The notes under the pieces are model-generated. The model searched no databases. It was not told the origin of the DNA and saw only the letters and a program-made list of their open reading frames with translations. 64,000 bases of DNA from positions 6,138 through 70,137 of the forward strand of contig MU005970.1 in the NCBI GenBank assembly GCA_010093745.1, given 5' to 3'. The DNA is from Piedraia hortae CBS 480.64 (lineage: Eukaryota). The translations under genes were made by a program, and so were the position numbers. Of the stretch, positions 1-64,000 are shown piece after piece (within the stretch, counting starts at the first letter, position 1; the number at the start of each line of letters is the position of its first letter).

Positions 1-286
1 CGCGGAGCGGGCCAAGGCGAAGGAACTCTTCGGCACGTTCGATGCGCCAACAGAACTCGCACAGTCAATCATAGCCGTGCGATCCAATAACCCCCTCCAG
101 GCCGCACAACCAATCGACACCGGATCCAAGAAACAAAAACTTAAACTTAGCGAGACGGAAAAGAAGCGATTCGAGGACCTTTTACGCAAAGCATCCAGCA
201 TGAGCGAAATCGAAAGACTGGAGAAGATGATCAATGAAGGCCGTCTTCCCCCCGGCGTCGCCGACAACGAAATGGACGAAACATAA
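1..286 (+). CDS. LEA1: U2 snRNP protein A' (3' part; 5' end lies outside the window)
   Basis: Open frame from the window start: AERAKAKELFGTFDAPTELAQSII...LSETEKKRFEDLLRKASSMSEIERLEKMINEGRLP. This matches the conserved U2A' C-terminus. Confidence 0.85.
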   Translation, partial: AERAKAKELFGTFDAPTELAQSIIAVRSNNPLQAAQPIDTGSKKQKLKLSETEKKRFEDLLRKASSMSEIERLEKMINEGRLPPGVADNEMDET

Positions 287-417
287 CACTTCCCCCCCCT
301 CCCTTGTTCCCTCAAAAAAAAAAGGTAGCATTAAAACTAATTATCCCTTTTCCCACACTGATCATCGTAGCAGTTTCTTCCCGTCCTATCTTACACCCTT
401 CTTCCATCCCTCTTTCA

Positions 418-444
418 CATCATCATCATCATCATCATCATCAT
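418..444. repeat. (CAT)9 microsatellite between convergent 3' ends
   Basis: Directly visible trinucleotide run. Confidence 0.9.
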
Positions 445-448
445 CCCT

Positions 449-990
449 TTATTTCTCTGCCTCCCCATGGACTACCCCTTCGTCATCCGTACCAACAGCC
501 TGGTACCCATGCACTTTCTTAAAGCCATCACTAATCTGCCGAGTATGAGCCCTGACCTTTTCTGCAGCAGACGACCTCCGCCTTTGCCGTGGTGCTGAGG
601 GCAAAGAGTTATCGCCAGCGAGAACGTGGACGAAGAAGGTTGATGGATCGCCTCGTTCGGCGAATTGGCCAGACGGAGAGGAGCGTAAGGGCTGCAAGCT
701 CCTTATCATTCGCTGCGCGTCTTGACGGGATTTTTCGCGGAGCCTGGTTTGTCTGGTTTTTTGGTTAGTGGTTGGGTTGGGTGGGTTGGGAGGGAGAGAG
801 ACGTACTGTTCAGGGGAGATGCCGGGAAGGAGGAGGTCGTGGCGGATGGGGTTTGTTGGGTTGCTCTGTTGACTGGTTAGTTTTGTTTGATCGGTCGGTT
901 TTTTGGGAGGCGTACAATTGTGAGCTCCCGCGTTGGTGGACCGGAATAGAGAGGAATGCAGCTACAGAAAAGGTTGCGGAACCAGGACAT
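449..990 (-). CDS. Small 3-exon hypothetical protein (~145 aa) with N-terminal Cys and a CRIB-like ISNPTN motif
   Basis: Exons 990-916, 865-807 and 752-449. Introns GTACGC..CTAAC..CAG (915-866) and GTACGT..CTAAC..CAG (806-753) join in frame: MSWFRNLFCSCIPLYSGPPTRELTISNPTNPIRHDLLLPGISPEQQTRLREKSRQDAQRMIRSL... Confidence 0.7.
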
Positions 991-1186
991 GCTCTTTTTT
1001 GGTTCCTTAGGGATGGGTGGTGGGTTCTAATAGTTCAGACGAGATCTGAGACTTGAAAATGAGACAGGGAAAAAGTGAAAGAGAGACAAGAAGTAAAAAA
1101 GAAAGATGGTCAGTCCTTACTGGTGGGAAAACATCCCGTAGGAAATCAAACCCAAGGTTGCTGCATAACTAAGCCTTGCATAGTTT

Positions 1187-2596
1187 CTATTCTGAAAGAA
1201 ATTTGACGTGATAACTCTTGAGGCGCGAAAACTGTTCGTAGCCGAATGAGGATAAAGTCTGCCCTTTGCCACTGTCTTTCCATCCCACCCATGCAAGGTC
1301 CGGGCTGGGGAAGTCGCATCGGTTGACAAAGACCGTACCGGCCTCGATCCTGTCCGCCAGTCGCTCACCACATTCTGTATCCTTTGTCCAGATTGATGCT
1401 GTGAGACCGAATGAAGAGTCGTTCATGAGTCGCTCCGCTTCATCGTCCCCAGACACCGCCATGATGGGTATCACCGGCCCAAATGTCTCGTCGCGCATCA
1501 CCGACATGTCGTGCGTCACATTCGTGAGAACCGTCGGAGCGACGTAGTTGCCGCCTGATGGCGGGGATGTGAATGTTTTGTTCGCGGGGGTCACGTCCTT
1601 GGCGCCTTTTGTCTTTGCTGCGGCCACTTGCTCTGCGATGCGTTCGGCCGCCGCTTTGCTTACGACGGGTCCGACGTTTGTGGACTTCTCGTTGGGGTCG
1701 CCGAGAGCATATCCCTCCAAGACCTTTTGCACGGCTTTGACAAAGTCGTCGTGGATCTCCTTGGCAACGTACACGCGCTCGACTGAGCAGCATGACTGAC
1801 CAGAGTTGAAGACTGCGCCGTCAACGATTTGATCAGCTGCCCAGGCTACATCGACGTCTGAACGCACGTAGGCGGGATCCTTCCCGCCGAGCTCGAGCCC
1901 AACACGGCAGTCTACGCGTCCGGCGGCGGCTTCTTGCACGGCTAAACCTCCTGCCACGGACCCCGTGAAGCACACGAGCTGGATTTCTGCTGATTGGATG
2001 AGTTTCTCGATCTTACCAAAGTTTCCGCAGTGAAAGTATTGGATAACGTTCTTGGGCAGCCCGGCCTCGTTGAAGATGCCATGGATCCGTTCCACGACTG
2101 TAGGCGTCTGAGGACTCGGCTTGAGAATCACACTGTTGCCGCTCAGCAGGGCGGGAATCAGACTATTGACGAGAATGAGATAGGGGTAGTTCCATGCAAA
2201 AAGTACCAGGACGGGTCCGAGGGGGACTTTACGAACGTATCGTTTGAATCCCTTTTGCGCCTCCCCTGGTGTGTCTCTTAGACACTCGTCGCTAATCTTG
2301 AGCATGTACTCTCCCCTCGCCACTGCTGTGGTGATTTCGGCAGCTGCTGCGCTGATGGGTCGCCCCATCTGCTCCGTCAGCTCCTTTGCGAGTTCATCTT
2401 TGCGGCTGGTGATTAATTCCAGCGCTTTCTTGACAATCTTCTGCCTGTCCGCTAGGGACGTCTGGCGGAAGCTGAGGAAGGCGGCTTGGGCCGTCTTTGG
2501 GATATGCTTCAAGGCTTCGTCTGAAGGCTCTTGACGTTCGTAAATCCCCTTGTTAGTTACGGGAGAGATTGTGGTTATTTTCCCTTGTTCGCCCAT
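1187..2596 (-). CDS. Aldehyde dehydrogenase family protein
   Basis: Motifs AWNYP, LKPS, FTGS, LELGGKDP, FNSGQSCCS (catalytic Cys) and ETFGPV; intronless 469 aa. Confidence 0.95.
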   Translation of the reverse strand: MGEQGKITTISPVTNKGIYERQEPSDEALKHIPKTAQAAFLSFRQTSLADRQKIVKKALELITSRKDELAKELTEQMGRPISAAAAEITTAVARGEYMLKISDECLRDTPGEAQKGFKRYVRKVPLGPVLVLFAWNYPYLILVNSLIPALLSGNSVILKPSPQTPTVVERIHGIFNEAGLPKNVIQYFHCGNFGKIEKLIQSAEIQLVCFTGSVAGGLAVQEAAAGRVDCRVGLELGGKDPAYVRSDVDVAWAADQIVDGAVFNSGQSCCSVERVYVAKEIHDDFVKAVQKVLEGYALGDPNEKSTNVGPVVSKAAAERIAEQVAAAKTKGAKDVTPANKTFTSPPSGGNYVAPTVLTNVTHDMSVMRDETFGPVIPIMAVSGDDEAERLMNDSSFGLTASIWTKDTECGERLADRIEAGTVFVNRCDFPSPDLAWVGWKDSGKGQTLSSFGYEQFSRLKSYHVKFLSE

Positions 2597-3055
2597 TGTT
2601 GATTGCTGTGTCTGGTGGGGAAAGCTTTTATCTCACCGCTAATAATGGCATCACTAGCGAACTATCTTGCATGATACACATCTTCATGTGAGCCGGGGAC
2701 CATCTTCCATCTTCATACTACTAGTACAAGATCATGCTAGGTCTATAGTCTAAGGATGAAACCCGCTTTGGGCATTTGTAGTGCGCCTTTTGAGCCAATA
2801 AAGGAGCTTCCAGACAAGGCGTCAAAGGGTCGGCATCTCGCAATTCCCCTTTTACCATATCATCTGTCACCACGTGTTTCTCACCTGTCAACATGAACCC
2901 TATGCACCTGTCACCTATTATTCACACCGATACAGCCTGCTCCGTATATATTAGATATACCTTAAGATATCCAAGTGATTCTGGCGAATGACGTAGGCGC
3001 GTCAAAGCTCTGAAGTCGCGACAAAAACCTCCGAGCCTTCCAACAAACGTTTCCT

Positions 3056-3061
<6 letters not shown>

Positions 3062-3091
<30 letters not shown>
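3062..3091. repeat. (CT)15 microsatellite in the 5' leader of the NADH dehydrogenase gene
   Basis: Directly visible, ending 10 nt upstream of the ATG. Confidence 0.9.
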
Positions 3092-3096
<5 letters not shown>

Positions 3097-3101
3097 ACAT
3101 C

Positions 3102-5145
3102 ATGCTTGCTCTGCGCCATGGCGCACGGTGTCTGAGGCGACCTCACAATGTTGTTCTCACACCGTTAACGTTGTCCAGATTCACAAATCGCTCATTGGCG
3201 ACATCATCAAAGCAGATAAGCGCTCAGAAACTTATCTCGAATTCACGACAGCTACGCTGGGCTTCGACTACTGCTACCCCAAAGACAAAACGGTACAAAT
3301 CCATATTCACGCGTGTTCTTGCTTCGTTTGGCCTCTTTGTGCTCACATCTGGCGGTCTGGTGGTCGCATTCTTCCTCTATGATGCTTCCACGTACAGAGA
3401 AGACGGCCATGATGTGCAGATCCCAGTCTCTGCATACGCGCTTTCTCCACGAAGGGGTGGACCTGAGAACTTGCCCATTGCTGAGTACCTGGTTGATGAT
3501 GATGAGCCCCAGCTAAGGGACCAAAAACATAAGCCAAAGCTGGTGATTCTGGGAACAGGATGGGGCAGTGTAGCCATGTTGAAAACGTTGAACCCTGGCG
3601 ATTACCATGTTACAGTCGTCAGCCCCAGCAACCACTTCCTATTCACGCCTATGCTGCCAAGCGCGACAGTTGGGACGCTCGAGTTCCGCAGCCTGACGGA
3701 GCCCGTTAGACATATCATCAAGAAAATAAAAGGCCATTTCCTAAAAGCTGAGGCTGTGGATATTGACTTCAAAGAGAAGCTGCTCAAGGTGGAGGGCGAC
3801 GGCATCAATGGCGAAAAGCAGCAGTTCTACATTCCCTACGACAAGCTGGTCATTGGAGTAGGATCCATGACCAACCCACACGGCGTCAAGGGTTTGGAGA
3901 ACTGCCATTGCCTCAAAAGCATCAGTGACGCTCGTAAAATCCGCAATGCCGTAATCCAGAACCTGGAAGAGGCATGTCTACCCACCACCAGTGACGAGGA
4001 TAGGCGTAGACTTCTCTCGTTTGTCGTCTGCGGCGGCGGCCCTACTGGCGTCGAATTTGCCGCCGAGCTCTACGACATGTTGAGCGAAGATCTCAGCATG
4101 TTCTACCCACACATACTCGGCAACGAATTCGCCGTCAGCATTATTCAAAGCAGAGGCCACATCCTCAACACCTACGACCAAGCACTAAGCGAGTACGCCG
4201 AGGCGCGTTTCTCCCACGAGCACGTAGACGTCCACACCAACGCCCGCGTGCAAGAAGTCCTACCAGACCGCATCCGCTTCTCCCAAAAGACTGCCGACGG
4301 CAAAATCATCAACAAAGAACTCCCAATGGGCTTCTGCCTCTGGTCCACCGGCGTATCCCAAACGCCGTTTAGCCAAAAACTCGCCTCCAAACTCGGCGAG
4401 TCCCAAACCAACCGCCACGCCTTGGAAACCGACTCCCATCTACGCCTTGCCGGCGCACCTCTAGGCGACGTCTACGCCATTGGCGACTGCAGCACCGTGC
4501 AGAACAACATATCCGACCACATCGTATCATTCCTCCGAAGCCTCGCCTGGGAAAAAGGCCTGGACCCTTCCAAAATGCAAATCACATACCCCGAATGGCG
4601 CAAGGTAGCAAAATCCGTCCGTGGACGTTTTCCCCAAGCGTCAGAACACCTCCATCGCCTAGACTGGCTGTTTGAACAATACGACAAGGACAAGAGCGGA
4701 ACCCTCGATTTCGGCGAGCTCAGCGAACTTCTCAGACAAATCGACTCAAAACTGACCAGTCTCCCCGCTACCGCCCAGAGGGCAAACCAGCAGGGCATGT
4801 ATCTTGGAAAGAAATTCAATAGGCTCGCTTGCGCGGACCCGACTACGCTAGGGGAAGGCGATCCCGATGCGGCGGTGTACAAGGCGTTTGAGTACAAACA
4901 CGCGGGCAGTCTGGCGTATGTGGGCAATGCGGCGATTTTTGATATCAACGGGATGAACTTCAAAGGGGGGCTGTTGGCCGTGTACCTTTGGAGGAGCGTT
5001 TACTTTGCTCAATCTGTCAGTTTCAGAACTCGTGTTCTGCTCATGATGGATTGGACGAAACGGACGCTGTTTGGGAGAGGTATGTTCTTCTTATCTTTAA
5101 ACTGTATGTTTACTGATTACTGCTACAGATATGATGAATTACTAG
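3102..5145 (+). CDS. Mitochondrial type II (alternative, external) NAD(P)H dehydrogenase with EF-hand, NDE-1-like
   Basis: Arg-rich presequence, two Rossmann motifs (LVILGTGWG, VVCGGGPTGVE), EF-hand DKDKSGTLDFGE, ATAQRA. Intron 5080-5128 (GTATGT..CTGAT..CAG) gives the terminus LFGRDMMNY*. Confidence 0.93.
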
Positions 5146-5174
5146 TCTTAGAGCTTTGTACCAAATTGTTGTTC

Positions 5175-6918
5175 CTACAGGATTCTATGAGGAGGAGGTT
5201 GAGGGGGAGCGTTTTCTTCTGGATCTCGCTCTTTCGCAACGCGATTCACCTCCTCCTGTCGTTCTTTCCTCTGTTTCGCTAGTAATGGCGAGACGCCGAT
5301 CAACTTCCCGTCTGGCAATGACGCACCAAGACCGTTCATCTTTGGGTCTGGGAACCCGAAATAGAACGGAACAGTTTGACCCGTTCGTCTCGCGCCTTGT
5401 TCGATCGTAGGCGGGTGAACCCACCACTGTTCCGTCCGCAGGGCCCCGTCCTCGCCCATTTCCTCGCGGTAATCCCCTTCTGTGCCCTTGAATGTCCGCG
5501 CCGTGAACCTCCGAGGGATGAGCTCGCTGCTGCCGCTACTTTGGGGCAACATCTTGGACACAGTCTCGGCAATGACCCACTGTGCCTTTTCGCCTGCGCG
5601 ACCGGGGACCTCGTCTGAGGAAATCTCAACGTAGCCGTCCGCGCTGGGGACAAAGTGTCGTGCAGGGAGGACTTCAATGTCGATTATGGGGAGGATGCGG
5701 TGGTAGATATCGTGGGTGTGGATCTCGCGCGTGATTTCCTCGTGGAGGATCTCGTGCGTTTGGGTTTCGATGGTGTGGTGTGTCACCGCCGGTGCCCAGC
5801 GTTCGTGAAGGGTGTAGGATTCGGTGTCGTGGGTTGGGATCATGTCCGAGCTTGTGTCTGCTGCGGCCATGTCTCTTTTGATGGACGGAGCGGGCCCTGC
5901 CAGGCTAGCTGGTTTCAGGGTTGGACTATCTTCGTAGGCTGGTGGCTGCGGTTCGGCGAATTTCAGCGTTGGACTGTCTTGCTGAAATTGGTTCTGTGCG
6001 GAAGTATTGAGAGCTGGGGCACTTTGCTGATATCGTGGAGCCTGGCTGGTCGCGACCTTGCCCCTTTCGCTGGCTCTAGGCATTGTCTTCAGCGGTGCGA
6101 CGTATTGCTGGCAGGATGCGTCCTGACCGGTTCCCTGGTTGAGTCCCTCACCGGTTCTCGACATTGCTCCCAGTGTTGAGCCGCCTGGCTGAGATGGGAC
6201 CTGATCGCGCGCCAAAGGGTTAGCTTCGCCAGCCTTGCATACGGTCGGCATTGAAAGGTTTTGGTTGTCCAATGTTTCGCGTCCAGCAGCACGCACAAAG
6301 GCCCGCTGTGACCCATCTGTCTGACGCCCTGCACCCTCCCGCTCGCTAATTTGTCCTACTCGTGGTGCCCGGTCAATCCTTTCATCGGAAGACACCTGGC
6401 GAGGCCCTGTAGCGTCTCGCGGAGGTGTCCCACCAACAATGGGCAGAGCCTGACCAACTGCTGGTGATGGCGCAGCCTGTCCCCCAGGAATTGAGGGCAA
6501 GGGCTTATCGAGACTGCTGCGAGGCGCATGTCGTTTTCCATTGTCCGCCACGCGCGATGCCTGTGTTACAGGCAAACCATGACCTGGCTTTGGAAACCGA
6601 CTGGCAGTCGATGGCTCGGCGTCCAAGTTGCGATCAGCCACGTCCTCGCTGTGAGGTAGATGGTCTACCGCGCTCCGCTTGAACGGCTGCAAATTTTCCG
6701 CATCATCTGTTACCCTTGTAGGACTTTGAGACGCGCGAGGGTCTGTTCGTTAGTAGGCCTCTTGGTAGCTCATTTGCGCGGTGAATACCTAAATGGAGGA
6801 ATTCTCGAAGCGACTTCTTGTGCGCATGATTGCTCGTTGTTTCATGATCAATTGCAGAAGTTTCGTCGTTCTTGTGGAGCAGACGGTGGATGCGCTCCCG
6901 CGTACTACTGCCTGTCAT
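5175..6918 (-). CDS. Hypothetical protein containing a fungal His-rich 'allergen'-type motif
   Basis: Exon 1 (6918-6789) and intron 6788-6743 (GTATTC..CTAAC..CAG) join the 505-aa ORF in frame. Motif WAPAVTHHTIETQTHEILHEEITREIHTHDIYHRILPIIDIEVLPARH. Confidence 0.75.
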
Positions 6919-6948
6919 TGTAGACTCCAGTGACAGCTACAATGGACA

Positions 6949-7439
6949 TTACGTCAAGGCTGATGGGCAGCCCGCGCGCCATGACGTCAGAGGCAACCAG
7001 AGTCTATTCCACGCTACAGACATCAACCTGATCTGCCAACTCTATTCATATTGATGATGGCTGGTCGATCATTCAACGGCCAAGTCGAACCAACCATTTG
7101 AATTCCGAGGCTGGGACCATGGCAACGCCAGTCACTCAATGCTGCGACCTTAACCATTCCGTGCTTCACCTGGTGACGTCAAGAAATGACTGTCATACGT
7201 GATAATTCGAGTCTCCGGATAGCCCATGAACAACCAGACTCCTTTGTGTGAACACTGTTCCTGATTCAGGAAGATTTTCTTTCTACGGGCCCTTGTTCAG
7301 GAGACAGCTGTTTCAATCATGACGTTTTGATCCACGTCAAACGTCCATGTAAGAACCTCATTCACACGCGTTTGGTGGCGGCGCAAAGCCTGTTGTAGCA
7401 GGCTCTACCATTGGCTGGGTAACAGTGATAATTACATCA
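6949..7439. promoter_or_regulatory. Cluster of CRE/ATF-like (bZIP) sites in a divergent promoter
   Basis: TTACGTCA 6949, TGACGTCA 6982, TGACGTCA 7174, TGACGT 7320, ACGTCA 7334, TTACATCA 7432. Confidence 0.55.
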
Positions 7440-7572
7440 TGTACCTCTTGCGTCATTGACCTATGACGCGGCGGGGTAGCTTCTTGTATTTAGTCCAAGG
7501 CAAACTCTTCCTCCAACCTACTCCTTTGCACAACCTTCTCCAGATCCCTTTACACTTTATCAGCAATACACC

Positions 7573-9164
7573 ATGGAACACGCTAAAGCTGCCGTCAAGG
7601 ACTTCATGGGCAAAAGTGGCCACAATGACACCACTGTCCATGAGCGTGTCGCCCCGGCTGTTACGCACGAAACGATTGAGCGTCAGCAGCACGAGCAGGT
7701 GCAGACTGCGCTCGACAAAGAGATCCACCAGGACCACTACCACACGTCGGTCCAGCCCATCGTTGATAAGAATGTGCTCCCTGAGCAGCACCACTCCCGT
7801 GTAGCTCCGGTCGAGCACCGCTCTTTCGAGCACGACAACCCCGAGAAGGTCCAGCAGGCCTTGCAGGCTGAGCAGGCCAAGTTCCGTGACACTACTGAGC
7901 ACGTTCAAGGCCGCTCTACTACTTCGGCTGGCCCCACTCTTGCTGGGCAGCATACGCACCACCATGTGCATGAGACCATTCAGCCCGTTGTTAACAAGCG
8001 TAAGTTTGATGTGGTATTCTCTAAGCACGGCTGACTTTGCCAGAAACCATTGAGCCTCACGTCGTTCATACCACGGTCCCTGTTCACGAGGTGCACCACA
8101 ATGCTGCCCAGCACCATGCCACTTCTGCTCTCCCGGCTGTGAGCATGAGCGAATTCAAGCAGCAGGGCGGTGTCCTGCATGGCCGTGAGGAGCGCCAGGA
8201 TGGCTTCCAGGGCGAGCCCCGTGCCCTCAGTGGTGCTACCGCAGGTACTACTGGTACTACTGGCCTCCACGGCACTCATGGTACTCATGGCACTCATACT
8301 ACTCACGGCACTCACGGCACTCACGGCGCCGCAGGTGCTGGTGCTGCAGGTGCCGGTGCCACCGGTCTTGCGGGAGCTGCTGCATCGCACCACAACAAGA
8401 AGCACACCTCCGGCCGTCGTTCGAGCTCTAGCTCTTCGTCCAGCTCTGACGGCAAGGGTGGACGTGTCAAGCGCAGTGCCAAGAACAAGCTCGCTGGTGC
8501 TGCTACTGGCGCCGCTTGCTCTCGCGGTGTTCACGGCTCTCACACTGGAACTGGTGTTGACCCTGCCCTGGCCGGTACCACTGGTGCTGGCGTAGGCGCT
8601 GCTGGCGTGGCTGCTGGAACTCACGGCCATCACGGTACTCATGGATCTCACACTGGAGTTGGCTCTGGCGTGCCAGGAACGCACGGCTCGCACACTGGTA
8701 CCGGCGTTACGGGCTCTAACACTGGCTACGGCTCGACTAGCGGTGTCCCTGGACAGACTGGGACTGGCGTGACCGGCACTGCCGGCTCTAACACCGGCTA
8801 CGGCACGACCGGCTCCAACACCGGCTACGGCACGACCGGCTCTAACACTGGCTACGGCACGACCGGCTCCAACACTGGCTATGGTACGACCGGCACGCAT
8901 GGAACTGGCGTTACCGGCTCTGGCGTGCCTGGCACCCATGGCTCGCACACTGGAACAGGAGCTACTGGTTCTGGCTTGACTGGTTCCGGCGTTACCGGCA
9001 CTCATGGCTCGCACGTGGGCTCTGGTGCTACTGGTGCCGGTGTTGGAACCGCTGCCGGAACGGGCGTCGGCTCAACCGCAACCCACCAGAAGCCGTCGCT
9101 CTTGGACAAGCTCAACCCGCTGAAGGATGCGGACGGTGATGGCCAGAAGGGATTCATGAAATGA
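7573..9164 (+). CDS. His-rich 'allergen'-domain protein with a Gly/Thr/His-rich hydrophilin/dehydrin-like tail
   Basis: N-terminal APAVTHETI..EIHQDHYHTSVQP..HHHVHETIQPVV domain. Intron 8000-8043 (GTAAGT..CTGAC..CAG). C-terminus KPSLLDKLNPLKDADGDGQKGFMK. Confidence 0.85.
8784..8891 (+). repeat. Coding tandem repeat, 4 x 27 nt (GSNTGYGTT)
   Basis: ggctc(t/c)aacac(c/t)ggcta(c/t)gg(c/t)acgacc repeated four times. Confidence 0.9.
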
Positions 9165-9307
9165 ACGACTCGTGATGAATGATAGAACATGGCAATGAGG
9201 TTTGTGTTTGACGTAGCAGTACTAGCAGATACCCTACGATTGTACTGCCCTTTTTATTCCTTGTAACCCTTTCGAGTCTTGTTCTTTACCCTCGCATCCC
9301 TTTGTCC

Positions 9308-10684
9308 TCATGCCTCGTAGCCTTCTGTCTTCATGTCTCTTAGCCCGAGGTCCTCATCTTCCTGCTGCGTACGCTCGTAATCTTCTACCGTTATCTGCGG
9401 ATCCTCCTTGTCATCTGTGAGCTTTTGCACGTATGAGCCTGCTAGTGGATCTTGGAGAGTCAATGTGAACTGGCGTTTGCCTGCCACAGCTTCGTCTAGG
9501 CCCGCGAAGAAATCATCCCACGATTTTTTTGTCTCGGTCAACATGGAGTCTGTTGTGCTTTTATCACCGCCAAAAGCCTGATTTGAGAGATCCTCCCGCA
9601 TCTGAGTCAGGATACCCTCGACGGTGGTGAATCTCCCGCCCATCGTCCCAGGCTGGACATGCAGCCGCAGCTCCGGACAAATAAGTGTTGCGCTTTCTCC
9701 CTTGAGAATATCCCTGTCAAGGTCCTCCGGCTTCTCCACCCGCAGGCGTATCCTCTTTCCCTTCTCCGGCACCTCCCCACCCGTCTTGACCTCATTAGAC
9801 TTATACCCACAATGCTCGCACACTGAGGACATCAACACCACCTGCTTAAAGTGAGGAATATTGACCATCTTCATATTCGTCTCGCACGGTCTCGTACACG
9901 CCGAGCATGAAGCCGGGAACGTATAGACATGATTCTCCACAATATCCTCCTCGCCCTTGTCATCCCCCCCAACAGTCCTCATCTCCCGCTGCGGCATTTC
10001 CGGAACCATGTCATGCGCCTTATACTCCCCCCCACCCGCAAAATTCCGTTCCTCCCCCTCTCCAATCCCCAACAACCTATTCTGCTCCTTGGAGCGGGTA
10101 TACTCCTTCTGACTAAGTCTCCCCTCCCCCTCACCCACTCTCGGCTCAATCCACGAGTTTCCAGCGGGATCATCAACTGAAACCGTAAACGGACACCCCG
10201 TCCCCTCGGGCTGCACCAACCCGCGAAGCCTTTCGATCACTCCCGCAACCTTCTCCGCAACCTCAGGTAAACTCTCCCTCCTCTGTTCCTGAAACATCTC
10301 CAAATCATCCGCTACACTCCTCACCATCCCCTCCACATTCGTATACCTCCCTTTCCCATTCGACGGGGCAGTTAGATCTAATTCCTCGATCCGGAACGTC
10401 GCGGTCTCGGTCTTGATCACGCTGCGTTGGAGATCGCTCGCGTCTTCGACTTTGAGGGTTACGGTTTTTCCCAACGGAGAGATTTTTCCGGTCGATTGGA
10501 CTTCGTTGTCGCTATGGCCGCATGCGGGACAGCTGAAGGAGGAAATCACGCAGCTCCCGAAGTATGGGATGCTAGTTAGGAGGAGCTTCGTCACGCCGGA
10601 TTCGGAGCCGCAGGAGAGGCAGAGGGATTGGATCTCGGAGATAGGTTGTCCGTCCGTGTGCGCTTGTGTGTCGGTGGTGGCCAT
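9308..10684 (-). CDS. ZPR1: Zinc finger protein ZPR1
   Basis: Two ZPR1 modules: CLSC..LLLTSIPYF..CPAC and CSAC..IPHFKQVVLMSSVCEHCGYKSNEVKTGG; also DDPAGNSW and GRFTTVEG. Confidence 0.95.
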   Translation of the reverse strand: MATTDTQAHTDGQPISEIQSLCLSCGSESGVTKLLLTSIPYFGSCVISSFSCPACGHSDNEVQSTGKISPLGKTVTLKVEDASDLQRSVIKTETATFRIEELDLTAPSNGKGRYTNVEGMVRSVADDLEMFQEQRRESLPEVAEKVAGVIERLRGLVQPEGTGCPFTVSVDDPAGNSWIEPRVGEGEGRLSQKEYTRSKEQNRLLGIGEGEERNFAGGGEYKAHDMVPEMPQREMRTVGGDDKGEEDIVENHVYTFPASCSACTRPCETNMKMVNIPHFKQVVLMSSVCEHCGYKSNEVKTGGEVPEKGKRIRLRVEKPEDLDRDILKGESATLICPELRLHVQPGTMGGRFTTVEGILTQMREDLSNQAFGGDKSTTDSMLTETKKSWDDFFAGLDEAVAGKRQFTLTLQDPLAGSYVQKLTDDKEDPQITVEDYERTQQEDEDLGLRDMKTEGYEA

Positions 10685-10958
10685 TTTTGAGAAAGGTGGA
10701 TGTTGGTTTTTTGTCGTTTTGGTTTTGTCTTTGGGGTTCTTCTTGAAGATTCGTACTTTTTTGGACTTTTTGGGGTGATGTCACTGTGGAAGCGTCGAGA
10801 AGATGTGGGGTATGGGTAGTGGGGTCTGTGTCGAAAAGTCAGCCGCGAGATGTCATTTGAGCTTGAGGTTTGAATTGTTTGATTGCCAGGCTATCCAGCT
10901 GCGAGAGTTGCAGATCAACTTGGCTACACGCTGGACATGCAAAAAAAAAAAAAACAAA

Positions 10959-11077
10959 ACTTACAGCAGCGGGGATTCCCACGTGGTCACCCACCGTAGT
11001 ACTAATCCGCCGGTTTGCAGCTTGAGTTCAGGAGAGCGGACGGGATCCTCTGTTCTCTGCAACCTATGGCCGTAAGT
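10959..11077 (-). rRNA. Dispersed 5S rRNA gene
   Basis: ACTTACGGCCATAGG...GATCCCGTCCGCTC...GATTAGTACTACGGTGGGTGACCACGTGGGAATCCCCGCTGCTGTAAGT (119 nt). Helix I closes. A poly-T Pol III terminator follows and a TATA-like element lies ~25-30 nt upstream. Confidence 0.96.
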
Positions 11078-11189
11078 AATAGGAGATTGGATAAGATCGT
11101 ATATATTATGACCACAACCCATCGGAGTTCATCATACGAAGAGGTCAAACTCGAAAATAAACCACCAGGCACGGCAATCGAAGTAGATC

Positions 11190-12780
11190 AGTAAGTTCTA
11201 GCTTAGATTACTATATAAGCAGCCAGCATATATGGGCTGAGGGCATCTTGCTGATACCTCTTGTAAGGACCAGTCAACTTGGTAGGATTTGCCCTTGGAC
11301 CGGGGCTTTTGGTCAGCTCCTCCCTGTGTACTGCATGCTTTGGACTAGAGAAGAACCCCCTTCAGGTCCGCTGGGGCTTCGGCATCTCGACCTTGCGTCT
11401 GTTCGACATCTTGCGGACTGGTAGCGAGCGATGCCTTGGATTGACAATACCATACACGAGTTATGGTGAACTCTGTCTTCTCGTAGTTTGCCATATGCAC
11501 CTGGTAGATGCCTGACCATGGTATACGAGAAGCTCGCTGCATATTCGTCCAGGTGATCACCTCATTAAACAATGTTCGGGCCTCATAAAAGGTCAGGTCC
11601 TCTTTCTGTACGTGTTTCGTCGCCCTATCGAAAAACGCCAGCGTTGTATTGCAGGCTTCTTCAAGTGTCCTGCGATGTAACGGGCTTTGGCAGAAGTTCT
11701 GCGATTTTAGGGTCCTGTTCGTCTATAAAAGGAAGCAACTCAAAAACGTTTTATCATCTCAAACGTCGACGATTAGCGCGTCGCATTGTGCTACTTCGGG
11801 GCCAGATCGGTATATCGATTGAGTTTCGTTGACTGCTTCGACGTGTCGAGATATTTCATCCACTGGTGTATCTGATTAAGCTCCTCGTCAAAAGAGGCCA
11901 AATAAACTTCCACCGCGATATTGAAGCAATGGCTTGCGCAGCCTCTGAAGGGGATGTGCGAACCTCTGGCGAATTCGCGGTTTGTTGAGCAGTTGTCCCT
12001 AACGATCAAGAAGATATCACTCATGGATCTGTTATACTCCACGAGAATCTCGTTAAACGTATCCCGGTGGCTGATTGCATCGTAACTTGTCTTATCTTCG
12101 AATTTACAGAAGGCGATCATGGGAGGCCGGACTCGACAGCTGCATAAATGTACGATTTGAGGTCGTCGAGCTCGTCGGGAAGGTTAACCAGCTTGTATTT
12201 CGGCTTCAGCAGAGCCTCAATGTATGCGAACGACTTGAAGTAGCGCCATGTGCATGTTTCCAGCGTTTGCTGCATAGTGGCTAAGCAGCCCTCAAATCCG
12301 GCATGGTACCTGACATATCTTCGGATGCTCATCCCCGAAAGTGAAGCTTCGTTGACCGTCGTTAGCAGGCAATTCATGATAGCAAGGCCAGCAGATGCAG
12401 CTCTGTAACAACCAAGGCATCGCTCTCTTTGCTTTGAAATGCCGATGTATTGGACTGTCCTAGCCGATACCGGTATTGGCTGCAAGAGATCGCCGCAGGC
12501 GAGCCCTGACAATTTCTTTTTCCCATCCAAATAGTAGACGGCAAAGATTGCAAGATAAGGACGAGTCTTGCTTCCAGATGTCAAGTCTTGGGCCAAGCCT
12601 CGAAGAAAGTCCTCGTCCAATATGGTAGCTTTGATAATTTTATCGCAAACCGTCATGCAGTGTCTGCGAATGGCTTGGAGGTTGATGGGTTTTATATTCT
12701 TCTATGAATCTCAACGCGGACAACTTGATAAACCTAGGGGCAGTTCATCCTCTTTGAAACAATCATGAAACGATCATGAG
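11190..12780 (-). mobile_element. Degenerate hAT-like DNA transposase relic, interrupted by a ~386-bp insert
   Basis: Collinear fragments ELPLG..IKPINL; YLAIFAVY; IVRDNCSTN..PFRGCASHCFNIAV (D..CxxH motif); APK*HNATR*SSTFEMIKRF (TRWSST motif); ELLPFIDEQDPKIAELLP. Multiple stops and frameshifts; element ends not defined. Confidence 0.7.
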
Positions 12781-12879
12781 TTTAGGTATAATCGGAAGCA
12801 AACATAAGCCGCCCCTTTTATTTCTCTTCGTATCAACTCCACAGCGTTTATGTAGCGAGTTTCTTGTGAATTTCAAGTA

Positions 12880-13941
12880 TTAGGCAGTGCTTTGGTGCGT
12901 ATCGAGCTTTTCTGCTAGCGCATCCAGCTTAGAATTGATGAGTTTCGCAAATGCCGCAAAGTTTTCGCGAGCCTGGTCGAGCTCCGTTGCCTGGGGCCGG
13001 ACCAGGTCCCGTTGCATGTCTAAGTCTCTTCCCAGTGCGACGGCAAACTTTAGTGTCGTTTCAAAACAATTTCCGGATTCGTTCAGCTGCATGAGATCTA
13101 GTGACCTCTGCTCTTCAAGTTTCCGTGGTAGGTCGTGAATTTGCGTAGACAGCGCACCATCACTGTTCAAAATTGCTTCGGCGTTATCAACGGCCAGATC
13201 CTTTCCCCGGTCTAGCTGCTTGGATATCGTTTCAAGACGGACTGTCAGGTCTTGGTGGTCGTCATCGAATGCTTCAGCAATCTTGAAGGTTGTTTTGTGC
13301 TGCTGGGTGGTCTCCCTGGTGAGGTTGCTGAACTGTGTCATTAACTTCTGGAGGTCCGACTGGTCTGTTGCAGCGTTGTTGGCATACAACGCCTGCAACT
13401 GGTTAACCTGTTCAGAGAGGGCGGAGAGACGGGTCATAACATCGTTGTTAGACCCCGATCGCGGCAAGGCTAGATGTCTTCTGCTAATCCACATCTCGGG
13501 CGAAGTTGATCATCTCTCAAAGTCCGGTAGCCGTTCACAATGGCCTGGGTAGGATTCATCTGACCCAATCTCTTTGCCCCGCGCCACGATGCCATCATCA
13601 TGTCGAAAACAAGGGCCGGAACCAGGGCGAGAATAAACAGCAGAAGGGTGAAATTTGCCGCCGGAAGGAAGCTGACCGTACTTCTGCAGCTGAAAAGTTT
13701 AGGCCACAGATAGGCGAGATGGCAGTGGCAGTGGACGTAGCAAAGGTGGTCGCGGATGCCGAGGGCTCCTGAACGAAAAAAAGCAGTTTCGAAGATATCA
13801 TCATCCCAGTAATTGGCGGGGAAGTCGGTAACGGCGCCGGGGGAGGTGTTCCCGAGAAGGTGGGTTTGGCCCATGCTGATTGTGGTCCCGATGACCGAAA
13901 AGATGGCACGAAAGATGTCGCGTATAAGGTAGAAGATCATG
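12880..13941 (-). pseudogene. Possible frameshifted or lineage-specific gene: hydrophobic N-part plus coiled-coil C-part
   Basis: Two overlapping minus-strand ORFs (13470-14189 and 12880-13494). The second has heptad-like character. No family recognised. Confidence 0.3.
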
Positions 13942-14578
13942 ATAATAGAGAAGTAGTGTAGAGGAGCGTGCTGTGGAGGAAAGAGAAGGAGAGGAGAGAC
14001 CGCATTTAAGTAGAAGTTATCAAATCGGTTCACCCAGGAGAGCCATAGGATTGAATCGATCCAGGTAAAGCAGTGTTCTAAGAACTCGCTTACTTTCTCA
14101 AAAGAGCAAATGGTTTTCTTCGAATCGAAGCAAAGTGAAAGTAAGTTGAGGTATAGTTTGAGGAACCTCAACATCGAGAGGATAACCATGAGGTGAGACT
14201 GCGTTGTAGGGCTCGATGCGTAAAATATGTAGACCCAGGTATCTGGTCTGAGATAGTGTACACAGTGGACCGCGGAGAGGGGAAAATGTCCAAGTAAGAG
14301 TCGGTTCTCACGTACATGAAGAATTTTAGCTACGTACGATTAGAACATGTGGCAAAAAAGGTTGTCCTGGCCGGTACTGTGAGATTGGCATGAATTCAGT
14401 CCAGGGAAGTTGCAGTAAAGTAGAGGAGCAACCTAAAGTGAAATTCAGTCGTCTGTGGATACAGAAAGGTTAAAAACTTAAAGGCTTGGCTTGAAGCAAA
14501 CGGATTGGTCCGACACGACTTCTGGCCCCACAACGCGCGCGCACGTTCAACTCTCCACAACGCACTTACCACAACAAA

Positions 14579-15814
14579 ATGGCCGATGTTGATGAAGATG
14601 CGATTCCAAAGTCAGCTCCGATCGATGATGTAGAGGATGAGATTCAGGACTTTCGCTTCCTGGCCAACTTATCGTAGGTCTGCGATATGAATTTCAGCGT
14701 ATAGCTGACATCATCAAGAAATAATTGTGCAAAAATACCAAAGCGAGGTGAAAAGGACTTTGAGCCTCATGAAACGAACCTGCAATCGCAAACATTGGCT
14801 GCATCACGGCAGGCAATGTATGACGCTTTGTCTGCACGAAGAATCCACGCACCGAAATCACATAACGTAGCAACCTATCATCCGGCGACGAACATGGCCT
14901 ATACAATCAACCCCAAAGGCCCTCTTTTTGTCAAAATAGGCAAGGTTTTGGCAGCCAAAGAGGATCCGTTTGGCGACCAAGGCCTGCGTGGACAGAGGGT
15001 GTGGCTACTCCCTGAAGAAGTTCTTTACCTGATTGACAGGGGGACTGTGGACGTGCGGTGGCCTACCAGCGAAGACAAAGAGGAAGACGAAGAAGGTCTC
15101 GTGATGAGTGTGCAAGGTGCTTATGCCACTTTTCTTGGCAGCGATGTTGCTCGCACAGGCCATCTCACCATGGACCGTTACACCGTCTACTCAAATCTGA
15201 AGCGTGCCGGCTACACCGTCATGCGTGCACCAAGCTGGAGTGGCATGAAATCGATCAGCAGGCCGTCACAGCACACTTTCGAAGTGGGACTGTCATGTGC
15301 CAGAAAGGCATGGAGGTCTTTGTGGAAAGAGAACGACAGGGAGCCACTAGTGGGGCCCGGTATATTTCGAAACTATACCGATGTTTACCGTCGTCTGGCC
15401 TTGATTGAATGGTACGATCCAACCAGATCGGATCATGTGTCCTCGTCAGACTGTTCGATGCATGTTGCGTTTCACGTCTGGAAGCCTGGGTCGACGCGAT
15501 TCAAAAAATCAGATCCGGGATCCCCAGACTATCGTATTGTGGTAGTTGATGGACGAGAGACAACGTTGCCCTCGCTTGAGGAGCTTGACACATTGATGTC
15601 TACTCTGCCGGACGACTGGCCCCGAGATGATGCGCAACTGCATATGAAACTGAAACACGGATACAGAAATGTGGTTCTCGCAGTGGTGGATCAGGGCGTG
15701 GTCAGCTATCTGACGTGGGCAGATGCGGCGTTTGGCAAGGAAAAGCTCTACGAGCGGAAGGCGTCGACGCGTGGTAAAGGTGGGCGGGGGCGGGGCAGAG
15801 CACGCGGCAAATGA
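14579..15814 (+). CDS. SEN54: tRNA-splicing endonuclease subunit Sen54
   Basis: MADVDEDAIP..DEIQDFRFL, intron 14674-14718 (GTAGGT..CTGAC..AAG), IPKRGEKDFEP, WLLPEEVLYLIDRG, YSNLKRAGY, LKHGYRNVVLAVVDQGVVSY. Confidence 0.92.
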
Positions 15815-16034
15815 CATAGGCGGGGGATTGACGGGAAACGACAGATGACAGGTTACGGGGAAGATGACGTAATTTGCCCCCTAGACACCGAGGCGCGCCC
15901 CCCGCCTCGACCCAAAGGGGCAAAGCCTGAGCTATTTACGGTACATACGGCCGTCTAAAGCAACAACACCCTCCACGTGCGGTAGACCATGATTCCCGCC
16001 TTGTAGTTTGCTCTGCAGAGGCCACAACGCGGTC

Positions 16035-18021
16035 ATGTCGGCGTTGACGAGCAAACGAAGATCGAGCACGATGCCGCACGTCGGCGAAAGAGATGGAAAA
16101 CGAACGTTCTCAGGCCTCAATCTGAGCGCCAATACAAAGGTGAACAGTTCGACGACCAGCCAGAAGATCAAAAACTTCTTCCGCATCAAGGCCGATGGGG
16201 TGGACAACAAGGATGGCCAGGACTGGGGTAGGTCGCCGCAGAAGTCGGGATTGCGAAACAGCCGCTTCATGTCGCACCTGGGCCGTACGCGGAGCACAAC
16301 GGTCGTGTCGGAGGGCAACCCGCTAGACGATGGCATGAGTCCGACGGCCCATGCGAATCCATATTTCCAGCACCAGGGACCGCCTGCCATCCGTCACCAC
16401 AACGACGGCAGCGTGCCACCCTCGCCTACAGGAGCCCAGCATATAACAGCGGAAGAAGCAGCCAATAGGGAGGAACTGGCGCGGAAACTGCGGAGAGTGG
16501 CCAGCGCCCCCAATACTCAGGCTTTATTCGCCCAGGCCAACGGCAACAGCAGGCCTGTTACGGCCGAGTTAGACTCCCCCACCAAAGCAATGATGCCTAC
16601 TGTCACTGCACACAGCACCGATAGCGCCAGCAGCACAGTTGACACTGTCTCCACCAAAGCTGAGCTACTGCCGGTGCCGGGCATTACGCCGGGGAAGATC
16701 CGCAATAGCATTGCCTTCCGCCGCACGTACAGCAGCAACAGTATAAAAGTCAGAAACGTCGAGGTCGGGCCGGCGAGTTTTGACAAGATCAAGTTGATTG
16801 GAAAGGGCGACGTGGGTAAGGTGTATTTGGTGCGGGAGAAGAAGAGCACCAGGCTGTATGCCATGAAGGGTGGGTATATGCAATGCTGACTGGACTGATG
16901 ATGACTGACGGTGTACAGTACTTTCCAAATCGGAAATGATCAAACGTAACAAGATCAAACGAGCGCTGGCGGAGCAGGAAATTCTTGCCACTTCTAACCA
17001 TCCGTTCATCGTGACTCTGTATCACAGTTTCCAGTCAGAAGATCATCTGTATCTCTGCATGGAGTACTGCTCTGGTGGCGAGTTTTTCCGTGCGTTGCAA
17101 ACGCGGCCGAACAAGTGTGTAGATGAAGACGCTGCGCGGTTCTACGCTGCCGAGGTGACGGCGGCGTTGGAGTATCTGCACCTCATGGGCTTCATCTACC
17201 GCGATTTGAAGCCGGAGAACATTTTGCTGCATCAGTCGGGGCACATTATGTTGTCAGACTTTGATCTCAGCAAGCAGTCCGATCTTGGCGGCGTACCGGC
17301 CATGATTCTTGCCAACAGCCGTACGCATTCTGGCATCTCGTCCAACCCCAACCCGGGCAACCTGCCCACCATTAACACAAAGGAATGTATAGGCAACTTT
17401 AGGACCAACAGCTTCGTTGGGACCGAAGAGTACATTGCGCCCGAAGTGATCAAAGGCTGTGGACACACGAGCGCAGTGGACTGGTGGACGCTGGGCATTT
17501 TGATCTACGAAATGCTATTTGGCACGACGCCGTACAAGGGCAAGAACCGGAACGCGACGTTTGCCAACATCCTACGGGACGAGGTCACGTTTCCAGACGG
17601 AACAAATCCAATCTCAGGGTATGTCACCCAAAAACCAGAATGTCTCGGCCACTGACCTTAGCTCTGCAGGCTTTGCAAATCTCTGATTCGCAAATTGCTG
17701 ATCAAGGATGAGCTGCGTCGACTGGGATCACGCGCGGGAGCATCGGATGTCAAGGCACATCCCTTCTTCCGCAACACGTCTTGGGCGTTGCTTAGGCATC
17801 AGAAGCCGCCCATCATCCCGATTCAAGGACGCGGGATTGACACGGTCAATTTCCGCAATGTCAAAGAGTCGCATTCGGTTGATATAGGAAACACGAATGC
17901 GATGCCATCGTCCAAGATGAAGGGCGTCCCGTTGGATTCGGGCCTTGCCACGCCTGGTTGCGAAATTGCGGATCCATTTGAAGAGTTTAACAGCGTCACG
18001 TTGCATCATGAGGTGGGATAA
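16035..18021 (+). CDS. nrc-2: AGC Ser/Thr kinase of the nrc-2/KIN82/FPK1 family
   Basis: [44 protein letters not shown]. Introns 16870-16918 and 17619-17669. Start could instead be 16071. Confidence 0.93.
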
Positions 18022-18195
18022 CGAGGATAGCATTGGTTTTTTTTTCTTTTTTTTGTGTGTGTGTTCACGTCCAAGCGGGGGGCGTTTTTCGATCGTTCTA
18101 CAGTCATTCTTGAAGGCGCCAATAAAGTGTGTGGCAGGCAGACACATTGAAATAACAGTAGAGGTGTGGGTTCTCTTTCCTTCGTCCTTCCAACA

Positions 18196-18506
18196 ATGGA
18201 AGACACAACCACGTCCCTGAATAACAACGAATCGACCTTCTCTCCACTGGAGCAAGACGTCCTCAATGAATACGCGCGTCTCGTCTCCAACCTAGACAAT
18301 GTAAACCTCCCCTTTCCCCGGCATATCGCATGAAATTTAATAAAATGTAAAAGATGTCCGCAATCCTGGGCGAACTGGCTGAGCGGCCATCGGCAGAGAT
18401 TTTAGATTCGCTACGCGGGCTGGAGCGCAAGACAACGACCGTGTTTACACTGCTCAAAGCGAGCGTGTATTCGATTATCTTGCAAGACGAGATCGCGCAC
18501 TCTTAG
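18196..18506 (+). CDS. DAD3: DASH/Dam1 complex subunit Dad3
   Basis: Not in the ORF track. Exons 18196-18300 and 18354-18506 give FSPLEQDVLNEYARLVSNLDN-MSAILGEL..ILDSLRGLERKTTTVFTLLKASVYSIIL. Confidence 0.9.
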
Positions 18507-18666
18507 CCGTTTGTCACCATCACGGAGGAGCGCATACTTTTCATAGCCCTCGCATCAAAAAATCATCATACACATACAAAAGCTCATTACTTTTGTTTCT
18601 CCCCTCGCTTCATCAGTAAACAACAGACATTATAGAATCAGACAGATCATCATGATTTGGGGGGAA

Positions 18667-19898
18667 TCAATTAATAAATGGCCGCTTTTCGCTGCCAACC
18701 ATGGCAAAGCCGAGAGCGAGCAGGCCAGAAGGGTCATCAGCGCGGATGATAGTGGGGGGAGGCGCACGCGGACGAGCGATATCGACCGCCTCGGCCTCTT
18801 TGACCGACTGTGAGATGGCGTCCAGCTCCTCTCTGCACCGCGTACGGTCAAACGGACACACGTCAATGGGCATCCGCAGGACAATGTCCCTAGATGAGGA
18901 GAGCTTTGCCTGTTTCCGAACATTAGTTTGTTGGAGGGTCCTAGGGTAATTGACCTCACCTTTACGGAAAGATAGTAGTCGATGCGGTAAAGATCGGTAA
19001 TGGTGGTGAAGCCCGAGACGGCGTACATTGGAAACTTTCGCTGACTTCGCGGTAATAAACCGTCAGAATCTCGGAGTTTCTTTTCGGGGAAGACGAGGCC
19101 GAGATTTGTGCTATAGCCGGCATCGGACAGATTGGCCTTCACCTGGTGTTCCTGCCGCGCGAGGTCCTTGCTATACAGCTTGGCCTCGTCTCCTCTGTCG
19201 TACGTCGTTTCTTCTACTATGCTTACGGTTATTGACTGCACTTTGACCTTGCGAGCCCTGACCAGCCAATCGGGGTTCGGCGTCAGCTGCACATATACAG
19301 ATACGGGATCGGCGGGTCCGTAGCTCCACCGCGGCAGATTGACCGACAACTTCACCAAGTGATCGGCCGTCTCTTCGCCCGTCTTCGGGTTGTTGTACAT
19401 GCCAAACGAGCTCAGTGTGTTGTAACGGCGTATGGGAACGTCAAAGAGAAACTCGTTACGCCGCATGTCCGTCACCGGCTGCTGCACCGTCACAACAAGC
19501 TCGTAGTACGTTTCGGCCGCACGCTTCTCCAGCTGCAAACTCGCAGGTGGTGTATCGTGGCCGTTGGGAAGGAATAAGACAAACGGAAGATCCATGAGAT
19601 AGACTGGCTCGGATTCGCGACCGGCAGCGCATTTGAACAGTAGCAATTCGTGGCACACGGGGTGTGTAGTGTCACGGCGGGCCGTCGGTAGTTGGAACAG
19701 CGAATCGACGGTACGGTTGATGGAGTTGCGGCGGCGCAGGGAAATGTCGACGCGCGAAATCAGCACCGGTGCAGTCACGCCGTCGCGCGGGCGAATCTCC
19801 ACGGTGCCAACGATGCGCGCCTTGGTCGCGTCGACGCCCGGATAGCCGATGACGAAGTTTTCGTTGGCCGGACCGCTGACGCGTACAAAGGCCGACAT
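18667..19898 (-). CDS. Arrestin-fold domain protein
   Basis: MSAFVRVSGP..IGYPG, PPASLQL, AETYYELVV, LPRWSYGPADPV. Intron 18959-18910 (GTGAGG..CTAAT..CAG) joins the last exon. Confidence 0.75.
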
Positions 19899-20078
19899 GT
19901 CCGTGGCATTGGGGAAATTGGCCGCCGTCTGTTGTTCGCGTCGTCTGCCCCGCCGTTGTCCCCCGCGTCACATGGAGTCCTGTAATGTTACATTATGTCA
20001 CTGTCACAATTTACCGTTATCCACGTCCCACACTACCGGCCACCCCCACATCCCCCCACCTGAAACAAGTCTGGCCTC

Positions 20079-20570
20079 ATGTCCCTTACACTTCACACCT
20101 CCCACGGCCAGATAAAAGTGGATCTCTTCTGCTCCTTATGTCCCAAGACATGCTACAACTTCCTCGCCCTCGCCGCCACCGGTGCTTATGAGAGCAGTCC
20201 GTTTCACCGCATTATTCCGGGCTTCATCGTCCAGACGGGCTCCCCCGCCAGTGCAGGCATCAAAAGCAGCCCATCAATCTACGGCTTCCCTTTTGAAGAC
20301 GAGATCCGCTCCTCGCTAAGACATAATGCCAAGGGAATATTGAGCATGGCTAACAAAGGCCCTGGGACGAATGGGAGCCAGTTCTTCATCACCCTGGCCC
20401 CCGCCCCGCACTTGGACGGAAAGAACTCCGTCTTTGGTCGCGTCATTGATGGCTGGGAGACGCTAGATGAGCTGGAAAAGACTGAGGTGGATGCTAAGGG
20501 TCGGCCTGCCAACCAAAAGGTCACGGTGGACAAGGTCGAGATCCATGCTAACCCTCTGGCGGATGAGTAG
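20079..20570 (+). CDS. Cyclophilin-type peptidyl-prolyl isomerase (PPIL3-like)
   Basis: PKTCYNFLAL, FHRIIPGFIVQTG, LSMANKGPGTNGSQFFIT, HLDGKNSVFG, IHANPLA. Confidence 0.93.
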   Translation: MSLTLHTSHGQIKVDLFCSLCPKTCYNFLALAATGAYESSPFHRIIPGFIVQTGSPASAGIKSSPSIYGFPFEDEIRSSLRHNAKGILSMANKGPGTNGSQFFITLAPAPHLDGKNSVFGRVIDGWETLDELEKTEVDAKGRPANQKVTVDKVEIHANPLADE

Positions 20571-20578
20571 AGTAGACA

Positions 20579-21103
20579 TTAGATTTTTAAAAAGTCCATA
20601 AGGTCGAACTCGGGCTTTTTGTGGTTAGGCTGCGGTCGAGACGTTGACTTTGCGTCTGCCAGGAGCGATTGGAGCGTTGGTTTGTGCTTCGCGCGCGTTT
20701 TGCGGTTTGACTTGGCAGATTGTTGTGCTGACTGTGGTCTCGCTTCATCTGGTTGGATGTTCATCTTAGATTTAGGCAGTATCTTTACCTCATCTGACCG
20801 TATCTTCACCTCATCTGGCTGCGTCCTCGTCTCAGACTTCTTCCTTGTTCGAGGAACGTCCGTTTTAGAAGAGCACATTCCGCAGGTCAACTCGTCACTG
20901 GCTCCACCGCGTTTCCTCTTACGCACACAGTTCCAGCTTGACACGAGAATGCAGCCACATGCATTGCATGAAGTGAGTGGATCTTCTTGCTTGACCGACC
21001 TGGCCTGCCTCCTCAAATGAGCCGATACCTCTGGCGAAGCCACCATCAACAGCTCCGAAGCCTTATTCAAGTATGCGATCCTCGAAGGAGGAGCCTTGGG
21101 CAT
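20579..21103 (-). CDS. RNase P/MRP Rpr2/Rpp21/Snm1-family zinc-ribbon subunit
   Basis: RIAYLNKASELLMVASPEVSAHL, CNAC...CGMC, basic tail ending LMDFLK. Confidence 0.7.
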   Translation of the reverse strand: MPKAPPSRIAYLNKASELLMVASPEVSAHLRRQARSVKQEDPLTSCNACGCILVSSWNCVRKRKRGGASDELTCGMCSSKTDVPRTRKKSETRTQPDEVKIRSDEVKILPKSKMNIQPDEARPQSAQQSAKSNRKTRAKHKPTLQSLLADAKSTSRPQPNHKKPEFDLMDFLKI

Positions 21104-21243
21104 TGTAAAATTTCTGTCTAATTGCACACGACGGGAACGGGCCGTGCGCGCACGATATCATAATTTTCGGCTGTCACGTTTAAGTCAGGCAGAAGTGACT
21201 ACTACCTCTACCAGGTAGAGCTGGTAACTCTCGTCGCCGCCAT

Positions 21244-22584
21244 ATGCAGTCTGCTTTTCCTTCAATGTCCCCAATCTACTTTGCAATCGAGGGCTGCGGC
21301 CATGGAACTTTGCACTCCATATACGCCTCAGTCGAAGAGAGCCGGAAGCAAAAGAACTGGCCCACGGTCGACCTTCTCATCATTTGCGGTGACTTCCAGT
21401 CTGTCCGCAACGCTTATGATTTGCACTGTGTAAACATGCCGGCCAAATACCGCGCTATGCATGACTTCCACGAGTACTATTCTGGCGCGCGCAAAGCGCC
21501 ATTTCTAACGATATTTGTGGGCGGAAACCACGAGGCGACAAACTACCTCTTTGAGCTCTCCTACGGCGGTTGGGTGGCGCCAAACATCTACTACCTTGGG
21601 GCCGCAAACTTGGTGCGCTTTGGTCCCCTGCGCATCGCGGGACTCAGCGGGATCTGGAAAGGGTACGATTATCCCAAGCCACATTTCGAACGGCTCCCAT
21701 ACAACGACGACGATCTCCGGTCCATCTACCATGTTCGCAAGGTCGATGTGAGGAAGCTGCTGCAGGTGCGGGATCAGGTGGATATTGGAATCAGCCATGA
21801 CTGGCCGCGCGATGTGGTCTGGTCTGGGAACCATACGCAACTGTTTGCCTTCAAGAAACACCTTCGAGAAGATGCGCAGCAGGGGATGCTGGGAAGCGTT
21901 GCAGCGAGAGAGATACTGAATCACTTATGTCCCACGTTCTGGTTCAGCGCACATCTACATTGCAAATATGCCGCGGTGGTGAAGCGCGTTGCGAACGAGG
22001 ACGAGGTTGATCTGGATGGCGAGGGCGATCATGATGGCAAGGACAAAGAGACAAAGTTTCTCGCGCTGGATAAATGCCTGCCTCAACGTCACTTTTTGCA
22101 GTTGCTCGAAGTTCCAACTGAAAAGGAACTGGACCGTCCACTGAAGTTGGAATATGATCCGGAGTGGTTGGCCATTACGCGCGCGTTCGCGTTGAGCGAG
22201 CCGCTCACGCTGGGCGACCCAAACGCCAGTATCCCGCTCCAGAAATCTGATGAGAAATACAGAGAACTCGTCGGCAAACAACGCGCATGGGTAAATGAAA
22301 ACCTCTCGGATTTGCGAATTCCGGAAAACTTCGAAGTATCAGCGCCGGTTTACGACGGCGGCGACTGGCGGCAACCGGAATATCGTCGCGTGGAAGAGTT
22401 TCCCAACCCGCAAACTGCCGCTTTCTGTGACATGTTGAAGATCGAAAATGCTTATGATATTTCTCCCGAAGATAGAGAGGCTAGACTGAATGCTGGACCG
22501 AGACAGAGCTCAAGAGACCATGGTGCTCGTGGCGACCGCGGCAGGGGAAGAGGACGAGGCCGTGGCGGAAGAAGAGGACGCTAG
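21244..22584 (+). CDS. DBR1: RNA lariat debranching enzyme
   Basis: AIEGCGHG, GDFQSVRN, GGNHE, SHDWP, WFSAHLH, TKFLALDKCLP, NPQTAAFC; RGG tail. Confidence 0.96.
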   Translation: MQSAFPSMSPIYFAIEGCGHGTLHSIYASVEESRKQKNWPTVDLLIICGDFQSVRNAYDLHCVNMPAKYRAMHDFHEYYSGARKAPFLTIFVGGNHEATNYLFELSYGGWVAPNIYYLGAANLVRFGPLRIAGLSGIWKGYDYPKPHFERLPYNDDDLRSIYHVRKVDVRKLLQVRDQVDIGISHDWPRDVVWSGNHTQLFAFKKHLREDAQQGMLGSVAAREILNHLCPTFWFSAHLHCKYAAVVKRVANEDEVDLDGEGDHDGKDKETKFLALDKCLPQRHFLQLLEVPTEKELDRPLKLEYDPEWLAITRAFALSEPLTLGDPNASIPLQKSDEKYRELVGKQRAWVNENLSDLRIPENFEVSAPVYDGGDWRQPEYRRVEEFPNPQTAAFCDMLKIENAYDISPEDREARLNAGPRQSSRDHGARGDRGRGRGRGRGGRRGR

Positions 22585-22952
22585 GACACCTATTTGAGAG
22601 AATCGGATTGTCCTGATGGGACACGAGAACAGATACTCGCAGTGACTGCATGTTTGTGTCGTGCAAGAGCTACAACATCTGAACGGGACAATTCTGGACC
22701 AGACCACGGCAACTGCTTGCCCCTCAACCCAGAACAACACTGCTCGTACGACAGACAACATTCTCGTGAAGCAAAACCCCTCCTCATTGTCACCTGCAAT
22801 CAGCTTCGTTCACTGAGGCCGATCGCTGGCACAAGATCCGTGCAGCCTATAAAAGCCAATTCAGGGTCTGCGGGCACACTCTCTTTCCGGTAAGCCCATT
22901 TTCTGCCTGGCAGATATCGACATATCCGAGAAACAACTAGCTACAGAGAGTT

Positions 22953-24302
22953 ATGTCTAGCAATCAGAATCCCATCTCCAACAGCAACCACAACAGCAAC
23001 GATGCCGATTTGGGGTGGGACTTCGAAGCGGACTGGAAGACATGGCCGGAGTACCAGCATCTAGCCATGCCTCAATTAGGAAGCCCGAACACCGCTGCAC
23101 CGCAGGGCCACCCTATTGCAGGTCCCCAAATCAATTTCAACGACGCATCTCTGCTTAATCTTAATACGGAGTCGCTCCGGGGACCTTTGATCGATCCCGC
23201 GTGGAACTTCACTCAACCGCCTGTGCAGCATCAGCTTCAGCCACTGCTACCGCCGCCGCCGCCGCAGCACTGGTCTATCGATCCGGCCGCGCCTTGGCCT
23301 AGCGAGCCATTTCTTGATCAGCCGTGGAGCAATCCGCGGGTCGAACCGGAGCCTAACACGGCGCAAAACTGGAACGGATTCATTGACACGGCGTGGAACG
23401 CTCCAGTTGGCGGATCGAGCAAGGCAGTAGGACTGATACCGAACTGGAGTCCGTCACGAGGAACAGGGGACTTGCGGTTCCAGTGCGTGAAATGCGTCAA
23501 AAAGGATCCACCGGTGAAGTCATGGTACAAGCACACACCGGCCACGGGTGAACACCACTGCAGACGGTGTCTGGAGGCGGAAAACAAACGGCGGATGTCG
23601 GTTCACACGCCGCATTGGGACTACATACCAAGCCGGTCGGGCTTTATGAATGCCGACGGCGCCATCTACGCACGTTGGCCCTCTATAGAGCTCGATGACG
23701 GCCGCCAGGATGACTGGCGACTAGTGCAGAATCAGGAGGAGTTCTGGGTTAGACGATTCATTCACGCTGTAGAGGCTCCCTTCCAGCAGGGTCTTGCACA
23801 GCAAGGTGGCGAGCACGATGAAGCAGACGTGAAGTGGCTGCAGGAGCAGCAGGTAGCCATCAACAAGGCTCAGCACGAGAAAAGTACTGCACAGTGGTTC
23901 ACCTCGGAGTGGGTGACGACGCGTCTTGTCATGCTGTTCTACGCGGTTTTGAACCTGCACCGTGGCGGACGTAGACCGTACCCTCAAGGCGGCAACAACT
24001 CAGGCTTCGGGCAGATCGACAAGCGACTGACCTGCACGGAACGGCTGCGCAGGGTCGAGCACCTGCTGACGCTGGACAAACGCATCGCCATCAATGTCAT
24101 TGACGGGAACCACGTCAACGCTTTGGCGGAAAACCCAGACGCCGTACGCAAGCGCAAGACGCTGAACCGCAAGACAAACGTCAAAAAGGCCAAGCTGCAG
24201 CTCTTGGGCAAGCAGGAGATGAACAAACGCTCACGCGAGCTCTCGGAAGCGTATCTCGACGAAGATGCTGCAGGTAGGCAGAACAAAAAATCCCGAATCT
24301 AG
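22953..24302 (+). CDS. Hypothetical protein with a Pro/Trp-rich N-terminus and a Cx2C-x21-Cx2C motif
   Basis: 449-aa intronless ORF with coding-like composition and TATAAAA ~100 nt upstream. Confidence 0.65.
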   Translation: MSSNQNPISNSNHNSNDADLGWDFEADWKTWPEYQHLAMPQLGSPNTAAPQGHPIAGPQINFNDASLLNLNTESLRGPLIDPAWNFTQPPVQHQLQPLLPPPPPQHWSIDPAAPWPSEPFLDQPWSNPRVEPEPNTAQNWNGFIDTAWNAPVGGSSKAVGLIPNWSPSRGTGDLRFQCVKCVKKDPPVKSWYKHTPATGEHHCRRCLEAENKRRMSVHTPHWDYIPSRSGFMNADGAIYARWPSIELDDGRQDDWRLVQNQEEFWVRRFIHAVEAPFQQGLAQQGGEHDEADVKWLQEQQVAINKAQHEKSTAQWFTSEWVTTRLVMLFYAVLNLHRGGRRPYPQGGNNSGFGQIDKRLTCTERLRRVEHLLTLDKRIAINVIDGNHVNALAENPDAVRKRKTLNRKTNVKKAKLQLLGKQEMNKRSRELSEAYLDEDAAGRQNKKSRI

Positions 24303-24401
24303 GCCATGCTAACTCTTCAAGATGAATTCTCGGACTAGATTCGGGAGAAAAACAAAAACCACCAACTCAAGCAAGAAAGAAGACTCTTCTAGACCAGATA
24401 A

Positions 24402-25502
24402 TTAGACAGTCCCCAAAACAAGTCGTGCAAACGCATCTCTACACGCTTTCTCACTATAAGTTTCCCAAACTTGGTATAATGTAACCAATTCCTGCACCGC
24501 ATCCGCAACAGATCCAATATCTACCTCACTCGCTGCTAGCCAAGTAATTAACCTTGCAGCAGACCCTGTGCCACCTGCCCCCCTCGCCGCACCCAACGTC
24601 CTCATCGCAGAGTTCGCAGCCGTAGCCGTCATTGCAGGTGTCACCTGCACTGCAGGCCTAATCTGTGCCTGTGAAAGCTGCGCTGCTAGCGAGCCCGGCT
24701 GTGGGGCGGTAGCCCCAGCCGCAACTGTACCCGCAACTGTACCCATACCCGTAGCCGCTGACATCGGCGTCCCAAACCCCCTTCCCAAAGGCGTAGTCTG
24801 CGTAGCCTGCTGTGCCGGCGTAGCAGACACAGCACCCGCCCCCGGCCTGGCCTGTCCGAGCGGCAAACTCGCGCCCTTCAATGTGACCGCCAACACCAAC
24901 GCCGCAAGCGCAATCGTATGGGGAGCATGGATCAGCCCCAAATCCGTATTCAGCGAATCATTTACAACCGCCATTGCGACGGCTTTCTCGTGCGGGGAGA
25001 TGCGCACCTCGTTTGCGAAGATCAAGAGGTCGTTGTACGGGTGATGGACTACTAATTGGGAGGAGAGTGTTGCTATGATGACGAATTCGCATTCTCCGAT
25101 GCGGTTCGTGTCGGGAGTGCTGCCTAGCATGTCGGGGAAGAGGCGGCTTGCTTCGCTTGAGACGATGCGGATGTGTTGTGGGCTTTCTTCGGTTTTGGAG
25201 GAGAGGTATAATGCTGTGGTGAGGAGGAGGTACGGATTTGTGGTTTGGAGGGGAGTTTTGAGGAAGTAGCGGGTTAAGTAGACTTGGGCGGTAGAGAGAG
25301 TTTGTTGGCGGATGTTGAGGCGGCGGGCGAGACGGGAGAGAAGGGTTTGGATGTAGATGTTTATGTGAATAGTGCAGGGGAGGGGGTAGCGAGCGAAGAG
25401 GGCTTTGTGGGCAATGATGTGATTTTGGCGGATGGTGGCTAGTTGGGGGCGGGTAAAGGTCCAGTGGGAGAGTTGGGTTGAGGTCCAGTAGTTGCCTGCC
25501 AT
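24402..25502 (-). CDS. SSN8: Cyclin C (Mediator kinase module)
   Basis: MAGNYWTSTQ, IRQQTLSTAQVYL.R, LSSKTEESPQHIR, IGECEF, LVVHHPY. Confidence 0.93.
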   Translation of the reverse strand: MAGNYWTSTQLSHWTFTRPQLATIRQNHIIAHKALFARYPLPCTIHINIYIQTLLSRLARRLNIRQQTLSTAQVYLTRYFLKTPLQTTNPYLLLTTALYLSSKTEESPQHIRIVSSEASRLFPDMLGSTPDTNRIGECEFVIIATLSSQLVVHHPYNDLLIFANEVRISPHEKAVAMAVVNDSLNTDLGLIHAPHTIALAALVLAVTLKGASLPLGQARPGAGAVSATPAQQATQTTPLGRGFGTPMSAATGMGTVAGTVAAGATAPQPGSLAAQLSQAQIRPAVQVTPAMTATAANSAMRTLGAARGAGGTGSAARLITWLAASEVDIGSVADAVQELVTLYQVWETYSEKACRDAFARLVLGTV

Positions 25503-25771
25503 TCGAGGGAGGGCATGTTCTTCTGGTATCGGTTTGGATGAGGATGGGGTTGTGAGTTGTTTTTTCTTCGGTTATATATGCTCATGTGATAGTGGGCTTC
25601 GGCTTGGCGAACTCTACGGTGTGTATCGGTATATCTTGTGGGAGGTCATTGCTGGATTGGTGGGAGTTGCCGTTAGGTTCATCTGACACCGGCAAATGCC
25701 GACAGTTGCAATCCCGCTGAACGACGACACACCTCGATGCGGCACAGTTATCTCAACATGAACATAGGGCT

Positions 25772-27659
25772 ATGATGGAGAAGACGTCGACTGAGCGCGT
25801 GGAAAAGCTATGGAGCAATCTGGACCCCAAGCGGAAAGGTTCCCTCGACCTTACCGCGCTCAAACAAGGCCTCCAGCGCGTAAACCATCCCTTGAAAGAT
25901 GCAGATGCCTTCATACAGGAGATGTTGCGCGCTTGCGACCTGAATAACGATGGTTTCGTAAGCCGCGACGAGTTTATGCGCTTCTGTGCACAGGCCGAAC
26001 AGCAGCTTTGGAGCTTATTCTGCAGTATTGACCGTGATAACAGCGGCACCTTGGATCGCAGTGAGCTGAAGCATGCATTTCATACCGCTGGGATAAAGAT
26101 CAGCAATGCCAGACTCGACAGTCTCTTGAATAGCATTGACAAGAACAACGACGGCCGCATAGACTTTGACGAATGGAGAGGTGTGTCCTCGTCTGCACAC
26201 CGAAGGACACCACTGACTTGAAAGATTACCTATTATTCATACCTACAAATTCACCTGGCATGGCGGCAGTTTTGAATTTTTACAACAACACAGTCAAATT
26301 CACGGCAGAGGGCGACGTGCATTTAAGCGACGAAGCGCTCTCGGGTTTCGGTAGGACACTCCATTTCTTTCAGATGGTTTTCTTTGGTGTCATCGTTCAG
26401 ATAGCACAGTCGCCGAAAAGTTCTATTGACAGTCTTGGCACCGCCCACGCGTCACTAGAAACGACGGAACGACTCCCTTTAGAAGATAACGATCCCCACA
26501 TGCCCGTCCAACCCGCACGCCCAAAGCTACTCTTGCTGGAATTTCCAAGGCTGACGGATCTTGTACCTGATGCAGGTTACTTCATCGCCGGTGGCCTGAG
26601 CGGAATCACCAGCAGAACCCTCACCGCTCCCCTCGACCGCCTTAAAGTCTATCTCATCGCTCAAACGGGCAATGCAGAAGATGCCATTCAGGCTGCCAAG
26701 AGTGGAAACGCCGTCAAGGCCACCGCTCACGGAATGGCTACGCTTGTAAATGCCTGCAAAGAGCTTTGGGCTGCGGGCGGCATAAGGAGCTTGTTCGCTG
26801 GCAAGTTATCTCCCTGATGTTTCAACAAAGCTAACACGGTCTAGGCAACGGATTGAACGTGGTCAAAGTCATGCCAGAGTCTGCGGTAAAGTTCGGGTCC
26901 TACGAGGTGCGTTTATAATGCGGTTTTCGTACTTCTTACCCTAACTTGCCAGGCCTGCAAGCGTGCCGTGGCCAGGTTTGAAGGCCATTCAGACGTTAAA
27001 AACATCTCACCAGTGTCCCAGTTCTTGGCTGGCGGCGTTGCTGGCATGATAAGCCAAGCCGTCGTCTATCCGCTCGACACGCTCAAGTTTCGAATGCAAT
27101 GCGAAACTGTAGCCGGGGGCGAACATGGGAACCGACTTATCGTCGATACCGCCAAGAATATGTGGAATAGAAACGGTGCCTTGAGCTTCTACCGAGGCCT
27201 GCCAATGGGACTGGTGGGCATGTTTCCATACGCTGCTTTGGACCTATTTACGTTTGAATCACTCAAAAAAACCGCCGTCAAACGGAGAATGAATAAATAC
27301 GGATTCGACCACGAAGAGGATGCACTTCCGGGAAACTTCACCCTGGCTTTGATGGGCGGTCTCAGCGGAGCCTTCAGCTCCAGCATCGTCTATCCCATCA
27401 ACCTCCTCAGAACAAGATTACAAACACAAGGCACAGCAAGTCATCAGAGGACCTACACTGGCATCGTAGATGTCACTCGACAAACCATCCGGTGTGAGGG
27501 CGTTAGAGGACTGTTCAAGGGACTCACACCAAACCTACTAAAGGTCGTTCCTTCTGTTTCTATTGTAAGTTGATCAAAAGAAGGACTCAAAACACTGTTA
27601 ATAACATACAGACTTATGTCGTCTACGAGAACACGAAACGAGCACTACACTTGGGCTAG
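25772..27659 (+). CDS. SAL1: Ca2+-binding mitochondrial ATP-Mg/Pi carrier
   Basis: Four EF-hands followed by three carrier repeats (APLDRLKV, YPLDTLKFRMQ, YPINLLRTRLQ). Introns 26181-26224, 26351-26575 (in frame), 26801-26844 (GC-AG), 26907-26952 and 27565-27611. Confidence 0.92.
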
Positions 27660-27864
27660 CTGGACGTTGCCTTTTTATGTACATATGCAGTGCATTTAGC
27701 CTACAAACGCTAAAGATCCTAGCGGACGCGCTAGTGGTCTTCGACAGGTTTAGCGCGAAAATCAGCGATCGCGCAATCCGGGGACTGGGCAAAGCGGGGC
27801 CAGCAGACCAATCAGTAGAGCTTCTGTAGATGCTACAGTTTTCGAGTCTCTTTCACGTAGCAAA

Positions 27865-30800
27865 ATGACATCCATCTTGTCGGCGGGTGAAGCAGGTGCG
27901 TAGTCTGGTCGCCGCCAACTGTAGCAACTAACCAGGCCAGTCGCCCGCATTGCCTATCTATCCTCAGATGTCATTGTCTCCGTCCAGCCCTCGTTGGCAA
28001 CGGACTCGGAGTTTTCCAAGTTTTTGAAAAACTACGTATCCAACAAAGCCACAAGCCTCATCTGTAAAGGCGTCCCAGAGGTGCAGAGCGTACGGTATAA
28101 TGCCGACCCACTGCTTTCCGTTTTCCACGCCGTGCGGAGTGGCAAGATCACGACGGTTACGACGTCTAGTAATGTGCTGATCAAGAGCATTCCGCATCTG
28201 TATCGGCTGGCCCAGTATCCCGTAGTCATCCATGTCAGTGTGCATCCCGAGTACAGTGACATTACAAGCGTCCGCAATACGGGGTTTGCCTTCTTGCAAA
28301 GTACCTCGCTGCAGGAAGCCCAAGATCTGGCCCTTACCGCTCATGCCCTTGCCCTGCGGTCTGGAAAGGGTGTCATCCACTTCTTTGATCCGGCGAGCTC
28401 GTCGGCTGACCAGCCCATTGCACACGAGAGCAGGGACCTGGTCACCAGCGTCATTTCCACGGGGCTCGCCAGCCAATATCAGGCTCCGCAGGAGGGCCAA
28501 GGCACTTTGTATGTTGCCGAAGGGAAGCTTCAGGTGCGCGATGTTGGCCTGAATAATGAACACAGCACAAGGCCGTCGACAGATTCTGGGGAGAAGAAAG
28601 AAGGTTCAGACTCTTCTGCTTCTTCAGTGGCCAAGGATTCAGGCTCCGGTGCTTCTGTGGCAGAGTCTGCAACTACCATAGACTCGAACCCCAAACCGGT
28701 TAGTTCAGATGATATCTATGCCATCACTTCGGCCATATGGACACAGATCAGGTCAGCCACCGGAAGGGCGTATAGCGTTTTTACCTACACCGGCCCGGTT
28801 GAACCTGAAAACGTCCTTGTTCTCTTCGGCTCAGATCCGGCTCTGTTTGCCGTGGCCCTCGAAGCTGCTTCTTCTAACGATTTCTTCCGCGATGCTGGCC
28901 TCGTTACCCCGGTTCTTTACCGTCCATGGTTGCCAAATCAGCTGCAGGAAGCACTTCCATCCAGCGTTAAAAGAGTGGCAGTCCTCGAGCAGATACGGCG
29001 AAGCACGACCAAATGGGGCCCCATCCTCTTGGATGTGCTCGCTTCTCTAAATGCTCCTGGCCACGAGCTTCGTCCGCTGGTAGTGGGATACCAGCTCGGC
29101 TATATCGGCTCAAACACCATCACACAGGCATTGTCTGGCATTTTCCAGAATCTGTTGTCTGCTTCGCCTATTCAGAATCTGGAAATCGGAGCTCATGAAG
29201 CCCCAAGGCCTACGCTGGTCGGAAAGCACAGCGAGTTTGAACTCCAGCAACCAGCTCTGGAGAATGCGTACATGAAAGTACTCAACCAGCTCTTTGGTGA
29301 GCGCTTGTACGTTGCCAATGCCGTGACATCCAAAGACACGGGTATCAGCGATCAGTCAATCAAGGGAAGCCCAGAGTTTGGTTTTGGCTCTTTACTGGCG
29401 CGGAAAGAGCATCGCAAGCGGTTCATCGACCAAGTGCGTGCCGCCGCCAAGTCTAACGATTTCACTACCAATGCGCCGCTCAAGTGGCTGGCTCAGTGGG
29501 CTGTGGTCGCGAACGATGCCGCAGAGGCCAATAAGATTGTGCCAGAGGTGCTGAGCCGGCTGTCCACCGATGGTTCGCCTTTAGCATCAAGACTTCTCAG
29601 CTCCAAGGGTCTATTCTATAAAGAGGCCTCGTGGCTCATCGGCAGCGATGCCTGGGCCTATGATCTTGGTAACAGCGGTGTACATCATGTTCTGGCTAGT
29701 GGTGAGAATTTGAACATGCTCATCATTGACTCCACGCCCTACAGCGAGCGTGCATCCCAAGATCCAACCAGGAGAAAGAAGGATATCGGGCTCTATGCTA
29801 TGAACTTTGGAAACGCTTATGTTGCTTCAACCGCCGTCTATAGCTCGTACACGCAGGTTTTGCGGGCACTGGTGGAGGCAGAGGCATTTGACGGGCCATC
29901 AGTTGTCATGGCTTATCTACCGCACAACCGCGAAGATGACAGCCCCCTTGTGACGCTGCACGAGACCAAGAAGGCCGTCGATCTCGGCTACTGGCCGCTT
30001 TACCGTTGGAATCCTAAGCTCGAGGACAAAGCATTTGAACTCGACAGTCACAGGATAAAGCACGAATTGGAGACCTTCTTGAAGAGGGACAACCAGTTGA
30101 CGCTTCTCATGAAACGGCATCCGCAGTTCAGTGCCAATCTTGCAGAGTCGTATGGAACGGAAGTGCGGAAAGTGCAGAAGCGAAAGGCAAAGGAAGCGTA
30201 CGACGCTCTCTTGGAGGGCCTGCAGGGTGCACCCATCACTATCCTTTTTGCCTCGGACAATGGCAACGCCGAGAGTCTGGCGCAGCGTCTGGGTAGCCGC
30301 GCAAAGGGCCGCGGTCTCAAGGCGATGACCATGGCTATGGACGATTACCCGCTCGAAGACCTTGGCAACGAAGAGAACCTCGTCTGCATCACGTCCACGG
30401 CCGGCCAGGGTGAGTTTCCGCAAAACGGACGCGCGTTCTGGGATGGCATCAAGAGTAGCACTGATCTCGACTTGGCTAACGTCAAGTTCTCCGTCTTTGC
30501 TCTGGGTGACAGCCACTACTGGCCGCGTAAAGAGGATAAGCACTACTATAACAAGCCAGGTAAAGACCTCTTTGCTCGGCTGGAAACACTTGGTGCGAAG
30601 CCGTTGGTCGAATGCGGTCTTGGCGATGATCAAGATCCAGATAGCTATCAGACTGGCTACCAGGAGTGGGAACCTAAGCTCTGGGCTGCGTTGGGCGTAG
30701 ACAATGTAGAAGGAATTCCTGACGAGCCGCCGCCAATTACCAACGAGGACATCAAACGCGAGTCCAATTTCCTCCGTGGCACGATTGCGGAGGGGCTGGC

Positions 30801-32515
30801 GGATACCACTACTGGCGCCATCAGTGCACCCGATCAGCAGCTGACCAAGTTTCACGGAACTTATATGCAGGATGACCGTGACCTTCGCGATGAGCGTAAG
30901 GCACAGGGTCTTGAGCCGGCCTATAGCTTCATGATCCGTTGTCGGCTGCCTGGCGGTGTGGCGACTCCGGAACAGTGGATAAAGATGGACGAGATTGCCT
31001 CGACTCTGGGTAACGAGACCATGAAGCTCACAACCAGACAGACGTTCCAATTCCACGGCGTCATCAAGGGCAAGCTGCGGCCGGCCATGCAGGCCATTAA
31101 CAGGGCGCTCATGACGACGATTGCCGCGTGCGGTGATGTGAACCGAAACGTCATGTGCTCTTCGTTGCCGGAGATGAGCGAGCTGCACCGTGAGACCCAG
31201 GCGTATGCTAAGAAGATTAGCGACCACCTCCTCCCTAGCACAACTGCATATCACGAGATTTGGTTAAAGGACGAGAACGACAAGAAGGTGCAGGTGGCTG
31301 GTGATGCTGTCCAGGACTTTGAGCCGCTCTACGGCCCAACTTACCTGCCTAGAAAGTTCAAGATTACGATCGCCGTTCCACCACACAATGACACTGACGT
31401 CTATGCGCACGATATTGGTCTGATTGCAATCAAGGATGAGTCTGGCAAGCTGCAGGGATTCAACGTTCTTGCCGGTGGTGGAATGGGCGTCACACACAAC
31501 AACAAGAAGACATATCCCCAGCTCGGCCGCATGTTTGGCTACTGTCCCAAGGAGTCTGTGCACCTAGCCTGCGAGAAGATTATGCTGGTGCAGCGTGACA
31601 ATGGTGATCGGTCGAACCGTAAGCACGCGCGTCTAAAGTACACAATCGATGACATGGGCGTCGAGACTTTTAAATCAGCCGTCGAGGAGCTTTGGGGGGA
31701 GAAGTTCTTGGAGCCGAAACCGTTCCACTTTGTCAGCAACATTGACACCTTTGGCTGGCTCACCGACGAAAGCGGCATGCACCACTTCACCATGTTCATC
31801 GAGAACGGTCGTGTCGAAGACACTGCCTCGTTCCAGATGAAGACTGGCCTCCGCGAGATCGCCAAGGTACACAAAGGCGAGTTTCGCCTCACAGGGAACC
31901 AACACCTGATCCTCGCAAACGTCAGCGAAGCAGCCCTACCCGAAATGAAATCCCTTCTCAAAAAATACAACCTTGACAACACAAACTTTAGCGGTCTCCG
32001 ACTCTCTTCATCCGCATGCGTTGCCTTCCCGACATGTGGCCTCGCCATGGCCGAATCCGAGCGCTACCTCCCCGAGCTCATCACAAAGCTCGAAGACGTC
32101 ATTGAAGAAACCGGCCTCCGGCAAGAAAGCATCGTCATGCGCATGACGGGCTGTCCCAACGGCTGCGCGCGACCCTGGCTCGCCGAGGTCGCTTTCGTCG
32201 GTAAAGCCTACGGCGCCTACAACATGTACCTCGGCGGCGGATACCACGGTAACCGATTAAACAAACTCTACCGCTCATCTATCCAGGAAGAAGAAATCCT
32301 AAACATTATGCGACCGTTGCTGAAACGCTTCGCGCTCGAGCGAAACGAGGGAGAGAAGTTTGGGGATTTTGTGATCAGAATTGGGCTTATTAAGGAGACG
32401 AAGGAGGGGAGGGATTTTCATCACGAGGTGAGTTTTATTTTTCTTCCACCTTTTTTGGGGTCGGGAAGGGATACTAACGCGGGCGCAGACGGCTGAGGAT
32501 GAGGAGGATGAATAG
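27865..32515 (+). CDS. MET5: Sulfite reductase (NADPH) beta/hemoprotein subunit
   Basis: PFOR-like N-terminus (GSDAWAYDLG), flavodoxin domain (FASDNGNAE, TSTAGQGE), KFHGTYMQDDRD, siroheme/4Fe-4S motifs CVAFPTC and TGCPNGC. Introns 27896-27940 and 32428-32488. Confidence 0.96.
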
Positions 32516-33445
32516 ACTGGTTTGTGGGTTTTTAGTGCTGGATGTATGGGTATGAAAGTTCTGTTTGTGATGCTAGATATACTGCGTGAAAGGTGGAATC
32601 AATCCCTGCTCTTGACTGTAAGAGGTGAAAAACTTTTCTTTAAGCTGAAAGCCCGTGGTATCATGACATTCTGACGGAGTAAGTGCGTGCGGATTCGTTT
32701 TGTATTTTTGGTGATGATGCAAATGCTGGTGGGTTGGGGTTTTGATATTGGTGGAAATTGCAAATACTTATCGTAGAAACACGCTTAAAAATGAGATTCT
32801 TATATACATTCACCGCCAGAGCTTTGATTCGAGTGTTGAGCGTTTCCAGGGATTTTGGATGTTTCCAGTGGGTAGAGATCTTCTATCGGGTTGAACCCCT
32901 CTTCCGTTGAAGAGATTTTTCGGGATACGAGAATGGATTGTAAATAGACTGTCTGGCAACGTATTGAAATTGGAGATTGTTGCAGCTGGAGAATCTGTTT
33001 ACAATGACCGTAAGAGTTTTGGGTTCGAGCGTTGAAGGGCTCGATGTGTTCATGCTGGATGGATTTCCTGATTTGTACTGAGGTATTGAAATTGAAATGG
33101 TGAATCTTGATGTGATTGTGTGGAAAATCTGTACTGTTCATCGAACAACTCTGAAGATTTTCCAGGATATATGAATCTGATGGAAAGAATGGTTGATATG
33201 AAATGACAATGAGGAGGGAGCCTAAGCTCTGGACACCTCTAAGTGCTGGCCGAAGACATTCGACAAGATCGAACAATTGATATCGAACGGGAACGCTGGC
33301 CTAGCAAAATGTTTATACACCGAGTGTACATCCCGGTAAAAGCAGCAAGATTTCCACGTCTTACCCAGACAACTTGAACACTCTAGGGTGCCTACTCTTC
33401 AGTTAGAAGAGTCCATTATTCCATTATACAACACAGTAAAACTGT

Positions 33446-34306
33446 TCAAAACCCCTCCCCATTTTCATCAGCCTCTCCCCCCTCTCTCGCCCTCTCAAGA
33501 ATTCCCATCCACAGTTTCTCCAGATCGACCTGCGCCCTCTTCTCCACCGTAAAAATCTGAACAACCAGATTAGAACCAGCATGGCTGGACCCGAACCCAA
33601 CAAACATCCTCTGCTCCCTCTGCTTAGGCAATACCCCACCATCAACCTCTCCAAGATTAACACAAACCCAACTAGTCGTCGTGCCATCATCCAGCTCCGC
33701 TTCCGGCGTAGCAGCAGCCGACATAGCTCTGATACGCATACGCTTCGCTCGTCGCTTTAACCTAATCTTCAACTCATTCTGCCCGATTAACCCGTCGGCG
33801 GAAGGGGAGAGTTTATAAGGTTCAGATCTCAGCCAGCGACAGAGCCGGTCAGCCACGGCGTGGACGTGTTTTTCTGATCTCGCGGTGCCGATGAGCATGA
33901 TGAGATTGTCGCCTAGAGCTGAAGGCGGGTCTAAGGTGCGGAGGTCGAGGAGGGAGATGTCGTCGATGCCGTATTGGGCGGATAATTGCTCGAGGAGGGG
34001 GGAGAGGATGGGTGGTGGGTGTGGTGGTAGAGATGGTAGTTCTTGTCGTCGAGGACGGAGGGAGAATTCGGGCATGTCGTCGCGGAGGGAGTCGTCGAGA
34101 TACCAGGGCTTTTGGGTGGAGGGTTGGTTTTCGAGGACTGATAAGGCATCTTTTACGGGAGGTTCCTCGGGGTGTAGGGGATCTTGGTTGTGATATCTTC
34201 GACGTTGTAGCGGTCGGATGATTGTTCGCCTCTCCCGGATGAAGGTTCTGAGCAACAGGTTGCGACAATTGTAGCAGCTGAAAAAGGAGCGGGAGACGGT
34301 TGCCAT
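33446..34306 (-). CDS. ATP25: Mitochondrial Atp25 (RsfS/Iojap-like N-terminal domain only)
   Basis: PWYL, LDLRTLDPPSALGDNLIMLIGTARSEKHVH..ADRLCRWLR, ADGLIGQNELKI, WVCVNLG, VVQIFT..R..VDLEKLW. Confidence 0.88.
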   Translation of the reverse strand: MATVSRSFFSCYNCRNLLLRTFIRERRTIIRPLQRRRYHNQDPLHPEEPPVKDALSVLENQPSTQKPWYLDDSLRDDMPEFSLRPRRQELPSLPPHPPPILSPLLEQLSAQYGIDDISLLDLRTLDPPSALGDNLIMLIGTARSEKHVHAVADRLCRWLRSEPYKLSPSADGLIGQNELKIRLKRRAKRMRIRAMSAAATPEAELDDGTTTSWVCVNLGEVDGGVLPKQREQRMFVGFGSSHAGSNLVVQIFTVEKRAQVDLEKLWMGILERAREGGEADENGEGF

Positions 34307-34448
34307 GGTACACGGAAGATTCGGAGAGGAGTTATGTCACGGCAGGTCACTTTTGCTGTAGTCGTTGTTCTTGGATGTCGTGGTTGACACCAGGCCGAAT
34401 TAGGCAATTTGGCACCAAAACTTCCGCCCAGCCCAAGCGCAGCGCAAC

Positions 34449-35492
34449 ATGAACGCTGCCAGCCAAGGCTCTGCATGCAAAGCGAAAAATGGAATCCGCC
34501 TCTTCCACTCCACAACCGCCAAGTTCGGTCGACGGCGTCCGGCTTTTCCGTCGGTGAAGATGGCCGAGCTGGAGGCCCAAGCGGCCGAGAATGCGCGAGT
34601 AGATCGGTTATCACAGCACCTGAAGCCGTACACGGAAGAGGAGAAAAAGGCGCTCTCACAACGCTACACGCCGGCGCAGATGGAGGCGATTGAAGCGGGA
34701 GAAAAGGCCGTCAGCGCGCGCGACATGATCGCCCAAGGACGGCTCCGCGGTGACGCTTTCCGCCCTACTTATATTGACGATTTTGCGACTCGACGACCAG
34801 TTGTTGACTGGCCAGACCCAAACGAGAAGCCAAGACCTCAGAAGGGCCGAGGACAGCTGCTGCCAAACGTCGAGTACGGGAGCGAGGCGGACAGCTACCA
34901 GCGGCTCTCGCAGATGACGGGCATGAGCCTGGACGAGATCAAGAACATCCGCGTCAAGAACGTCGTCTGTCATCGTGTGGCGAACCAGACGCATATGGGC
35001 AAGATCAGGCAAATGTATTTCCTATCTATAGCAGGCAACCAAAACGGTATGGTAGGTATTGGGGAGGGAAAGGCACAGGAGATGACCGACGGACACCGCC
35101 AGGCCACCATCAACGCCATTCGAAATATGAGGCCCGTTGCCCGCTACGAGTCGCGGACCGTCTACGGACAGCCCGAGGCCAAGGTTAGCGGCACCGTCGT
35201 CCAGCTTTTTGCTCGGCCCCCAGGTCAGTCGTCGCATAAGTACATATCGGCCAACTGCTGATAACCAACAGGTTTCGGTATCCGCTGCCAACCGCTCATC
35301 TTTGAGCTGGCACGCGCTGCTGGGATTACAGATCTTGCCGCTCGCACACCGCGCAGCCGGAACAAGATGAATGTCGTTAAGGCAGCCCTAAAGGCCTTAA
35401 CCGACCAGCGACTGCCAGAGGACGTGGCTCGCAGTCGAGGACGGAAGATGGTTGATGTGCGGCGGGTATATTACGCGGGAGCTGTACAGTGA
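34449..35492 (+). CDS. MRPS5: Mitochondrial ribosomal protein uS5m
   Basis: HRVANQTHMGK, IAGNQNGMVGIGEGKA, RYESRT. Intron 35224-35271, then PPGFGIRCQ..RSRNKMNVVKA..VARSRGRKMVDVRRVYY. Confidence 0.92.
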
Positions 35493-36223
35493 TGAAACGC
35501 TAGGTGTCAGCCAGCTGGAACGGAACTGTATCACCGAAGCGTCTAGCCACCAGCGGCTATCTGTATTACCTGACTTATCGCCCCCCCACAAGGCTAGACT
35601 AGTCTGAGACAAATAACGGTGAGCGACTTGAAGTCGCCCAAAAAGGCTTTCCGTAGCTTCCCGTAAAGAAATCACGTGAGAAAAAGTGGCCTTTCACGCC
35701 CCGGGCGGACACGGTTGAAACGGCCAGGAACTGATTTTGGCTCTCTGCGATTCAGGCACAGCCGAGTCTTGGGCAGCCATCATGCTTACATGCGTCTGCC
35801 TGCCCCGTAGACGTGGGGCTGGATGCACAAAGAAGCAGATGATGTTTCCCTCGTGGCGGGACGGCCGGTCTGGATCGGAGGGGCATGATCATGTCGCATT
35901 GGGTCCCTGTCACTAGCGCCCACGGCTTCGCCCCCGAGAGCTATAAGCAATGTGTCAGCACCGGCCAGTAAGCGCAATCCATCGGTCGTTGTGCAGCCAA
36001 TCAGCGACCATGCCGTTGTCGCCAGCCAATCACCAGACGTGGTGTCGGAAAGGTTCCGTCAACTTGCATGGGCGGCAGGCTAGCGCATGTTGATTGGCCC
36101 ACCAGCCCCACCTGTCCCATGGCATTTAGATCGGCCGCCTCCCGCCTTCCCCGTCCATCTCTTCCCACAGCCCAAACAAACACGCTAATCTAATACTTTT
36201 TTCTCTAATCTTCGGTTTGAATC

Positions 36224-36890
36224 ATGTTTCCACGACGCGACCATGGCGATTACAGCAATATTCTTCCTTTCCTTCCACCGTCTAGAGGCGGAAACATTCA
36301 CAGCCACAACACCTACTATCACGGGCACGCCAACCTACCGCTAATGGCGCGCCAAGTGCCCCGCCTGACTCGTGTAACTCGATCACCACCCGTCTCACTG
36401 GAAATGGAAGCACCAGAGCTCGGGGTTTCGCAGCGTTACTCGGCCGCCAAGGGCTTCGACCTGGAGGATGACGAGGTCTTTTGCCCTCTAAACCTGCTTA
36501 CGGCAGAGGACGTATGTGAATTGCTTCCCTGATGCGAACCTTTACGCTGACGGTACGCAGCTTCAACTCATACACTCATCCTCTGCTTCTGAGCGAGGTT
36601 CTCTGTCATCGGGTTCCCCTGACACGTCGCCAGTCCAGGCACAAGCCCAGCCTTCCACTCCTTATCTTTACTCCGTTGCCCCGCATTCTTATGGTCACTT
36701 AAGCTATCACCATCAGACGGCGCACCATCGCGTCAAGCTACACCAGCCGCTGGCACAGAGAGCGCGCAATCCCATTCCCATCGTGGATCCGATGACAAGA
36801 AACGTAACGAGTCCACCGTTGTCACTCTCTCCCAACGGTAGTATGTCCCACAATCCTTCACAGGCGCAGCTTCCCTCGCGTCGCTGGTAG
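36224..36890 (+). CDS. Conserved fungal hypothetical Ser/Pro-rich protein
   Basis: RYSAAKGFDLEDDEVFCP.LLT.ED, intron 36512-36560 (GTATGT..CTGAC..CAG), SSGSPDTSP, RNPIPIVDP. Confidence 0.75.
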
Positions 36891-37510
36891 ACGTCGGGTT
36901 GCTTTTTCGCCCCCTACTAAGCTTATGGATGATCCCAATGAAATGTACGCGCGCAAGACATCTTACGAAAGGGCGTTGTTAACGAACTGGGGAGGGCTGT
37001 AAATGTTTACACCGATAGCATGGCGAAGGAATATGGGTTTGGGCGTTTAGCAGCTGAAACGATAAGTTACCAGATGTGGGATGTATAAACGTGGGGATGT
37101 GTACAAGTGTGTAAAGATTTACCAACATTGATCAACTTTTATCGTCTCATTGTCGATCATGATTGGGGTGCATGTGTGCCCAAGATGAACCCTGGCAGAA
37201 TTTAAAGTGGTCAATCGAACGTGCTCTTGGGTTCACATGTGGGCAACGGGCGGCATATGGATGCCACGCTTTCCGGCTTCATGGTTGCTTCAGGAGCAGA
37301 TACTAACTGGTGAAATGCGAGACCTCAACCTTCCATGAATGGGGATTTCATCAAGCTCGGTCGTCGCCCTATACATAGCCACGCCAGTAACAGCAGCAGC
37401 AACCGAGCACAACAACTCTCTCCTCCACAGGCCAACTATCTTTAATCATGGTGCCATCAAACGAACGATAATACATAACCCTCACCAAACCCACTTTCCT
37501 AACAACCCAT

Positions 37511-37755
37511 CTACTCCCCCTTCCTAAACTTCTCCGTCGACTGCTTCTGCAAATCCGCAACCGACTCCCCAGAGCCATTCATATCCCCACGGTCAGCTTT
37601 AACGCTCTCCTCGCTATCCGACGCTAGTTTCTCGGACCAGTTATTCTTTCCCGATTTCGCCTTCTCCAGCTGATCGTGTTTATGCTTGTCAGCTTCGTTG
37701 GCGCGGTTTTCGTTATCTATGATACGTTTGTTAATTCGTGTAGGGGGTATGGGTA

Positions 37756-37791
<36 letters not shown>

Positions 37792-37895
37792 AGTGTACGG
37801 AGTTCGGATTCCTTTCCCGCGCGGAGGGAGGTTAGGGAGGAGAAACTGCTTCGCTGGAGGGTGAGGATTGTTCGACGGGGGAGGAGGGTGGACAT
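37511..37895 (-). CDS. Small putative mitochondrial hydrophilic protein (100 aa; W...LASDSE..VKADR family)
   Basis: Not in the ORF track. Exon 1 (37895-37799) is the presequence MSTLLPRRTILTLQRSSFSSLTSLRAGKE. Intron 37798-37717 (GTACAC..TTAAC..TAG). Exon 2 reads HNENRANEADKHKHDQLEKAKSGKNNWSEKLASDSEESVKADRG... Confidence 0.8.
37756..37790. repeat. G35 homopolymer (poly-C on the intron sense strand)
   Basis: Directly visible; lies inside intron 37717-37798. Confidence 0.85.
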
Positions 37896-38087
37896 TGTTC
37901 GCGTGTACATAATTTCTGCTGGTGTAGGTGGTTGGGATGGGACGGGATGATGTTGCCCGGCAAGATGCTTGCCGCAGCGGGGACGGGGATACTTCGGGGC
38001 ATGGTTATTACATCGTTCATACGACTGTCAGGTTCGGTGACATTCACATGTTCGTTCGGTTTGACAGTGGGGCATACTTTTACACGG

Positions 38088-39869
38088 TTATGCGGCCATA
38101 TTAAACAGGTCGTCGACGTTGACGGGCGGTTCGGAGTCTTCGCTGATTTCGCCGCTGCCGGCCGCACCGGCAATGGCTAGTTCGCGCGTGTCTCGCCGGA
38201 CGAGTTCTGATTTTAGCTGCGGTTTGCTGTCACGATTCACATTGACGCAGTCGCCGCGTCCGTTGAGCATCATGGACGCTTCACCGACGTCGCCGCGTCG
38301 GACGGCTTCTTGATACTGTGCTGTGTTTAGGATGGGCAGCAATCGCGTGGCTTCGTACCAACGCCCCCTAGTATCGGCTACGTCCAGACGGTATCTAGTA
38401 GTCACCAGCTTCCAGTAGCTTGCAGCCCCACGCACGGCCTGCGATCTCGCGTTGCGCGTTGTGAGGTCACAGGTTAACCGCCGCGGCAATTGCGGGTTAT
38501 TGGGCACGGCTCCCTGGCCGACGCTGGCCAACGTATAAACGTCGCCGATCAGAAAGGTCTCGCGTCTTATTACCGGCTGCTGCGGCGTGCCCGTCTTGCG
38601 CGTCCGCTCCATCACTGAATGCACCACCATGATGTCCGTTCCCGACCCAAACCGCAGCCGAACCGCGTCACCCACCCAAATCTTCTCCGCCCCGAGAAAG
38701 ATGCCTGTGTAGTGGCGATCCTCCATCCCCGGCTCCGGGTGCTCGACCGAAGCCTCGCAAATGGGCGTAAATGTGCCATCAATCATTTTTGCGGCAAGGA
38801 TCGACGCATCAATCTCAGTGTCTCCGTCTCCGTAGCGCTTCTGCATTATCCCGGCCCAGTCGACTGATTCGTACCGCGGCGGTTCCGTCATTGCGTTGAG
38901 ACCGGCATTGGTGAACAGGGGCACGCTCCACGACAGCCACGGCCGCAGCCCATGCTCTGTCGTCTTGGTGACTGTCGGGGTGCGGTGGCCGGGAAAAGAA
39001 AGCGGCTGCACTGTATAGTTTTCATGGCCCTCGACCATGTTCCAGCGACGAAGTACGATGCCGAGGCCCCAGGCATTGTCTCGTGCGAACCACACCACCT
39101 CGCCCGGCCGGAACATGAATGAGCGAGGCCGGCGGTCAATGTCCTGTTCCGACGTCCTCGGAGCCGGCAGCGGCGTCGGCGGACCTACTTGCTGCGCTGG
39201 CGCAGCAGAGGGTCCCGGTGTATTTCCCGCTGGTCTTGTAGCCGTGGTCAGGGCAACTTGGGTAGTTGCCGTTGGCGTTGTCTTGTGACCCTTGGCAGCC
39301 AAAATGCTGTTTTCGATATCCTCTGGTGTGCAAACGCGGCAAGTACAGTTGTCTGGGTCACCGCTCTCGTCGGTGCAAAGCCACAGCAGATGCGGGAAGA
39401 ACTCAGCGGGGCTGCGGAAGCGCTTCTTGCGGCCACCCGGGTGGCCGTAAAGGTAGGCGTCTTGGCGATCGTTGCCTCCGCCGGCGTGGGTTTTGTTCTT
39501 GACCTCGGTCTTGCCGTCTCTCTCTGTCTTCTTGACATGTTCAAATAGTCGGTAGTTCTCTGGAAAAGCAGCTAAGATGTAGTTGGGATTGAAGTTGTTG
39601 CCCTTGTTCTCCAGCTCGCGGATCAGCATTCCGCCCAGCTTCCGTCTCCAGTCGATTGACTTGACATGGTCGGGTCCGACTTCGCGGTAGAAATTGCAGG
39701 TTCCTTTTGCATCTGGCTCCTGGCTCAGCTGGTCGTCTGTCGGGCCGTTGCGCTCTGCCCGTCGTCCTTTGGTCGAATAGACCAGCTTGGCATCGCTGCG
39801 ACGCACATACAGCGGGTAAAACCGCGTCATGTTGCGGTCGGTGGTGTTTGGGGTTGGTGTAAGTGACAT
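38088..39869 (-). CDS. clr2: Cryptic loci regulator 2 (SHREC silencing complex)-like protein
   Basis: WRRKLGGML, FPENYRLFEH, DAYLYGHP..KRFRSPAEFFPHLLWL..CTCRVC, FRPGEVVW, GIFLGAEKIWVGDAVRL, GRWYE. Confidence 0.85.
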   Translation of the reverse strand: MSLTPTPNTTDRNMTRFYPLYVRRSDAKLVYSTKGRRAERNGPTDDQLSQEPDAKGTCNFYREVGPDHVKSIDWRRKLGGMLIRELENKGNNFNPNYILAAFPENYRLFEHVKKTERDGKTEVKNKTHAGGGNDRQDAYLYGHPGGRKKRFRSPAEFFPHLLWLCTDESGDPDNCTCRVCTPEDIENSILAAKGHKTTPTATTQVALTTATRPAGNTPGPSAAPAQQVGPPTPLPAPRTSEQDIDRRPRSFMFRPGEVVWFARDNAWGLGIVLRRWNMVEGHENYTVQPLSFPGHRTPTVTKTTEHGLRPWLSWSVPLFTNAGLNAMTEPPRYESVDWAGIMQKRYGDGDTEIDASILAAKMIDGTFTPICEASVEHPEPGMEDRHYTGIFLGAEKIWVGDAVRLRFGSGTDIMVVHSVMERTRKTGTPQQPVIRRETFLIGDVYTLASVGQGAVPNNPQLPRRLTCDLTTRNARSQAVRGAASYWKLVTTRYRLDVADTRGRWYEATRLLPILNTAQYQEAVRRGDVGEASMMLNGRGDCVNVNRDSKPQLKSELVRRDTRELAIAGAAGSGEISEDSEPPVNVDDLFNMAA

Positions 39870-42295
39870 GGGTAAGTTACCGCGCTAGCACGCGACCATT
39901 GCCCTCTGCAATCGGGCACGCTCATGGCTTTGCTTGTGAAAGACAAGCTTCGTAGATGATATCGCTACTCGGTCGACGCGGTGCTGGTGCTTGTGATAAC
40001 TATAGCACATCAACCTGTTCATTCGCAATCAATACTCTTTGAGTGATTCCTTGGCGCCACAGGGTATACAATAACATGGGGATTGCGAAAACCAAAAGAG
40101 AGAACGGTCTGAATGATGAGGCGATATAGTTCCTACAGTAGGTTTGATCTGGTGTCCATATTGGCCAGCAATCCTATTTCCGGTTCATATAACTGCTCCA
40201 CTCTTGCTATGCGTGGCTTGCAAATACGATCAACAATCTAGCAAAAGTTGTACAGCCAAGCAGCAGTTAATATCTGACCACTTTTGCCCAGAAAGGCCTC
40301 CGACTGGTAGGAACATGGGAGTCCCATGATTTGTTGGAGAGCTCATATATCGTACATGCAGCCTTTAAGTGCATAAACTCATTTGATTCCCTTTGCATGT
40401 TTGGATGCCCTTGTAACGGTGGAGCACCACTCCATTCAATGCACTCTCCGCTTGCAGAAAAATTATGAGCTTGCTTGGGTCATTACGCCTGGCAAATGCA
40501 TACCCGGTAGCTCAAGCGGAACGAACTGGTCATAAGCTGTTCTGTTCAACTTGTCTGATTCTATAGGGAGGCACTTTTGCTCAATTGAAGTATTCGTCGT
40601 GGCGGAGCTCATAGTACAGCGTCACTGGGTAGATACCTCTGCGAGCAATGCAACCAATTCTTCATCTCGACACGGTCACCACGTCGCCTTGTGATCAACA
40701 TGCAATATTTTCATTTGGCTGCGCTTTATGGTTCCTGAGCCGCTGAATTGTTGATAAGTGACGAGTACGATCCAACTCTCCGAGATGTCAATTGTGATGT
40801 TCATCTCTGGTCCAGCTGGTTCAAGAAGATAAAGTATGCTCGTCCGACCTAGCCGAAGGGTTAAGATCTGCCCGCCCTTTTCCAAACGCAGAAATTTTTG
40901 CTGGATATATGGAGGAGAGAGATTGATCTCAAGCTCCCAAAATTTGTTCTATCAGGCGTAGAGACAGCCATACCTTTGGCACGCCCGGAGACTTTCATGG
41001 CCGCCATTCCATCGAATGATCATATTTCTCTTGAAATACCTATCAGTTTTCGATCTGGCCGCTGCTTTTCATGCTGATACCTGAAACAATCTACATCGGT
41101 TGATTCATCTGCGTGCGGTAGCAGCTTGAGGCTTATTTCAATCCTGCTCCGATGCTCCCCTGGACCGTCGATCAACCGACGAGGTTTCCAGATGATACAT
41201 CAGCTTATGAGAAAGGGATTCGGATTCTCGTGGAGGGTATATTGACTTCTTTATCCCTTTGGCTGCGAGGCCTTGCATTCTGTTCCATTAGGGTACTTCT
41301 ATTGATGTTAAGGTTCACTGGGTCCGACCCACACTGCCCCTGCATGAGACAATCCCGACTAAATCACATCCGGTCACAGTCTGATGAGAACTTGTTCACT
41401 CTACTACACCTCTCTCGACAGATAATACTGCCCCCCTGAGAGAGGTAGCACGGCTCAACGCTACTCTTATAGCCTTTTAATGCTCAAACAGACTCTGGCA
41501 CATATGTCCATCAAACAAGGGCCAACTGCTGATCGAGAATGGCCATGAAAGCGTCGGTCGGCAGCAGGGCGGGGTTAATGATCAGCTTACGCAAGCAGAA
41601 TGAAAGCCGAGCCGGTAAAGCTTGTCGACGCAAGACCGTTTGGCGGTGTCGTCTGCGACTGCCAATCATGCTCCGGCATCGGTATCTCGTTCAGCCCTAC
41701 AATCAGCCCTACAAGCCACGATGATTTCTTTTCCGATGTGATTGGTTGAGAAAGCGACGTCAGCGGCGTGCCGGGAGCAAAGCCGCACCTATCGGTTTAT
41801 TTTTTCCTCGAGCTTCTCGGGTGCTTCCACAAACGGCGAAGATAACGTCAACAAGGGTGATTAGTCATTGAACTGACGGCAACTACCACGTGACGGTTTG
41901 CGGGGAGAGGCAGATGGGATGGCGGACAAGGACAGGCGGGCCACCACAAGCCGCGCCGACAACCGCAAAACAACGGCTCAGGGCCAAACAGCCCAAGACC
42001 AGGGATCAGAAACAAAGACATGGACAATCTTTAATAAAGAAGAGGCCGCGCACGCGCCGCATGGTGCCGCGGGCTTGGGGAATAACAAAATAATTAATCG
42101 GCATCAATCAAATCCGCTTCAAGGTCGACCTTCGCTCTGACCGTTCTGTGATCACGGGCCTAACCCTAACGACCCTTTTTACTTTTCGGACCTTGGGTTG
42201 ACGCCCCTCCCACATCACCACTGCGGTTTTATCCCTTGCGCATTCCACCCTCATTCCACTAATAAACGCGACATCTCTCCCCCGGACAAATCGCA

Positions 42296-43098
42296 ATGGC
42301 CACCAAAGTAAGCAACACTGTCCCTTCTACGGTGGCGGCCCCCACTGACGCGCGCGCGCAGTTCCTCCGAGAGTACAAGCTCGTGGTCGTTGGCGGCGGC
42401 GGAGTAGGCAAGAGCTGCATAACAATACAGCTTGTTCAGAGCCATTTCGTTGACGAGTACGATCCAACAATCGAAGGTGCGCTATTTGTGGCATTGGCTG
42501 CTGCGCCTCCCTCCCCCCCTTCTTGTCGCTGACTCGGTACAGACTCATACCGCAAGCAATGTGTCATTGACGATGAGGTCGCTTTGTTGGACGTGCTCGA
42601 TACGGCAGGCCAAGAAGAGTACTCTGCCATGCGCGAGCAATACATGCGCACTGGCGAAGGCTTTCTCCTTGTCTATAGCATCACTTCGCGACAGAGTTTT
42701 GAGGAGATTGTCACTTTCCAGCAACAGATATTGCGAGTCAAGGACAGAGATTATTTCCCCATAATCGTTGTTGGAAACAAGTGTGATTTGGAGAGTGAGA
42801 GGCAGGTGAGCACCGAAGGTATGTGGTTTGTCCGGCATGGGAAAAGGGGCCGCGCTGACAACTGGCTATAGAGGGAAAACAATTGGCACGTCAGTTTGGC
42901 TGCAAATTCATCGAGACGTCGGCCAAGTCACGCAGCAACGTCGAGAATGCTTTCTACGACATTGTGCGCGAGATCCGAAGGTATAACAAGTCAATGTCGA
43001 ACTATCCCGGAAGAAACGTCCAACACCCGAGCGATAAAATAGCCGCCGGCGACGGTGACCGGGATGCTGGCTGCTGCGGAAAATGCGCCATCATGTAA
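42296..43098 (+). CDS. ras1: Ras GTPase (Ras1/RasA)
   Basis: [44 protein letters not shown] box. Introns 42477-42542 and 42819-42871. Confidence 0.97.
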
Positions 43099-43280
43099 CG
43101 GCCGCGCTTTCCACTGCTTTTTTGTCTGTTTTTTTTCCAGATGTCCCCTTCAGAGGACATTTACAAGCGAAGGGGAATATGGCAGGGGCGTTTATGTTGG
43201 GCGCGGCGTTTTATCCATTATCTCATGGCCGGGTATCAAATCAGATGGGTAGTTCTTATATTTTCCCAGTCCTTCATTCT

Positions 43281-43782
43281 CTATCCCTCCTCCTCCAATC
43301 TGTGCTTCAAAGTATCAACAAACTCATCTGCATCCTCAACATCAATAACCTTCCCTCCCGTCCCCGCCTCTGCCCTTACAAGTTCCCTCGCACCGGCATA
43401 AACCATCCTCTGCTCCCCCGTACACGTAACCGGCATATAAGAAACCAAAACATACGGAACACTCTGTCTCCCCTGCTTCATCATCGGATAACTCACACAA
43501 ATAAACCTCGGGGCGTTTGAGGGTAGATCCTCCGCAAGCTCGGAGAGATCCGTATACGTCCCTTCGGATTCGAATGTTAGGGATTTTGAGATTTGGACTG
43601 GTTCATCGGGTTAGACACCCATCTAAGGGTGAAGGGAAGACGAACGAAGTAAAGCCCTAGGTTCAGATTCGCGGGATGTTGACAGCCGGAACTTGCGGAG
43701 TTGGGTTTTTAGATCTTGGGGGAGGGTGTACATTGACTTGTTCTTAGTACATCACTTGAGAAGCAGAATTATTCTTTACCAT
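43281..43782 (-). CDS. AIM7: Glia maturation factor (ADF-H family)
   Basis: LRKFRLSTSR, ELAEDLPSNAPRFIVLSYP, GRQSVPYVL, RMVYAGAREL. Probable ATG-only first exon (intron 43779-43737) and a second GTTCGT..CTAAC..CAG intron. Alternative start at 43733. Confidence 0.85.
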
Positions 43783-43878
43783 TTTCCGTGACGTGCGTGA
43801 TGGATGCGGTGTTTGATGCCCCGCGATGTCAGCGGGGCTGTCAACCCCACCCTGTAACTTTTCTGTCGAAAAGAAACA

Positions 43879-44638
43879 ATGTTAACCCTCGCGCTTAGTG
43901 CTGATCTTGACGGGTAGGTTTACATTGTTGATCCCTTCGGAGAAGCCATTCTGATTCCGGAATAAGTATAACAGACCTCCAACCCGCCGAAGACGAATGG
44001 ACGTTCAAAATCCAGTGCACTTCCTGTCGCGAGACGCATCCGAATTGGGTTTCGTTTAGTTCTTCTGTATGATTGTACACCTTTTGGGGGAAGGGGACTG
44101 ATTGGAAAAAACAGGATAAAGTCGAGCAAAGCAAAGGCAAAGGCGAGGCGAATTTCGTGTGGAGATGTCGGAATTGCAAGGTATCTTTCTTCCATTGAAA
44201 CCAACCAGGGTGGGGGGTCTCCTTCCATGCTTTTTCTTCCCTGGAATTGTTCCATGCTATTCCATTCAACTCAGGGGATCACTTCCTCTAATTTCTTTGC
44301 CTCCATTGGAGATTATATGCTAATTAAAATAGAGGGAACATACAGCCAATGTCGTCGATTCGCCGAAGGCTTACTCTGATTCGAATGCACTCAAGAACAT
44401 CATCTCGTTTGATTGTAGGGGGATTGAACTTTTGGAGTTTAAACCTGATGTGCGTTGTTATTACCCTCTTCAACCCTACATTTGTTGATTGGCATAGGGC
44501 AACTGGAAAGCAAAAGGCACAGAATCGAATACGCCGTTCCCCGAGATCGATTTAAACGATGATTGGTTCGATTATGATGAGAAAGCTGCTGCTGAGGTTT
44601 CGATAAAGGAGGTAAAGTGGGTTATTAGGAAAGCGTGA
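43879..44638 (+). CDS. DUF866/UPF0587 (CXXC zinc-binding, CZIB-like) protein
   Basis: Not in the ORF track; five exons: MLTLALSADLDG-ITDLQP..FKIQCTSCRETH..GEANFVWRCRNCK-REH..FDCRGIELLEFKPD-GNW..DWFDYDEKA..EVSI. Confidence 0.88.
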
Positions 44639-44997
44639 GGATACCACTTGGTATGCTTGTTTGCTCTTCATGTACGTTGTAAACTTTGTATCCTGTGGGT
44701 GGTTCCATTGGGAGGAAGGGTGGTATTTCTTTCTCTGTTGAACTTGGTTCCTCGAATTTAAGCTCTCGGTTGGTAATCGCCTTAGGTTCTAAGACATGGC
44801 CGTACCCACTGAACCGTTAGGCAAGGATCTTACTCCTCTCGGATTCAAGACTTGGTATATGCCAGGACATATTTCGTGTGGCTGGATATGTGTGCACGGG
44901 AATCAAAGGCTGGACCAGGAAAGATTGAATGAGGAAGATGGACTACTCACAGGCATACACAGCTCTCGCCATCGTACAGTATGTACATATAAACACA

Positions 44998-46587
44998 CTA
45001 ACAGCCGAGGTATCGCTGCTCAACCCATCGCGGCTCAATATCGCCGGCAACATGGCATAGAACGACATGGATATCCGGGTAAACTGTCATCAGTCGGTTG
45101 AGGCCGTTGCGTCCAGCCATGTATGTTACAAAAACAATTTGATCTTCCCGCGCATCGTGGTCTAGCAAGACCCGCACCGCCATGAGCGCCGCGCCACCAG
45201 AGCTCATCTGCGGATCGAGAAGTAGCACGCAGCCGCTCTCGCAGACCTTGCCAAGGCTGTAAAAATGTAATTCAGGCTCGCCGGTTCGATGGTTCGCTTG
45301 TATCAACATGCGCCCTGTTCGGCAGTCCGGAATGACACGTTTGAGGCCCGTTTCCAGACAGGACCCGCCTCGCAGAATGACGACGGCAGATGCTTCGCCA
45401 GCCCATTTCAGGCCGCGGATGTCGCGTCCCGTCGGTGTTTCTACCTCACGGGAGCGGAACTGTAGCCCGACCTCGCAGGCTTTCTCAACGAGCATGACGG
45501 CTAGGCGATCAAAGTAGAAGATGAACTCATCTGTTGGCGTGCCGTGCACCATGAGGCGTGTGTTGATACTTCGCACTTGGTTCGTTTGCTGCAAGATGCG
45601 GATGTGCGGGGAGAGGGGATGGTCTTCACATTCCTGGCCCAGCCGTCTCAGCTCATGCTGGTGCATGGCCGACTTTTCATCCAGAGTCTTGCGGATCCGA
45701 TCGGCCACCATGCTAATGGCGACTTTGTTCTCTATGCCCCGAGGCACAATGAGATCTATTCTGGTCAGCTGCCGCTCGAGTCCAAGATTTGTGTGTGCGT
45801 AGAATTATATCAGAAAGTGATGATTGTCTTCAAGGTTGTTTTCAACCTCAGTTGAACTATGCTTTTTGTTTTTGTGCTCATCATACAAAGGTGCAGATAT
45901 GTCAGACTTACCGGCCTTGACCCTCTGAGGTTCGACATATTTGTGGAAGTTGGGCTTAACGAAGCTGAACCATTGCTTTATGCAGCCGTGGATGTCACGA
46001 CCACGCTCCTCGACATCCCGCAGCACTTGATCATTAGCCAGCAATCAGACAAAGACAACTAGCTTACGTCGGCGCGACAAGCACAGGTCGGCATCTGCAT
46101 CTGCAAAGATCTTCATATCCAGCATATCCAGCACGCGCTGGTCATGCAGAGCGAATATCCCTTCCAGAAGAAGCACGTGGGGCGAGTAAATTGTGGTGGT
46201 GCGATCCAGCCGCTTATGCTTCTCAAAGGAATAGACAGGGATGTTAGCCTTTTGCCTGGACGGTCAGTCGCGCCTTTGACCGTTGAACCAGGCGTACCCG
46301 GACTTGATTTCGCGCAGTCGCTCGACCAAGATGTCGAAATCGATTGCCTTGGGCGAGTCAAAGTCGTACTCGTTCCGAAACGCCGCAGCACTCTGCTCAG
46401 CATCCAAGGGCTTGTAGAAGCTGTCCATGGACAAAATCACGACCCACGGCAAGCTCAACTCCTTGATGATGGCGTGTGACAACGAGGTCTTGCCGGAGCC
46501 AGACGAGCCGGCGATGCCGATGATGGACGTATTGGCCCATGGAGGAGAGTAGTGGGCGCGCTGAACCCCATCGCTGAGCCTCTTCAT
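44998..46587 (-). CDS. URK1: Uridine kinase with C-terminal UPRTase-like domain
   Basis: IGIAGSSGSGKT, SMDSFY, FDSP, EGIFAL, RDVEERGR, FIFYFDRL, LLDPQMSSGGAA. Introns 46297-46256, 46067-46026 and 45911-45756. Confidence 0.93.
45805..45888 (-). ncRNA. Intronic box C/D snoRNA, snR60/SNORD77-80-like (predicted guide for LSU A817, yeast numbering)
   Basis: In URK1 intron 3 (156 nt). Box C ATGATGA 45884-45878, guide GCATAGTTCA + a + D' CTGA 45851-45848, hairpin GGTTG-AAAA-CAACC, C'-like TGAAGA, box D CTGA 45813-45810. The guide is complementary to the conserved LSU sequence UGAACUAUGC. Confidence 0.85.
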
Positions 46588-46824
46588 TTGATCTTCCTCA
46601 TGGCCGAGAGGTTTTTGGTGGACGGTGGTGTCAGGGCCACACGTGATCGCACAGGAGAGTCACGTGCTTGGCGGGGCTGTCCACAAACGCAAAATTTTCC
46701 CTTTCGTCCCAGGCTTCTGCATGTGAGGATGAATTGCAGCGCGCGCCTGAGCCTGCCGTTTGTGCCGCTTTTTTATGGTAAATGCATCACCATTATCCTT
46801 CCAGACCAGACTAACGCTCCGAAG

Positions 46825-47874
46825 ATGTCGATCGTAACTCCAGCGAGGACGACGCGTACGACTTGGGAACGCGAGGTTGACAGCGCGAGGCCAAGCAAAA
46901 GGTAAGCGAGCCCTCCTCTTCCATCTTTGAAGTCGACATGATGCTGCACAACAAGATGGGAATCTCTCCGAATACCCCATGAGGAGCATATTATTATCTT
47001 GATCTCTGATACGCCTTCAAAGCTGCCCGCCTGTCGCTACAGCTGCCCGTTTTTGTCGTAGTCCAATCTGACATGATACAGGGAGATTGACCATGTTGTC
47101 CTGGACTACCTCATCACCGAGGGATATCCTGAGGTTGCCAAGCTTTTCGCACACGATGCGGATCTGAAGCTCCCGGACGAACAGTCCATGTGGAGTCGAA
47201 TGTCAGTTCGCAATGCAATCCACGACGGCGACGCGGGCAAAGCGATTGAATTACTCAACGATTTCAATGCCGAAGTAAGTTCTATCCACCCTCCCTTGGC
47301 ATGATTAAACCGTAGTTCATGCACCACTCTGAGCCCCAGGGCCATGTTGATGCAAACACTCTTCAGTCCTCAGAATGATGTCCATTCCTGCAAAAGCTCG
47401 TAGCGACTGTACGGACCAGGCTAACAGGCACAGATACTTGACAACGACGGGCTTTTGCACTTTCGTCTTCTTCAAATGCAATTGATTGAAATTATCCGGC
47501 CCGTCCTCGCCAAAGGCAAAGATGTAAATGTTGAAGAGTTCCGTCCCGCCCTTGAGTTTGCGCGCAACCAGCTCGCACCACGCGTTCCAACGGGCGATGA
47601 GTATCGGAAGATTATGGAACACACAATGGCATTGATGATTTTTGACCCAATGCATGCCGGACCAGAGTTGACGTCGCTGCTTGACCACAATCTCAGATAC
47701 AATCTGGCTTCAGCGGTCAACAAGGCCATGTTGGACAGTCGGAAGGAGTCATCGGAGGCCAAAATTCTCCAACTGGAGCGCACCAACGTGTGGGCAGAAC
47801 TGCGTGCCGGTGAAGCGAAATTGGGCATACCTCCAAAAGACGACGATGACTATGATGATCCCATGGTTTCTTGA
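46825..47874 (+). CDS. LisH/CTLH/CRA protein, Gid8-like subunit of the GID/CTLH E3 ligase
   Basis: Exons 46825-46901, 47082-47274 and 47434-47874: EIDHVVLDYLITEGYPEVAKLF (LisH), RNAIHDGDAGKAIELLND, LHFRLLQMQLIEIIR, ALEFARNQLAP, MEHTMALMIF. Confidence 0.85.
46925..47022 (+). ncRNA. Intronic box C/D snoRNA, SNORD79 (U79)-like
   Basis: In GID8 intron 1 (180 nt). 8-bp terminal stem CTTTGAAG/CTTCAAAG, box C variant ATGATGC 46938, guide AGATGGGAATCTCT + D' CCGA 46968, C' ATGAGGA 46979, D CTGA 47006. The guide pairs with LSU GAGAUUCCCA. Confidence 0.85.
47297..47384 (+). ncRNA. Intronic box C/D snoRNA, snR40/SNORD32-like (predicted guide for 18S G1271, yeast numbering)
   Basis: In GID8 intron 2 (159 nt). 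Box C variant ATGATTA 47301, guide CATGCACCACT + D' CTGA 47329, GCCC/GGGC hairpin, C' ATGTTGA 47344, degenerate D (ATGA 47375). The guide pairs with 18S GUGGUGCAUG. Confidence 0.75.
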
Positions 47875-48025
47875 AAACGTGTACGAATAGTGTGTAATGT
47901 AGTAGGCCTCACGAATTTCTATATGTAGTGTCATTCCACCATCAACATTGAAAAACAGGCACATGTACACACCGTAGCCTCGGTTGAGGAGCAGTCGTAT
48001 GAAAAACAACAGCCCAGGCGTAGCC

Positions 48026-48766
48026 ATGGAACTCACAACCACGCTCTTATGGACCCTCATAGCCTTCTTTTCCCTCATCACCCACAGCAGCGGCCTCCCA
48101 TCCACCCACGATGAACAAGCTGCCCTAACCTCCAAAATCCCGCTAGAAATCCACATCATGTCCAAATGCCCCGACACACGCGACTGTCTAAGCCAGTACA
48201 TCCTTCCCGCCATGCAAAACGTCTCTGACCTCGTCGACTTTACACTTTCCTACATCGGATAGTAAGCCCATCACCTTCCCCTCCCCCNNNNNNNNNNCCC
48301 CCAAACCCCCAATCAATCCTCCACGCTGACCGGGTGAACCAGCACAACAAAGGACGACGGAGTCGAATGTCTCCACGGCCCAAGCGAATGTCTAGGCAAC
48401 ATCCTCGAACTCTGCGCCGCGGAGATGTATCCCACCCCCAGAATCTATTTGGGATTTGCAATGTGTTTGTCCAAAAGACTGCGCGAGATTCCGGAACGAG
48501 GGTTGATTGAGAATTGTGCGTTGGAACATGGGATTTCGTTTGAGAGTTTGAATGAGTGTTCGACGAGAGATGATGGGGAGTTTGGACTGGAGTTGTTGAG
48601 GAAGAGTTTTGAGAGAAGTGAAAGTGCGGGTGTGAGGACTAGTTGTACGGTTAGGTTGCAGGATAAGGTGCGTTGTGTGAGGGACAGGGGGAGGTGGAAG
48701 AATTGTCCTGCTTCGGCGGACCCGAGGGTGTTGGTGAGGGATATTAGGGCGTTGGCGGGACGGTGA
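48026..48766 (+). CDS. GILT (gamma-interferon-inducible lysosomal thiol reductase)-like secreted protein
   Basis: Signal peptide, HIMSKCPD, intron 48262-48342 (contains the N gap), signature CLHGPSECLGN, SCTVRL..CVRD..W..C. Confidence 0.88.
48288..48297. other. Assembly gap (10 N) within a C-rich intron tract
   Basis: N run flanked by C runs. Confidence 0.99.
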
Positions 48767-48928
48767 GTTAATGGATGGGTATTTCGTTCATGAACATTGG
48801 GAGTGGTAAGTGACTAGAGTGTTTTGATTGTTTGGGATGTTAGGGAGCTGGCTGGAAGATGATATCATGTCATGTACAGCTGGATACTCCGTCCACAAAC
48901 CAAATCATTAGTTTAAAAGTACATTATT

Positions 48929-49714
48929 CTACTCAAACTCCTGGGCTTGACTGCTGAGGAGGAGGCCGATAATCAGCCCGAAAAGTCCGAGAACGGAGGA
49001 GAAGATCTCAATGACCAGAATTTTGACAAACCTGGACACCGTTAGTTCGTTGATATGTAGCCAGGCTGGTTAAATATACATGCTTGGGTCGGCGGCATCA
49101 GCAAGCGCGGCGCTGCTGCCGTTAATGCCGACGCTGACGCCGCAGACAAGGTTGCACGTGCCGACGAGGATTCCAGACCAGAAGAGAGCATAGCCGGTGA
49201 AGCAGTTGTTTGCCGAGTAGAGCTTGTCGGCAGAAACGGGTTGCAGCTTTGACGAGAAGATGATGCTCATGATGACGCCGTAGATGGCGACGACTTCGCA
49301 GAAGATGATGGAAATCAGGTTCTTTGTCCGGATGCGTGGTGCCTTGACGCCTCCTCCGAGTATCGAGCTTCCCGTGATGAAGATTCCCCTGTCTCTCTTA
49401 GCTCTCTAGCTTCTGCCCGCCCTTGTCCACATACCACGCTGCGCCGACAACCGATAGTCCAATACAAAGCCCGATTCCAGCTGATGCCCATGCGAACGGA
49501 GAGACAGACTCGAGAAAGGATCCAACCTGTATATGTTAATCTCCTTCGCAATCTTTGGTCAGTCCAGACGCACGTTAAAGGCTTCCCCTTGGCCTTGGAA
49601 GAGCATGTCTGCAGCTCCATTAGCGCTGATTCAGTTCGAATGTGGAAACATACATAGACCGACTACGGCCAGGGCGGAGCCGGTGCCATAGCTGCCGTAC
49701 GTGAGGCCTCCCAT
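48929..49714 (-). CDS. VMA16: V-ATPase proteolipid subunit c''
   Basis: Five exons: [87 protein letters not shown]. Confidence 0.93.
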
Positions 49715-49862
49715 GACTGTCTCGTTGCGATGAGGTTCGTCGGACAGGCCGCACGATGGCTGAGTCATCATCGGGGTAAATCATGGAACGGACCGTGCCG
49801 GATGTACCCCTCCTCTAAAATTCGCTGCTGCATCCCGGCGCAAACACCGACTGCCGCACACA

Positions 49863-50335
49863 ATGTCGGCGCCAGCTGGGAATCAAAGCTATTACGAGCT
49901 GTACCGCGGCACTTCGTACGTTACGAGTGGACGTAGAACAACGATGTCCCGCTTACACAGCGATCAGGATTGGGCTTGCGCTGGCTGATGCACTAGACGA
50001 GATGATCACCGCACGACAGATTGAGCCGCAGCTGGCGATGCGCATCATGAACAACTTTGACCAGTGCATTTCTGCGGTTCTGAGTGAACAAGTGCGAGCC
50101 AAGATGTCTTTCAAGGTAATCATCCGTCCTACACGAGCAAAAAAGGTTGGAAAAGATTGATGAATTTGTAAAGGGAAGCCTCGACACCTATCGCTTCTGT
50201 GATGAAGTCTGGACGTTTATTATTAACAACGCCAAGTTCAAAATGGACGGTGCTGGGGCCAGGGCCGATGGCTCGTCGAATGTCGAAGCGGCAAGGATCA
50301 AGATCGTCGCTTGTCAGTCCAAGCAACAGTCATGA
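49863..50335 (+). CDS. TOA2: Transcription factor IIA small (gamma) subunit
   Basis: YYELYRGTSIGLALADALDEMI, IEPQLAM, FKGSLDTYRFCDEVWTF, IKIVAC. Introns 49916-49967 and 50116-50173. Confidence 0.93.
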
Positions 50336-50400
50336 GTCTAGTGATACCCCCGAATTCATCTTCAGCGTGGCGTTTTTAGGCTTTTGGGTATCTCTGGTCT

Positions 50401-50874
50401 TCATCCCTCATCTTCATTCTCATCCGTGTCATCTTCCATCACCACATCCTCCTTGGCGTACTTCGCCGCCTCGCCCCCCACAGTCCTGATCAGCCTCTTT
50501 GCCCTCTTGATAGCCTCAAGCTGCACTTTCTTCATTGTCCCCGAGACATGTACGACGATGCACACACACTTCTTGTCCACAGGTGCAGGTAGATGATCCA
50601 TAAACGTCAACGCCGCCCACACAAGACGAAAATATTCCCTCGCAACGCGAACAATACCTGTACTCGTTGCCGGCGACCAGTACTTGACCGCAATCCTTGA
50701 GATGACCTTTCCCGCCCCAAACTCGCCAAAAAGGTACTCGACTTTTTTCAAGATCAGCCGTCGGAGCATTTGCGACGTCATCGCGTCCGAAGTTGGCGAG
50801 TGCGTCGATAACGTAGACCCATTCCTGGGATATAAAACATTAAACAGCAGATACCGATGTTTTATTCGTACCAT
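50401..50874 (-). CDS. POP5: RNase P/MRP subunit Pop5
   Basis: MVRIKHRYLL, LFGEFGAG, VKYWSPATSTGIVRVAR, VWAALT, VSGTMKK. Confidence 0.92.
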   Translation of the reverse strand: MVRIKHRYLLFNVLYPRNGSTLSTHSPTSDAMTSQMLRRLILKKVEYLFGEFGAGKVISRIAVKYWSPATSTGIVRVAREYFRLVWAALTFMDHLPAPVDKKCVCIVVHVSGTMKKVQLEAIKRAKRLIRTVGGEAAKYAKEDVVMEDDTDENEDEG

Positions 50875-50990
50875 TTTCCTCTCTGCCCTCGTCTGCAGTG
50901 CAGAAAATATAGTTTGCGCCGGCACGGACCGATCCACTAGCCCCATTCCATCGTCAGCGCACGAGAAAAAAAAGGTACATAGGACGAATA

Positions 50991-52925
50991 ATGGCAGAGG
51001 AAGGAATCGACCCTCGCTTCGAGGCCTTCACCAAAGAACCACAGCATATTATCCCTAGTCGGAAGAAAGCCCGTCCCGTCGTTGACAAGCGGTTCGCTAA
51101 AGAGCTTAAGAAAACCGCCCTAAATAAAGCGTCTATCGATCGCTACGGAAGGAAAATCTCCTCGAATAAAGGCAAGGACCGCATTAAGGAATTGTATAGT
51201 TTTGAGGATAGCGATGAGGAGGAGGAGCAGCGCAAGGATTTTGCGCGCGAGGGGGGGTTCTCGGCTTCGGAAACCGAGGATGATTCTTCGAGTGAAGAGG
51301 AGAGTGAACTTGATGAGGAGTTGTTAGGGCAGGAGACTGCGGGGGCGGGGGGGGAAGAAGAGGAGGATATCCCCTCCGGAGAGGTTACGAAGCGAATTGC
51401 AGTTGTGAACCTCGATTGGGATAATATTCGCGCGGTGGATTTGTTGGCTGTGGCGCAGAGTTTTGTGCCTGATCAGGGGTCGACGATTGAGGAGGTGGCA
51501 ATCTATCCGAGTGAATTTGGAAAGAAGAGGCTTGAGAAGGAAGATGTTGAGGGACCGCCGAAGGATATATTCGCCGGTAGGCAGATTGGTGTTGATGATG
51601 TTGATGATGTTGATGATGTTGATGATGATGATGAGGAGGAGGATGAGGAGGAGGATGAAGAGAACATTAGGAAACGTATTATTGCAGAACAGGCAAATGG
51701 TGGGGAAGAGTTTGATACGAAAAAGTTGCGGCAATATCAGCTCGAGAGGCTGAGGTATTACTATGCTGTAATTACCTGTGACTCGATCGATACGGCGAAG
51801 ATGCTGTATGAGAATATGGATGGGAGGGAGTACCTTGCTACCGCCAACTCGCTCGACCTCCGCTTCGTGCCCGATGACACGTCCTTTGAGGATGAGATCC
51901 CGAGGGAGGTTGCCCGTGAGTTGCCGTCGGGATATAAGCCCAACGAGTTCCGAACGGAAGCCCTCACACACTCAAAGGTGAGACTCACTTGGGATGACGA
52001 CGATACCACCCGCAAGGAAGTGCAGAAGCGTGCTTTCTCACGCGCCGAAATTGACGAAAACGATCTCAAAGCATATCTGGGTAGTGATAGCGAGGATGAA
52101 GAGGAGGAAACGGACAAGAAAAAGGCCGAAAGGTCAAAGTTGCGTGGCTTGTTGGGCCTCCCGGACCAGCCTGAAAAACCGGGGAAAGACGAGCCGGTGG
52201 GTGATATGCAGATCACCTTCACTTCTGGATTGAGCGGCGGCAAGGGGGACTATGAAGTGTTCGAAAACCTACCACAAGATGAAGAGAGCACAAGAGCTCG
52301 ATATATCAAGAAAGAGCGGGAACGAAAACAGCGGCGTAAGGAAAGGATGAAAGCTCTAAAAGGGCAGGAATCAAATGCTGAAAAGGAAGAAGATGCTGGC
52401 TTCGACGACCCGTTCTTCGATGACCCTGCCGCAGCAGCTATGGAGAAGAAAAAGGCGAAGAAGGCTGAAAAGCGAGCCAAGAAGAAAGCCGAGGAGGCCC
52501 AGGCAGAGGAAGACAAAGAGAAAACGAAGGAGCTGGAGCTGCTTATGATGGACCCCGCTGACGACGACGAAGAAATCCGTCACTTCGATCTGCGTGAAAT
52601 CAAAGCGGCAGAAAAGGCGAAGAAAAAGAAGAGAAGGAGAAAAGGCAAGGGCCAGGAAGATGCCGAAGTTGAAGAGGTTGAGTATGTCCCCGATTCCAGA
52701 TTTGCTAAAGTCTTGGATGATCCCAAATACGCAATTGACCCAACGAATCCGCACTATGTGGACACGCCAGGCATGCGTGCGCTGCTCAAAGAAGCGCGCA
52801 AGAAAAGGTCCCGCATCCCAGACGAAGGGGATGTTCAGCCCCAAAAAAAGGTCAAGGCCCCAGCAGAAGAGGATGTGCAAAGCATTGTGTCTCGGCTGAA
52901 GAAGAAGAGTAAGAAAAGTAATTAG
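50991..52925 (+). CDS. ESF1: Pre-rRNA-processing protein Esf1
   Basis: DPRF, IDRYGR, RIAVVNLDWDNIRAVDL, YPSEFGK, LRQYQLERLRYYYAV, DLRFVPDD, NUC153-like DSRF..YAIDPTNP. Confidence 0.94.
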   Translation: MAEEGIDPRFEAFTKEPQHIIPSRKKARPVVDKRFAKELKKTALNKASIDRYGRKISSNKGKDRIKELYSFEDSDEEEEQRKDFAREGGFSASETEDDSSSEEESELDEELLGQETAGAGGEEEEDIPSGEVTKRIAVVNLDWDNIRAVDLLAVAQSFVPDQGSTIEEVAIYPSEFGKKRLEKEDVEGPPKDIFAGRQIGVDDVDDVDDVDDDDEEEDEEEDEENIRKRIIAEQANGGEEFDTKKLRQYQLERLRYYYAVITCDSIDTAKMLYENMDGREYLATANSLDLRFVPDDTSFEDEIPREVARELPSGYKPNEFRTEALTHSKVRLTWDDDDTTRKEVQKRAFSRAEIDENDLKAYLGSDSEDEEEETDKKKAERSKLRGLLGLPDQPEKPGKDEPVGDMQITFTSGLSGGKGDYEVFENLPQDEESTRARYIKKERERKQRRKERMKALKGQESNAEKEEDAGFDDPFFDDPAAAAMEKKKAKKAEKRAKKKAEEAQAEEDKEKTKELELLMMDPADDDEEIRHFDLREIKAAEKAKKKKRRRKGKGQEDAEVEEVEYVPDSRFAKVLDDPKYAIDPTNPHYVDTPGMRALLKEARKKRSRIPDEGDVQPQKKVKAPAEEDVQSIVSRLKKKSKKSN

Positions 52926-52928
52926 ACA

Positions 52929-53494
52929 TCAATCATCCACTTCCATGGCGTCTTCACGGGGTTTGGGTCTGTTTGCGAGCTGTGTGTCCAGAGTCATCTG
53001 GCCATGAAGGACGGCACCCGCCTTGGTCTGCGAATCCTTGGCCGACTCCGCCTTGCGCTCTGCCTGACGCCGCTTCAGTTGCTGGACGCCAACAGGTTTG
53101 GGAACGACATCTACGAGGAACTCCAGATTCTCTACACGAGCCACAGCGTTTGCTTTTCCCATTAGCATCTCAAAATTGTTAGCTGCATCATCGATTGTTC
53201 ACATACCAACGTCGCGGTACTGGATGTTGCGGCGCGGTTTGCGCTCGGCCTTGACAACGTTATGCGCCTGTTCGACGACGTATTTCAGGAACATTTCCGT
53301 CGCGATGGTAATGGCAAATGCCGCATTGTTAGAGCATGGCCCAATATCACCGTCGGCCTGGATGATCTTCTTAACACGAGCCACTGCCAAAGGGTCAGCC
53401 TGCGCCTTCCACATCCCGCGGCATACTAACACGGCAGAGTAGCGGTGCCAGTTACCTTCTCAGGCAACACGATCGGCGTGTTGTTGTACGGCAT
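52929..53494 (-). CDS. Histone-fold protein, DNA polymerase epsilon Dpb3/CHRAC-like
   Basis: MPYNNTPI..TLP-LARVKKIIQAD..AFAITIATEMF..RRNIQYRDV-ANAVARVENLEFLVDVVP; two introns (GTTAGT..CAG; GTATGT..AAG at 53206-53153). Confidence 0.85.
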
Positions 53495-53631
53495 CGCTGG
53501 TTTGATGTCGCCGTCGGAGTGGCTGCATGTGGCAGTTTACCCTAGCCGCTTTTGTGAAACCCTAGCCGCTTTCGGAAGGAGCGGCGACTTCACCTGCTGC
53601 CGGACGGGCGGCCAGGCTGGATGGCCATGCA

Positions 53632-56073
53632 ATGAGCAACCGAGCCAGCCTCTCCAGCAGACGCTCGACCATCTCCAGACGTCTCTCCGCCGCCAGTCGC
53701 GATGTTTCCGCCTCCGCCGCCGACGACACGGCCGAGGAGCTGGCCGAGATCAAGCGTTATGAAGACTTTACAACCATCGACTGGGTGCAGGATGCAACGA
53801 GGGAGAACAGGCGGCGGGCGGCAAGGCGTAGGGAGCGCGCTGGGTTCTATGACCAAGACGGACGTTTGGGATGGCGGCGGAAGGCGTGGGAAGCCTACGA
53901 CGCCGGCCAGGCTTGGATCGTCGTCACGATTATTGGCGTTGCCGTCGGGCTGAATGCCGCTTTCCTGAATATCGTTACCGAATGGCTCAGCGACATCAAG
54001 CTCGGCCACTGTACCACGGCCTTCTATCTCAACGAAAGCTTCTGCTGCTGGGGCGCCGAGGACGGCTGTCCCGAATGGCACCGCTGGAGCTCTGTTGGGC
54101 TGATTAATTACTTTCTGTACATTGTAGCAGCTGGACTGCTGTCATTCTGCTCCGCGCGGCTGGTCAAATCGTATGCGCCGTACGCGGCTGGCAGTGGAAT
54201 CAGCGAAATCAAATGCATTACGGCTGGCTTCGTCATGAAGGGCTTTCTCGGCTTTTGGACGCTGCTGATCAAGACATTGGCCATGCCACTGAGCATTGCA
54301 TCAGGGCTCTCGGTCGGCAAAGAAGGCCCTTCGGTGCACTACGCCGTCTGTACGGGGAATGTCATCAGCCGCATGTTCGACAAATACCGGCGCAATGCAG
54401 CCAAGACGCGGGAGATCCTGTCCGCATGTGCGGCAGCTGGCGTGGCCGTGGCCTTTGGGTCTCCCATTGGCGGTGTGCTCTTCAGTTTAGAGGAGATGAG
54501 TAACTATTTCCCTCTCAAAACCATGTGGAGGTCGTATTATTGCTGCCTGGTGGCGACAGCCGTCTTGGCCGCCATGAATCCCTTTCGAACTGGCCAGTTG
54601 GTCATGTTCACCGTCAAATACGACCGTACCTGGCACTTCTTCGAGCTGCCATTTTACATTCTGCTCGGCGTCTTTGGCGGCCTATACGGCGCCTTTGTTA
54701 TGAAGTGGAATCTTCGGGTGCAGGACTTTCGAAAGCGCTATCTTAGCAAGTATCCCATTGTGGAGAGTGTGATCCTCGCCTGCCTGACCGCCGCCGTCTG
54801 CTACCCCAACAAGTTTCTGCGCATTGACATGACGGAAAGCATGGAGATCCTATTCCGCGAGTGCGAGGGCGGACACAACTATGACAATCTCTGTGAGAAG
54901 CCTGGACGGTGGTGGCTTGTTGTCTTGCTTCTCATCGCAACCGCCATCCGTACCTTTCTCGTCATCATTTCATACGGCTGCAAAGTGCCAGCGGGGATAT
55001 TCGTCCCGTCTATGGCCATTGGCGCTCTTTTCGGTCGCACCGTGGGAGTTTTGGTCCAGGTACTACACGAAGCCTTTCCCGACGCAGCTTACTTCTCCGC
55101 CTGCGAACCAGACTTACCCTGCATCACCCCTGGCACGTACGCCTTCCTTGGCGCTGGCGCCGCCCTCAGCGGCATCATGCACATCACCATCTCCGTGGTG
55201 GTCATCATGTTCGAGCTGACGGGCGCATTAACTTATATTCTGCCTACCATGATCGTTGTAGGGGCTACAAAAGCCGTGGCCGACTGGTGCGGCAAGGGCG
55301 GCATCGCCGATCGTATGATCTGGTTTAACGGCTTCCCCTTCCTCGATAACAAGGAGGAACACATATTCGGCATTGCCGTTCAAGAAATCATGACCTCAGA
55401 TCCGACCACTCTCCCCGTTACAGGCGCCTCCTTTAAACAGATCGACCTTCTCCTCACACAAACCAAATATCAAGGCTTCCCCATTGTCGACTCTGACGGC
55501 ATCCTCAAAGGTTACATTGGAAGAGTTGAGCTCCGCTATGCTCGCGAGCGCTTCAGCAGCGAAGCCACGGAGTCGTCTACATGCTCCTTTGTCGTGCCCG
55601 AAGGGCCTTCTTCTGCAGAGCCTTTCCCTGCAGGCAATCTCCCAACAAGCCCTCCACTCGACAAATCCCTTCCGAGCCCTGTCCCAGACGAAGCAACCCT
55701 GGATCTAAGTGCATTCATCGACCCCACACCCCTGAGCGTGCATCCTCAACTCCCTCTCGAAACCGTGATGGAACTCTTCAAAAAGCTCGGCCCGCGCGTT
55801 ATCCTCGTCGAGAAGCAAGGCATCCTCGTTGGCCTCGTCACGGTAAAAGACTGTCTCAAATACCAGTTCCACGTCGAGAAACACGTTACGCATCAAAACG
55901 TCTCGCTCAAACAGGAGCAGGAACGCCTTTGGATCTGGATAAGAGAGTCTATCGCCAGGGCTCTGGGGACACGCGTAGGACCGCTGGCGGGGAGGTTCTA
56001 TGCACCTCTCAGCGTGGATGATTATGAAACTGAGGGGTTGGTAGAGTTGGAGGATCGGAGGAGGGTTCTTTGA
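53632..56073 (+). CDS. CLC-family chloride channel / Cl-/H+ antiporter (Gef1-like)
   Basis: GSGISE, GKEGP, FGSPIGGVLFSLEE, GIFVP, FELTG, two C-terminal CBS domains; intronless 813 aa. Confidence 0.95.
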   Translation: MSNRASLSSRRSTISRRLSAASRDVSASAADDTAEELAEIKRYEDFTTIDWVQDATRENRRRAARRRERAGFYDQDGRLGWRRKAWEAYDAGQAWIVVTIIGVAVGLNAAFLNIVTEWLSDIKLGHCTTAFYLNESFCCWGAEDGCPEWHRWSSVGLINYFLYIVAAGLLSFCSARLVKSYAPYAAGSGISEIKCITAGFVMKGFLGFWTLLIKTLAMPLSIASGLSVGKEGPSVHYAVCTGNVISRMFDKYRRNAAKTREILSACAAAGVAVAFGSPIGGVLFSLEEMSNYFPLKTMWRSYYCCLVATAVLAAMNPFRTGQLVMFTVKYDRTWHFFELPFYILLGVFGGLYGAFVMKWNLRVQDFRKRYLSKYPIVESVILACLTAAVCYPNKFLRIDMTESMEILFRECEGGHNYDNLCEKPGRWWLVVLLLIATAIRTFLVIISYGCKVPAGIFVPSMAIGALFGRTVGVLVQVLHEAFPDAAYFSACEPDLPCITPGTYAFLGAGAALSGIMHITISVVVIMFELTGALTYILPTMIVVGATKAVADWCGKGGIADRMIWFNGFPFLDNKEEHIFGIAVQEIMTSDPTTLPVTGASFKQIDLLLTQTKYQGFPIVDSDGILKGYIGRVELRYARERFSSEATESSTCSFVVPEGPSSAEPFPAGNLPTSPPLDKSLPSPVPDEATLDLSAFIDPTPLSVHPQLPLETVMELFKKLGPRVILVEKQGILVGLVTVKDCLKYQFHVEKHVTHQNVSLKQEQERLWIWIRESIARALGTRVGPLAGRFYAPLSVDDYETEGLVELEDRRRVL

Positions 56074-57569
56074 TGGACTTATGCTGGAGAATGGGTGGAG
56101 TTGGAGGGTTGTTTGATGGAATTGATCATTTGTATATGTATGTTCATTTGGGGTGGAGATATGTACAGCTACAGGAAAAGTAGACGGGTGTATCATGGAC
56201 AAGGTGAAAGGATGACGGCATTCCACCTGTACGTGTGGCTCAAATTCTGGTGACGATTGGGTTTGCGTCAAACCCACACGTCAATTTTCCACAATTCCCC
56301 ACGACTGAAAATTCAGCAACCACAACAATATTACTGCAACACTCTATAAAATGCTCCGATAAACGCTCCGGTGCACTTGATTTTTGGACCGAGGCCTGCC
56401 ATCGACAATGGCCTCAGGAACCACCAATCGCCCCTTCGTCATGCAGGCTCAGCAATATTGAGCTCGTAATACCCTGCCGTGAGGATCGACAAAACACCCA
56501 CATTCTGCTTTGGATGCATCCTTGAACCGACTTCGAGGATACCAAGGGCTAGTCGACCGTACGTTGGTTGAGTATTTGAGCCTTTGGGGACCATATTTTC
56601 TATATCATCCCCGGAGGAGAGAGGCCCTTTATCATCAAATCTCCCAAGTCACCCAAGACCGCCTACGTTCAAGACTTGATACCCATCATTTTAACTGATC
56701 GGCTTGCAAAGCACGGTCTCAAAATTTTAAGGGAAGTGACAACTTCAAAATTTGGGACATCCAGATCGAAGCATCGTTATCCTCTCAACTTTTCCTCTAC
56801 AAAAGTTCCATCGATGTTGGCTCGCAAGTTGCCCATGGAACTCGGCAGGTCGGATGCAAGGGGGCAAGCAGGCTGACGAAAGGATTGAAATAACATCTCA
56901 GTTCTTCCTCGATTTTCTTGCGCTTCGTGGGCTACGCGGAGAATCGATTACAGACTCGCAATACTACAGCCCAGCATCTACTGGAGAGGAAAGCCCATTC
57001 TTCTTCGACAAGTTTACATTCGGGCTTGTGAATTGGGCGGCGCCGTTCGCAGCCAAATAAAACGGCAGTCTTGGATATTCGATCGCGGGCAAGACACTCT
57101 GCGTGAATTCTGCAGCTTCGCGGGAGGAGTGGTTCATTGTTCTGGAGCCGGGTGTTTCAGATGTTCTTGAGATCCGCTCACTCGAAGATGCTCGGGCGGT
57201 TAGGACGAAGGAGAGTGCAGCCAGTGCGCTCCCAGATTTCGAAGTTCATTACAGCATCATGTCCCAAAGAGCACTCAATTGACGAATGTGAAGACCGTTC
57301 TGACATCGAGGAGTGGTTGTCCAAAGACCCCAAAGAATGCCGAGATTATCAGCTTATGCGTCAGCTCTATGGCCCTTACCTTCCTACGCAAACGAAGTCC
57401 TCAATTGGCACCAGATGGCCAAGAAAATGGAGCTTTTCAGCACCAACAAGCTGTTCATCGCCATTGGCTGGATTACCTGCAAGACAAAGCTGCGGCTCGG
57501 TGCCGGGAGATGCAGGGGGCGTGGGCAACTCTGAGTGGTCAATCCGCAAAGTCCGAGCGCGTCCCACAT

Positions 57570-59150
57570 CATCTACACAATAACATCATCTACCGTCACA
57601 TGTTTGCGTTTCCAAGCTAATTCGCCTAGAAAAATCCTTCGTCTGCTGTGCCTGAGCCCTTGAGCATACACGAGGTGGTCAGAGATCTGGAGGCGAAGGC
57701 CTGTACCAAGCAGGTATTGATTGCACTGAGCTGGATAGCCATCAGTTCTAACTGCTCGCGTGCAAGAAATGAAGATATGAGGATCCAAGGGCGAGGAGAA
57801 ATCCGCGACCGGCTGCAAGGGGATGCACTAGGTGAGCCGTAAAAGCTCAAGAATGGAAGTCTTTTGAAAGATCCCTAGAAGCTCCTCAATCGCCCTCGTT
57901 ACATGAGAGAGCTTGCGAATAGAAGGAATCAGACTTTCAGACGACCTTTGGGAAGCGAGAAGAATTGTGGGGAAGATCTGTCGTGCAGTTAACATGCGGT
58001 GACACGGTGCGGAGCAAAACCGGGGGACTTGCCCTTTATGGCTCATATGTAGCTGTCATACACTGTTAACATCATGTCTACCTCTTGACGTGACGAGCAG
58101 GTTTTTGACGTGGCGGGCTTGAGATGGCATGGACCCCGCTTCACGTCATCGTCATCTTGAATTTCCGCGGTGTCAATCTCCCTCATATCGGATTGAATAC
58201 CCCCTTTGGTGTTATGGTATGCGTGCATGTCAAAAAGCTCATCCAGCGTGAGCCGCTCATCGACCCCAGCGGAGTACAGTGCAGAATCTCGCATGGACGG
58301 TCCTTGTGTGGATCGAATCCTAAGAGGTGAAACAGGCTTGACAGGGACTTTTTGTAGCCTTGTTCTCCAAACTTAGCTAGTCGCGTGATTTCTTGCCTCT
58401 TTTGAGCCGGCCACATATCCATCTTATCTCCGATATCGTTCGTGTCTCTGATTATCATCAGACATACATGACAGTTCCAGATAGATCTCCGCTAATGTGA
58501 CTGAGTGTCCGACGCAGATGATGCATGTGGCTCTCCGTCTGGGATCGAAGGCCAATGTACCCTTCTGTGCACGTGAGACGTCCTCCTTGATTGCGTGGAG
58601 CATCATCTCGCTATTCAACTTGGGGCCTGTCGAAACGGAGTGATGAGCAGGCTGATGGAAGTTCGCCTGATTTATCCATTGTCAATTTTACAAGAGGGAA
58701 GTTCAGTTACAGACATTTGACTTTTGCGAGACCTCCCCGGTAATTTCATGATGTATCCCTCGTGGGAGCTGTAGCGGTTTCCTTTTACAGCACTCATACC
58801 GTCGCGGGACGAGTCCTGTATCTCGGGTACTGGGGAAATTGACGGACTCTACAGTTGGTTTTGCTGCTCACGATAACTAGCCAACGAAGACACGACCCTT
58901 TGGTTACCATTGACAATTCTTCGGCCATTCAAAAGGAATTCCCCATATCATGGACGGTTTAACCAATTCATCAAGATCTGTCAAGTGTAAACAAAGCATC
59001 CCTGTTACATTGAACTCCTTTGTTGCAACCGCATTCAAGCGAGAACAAATCTCTTGTAGAAAGCTTTGTTCACCATTTGTTACATGCATCCGGACGATGA
59101 AGCTTTCTACCAGCGTATGCACCCTGTATGATGAATCGCCCACCACGTGC
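57570..59150 (-). mobile_element. Highly decayed DNA-transposon relic, CACTA/EnSpm-like transposase type
   Basis: Collinear broken fragments RDGMSAVKGNRYSSH.., HSVSTGPKLNSEMMLHAIKEDVSRAQKGTLAFD.. and GFDPHKDRPCEILHCTPLG. They resemble the recalled fungal motif series DDTSGN..WNKH / HFLSTSN..LE / GLDPHxDTPVEILHTxLLG. Many stops and frameshifts; boundaries approximate. Confidence 0.5.
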
Positions 59151-59380
59151 TACTGCCCGGCGTCACATTCCTTGCTAGTAGCGAACAAATTTTGCTATTA
59201 CACAGTCTTCATATCCCCTTGGCAGAATTCTGCTGCGACAACTATTTTAACCACATTGACCTGTACTCGACCCCAGGTGAAGAAAATTAACACCACACTC
59301 CACGTAGATATACCTCAAGGAACAATCTTCCTTTCTCCTCCCTACACATACCACAATTCCAACCCACAGTCATAATAATC

Positions 59381-60226
59381 ATGCATTTCCAAATCTTCGC
59401 AACCCTGAAGGCCACCATCCTACTGATTCTCCACAAAATATGGCGCAGCCCGGTGTTCCGCCACACTCTTGGCGGGAAACAATCTTCTCCAATCAACAAC
59501 CCTATCACCGAATGGCGAAGCAGCACCGAGGGCTCCAGGGCCGGCTTTGTAGCGTCGTTAGACTACCCAATACCCCCTCCAAGCTCGACACACGACTCTA
59601 CGACCACTCAAAGACCCTCCCCCATCCTCGATCACACAGCCCTAATCACGTACGAATTCTTCCAACCAACCGACAACGCCGCGCTAAACATTAATGACCT
59701 CTTCAGTACCATCATCCCCATCCTTCAAGTCCTCGCAATCGCAATCTTCGTCGCCGATGTTCTTACCAAATGTTTCGGTCTGAAGCCGCGGGCCAAAAAG
59801 CCATCCAAGAAATCTTTTGAGAGCCAACGAACAGAAAAGCGCCTAAAACCAAAACACCACGGCAACCACAGCCTCGAATCGCGCGTTTATGCCCTCTCGC
59901 GCCGAAATGCGAAGCTCGCCTTGTTGCTGAAGCAGGAAAGGCAGCGTAATGTTGCTCTCCGCGCAGAATTCAGTCATCTGTCGCCCAAGTGGAAGAAGGC
60001 TGCCGCGCGTATGAATGAGCATTCTGCATTGCGAGATAGGAAAAGGGATGATCTCTTTAGGATGGTGGACAGGTTTCAGCAGGTGGTTGGGAAGTTGCGT
60101 GAGGCGTTGGGTGAGGTTGTGGACGAGGAGAATGAGGAGGACGGGAAGGTGGTGAGGGAGGAGAAGAAGGAGGTACAGGAGGGAGATGGATATACAAAAA
60201 GCGATGAAGGCGAAGGTAAAGATTGA
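59381..60226 (+). CDS. Hypothetical protein with one TM segment and a basic coiled-coil / acidic C-terminus
   Basis: 281-aa ORF with hydrophobic IIPILQVLAIAIFVADVL and a heptad-like LESRVYALSRRNAKL..LRAEF region. Confidence 0.55.
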   Translation: MHFQIFATLKATILLILHKIWRSPVFRHTLGGKQSSPINNPITEWRSSTEGSRAGFVASLDYPIPPPSSTHDSTTTQRPSPILDHTALITYEFFQPTDNAALNINDLFSTIIPILQVLAIAIFVADVLTKCFGLKPRAKKPSKKSFESQRTEKRLKPKHHGNHSLESRVYALSRRNAKLALLLKQERQRNVALRAEFSHLSPKWKKAAARMNEHSALRDRKRDDLFRMVDRFQQVVGKLREALGEVVDEENEEDGKVVREEKKEVQEGDGYTKSDEGEGKD

Positions 60227-61590
60227 GGGATAAAGAAGAGGCTTGTTGAGTGAGGTGATAGAGGAAATGGATTGTGGTATCTTCGAGGTATTCTATGTGC
60301 GTTTTCGTATCATCAACTTTCATCGGGCCAGGAAGTGGTAGTGGTCATGACGGCGGATTTAACGTTACCTAGCGTTAGTACAAGCTAAGATAGATAATGG
60401 GCTCTCAGCAATGTGTGTGTAGTCCAATATGGGCGAGTAAGGAATTTGGGGTTGTGGTTGAGTATCCATCTGTGGGCCTTTCTAACGACAATCATGCGGA
60501 GCAATTCGGGGTTTAGCCCACACAGTCAGCTGTCACATGTCATCTATCCAGATTAACACTACATAAGCTCAAACGACGTCCATTGCACAATTATCTAGAC
60601 GGAACGGGCGGGACGGTTGAGATGGAGGCCGCACAACGTTGCGGAACCCCATGACCTTCGGTTGAACAATGGTCTCCCGAAAGGTTCACATCAAGGCGAC
60701 TGTGGATATGTTCAGCCGTTTTGCGGTTTGCTCTGACCTGACCTGTCCTGAGTTGACTCTCCCTGAGACCATAGATTTACATCTCCCCAGAGAAATGCCG
60801 GATGTGTAATGAAAGAAAAGCACTGGAGTTTGAAGTTCAATCACTCGTGTTGATTTGATATGAGATCCGAACCACAACTGCTTCAGTTGCTTACACACCC
60901 TGAGAGTGGGAGCCATGCCAATAACCAACATCGACATTGAATCCAGATGTTCGAGCCGCTCCTGGCTTTTACATGCCTGTTTGGAAATTGCATAGTCGTT
61001 CCTCACGTCAAGGGCATTTTTTAATTATATGTGCCGCTAGAATTGTCGCATATATCTGAAAAGGAGTGGTAGGATTGGAATAACTAAAATTGCCGTGGTG
61101 AAGGATGGCTATCGGCCCTTGAATGTTACCACAAGTTTCATCTGAACATCCAGCGATTACTTTGCCGCATACAATTCAGGGGTTTTCGGAAGTGAAGATC
61201 CGGGCTCATAACGGTCGGAAGGGGGAGGTGATCTACTCACACATCTCTGATGTAGCGAAATGTGAATCAGTCAAATGGTGTTTGTGATTTTCTGACGATG
61301 GAAAAAGGGAAGAGAGGATCAGACCCTGATTGTTAAAGCTGTCACACGTTCCGCTACAACCAGGAGCGCATTCGCAGAGATGACATGATGTTACGTGATC
61401 TTACCACAAGAGAAACGTCGTCATTGAGGCTACGTCAACAGGCCGAATGCTACAGTGTATGAACAATAACTGGTACAGTACATGTCTTGAGCCATGGTGC
61501 AATGCTTCGCAAGAGAGTAGCTTACTTGAGCCAAGATTGATGTACAAAATATGTACCAAACTTTTCTGCAGAGGCACTACACGCAATCTC

Positions 61591-62685
61591 TTACATCTGC
61601 TTCACGTTCCTTGCTTGTACCGCGTTACCAAAATCTTGTGGCAGCGAGAGGGAGTAGTCCTCCCGTTACGCTCAAGGATCCTCCCCATTTTTCTCGGCCA
61701 CGTCCAAGGCATTGTTCATCGTCTGATTCGGCGCGGGCAAGAAGATGACTTTATTATTAGCAGACCTCTCCATGGTTTGCATTGCCTCGAAGTAGCGAAT
61801 CTGCATAGCAGGGGCGCTTGAGAGGATATCTGCCGCCTGGTGCATGAGGTGGGCGTTTTGACCTCAGCACGGGCGCTGATGACTTTGGCCTCGCCGGTGC
61901 GTTTGCTCTGAGCGGCCATGGAGAGCGAATCTTGAAGGTCTTGACTGAATATGATGTCCTTGATGAGCATGCTCTCGACCTGCACACCCCATTTCATGGT
62001 GGTGTCATCAAAAAAAAAACCTTGATGCTCTGCGCAATGTCCCCGCGGCGTTCAATCACGTTCTGCAGCATACAGGCGCCGATGACGTGGTGCAGAGTCG
62101 TCTGGGTGCGTTCGACGAGGGATATGCGGATGTCGCTGATGCCAAACGCAGCCTTGTGCGGCGACGTGATATGATAGTAAATGACCGACATGAGCGTCAG
62201 ATTGATATCGTCCTTGGTCATGCGCACTTGACGCGGCACCTCAGCAATCTTAATCTTGACATCGATTTGGAAGATTTTCTCGCTCAGCGTATTGACCTTG
62301 ACAAGCCCCGGGTCCACGACACGAGAGAAGCGGGCGAACTTGGAGACAAGGCCCATATTTCCTTACGCGACTATGCGATGGTGAGTTCAAAGATCGTTTG
62401 ATATGGAATTCTGGATGAGTGCATACCACCGCGATATGAATAGGGAAAGCAGATACAGCCTGAGATCACGCCCAAAATGCCGATTATGTTTCCAACAGTA
62501 TCGATAATGGCTCCATACCATCTGTGTTGCTCCTCTTCTTTCTCGTTTGGTTGGATTATTCTCGCATAAGAAGGCTGAAGGCCTTCCTGTCGTGGAGGAG
62601 CGACATTTACAAGCGGCTGAGGCCCATCATAGTTAGTCTGGGAGGCCTTATCGTTGGTGGTGGATGTCGTAGCTTCAGTGTCCAT
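61591..62685 (-). pseudogene. Stomatin/SPFH (band 7) pseudogene
   Basis: PPRQEGLQPSYA, VDPGLVKVN, AEVPRQ..MTKD, ERTQTTL, WGVQVESMLIKDIIFSQDLQDSLSMAAQSKR, AADILSSAPAMQIRY, KVIFLP. In-frame TAA near 62364, frameshifts near 62015 and 61858, further stops near 61670. Confidence 0.88.
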
Positions 62686-64000
62686 ACTTGTGTTTATTTT
62701 ATGCTTCAGATTGTTGTGAATACGTCGTGTGTGTGGTGGAAACGTGCAGCACGATGCATTTAAGGTAGGCAGGGAAATGCGTTACTCATCAGGAATAAGC
62801 TACGTGATCATTCGTGTGACCTGTCAAGGTGATTAACCGGATTACTTAAGGCGGCGCAGTTCGAACTCCCCCCTCGTCGACCGATCATGCTTGAGTGCTA
62901 CAGCTCAGCCTCCGCGCCACCTTGCAGAGCCACAGGTTTTCATTGCGCCGCCTGTTATAAATGGCCTATATGACTATTCATGATCTGATTAACCCCTCCG
63001 CTATGGGCTGAGGGCTATCTGTGTACTGATGAGCTCCAGATCTGTAGCGCCTGGATTAGTGTCGCGCGTGCGTACACTTTAAACGTGCGCCAGGACAAGA
63101 GGCCTGGCATGTAGCAGCTTCATGAATGAAGGCCAGTCTCTAATTTCTCTTATGGTATATAATCACCACTTCACTGACACCAAATGTGCAATGTCTTTCA
63201 TTCGAGCTAACCAACAGCAATATGCTTCAAACCAGATTGTATCATATTTCCTGTTGCATTTGATACGTCCGAACACCCTTGGGATATGACATCCACGCTT
63301 GATGCCTTGTGCAAACTGCAAGGGGTTGCTTTTACGTCGTACGAAGAGCCCGACCTTGGAAACAAGTGCCAAAGAACAAACAATCCCAGACTAAGACAGC
63401 AAAATCTCGACCAGAGGATTACACGACAGAATGAGGCAGCGCTCACCTCTCGGTTGGCGGCTGCACCGGGCCCAGGGGGCAGGAAATGATGCCATCAGGA
63501 CATGACGTGGCAATATGGCATTGGCTCATCTGCTGATGCATGGACAGTAGGTAGATATCGTGGAAATTATGTAGGGTATGGAGGCAGGTCTTTGAATGTG
63601 GCGCTCAACCATAATTGGTCGACAAGAAGGGTGAGTCCAACCCACGCCACTTTGGGTGGTTCGGTTAATCACCCTGATATCAGCAGAGTACCATCGCTTC
63701 CAAAATTTACATGTCGGTACCATGCCAGCTTCAGTTTGAATGTCATATGGAAAGCATCTTATTGTGCCAAATTTTTGATAAGTGGTCCTGTTGTGGAAAT
63801 ATGGGCCAAGAGGGTGATTGCGTTGACTATGTGAGCCGCTGTCTCAGGCCGTCATGGATGAAATAACCACCACGATGCAATGCCAGGCAGTAAACAAGGA
63901 AGCAGCTCTCACAGAATCTTGTCTTAACGCCATTTCTCTACTCCATCTTTGAAAACTTTTAATTCTCAAAGTGCGGAGAGCAGCGTATCTACAAAATTGC

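Follow-up and report, generated by a model that had tools for sequence, protein, structure and literature searches.

The 64,000-nucleotide window analyzed here, that is, the whole stretch of DNA, carries a series of focal islands in which a C/A-rich segment switches abruptly to a G/T-rich one. These islands have the look of a localized footprint of mutation, an extreme version of an already described fungal skew pattern, and do not resemble the mark of ordinary replication origins. The initial annotation had listed about 12 abrupt C/A-rich to G/T-rich inversions. Measured with 400-nt arms, GC skew jumps from negative to positive within 150 nt of all 12 points, by 0.47 to 1.06, exceeding every Markov null: 20 order-3 simulations of the window gave a largest jump of 0.42 and none reaching 0.5, against 13 jumps in the window. 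Weaker flips at 5645, 20331 and 36922 were absent from that list. All-site AT skew drops at 10 of the 12 points, barely at 43509 and not at 55806, and the AT-skew flip is distinct at synonymous sites. The pattern is not restricted to the window, which contains 9 strong two-sided flips; 72 were found across 654 kb in three genome regions, irregularly spaced (0.55 to 69 kb), and dipoles occur in 63 of the 313 predicted genes, about one gene in five. Shuffling synonymous codons within genes left 25.6 of the 72 flips, and shuffling them within each of the three regions left 15.6; in the window, the 9 flips fell to 3.2 and 2.5, respectively. Protein content is therefore rejected as the cause of the flips, most of which vanish under this shuffling. 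The skew peaks at synonymous and intron sites and persists at four-fold degenerate sites, where the flips are clear, which bears out the earlier view that it overrides synonymous codon usage; the codon run in the GILT gene at 48575-48601 is an example.

The strongest dipole of the window (47906..49340) is centred at about 48444, with a jump of 1.06 at 48445, in the GILT gene (48026-48766, plus strand); no dipole was called in the GILT paralogue on the same contig. The dipole at 33299..34385 (centre about 33792, jump 0.95 at 33793) lies in an RsfS-domain, ATP25-like gene (33446-34306, minus strand) that is convergent with the sulfite reductase gene (27865-32515, plus strand). The latter has its own dipole (31713..33219, centre about 32304, 210 nt before the stop; jump 0.67 at 32346), whose G/T arm extends about 700 nt beyond the stop. 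An orphan ORF (59381-60226, plus strand) hosts the dipole at 58866..60475 (centre about 59919, jump 0.89 at 59962). Other hosts are small minus-strand genes: a 3-exon gene (449-990) whose largest exon has no Pfam match (dipole 46..1126, centre about 587, jump 0.85 at 588), a 2-exon gene (37511-37895; dipole 37321..38135, centre about 37674, jump 0.87 at 37696) with a G arm that extends into the Clr2 gene at its 3' end, and a gene putatively labelled GMF in the initial annotation (43281-43733), with a weaker dipole (43252..43900, right end taken from the profile; centre about 43509, jump 0.52). The dipole of the ZPR1 gene (9308-10684, minus strand) spans 9228..10884, with a jump of 0.84 at 10423 and a centre at about 10363, an atypical 5' position 320 nt past the start. 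It is missing at 64 orthologous loci and has shifted the amino acids of the ZPR1 protein. A cyclin gene (24402-25502, minus strand) hosts the dipole at 24347..25676 (centre about 24972, jump 0.73 at 24989), and a CLC channel gene (53632-56073, plus strand) that at 54927..56264, centred at 55806-55912, 160-270 nt before the stop (jump 0.62 at 55806). A weaker dipole (4089..5100, centre about 4772, jump 0.47) lies in an NDE-type NADH dehydrogenase gene (3102-5145, plus strand), about 370 nt before the stop; its right end was taken from the profile, since the dipole runs into a one-sided flip at 5645. The flip near 20331 is the centre of a weak dipole (19947..20775) in a cyclophilin gene (20079-20570, plus strand). 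Finally, the ESF1 gene (50991-52925, plus strand), beside the divergent POP5 (minus strand), has a flip 210 nt in, at about 51202 (50397..52496, jump 0.56), which is one-sided at synonymous sites, being G/T-rich on the right only (left -0.06, right +0.30).

The dipoles are local, about 1-1.5 kb wide, with mirror-equal arms. At held-out four-fold sites, outward GC skew falls from about +0.6 (100-400 nt from the centre) to about +0.1 by 1 kb. Four-fold GC skew reaches +/-0.6 in dipoles, and four-fold AT skew passes from about +0.3 to -0.4 across the centres. Introns have the same outward skew as four-fold sites and are skewed as much as exons. The arms are nearly equal in size (+0.22/+0.26/+0.22 upstream and +0.23/+0.27/+0.21 downstream), and GC and TA skew both jump upward at a point; the switch is sharp, from -0.22 to +0.19 within about 150 nt at held-out sites. 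Isolated G-to-C flips are rare; most sit between two C-to-G dipoles.

Past 1 kb, outward skew is 0.00 +/- 0.01 on 49 sides where the nearest other flip is at least 6 kb away; these isolated sides have no residual skew at 1-3 kb from the centres and no saw-tooth. The initial annotation had raised the possibility of stable, densely spaced origins (every ~5 kb) and had called their polarity an established origin mark; in this reading the origins are efficient and their leading/lagging asymmetry makes the flips. The sign is that of bacterial and human origin jumps. However, leading/lagging asymmetry would persist as a saw-tooth, and the absence of skew past 1 kb on isolated sides means that these are not the fork-polarity jumps of stable origins. 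The centres are moreover anchored to gene ends. Nor is the polarity an established origin mark in fungi: in S. cerevisiae and K. lactis the leading strand is described as C/A-rich, the reverse sign (Marsolier-Kergoat 2012, PMC3459929). Stable origins are thus an extremely improbable explanation.

In this compact fungal genome, 64 of the 72 centres lie inside genes, where genic sequence makes up 63% (p=8e-7), and 17 of the 22 centres in long genes fall 100-650 nt upstream of the stop, against 4.3 expected, with a single one after the start. Centre positions are thus tied to genes, whereas those of fork-polarity origins are not set by gene anatomy and in yeasts are preferentially intergenic. Non-genic DNA, defined as lying over 250 nt away from every predicted CDS of at least 300 nt, is depleted in centres (6 of 72, 15 expected, p=0.004). 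Dipoles are found in 43 of 172 genes with a convergent neighbour versus 19 of 139 tandem genes (p=0.015). The skew fades within about 200 nt past start or stop codons, and its value 400-800 nt away from the centre is 0.20 inside the host gene versus 0.085 in neighbours (p=1.6e-4). Some of it crosses gene borders: of 28 neighbour sides, 19 have positive skew (p=0.004). Among the 64 genic centres, 12 lie over 700 nt away from the stop. The earlier statement that polarity is the same in plus and minus genes is correct (31 host genes on the plus strand and 33 on the minus), but it is uninformative on transcription, because C-then-G is its own reverse complement and the dipole is identical on both strands. 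The claim that neither transcription direction nor protein content explains the skew thus stands for protein content, as the shuffles indicate; its exclusion of transcription was a symmetry fallacy, the centres being tied to gene 3' ends.

The mean sense profile of the 313 predicted genes stays C-rich along most of the gene's length and turns G-rich at its end, resembling the largest group in the account of McLean and Tirosh (2011, PMC3315797). In short genes the dipole spans the whole gene, and ZPR1 orthologues are on average C-rich at the 5' and G-rich at the 3' end. The dipoles could then be the known fungal gene gradient, with separate C-rich 5' and G-rich 3' regimes that meet abruptly in short genes. 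We consider this unlikely. Long genes lack a C-rich start (over the first 300 nt, third-position skew in 61 genes is -0.04), and the C arm directly precedes the G arm and is coupled to it. In a stop-anchored, unbiased test, the C arm appeared only in G-ended genes (-0.12, n=30, versus -0.005, n=60), and the upstream C arm correlated with the 3' G end (rho -0.36, p=5e-4). Away from dipoles, gene ends are near zero (+0.004, -0.013, +0.045 and +0.013), a comparison that is partly circular. Finally, AT skew flips at synonymous sites, and is flat in the gradient as McLean and Tirosh describe it.

On the strand reading outward the changes are C>T and A>G, with a purine excess, as expected of single-stranded DNA. 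At two-fold sites, C/(C+T) is 0.16-0.30 on the outward sense strand versus 0.77-0.87 inward (7 of 7 families), and G/(A+G) is 0.78-0.89 versus 0.21-0.47 (5 of 5 families). C is low (0.10-0.18) in every neighbour context, so that no TpC, CpG or CpA motif appears to stand out, and a context-specific deaminase or RIP was rejected. An equilibrium model with transitions only fails to reproduce the purine excess, whichever of 9 baselines is used. Adding C>G gives as many parameters (three) as free frequencies, so this fit shows only that an extra transversion is needed. Four-fold GC is 0.65-0.67 in islands versus 0.59, a rise for which A>G and C>G also account. Loss of repair genes was likewise rejected, as matches to RNase H, RNase HII, two UDG and four Y-family polymerases, and a Spo11-type domain, are all present. 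For a polymorphism spectrum, two sequencing runs (one presumed to be RNA, with unstranded contigs) were compared over 24001-44000 and showed no variant letters.

The raised GC, which biased conversion would also give, the encoded Spo11-type domain and a reach of 0.5-1 kb, which is the scale of resection, would suit a record of resection or repair synthesis around meiotic Spo11 breaks, and in the flanks of human hotspots C>G and A>G changes are reported to be prominent (Hinch et al. 2023, PMC7615360). The polarity makes this origin rather improbable: with the forward strand exposed left of the break, as in that report, one expects G/T on the left and C/A on the right, the opposite sign. A break placed between two dipoles needs partners, yet only 30 of 72 dipoles have one within 1.6 kb, and the profile has no reversed lobe.

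The skew acts on four-fold sites, UTRs and amino-acid choice, so that codons and proteins are rewritten. A selective origin in the transcript, with the C/A-rich segment pairing with the G/U-rich one or serving elongation or termination control, might explain why the skew is mostly confined to transcribed DNA and 3'-anchored. Hairpins at centres were rejected as a candidate: after one of the top 14 centres was skipped for N, the mean folding z of 13 strong centres was -0.72, which leans toward pairing, but only 2 of 13 were near z -2, barely better than block shuffles. Introns are as skewed as exons, dipole positions are kept neither in orthologues (the check proposed by the initial annotation) nor in the GILT paralogue, and conserved residues are replaced along the skew direction, as in ZPR1. 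Such directional replacement is a cost, more like mutation load than selection, and selection on the transcript is very doubtful.

From the base shifts we infer that mutation on single-stranded DNA is the probable cause of the islands. The initial annotation's other suggestion, of a strand-asymmetric and site-specific mutation process within coding regions, is in good agreement with the data. Each island would have built up under a focal mutation pressure that differs between the strands. The pressure would act from a fixed point, in most cases 250-600 nt upstream of the stop codon; the strand reading 5' to 3' away from this point would repeatedly become single-stranded for about 500-900 nt per side. 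This strand would take C>T, A>G and, by inference, C>G changes and eventually turn G/T-rich, leaving its partner C/A-rich. Least certain is the source of the exposure, which most likely is transcription at the terminal zone of the gene. A slowed sense polymerase may form R-loops in which the coding strand is exposed downstream of the centre, and antisense transcription starting at the centre may expose the opposite strand upstream. A G-rich non-template strand would favor further R-loops, a feedback that would account for an extreme minority of genes with the rest flat. We regard exposure by sense and antisense R-loops near gene ends as a plausible, if tentative, source. It is favored by the 3' anchoring, the excess of convergent neighbours, the attenuation outside the host gene and the coupling of the C arm to G-ended genes. 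Against it, ordinary divergent promoters, which also have divergent polymerases, show no outward G/T skew (0.004 +/- 0.011 in 57 genes), and near-equal arms would not be expected from antisense transcription much weaker than sense transcription. The skew that crosses gene borders, the centres far from the stop or from any CDS and the lack of an expression-proxy link (two-fold codon bias 0.574 in 20 genes versus 0.591 in 193 genes, p=0.51) also count against it. MLH1, GEN1 and MCM10 have dipoles, and Hsp70, chaperonin and Ras-family genes do not; expression levels for all these genes are assumed here. Gene class shows no bias, with a Pfam match in the largest exon of 44 of 63 dipole genes and of 44 of 63 length-matched controls.

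Some of these observations would suit fossil footprints of replication-initiation bubbles that open in gene bodies near 3' ends, leaving lagging-strand templates single-stranded for a few hundred bases as they fire or shortly afterwards; dense stochastic firing would then leave no long-range skew. The geometry fits, since the 5' end of the exposed strand faces the centre, as do the mirror-equal arms, the sharp switch, the partial spill into neighbour genes and the absence of an expression link. One origin per 5-9 kb would be a conceivable density, and human origins are described as leaving local mutational footprints and skew jumps. Even so, we hold this to be somewhat unlikely. There is no residual skew at 1-3 kb, non-genic DNA is depleted in centres, the skew is attenuated at gene borders, spacing is irregular and yeast origins have the opposite polarity. 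The centres have no AT-rich dip and no convincing motif: the top 5- and 6-mers (GCGCG, TTAAAC and others) are weak, taken before multiple-testing correction, and unremarkable because they are expected where C-rich meets G-rich sequence. If bubbles were the source, sequence alone could suffice to map 2,000-3,000 origins of a filamentous fungus, and averaging such focal footprints would yield the fungal 5'C/3'G gene skew.

The islands reveal no new gene or element. Their presence in 63 of 313 genes gives exact coordinates for R-loop, antisense-start, origin and break maps, and a pressure that replaces conserved amino acids directionally, as in ZPR1, matters for codon-usage and phylogenetic studies of this long-branch lineage.

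Among the papers listed by a literature search of journals outside subscription there was none on local mirror dipoles in fungal genes, and the known systems each share part of the pattern. Origin skew jumps in bacteria and human are reported with the same upward C-to-G and A-to-T jump (Polak and Arndt 2009, PMC2817419; Murat et al. 2022, PMC9645720), but they persist over long range, while here there is no persistence and the centres are in genes; yeast origins, as described (PMC3459929), have the opposite sign. The break-hotspot mutagenesis of Hinch et al. (PMC7615360) is likewise focal and kilobase-scale, with C>N and A>N on the exposed strand, but of opposite polarity in the published description. 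In mammals, terminal GC skew is reported with R-loops (Ginno et al. 2013, PMC3787257), and R-loops as antisense promoters (Tan-Wong et al. 2019, PMC6868509). As in that description (PMC3787257), the non-template strand is G-rich here where genes that lie close together end; those systems are mammalian and their abstracts do not mention a mirror C arm. Fujimori et al. (2005, PMC555766) described a C-rich coding strand near plant and fungal gene starts and suggested G-to-C transversion for the C>G skew at transcription starts. That peak is placed 50-100 nt upstream of the ATG and is described as free of AT skew, whereas the dipoles are mostly near stops and have an AT component. The closest likeness is with McLean and Tirosh (PMC3315797), who described opposite GC skews at the 5' and 3' ends of fungal genes, a pattern they left unexplained. 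In both cases the sense strand is C-biased upstream and G-biased near the stop in some genes only, and four-fold sites, UTRs and amino-acid choice are affected. Their account gives a 5' ramp, a constant middle and a 3' ramp with AT skew flat along the gene; here a C arm adjoins a G arm in sharp local mirror dipoles, with flipping AT skew and four-fold GC skew reaching +/-0.6. The islands sharpen the known fungal 5'C/3'G gradient, of which the gene-level average is already in print, into focal islands.

All 12 switches from C/A-rich to G/T-rich DNA reported on the + strand by the initial annotation (flips, or dipoles) were found, at most 150 nt from the points given there, with GC-skew jumps of 0.47-1.06; the largest jump in 20 order-3 Markov nulls was never above 0.42. 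The window (G000:C14:6138-70137) belongs to a fungal assembly of 16.9 Mb in 132 contigs, and its ZPR1 has its closest relatives in Teratosphaeriaceae and other Dothideomycetes (52-60% identity). For power, the sample was enlarged by 190 kb adjoining on contig C14 and by 200 kb each of contigs C1 and C3, for a total of 654 kb. This sequence holds 72 two-sided C-to-G flips with a jump of at least 0.6, versus 34 of the reverse sign, the majority of which are the gap separating two C-to-G flips. The flips also outnumber those of codon-shuffled controls: synonymous shuffles bring the 72 down to 25.6 or 15.6. When centres were called again without using four-fold sites and introns (n=70 calls), these held-out sites had, on the strand reading outward from the centre, a GC skew close to +0.6 between 100 and 400 nt, with an AT skew close to -0.3. 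In strong dipoles, held-out synonymous sites pass from -0.22 to +0.19 across about 150 nt. The flips are real, genome-wide and striking.

A self-trained gene finder predicted 313 complete genes with a length of 300 nt or more. Between 24001 and 44000, spliced contigs of sequencing run X2, taken as RNA by guess, agree with many of its introns; gene models outside that stretch are predictions. In one X2 contig, a segment of 225 nt with the ends GT..AG (26349-26575) is missing from within predicted exon 2 of an EF-hand mitochondrial carrier gene; this is an intron or alternative splice absent from the gene model. A spliced minus-strand intron (41029-41081), in a 2-kb region upstream of Clr2 without a long ORF, is part of a long 5' UTR or of a non-coding transcript. 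Ten N at 48288-48297, in the predicted GILT intron, are an assembly gap inside the left arm of the strongest dipole. The stretch 11345-13940 has few genes, lower GC, short minus-strand ORFs without a Pfam match and no C-to-G flip; its ORF 11791-12120 may resemble a decayed hAT-type transposase. A divergent gene pair (5175-6982 and 7573-9164) has "PAVTH-TIE" type motifs common to both; the second gene ends in Gly/Thr/His repeats (TGSNTGYGT), and ORF 5175-6251 had no match in Pfam. A (CT)n tract lies immediately 5' of the NADH dehydrogenase ATG (3062-3093), and a (CAT)n tract (416-444) just beyond the stop of a small gene (449-990).

The centres are placed with respect to genes. While 63% of the sequence is genic, 64 of the 72 centres fall inside genes (p=8e-7), and six lie more than 250 nt from any CDS (15 expected). 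The 22 centres in genes 1.8 kb or longer lie mainly near the stop: 17 precede it by 100-650 nt (4.3 expected), whereas one follows the start by that distance. The median centre-to-stop distance of the 64 genic centres is 358 nt, with 12 beyond 700 nt. Dipoles occur in 63 of the 313 genes and prefer convergent gene ends (43/172 versus 19/139, p=0.015). Two of them meet in the 930-nt gap (32515-33446) where the sulfite reductase gene converges with the ATP25-like gene. An unbroken X2 contig crosses this gap, which is compatible with overlapping 3' UTRs, although the contig may not equal one transcript. Beyond coding ends the skew dies away over about 200 nt, and at matched distance it is 0.085 in neighbour genes (28 sides, 19 of them positive) versus 0.20 in the host gene (49 sides). 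Therefore, the transcription unit confines most, though not all, of the skew. Independence of gene orientation had been advanced against transcription, and host genes are indeed balanced (31 on +, 33 on -). However, a dipole is its own reverse complement, so equal numbers are expected and the argument lapses.

Stable origins spaced every ~5 kb had been proposed as one possible cause. With the baseline of each codon family subtracted, the excess of G/T on the outward strand stands at +0.21 to +0.28 inside 400 nt. It has dropped to +0.12 by 700-800 nt and to 0.00 +/- 0.01 past 1 kb, the last on the 49 of 144 sides without another flip within 6 kb. Asymmetry of forks leaving an efficient origin would extend as far as the terminus, and thus the stable-origin model fails; fixed fork polarity is the least probable explanation considered here. 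The origin polarity cited as established does hold for bacteria and human, but S. cerevisiae and K. lactis have the opposite sign, according to the part of the source available (PMC3459929).

The skew reaches the proteins. In outward arms the frequency of Gly, Glu and Val is roughly doubled and that of Pro, His, Thr and Ser roughly halved. Scored against 39 orthologues, the G arm of ZPR1 has 43 substitutions, 26 toward G-rich codons and 12 away (shift sum +20.7; highest orthologue +6.3), and the C arm 35, 23 toward C versus 9. From 80 metagenomic loci fetched, 64 non-redundant orthologous ones were compared; none has the 5' flip of ZPR1, while 12 show a 3' jump of 0.3 or more. The 64 loci carry 19 C-to-G and 22 G-to-C flips in 507 kb, a C-to-G density about one third of that in our assembly. 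The window's contig has a second GILT gene some 228 kb from the first (L020:4223-5005; one intron at a similar place, ~70% DNA identity), a paralogue in which no dipole was called and whose 3' end is just mildly G-rich. Together with the ZPR1 loci, this indicates that dipole positions are specific to lineage and locus. Strong C-to-G flips (jump 0.70-1.12) in the metagenomic fungal loci L084, L093, L065, L089 and L134 suggest a trait patchy among ascomycetes.

At four-fold sites the outward strand has A 0.13, C 0.13, G 0.50 and T 0.25, versus A 0.19, C 0.33, G 0.26 and T 0.22 on the sense strand distant from flips. Every two-fold family shifts from C to T and from A to G on the outward strand, and an equilibrium fit, which is not unique, requires an additional transversion toward G. 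Damage to single-stranded DNA usually gives C>T, A>G and, via uracil removal and Rev1-type bypass, C>G. The shifts fit this pattern, which places the 5' end of the exposed strand at the centre. Divergent transcription or R-loops fit this geometry, as does an opening origin bubble. Break repair is improbable, since resection exposes the strand in the opposite geometry, as described in the portion of PMC7615360 available; selection on RNA is less probable still. Loss of repair genes was rejected as a cause, every repair family searched for being present. By analogy with mammalian work, known from excerpts, we tentatively favour sense R-loops that would form in the terminal zone of the gene, with antisense transcription that would start from their upstream edge. 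Against this possible cause, true divergent promoters have no outward skew of the dipole kind, no expression proxy used separates dipole genes from others, and the near-equal arms are uncomfortable. An intragenic replication-initiation bubble accounts for the mirror symmetry but leaves the 3' anchoring unexplained; it is somewhat unlikely, though the next in probability.

Most fungi have, on average, a C-biased 5' end and a G-biased 3' end with flat AT skew, of unsettled cause, according to the part of McLean & Tirosh available (PMC3315797), and our mean profile resembles the largest group described there. Here, however, the gradient is not a pair of independent ramps. The 5' end is flat in 61 long genes, and of the 90 genes that reach 1.5 kb, only the 30 G-ended ones are C-rich 500-900 nt upstream of the stop (rho -0.36). 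Away from dipoles both gene ends have about zero skew, in a partly circular test, and the arms are mirror images in the transcription frame. Separate 5' and 3' ramps are accordingly a doubtful cause of the flips. Our literature searches found no description of this local mirror form, which is a sharper variant of the published fungal pattern.

Follow-up and report, generated by a model that had tools for sequence, protein, structure and literature searches.

We found that three unusually long introns in two neighbouring genes, URK1 and GID8, each carry one box C/D snoRNA-like unit in the sense orientation. The genes lie in a 64,000-nt stretch of contig MU005970.1 of Piedraia hortae CBS 480.64, which we will henceforth refer to as the window and to which all positions refer. 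Each of these introns quite probably encodes one box C/D snoRNA that guides 2'-O-methylation of rRNA. The three predicted snoRNAs (sno1 in URK1, sno2 and sno3 in GID8) are new members of known families in an arrangement that is ordinary in moulds, with one small twist; we infer their expression, processing, snoRNP assembly and methylations from the DNA.

The exons of URK1 match the Pfam domains PRK and UPRTase, and those of GID8 match LisH and CTLH/CRA. Introns were defined by joints present in spliced, RNA-like contigs of run X2 and absent from the DNA run X1. These contigs bore out the lengths of 156, 180 and 159 nt given for the three long introns by an earlier reading of the DNA without database searches (the sequence-only reading). 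That reading had allowed GID8 two introns; we found three, the additional one being only 47 nt long. None of the X2 contigs covers the sequence of any of the three long introns. Across this 3.7-kb stretch, three of the six introns are short (42-47 nt) and three are long, as follows:

45756-45911, minus strand: URK1 intron 3, 156 nt, host of sno1 (GT..AG joint in a spliced X2 contig, absent from X1)
46026-46067, minus strand: URK1 intron, 42 nt (X2 joint, not in X1)
46255-46296, minus strand: URK1 intron, 42 nt (X2 joint, not in X1)
46610-46730, no strand assigned: putative shared promoter, i.e., the interval that separates the 5' ends of the two genes' RNA contigs (depth bins and contig pieces)
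46640-46645 and 46661-46666, no strand assigned: CACGTG in the putative promoter (read from sequence)
46691-46698, no strand assigned: AAAATTTT in the putative promoter (read from sequence)
46778-46824, plus strand: GID8 first intron, 47 nt, without a snoRNA, between two ATG triplets (X2 joint)
46902-47081, plus strand: GID8 intron 2 of 3, 180 nt, host of sno2 (X2 joint)
47275-47433, plus strand: GID8 intron 3 of 3, 159 nt, host of sno3 (X2 joint)

Box C/D snoRNAs are stable RNAs that measure about 70-140 nt and associate with fibrillarin, Nop56, Nop58 and Snu13; they carry a C box (RUGAUGA) towards the 5' end and a D box (CUGA) towards the 3' end. Each long intron had been said to contain C, D', C' and D boxes, and all of these are present, except that the D box of sno3 is AUGA and not CUGA. 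In every unit the C box lies near the 5' end and the D box near the 3' end, in a combination that should allow a kink-turn: both boxes are canonical in sno1, while the pairs are AUGAUGC/CUGA in sno2 and AUGAUUA/AUGA in sno3. The units comprise the following elements (boxes and guides were read from the sequence):

45808-45888, minus strand: sno1, candidate box C/D snoRNA of the snR60/Afu_263 type (Rfam Afu_263 and guide pairing)
45884-45878, minus strand: sno1 C box, AUGAUGA
45865-45852, minus strand: sno1 D' guide
45851-45848, minus strand: sno1 D' box, CUGA, followed by the D'-C' hairpin
45833-45827, minus strand: sno1 C' box, UUGAAGA
45813-45810, minus strand: sno1 D box, CUGA
46933-47014, plus strand: sno2, candidate box C/D snoRNA of the U79/N. 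crassa CD14 type, ends approximate (guide and layout)
46927-46932 with 47015-47020, plus strand: sno2 external stem (in the MFE fold)
46938-46944, plus strand: sno2 C box, AUGAUGC
46956-46967, plus strand: sno2 D' guide
46968-46971, plus strand: sno2 D' box, CCGA
46979-46985, plus strand: sno2 C' box, AUGAGGA
47006-47009, plus strand: sno2 D box, CUGA
47296-47383, plus strand: sno3, candidate box C/D snoRNA of the snR40-site/N. crassa CD55 type, ends approximate (alignment with an orthologous locus, and guides)
47301-47307, plus strand: sno3 C box, AUGAUUA
47316-47328, plus strand: sno3 D' guide
47329-47332, plus strand: sno3 D' box, CUGA
47348-47353, plus strand: sno3 C' box, UGAUGC
47361-47374, plus strand: sno3 D guide
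47375-47378, plus strand: sno3 D box, AUGA (3' end without CUGA)

We drew the guide duplexes only against rDNA of other eukaryotes (contaminants in bacterial assemblies); a scan of viral contigs for rDNA with the ITS4 primer yielded no loci. All three D' guides form 10-12 bp with this rDNA. Specifically, the D' guide of sno1 pairs with LSU TGAACTATGC through 10 Watson-Crick bp in 14 of 73 rDNA loci (12 bp in locus L004), that of sno2 with GAGATTCCCA through 10 Watson-Crick bp in loci L064, L067 and L072, and that of sno3 with 18S GGTGGTGCATGG through 12 bp, two of them G-U. With the rDNA of these other eukaryotes, each guide thus provides an antisense element of at least 10 bp (in box C/D RNAs this element stops 1-2 nt short of D or D'), and its position 5 faces a known 2'-O-methyl site, namely the LSU A817-equivalent (sno1), the A in GAGA*UUCCC (sno2) and the 18S G1271-equivalent (sno3). 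The target words occur in the rRNA sense strand only, with no antisense matches. Pairing with real rDNA falls exactly where the sequence-only reading had placed the three D' targets, and the families that it had named (snR60/U77-U80, U79 and snR40) are assigned to the same sites in Table 1 of Liu et al. (2009) and in the text of Canzler et al. (2018). In that table, 26S-Am797 of N. crassa corresponds to snR60/U80/U77 and 26S-Am2288 to U79, and our numbering of the GAGAUUCCC site follows it; the A817-equivalent is Am815 in A. fumigatus, and the text of Canzler et al. (2018) gives 18S-1271 as the D' target of snR40. Our literature search found no paper joining SNORD79 with A3809. Liu et al. (2009) predict 64 rRNA methylation sites in N. 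crassa, which we estimate to be about 1% of rRNA positions; that three guides should land on such sites by chance is therefore very unlikely.

Boxes combined with a 10-nt rRNA match are, by themselves, not beyond chance. A naive scan of the window (C box with at most one mismatch, a 10-bp rRNA complement, and CUGA or CCGA) returned 11 hits, against a mean of 4.46 and a maximum of 9 in 100 Markov shuffles; restricted to conserved rRNA words it returned 4 hits against a mean of 1.56, with 44 of 200 shuffles giving at least 3. Comparable half-motifs thus arise elsewhere in the window at near-random frequency, as would be expected if the units were chance motifs in ordinary long introns and no snoRNA were made from any of them. 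The other hits that we inspected (8, including one at 13248 on the minus strand beside the U24 target region) lacked snoRNA architecture. Nor did an Rfam search return any snoRNA match at the gathering score, the 5S rRNA gene being the only match in the window at that threshold; even a marginal E-value was confined to sno1. The folding energies of the candidates equal those of shuffled sequences (z 0.0 to 0.5), a common finding for C/D RNAs that carries no evidential weight.

What lifts the candidates above chance is that their guides fall on documented sites, that they lie in the sense orientation in the only long introns, that they resemble cloned N. crassa RNAs, and that two of them are conserved in another fungus. 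For N. crassa CD14, CD55 and CD48, we assessed the resemblance by eye, using what Liu et al. (2009) give in their Table 1 and Additional file 1. The orthologous locus comes from a metagenomic fungus and was recovered twice with the same sequence (L074 and L075), so it counts as a single independent locus. Because it was found with a pattern derived from sno2, the sno2 guide-to-C' block is shared there through the choice of search pattern; that pattern did not ask for the C (AUGAUGC) and D' (CCGA) boxes of sno2, which are non-canonical and identical in the two fungi, and the sno3 part was not selected for its boxes or guides. The GID8 introns in L074 measure 177 nt (sno2 host) and 152 nt (sno3 host), and in both of them boxes and guides are the only blocks conserved with the window, the flanking intron sequence having diverged. 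For sno3 these blocks comprise the C box, the 13-nt D' guide, the C' box, 11 of 12 D-guide bases and AUGA. With three guides on documented methylation sites, conserved blocks confined to boxes and guides, and the same layout in cloned RNAs, the chance explanation for all three units is already disfavoured, and we consider it extremely improbable.

At the orthologous locus, sno2 and sno3 were found in the GID8 introns, but sno1 and its host intron are both absent from L074, guide included, although URK1 and GID8 remain a head-to-head pair there. Against Rfam Afu_263 (the snR60 family, RF02402), sno1 scores 38.7 bits, with E 0.0013 in a 2.2-kb search and E 0.037 over the whole window, where it is one of only four matches with E up to 5; the gathering score is 60. 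An Afu_263 search of genome G001 gave no matches, and neither did the control genomes. The guide and D' box of sno1 (17 nt) are identical to the family consensus, and its overall size agrees with Afu_263. The D' guide AAGCAUAGUUCA followed by CUGA, directed at the A817-equivalent, is common to sno1, snR60, Afu_263, N. crassa CD48 and human U77 and U80 (the guide core shared with CD48 was judged by eye). Unlike snR60, Afu-263 and CD48, however, sno1 has no D guide for the G908-equivalent: the corresponding 12 model positions are deleted in the alignment, and its D guide found no conserved match in rDNA. We also see only 3-4 possible terminal-stem pairs by eye.

These features could mean that sno1 is a decaying or redundant snR60 copy, no longer made or needed, so that the GID8 snoRNAs alone are functional. 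The sub-threshold score, the lost D-guide segment, the missing conserved target and the absence from L074 all fit such a relic, as does the placement of its relatives in other host genes (Afu-263 in Afu3g14080 of A. fumigatus; CD48 on chromosome V of N. crassa, where CD14 and CD55 are on chromosome IV). Against a relic, all four boxes are intact, the guide is that of the consensus, the D'-C' hairpin is kept with different base pairs, and the intron is 156 nt long against 42 nt for both other URK1 introns. Moreover, Table 1 of Liu et al. (2009) includes single-guide paralogues for the A817-equivalent, namely S. pombe snR60-I and, in human, U77 alongside U80. We therefore regard a relic as unlikely and, on a sub-threshold match, read sno1 as a probable single-guide relative of snR60/Afu_263 directed at the A817-equivalent.

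We best explain sno2 as orthologous to CD14 of N. crassa, which is the U79 of fungi, with the A of GAGA*UUCCC as its predicted target. CD14 is a cDNA-cloned, intronic RNA of 75 nt that guides 26S-Am2288 through a 10/0 D' guide and is the U79 homologue (Liu et al. 2009). Like CD14 and SNORD79, sno2 is intronic, about 75-80 nt long, and has a D' guide ending in AUGGGAAUCUCU followed directly by the D' box; by eye, sno2 and CD14 share the guide core, the C' box AUGAGGAG and a matching layout. A 15-nt stretch of the guide is identical to the SNORD79 family consensus, while the Rfam match to that family reaches 19.7 bits (E 1.6-7.4) and misses the gathering score of 47 bits. An 11-mer from the guide had no matches in 5 genomes, the true complement being only 10 nt. 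sno2 departs from canonical boxes in its C and D' boxes, which it has in common with the L074 fungus, and its D-side spacer is unrelated to that of the CD14/SNORD79 family. The terminal stem comprises 6+2 bp in the MFE fold, and between the two fungi the external stem shows a two-sided change (GAAG/CUUC versus GAUG/CAUC). In N. crassa, chromosome IV carries both CD14 and CD55; given that Liu et al. (2009) do not name the CD14 host gene, shared synteny is only suggested by the common chromosome.

In sno3, the guide register places the 18S G1271-equivalent at position 5, as in snR40. None of the snR40-type Rfam models matched it at E up to 10, so what sno3 demonstrably shares with snR40 is the target site, not descent. 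The closest likeness, compared by eye, is to N. crassa CD55: both are intronic and have the C box AUGAUUA, the guide core UCAUGCACCAC, a C' box UGAUGA/C and a 3' end of AUGA plus 5 nt. CD55 differs in being 137 nt long, with a long D'-C' insert and a degenerate D' box, and its D-side guide differs from the one conserved between sno3 and L074. This RNA was verified by cDNA and northern blot, starting 4 nt before AUGAUUA and ending 5 nt after AUGA (Liu et al. 2009). It has been described as an orphan "exclusively found in Neurospora" with no assigned target, both there and in Canzler et al. (2018).

The C/D pair AUGAUUA/AUGA is non-canonical but mutually compensating. In the kink-turn, the U at C-box position 6 and the A at D-box position 1 can presumably replace the canonical G6:C1 pair. 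The D guide pairs with LSU TTTGAGGACTGAAG of locus L004 through 14 bp (one G-U) and places opposite position 5 the A of UUUGA*GGACUG, an adenosine that lies 657 nt 3' of the A817-equivalent. Alone among the four predicted positions, this adenosine is absent from the published methylation-site lists that we compared, and none of the sites in the A. fumigatus snoRNA paper lies close to the targets of sno3. For the LSU A/G opposite the D guide, covariation of guide and target cannot be claimed, as the L074 guide has a U there, which pairs with A and G alike. The terminal stem has only 3-4 possible pairs by eye, and we rejected an alternative D box, CAGA (47371-47374), for its lack of conservation in L074.

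A different partition of the same intron would shorten sno3 to a "half" C/D RNA of some 49 nt, in which the C box and a single guide are followed by CUGA at 47329-47332 in the role of D box. The stem CCCUUGGC/GCCCCAGGG would close this unit, and everything downstream would be inert. This layout appears in the guide-only match to Rfam Z221/R21b (16.3 bits, 46 model positions deleted, UGGC/GCCA stem), and it would supply a canonical CUGA where the longer unit ends on AUGA. In L074, however, the box at this place is CUUA, its flanks cannot form the stem, and C', the downstream guide and AUGA are all kept; cloned CD55 runs to 5 nt past AUGA, with CAUA in the D' position. On this conservation and the extent of CD55 we rejected the half-mer, which we judge very improbable. 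For the full-length unit, we give about even chances to a broader proposal, in which CD55 would belong to a wider filamentous-fungus family with the snR40 role and a fixed, compensated AUGAUUA/AUGA pair (U:A), whose members in at least two species would also guide the unlisted LSU Am.

Under the reading that we prefer for all three units, splicing and debranching of the intron would be followed by exonuclease digestion, which would stop at a snoRNP formed around the C/D kink-turn and so release the snoRNA. This snoRNP would then guide 2'-O-methylation to whichever rRNA nucleotide pairs with the guide base five positions upstream of D' or D. The predicted substrates are the LSU adenosine equivalent to yeast A817 for sno1 and the A in GAGA*UUCCC (N. 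crassa 26S-Am2288) for sno2. As the putative counterpart of CD55, sno3 would act through its D' guide on the 18S guanosine that corresponds to G1271 of yeast, where snR40 acts, and through its D guide on the LSU adenosine 657 nt 3' of the A817-equivalent, with U:A in place of G:C at C-box position 6 and D-box position 1 of its kink-turn.

The suggestion that a snoRNA accounts for each long intron fits the data: snoRNA cargo would explain why they exceed the neighbouring introns three- to fourfold in length, and L074 has both GID8 introns with their snoRNAs and lacks the URK1 intron together with sno1. The proposal that the two genes form a snoRNA micro-locus, co-expressed from one bidirectional promoter that they share, is not supported as it was stated, since the L074 pair is head-to-head with a URK1 that carries no snoRNA. 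Our literature search found no report of a snoRNA in a GID8 intron, although the supplements of Canzler et al. (2018) may list host genes or family members.

The analysis adds three candidate snoRNA genes, unannotated until now, to a fungal locus. It also offers one more case of snoRNA-bearing introns being kept, both GID8 introns having been retained with their cargo in a diverged fungus, while the URK1 intron and its snoRNA are either present together or absent together. Finally, sno3 points to a possible target and a wider occurrence of a snoRNA that Liu et al. (2009) and Canzler et al. (2018) had both treated as an orphan specific to Neurospora, and it offers a natural compensated C/D kink-turn of a kind that standard snoRNA finders, expecting CUGA, would miss.

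We aligned contigs of a DNA run (X1) and of a run of spliced RNA-like contigs (X2) on positions 44500-48200 of the window, which derives from a filamentous fungus. The X1 contigs were collinear with the window, and those of X2 contained six GT..AG joints, because of which we treat X2 as spliced RNA. The joints place three long introns exactly where, and at the sizes at which, a sequence-only reading had put them, and add a 47-nt GID8 intron that it had missed; its host gene identities were confirmed by Pfam searches on the exons (URK1: PRK, E 7e-18, and UPRTase, E 2.5e-37; GID8: LisH, E 2.9e-5, and CTLH/CRA, E 1.2e-16). Each long intron carries a box C/D snoRNA-like unit in sense orientation relative to its host gene, namely sno1 in URK1 intron 3 and sno2 and sno3 in GID8 introns 2 and 3. 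The distance from the end of the D box to the 3' splice site is 54, 72 and 55 nt, respectively, and in sno1 a hairpin of 5-7 bp links D' to C'.

Introns (from X2 joints) and elements of the three units (from sequence, unless stated otherwise), in window coordinates
45756-45911, minus: URK1 intron, 156 nt, host of sno1
45884-45878, minus: sno1 C box AUGAUGA
45865-45852, minus: sno1 D' guide, 14 nt
45851-45848, minus: sno1 D' box CUGA
45833-45827, minus: sno1 C' box UUGAAGA
45813-45810, minus: sno1 D box CUGA
46026-46067, minus: URK1 intron, 42 nt
46255-46296, minus: URK1 intron, 42 nt
46778-46824, plus: GID8 intron, 47 nt
46902-47081, plus: GID8 intron, 180 nt, host of sno2
46927-46932 with 47015-47020, plus: sno2 external stem, present in the MFE fold
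46938-46944, plus: sno2 C box AUGAUGC
46956-46967, plus: sno2 D' guide
46968-46971, plus: sno2 D' box CCGA
46979-46985, plus: sno2 C' box AUGAGGA
47006-47009, plus: sno2 D box CUGA
47275-47433, plus: GID8 intron, 159 nt, host of sno3
47301-47307, plus: sno3 C box AUGAUUA
47316-47328, plus: sno3 D' guide
47329-47332, plus: sno3 D' box CUGA
47348-47353, plus: sno3 C' box UGAUGC
47361-47374, plus: sno3 second (D) guide, directly 5' of the D box
47375-47378, plus: sno3 D box AUGA

The 47-nt GID8 intron lies exactly between two ATGs (46775-46777 just 5' and 46825-46827 just 3' of it; plus strand, 46775-46827), so that the spliced mRNA reads ATGATG, and it may split the coding sequence after the first codon. 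Just downstream of the GID8 neighbour, a C-rich stretch contains a 10-N assembly gap (48289-48298).

As target rRNA we used eukaryotic rDNA contaminating bacterial assemblies, i.e., rDNA of organisms other than this fungus. Such rDNA often contaminates public bacterial assemblies: with ITS4 as the only primer at least 62 loci were detected, and the LR10 primer, applied to 25 genomes behind ITS4 loci, added 11 loci from 9 genomes, with 73 loci in the orientable set. The sno1 D' guide forms 10 Watson-Crick (WC) pairs with TGAACTATGC, with A opposite position 5, and 12 pairs in L004, one of these rDNA loci; the 10-mer target word occurs in 14/73 loci and the 12-mer in L004 only. The sno2 D' guide forms 10 WC pairs with GAGATTCCCA, and its position 5 faces the A of GAGA*TT; this word was found in three loci (L064, L067 and L072), the other loci covering the site being masked or ending short of it. 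For sno3, the D' guide pairs over 12 bp (two of them G-U) with GGTGGTGCATGG, placing G opposite position 5 (10-mer in 7/73 loci), and the D guide pairs over 14 bp (one G-U) with TTTGAGGACTGAAG of L004, placing opposite position 5 an A that lies 657 nt 3' of the A817 equivalent. The version of this D guide in L074, the orthologous URK1-GID8 locus of a metagenomic fungus, forms 14 WC pairs with the variant TTTGAAGACTGAAGT present in L070 and L072; L004, L070 and L072 are all the loci that cover this site, and all are accounted for. None of the target words occurred on the antisense strand of the rDNA set, and for neither sno1 nor sno2 did the D guide have a conserved rRNA match in it. The two LSU variants with the best fit to the guides of the window, GCTTGA and TTTGAGG, both occur in L004, whose source may therefore be a related fungus.

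The three units belong to known families, and all three guide sites were already known. snR60 guides 25S-817 by D' and 25S-908 by D, and snR40 guides 18S-1271 by D' (Canzler et al. 2018). Neurospora crassa CD48, with homologues snR60, U80 and U80/U77, directs 26S-Am797 by D' and Gm888 by D (Liu et al. 2009). Aspergillus fumigatus Afu-263, related to snR60 and assigned Am815 and Gm906, has a host gene other than that of sno1 (Jöchl et al. 2008). N. crassa CD14 was reported as a cloned, intronic RNA of 75 nt directing 26S-Am2288 by D' (10/0 pairing), with plant and human U79 listed as homologues and none listed in either yeast (Liu et al. 2009); compared by eye, its printed sequence shares the guide core and C' AUGAGGAG with sno2. 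In the same way sno3 resembles CD55, a 137-nt intronic RNA detected by cDNA and northern blot and termed an orphan (Liu et al. 2009): the printed sequence starts 4 nt ahead of AUGAUUA, contains UCAUGCACCAC and ends 5 nt past AUGA, but differs from sno3 in a long D'-C' insert and a degenerate D' box. CD14 and CD55 map to the same chromosome (IV), consistent with a common host; Liu et al. 2009 do not name the host genes. Because the published sites (snR60/CD48, CD14 and the snR40 D' site, respectively) agree with the duplexes, the targets first proposed from sequence for sno1 (LSU A817), sno2 (the U79 site) and sno3 (18S G1271) are all borne out.

L074 was obtained by one metagenome scan with a pattern running from the sno2 guide through the C' box, a block whose conservation therefore follows from selection by the search; two loci of identical sequence were returned and are counted as one independent orthologue. 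The head-to-head order of URK1 and GID8 is retained, as are two GID8 introns at the same positions (177 and 152 nt). Outside the search pattern, sno2 keeps AUGAUGC as its C box, CUGA as its D box and the spacing of the two, with an unrelated D-side spacer and an external stem that differs by a two-sided change. In the sno3 intron, which was not selected for, conservation is confined to the C box, the D' guide (13 nt), C', 11/12 D-guide bases and AUGA. The D' box reads CUUA there and the flanks cannot form a stem closing a short "half" RNA, which rules out sno3 as such a truncated RNA; the comparison also rules out CAGA as its D box. L074 URK1 has no intron at the sno1 position, and the sno1 guide is absent from the 8 kb of L074 sequence covered. 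URK1 intron positions turn over between the two fungi. L074 URK1 (reverse strand; ~3690-3790 and ~2960-3000 of the reverse complement) has an intron just past the conserved ...PPW near the N-terminus, with none such in the window.

The two host genes had also been proposed to form a co-expressed snoRNA micro-locus. The 5' ends of their X2 contigs lie ~121 nt apart, and the spacer sequence contains the following motifs.

46640-46645 and 46661-46666, URK1-GID8 spacer: CACGTG, two copies 21 bp apart
46691-46698, URK1-GID8 spacer: AAAATTTT

In L074 the two genes are still head to head although URK1 carries no snoRNA, so their arrangement does not require a three-snoRNA unit.

Rfam by itself gives marginal backing for sno1 and hardly any for sno2 and sno3. 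At gathering thresholds the sole match in the whole window was a 5S rRNA gene, with no snoRNA family; this gene (10958-11077, minus; 88.7 bits, E 1e-17) is isolated, apart from any rDNA unit. In E-value mode sno1 matched Afu_263 (RF02402) end to end at 38.7 bits, against a gathering score of 60 (E 0.0013 in a 2.2-kb search and 0.037 in the whole-window search, where only 4 matches had E up to 5). The 17-nt guide and D' are identical to the consensus and the D'-C' hairpin is retained with different pairs, while twelve D-guide model positions are absent from sno1. SNORD79 matched sno2 weakly (19.7 bits, 15 guide bases equal to the consensus), and plant Z221/R21b matched the guide portion of sno3 only (16.3 bits).

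As a control, we searched the window for combinations of a C box with no more than one mismatch, 10 bp of perfect complementarity to the rDNA set, and either CUGA or CCGA. The full set of rDNA words gave 11 matches versus a mean of 4.46 (maximum 9) in 100 Markov shuffles; words common to at least 4 loci, a set in which sno2 could not score as its target is too sparsely covered, gave 4 versus a mean of 1.56, with at least 3 in 44/200 shuffles. Given these scans, boxes and a 10-nt guide alone are not beyond chance, and the weight for the three units rests on known target sites, intron context, cloned N. crassa counterparts and orthologous introns. Eight other scan matches were inspected, none with snoRNA architecture. 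At 13248 (minus), inside an ORF, GATGAC...ACCACCAAGAC with CUGA is complementary to the LSU region targeted by U24-type snoRNAs; lacking a D box or other snoRNA architecture, it was rejected as a snoRNA and taken as a chance match.

We consider the standard intronic pathway the most likely mechanism. The snoRNP would assemble on the pre-mRNA, the intron would be spliced and then debranched, exonucleases would trim it to the edge of the particle, and the particle would methylate the nucleotide facing guide position 5. In a canonical kink-turn, C-box position 6 and D-box position 1 form a G:C pair; U6 and A1 of sno3, both also present in L074 and in printed CD55, could form a pair in its place. 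An intronic location is the rule in N. crassa (45/55 box C/D snoRNAs; Liu et al. 2009).

Nc_CD_55 has been described as "exclusively found in Neurospora", with a target that could not be analysed (Canzler et al. 2018). Our comparisons suggest that CD55-like snoRNAs form a family wider than Neurospora that serves the snR40 site, and that sno3 has a second, predicted LSU target. This target is absent from the N. crassa and A. fumigatus site lists consulted, and the picture may be qualified by the supplementary lists of Canzler et al. 2018. If true, the broader family and the extra predicted target would make sno3 a modest twist among three otherwise ordinary units.
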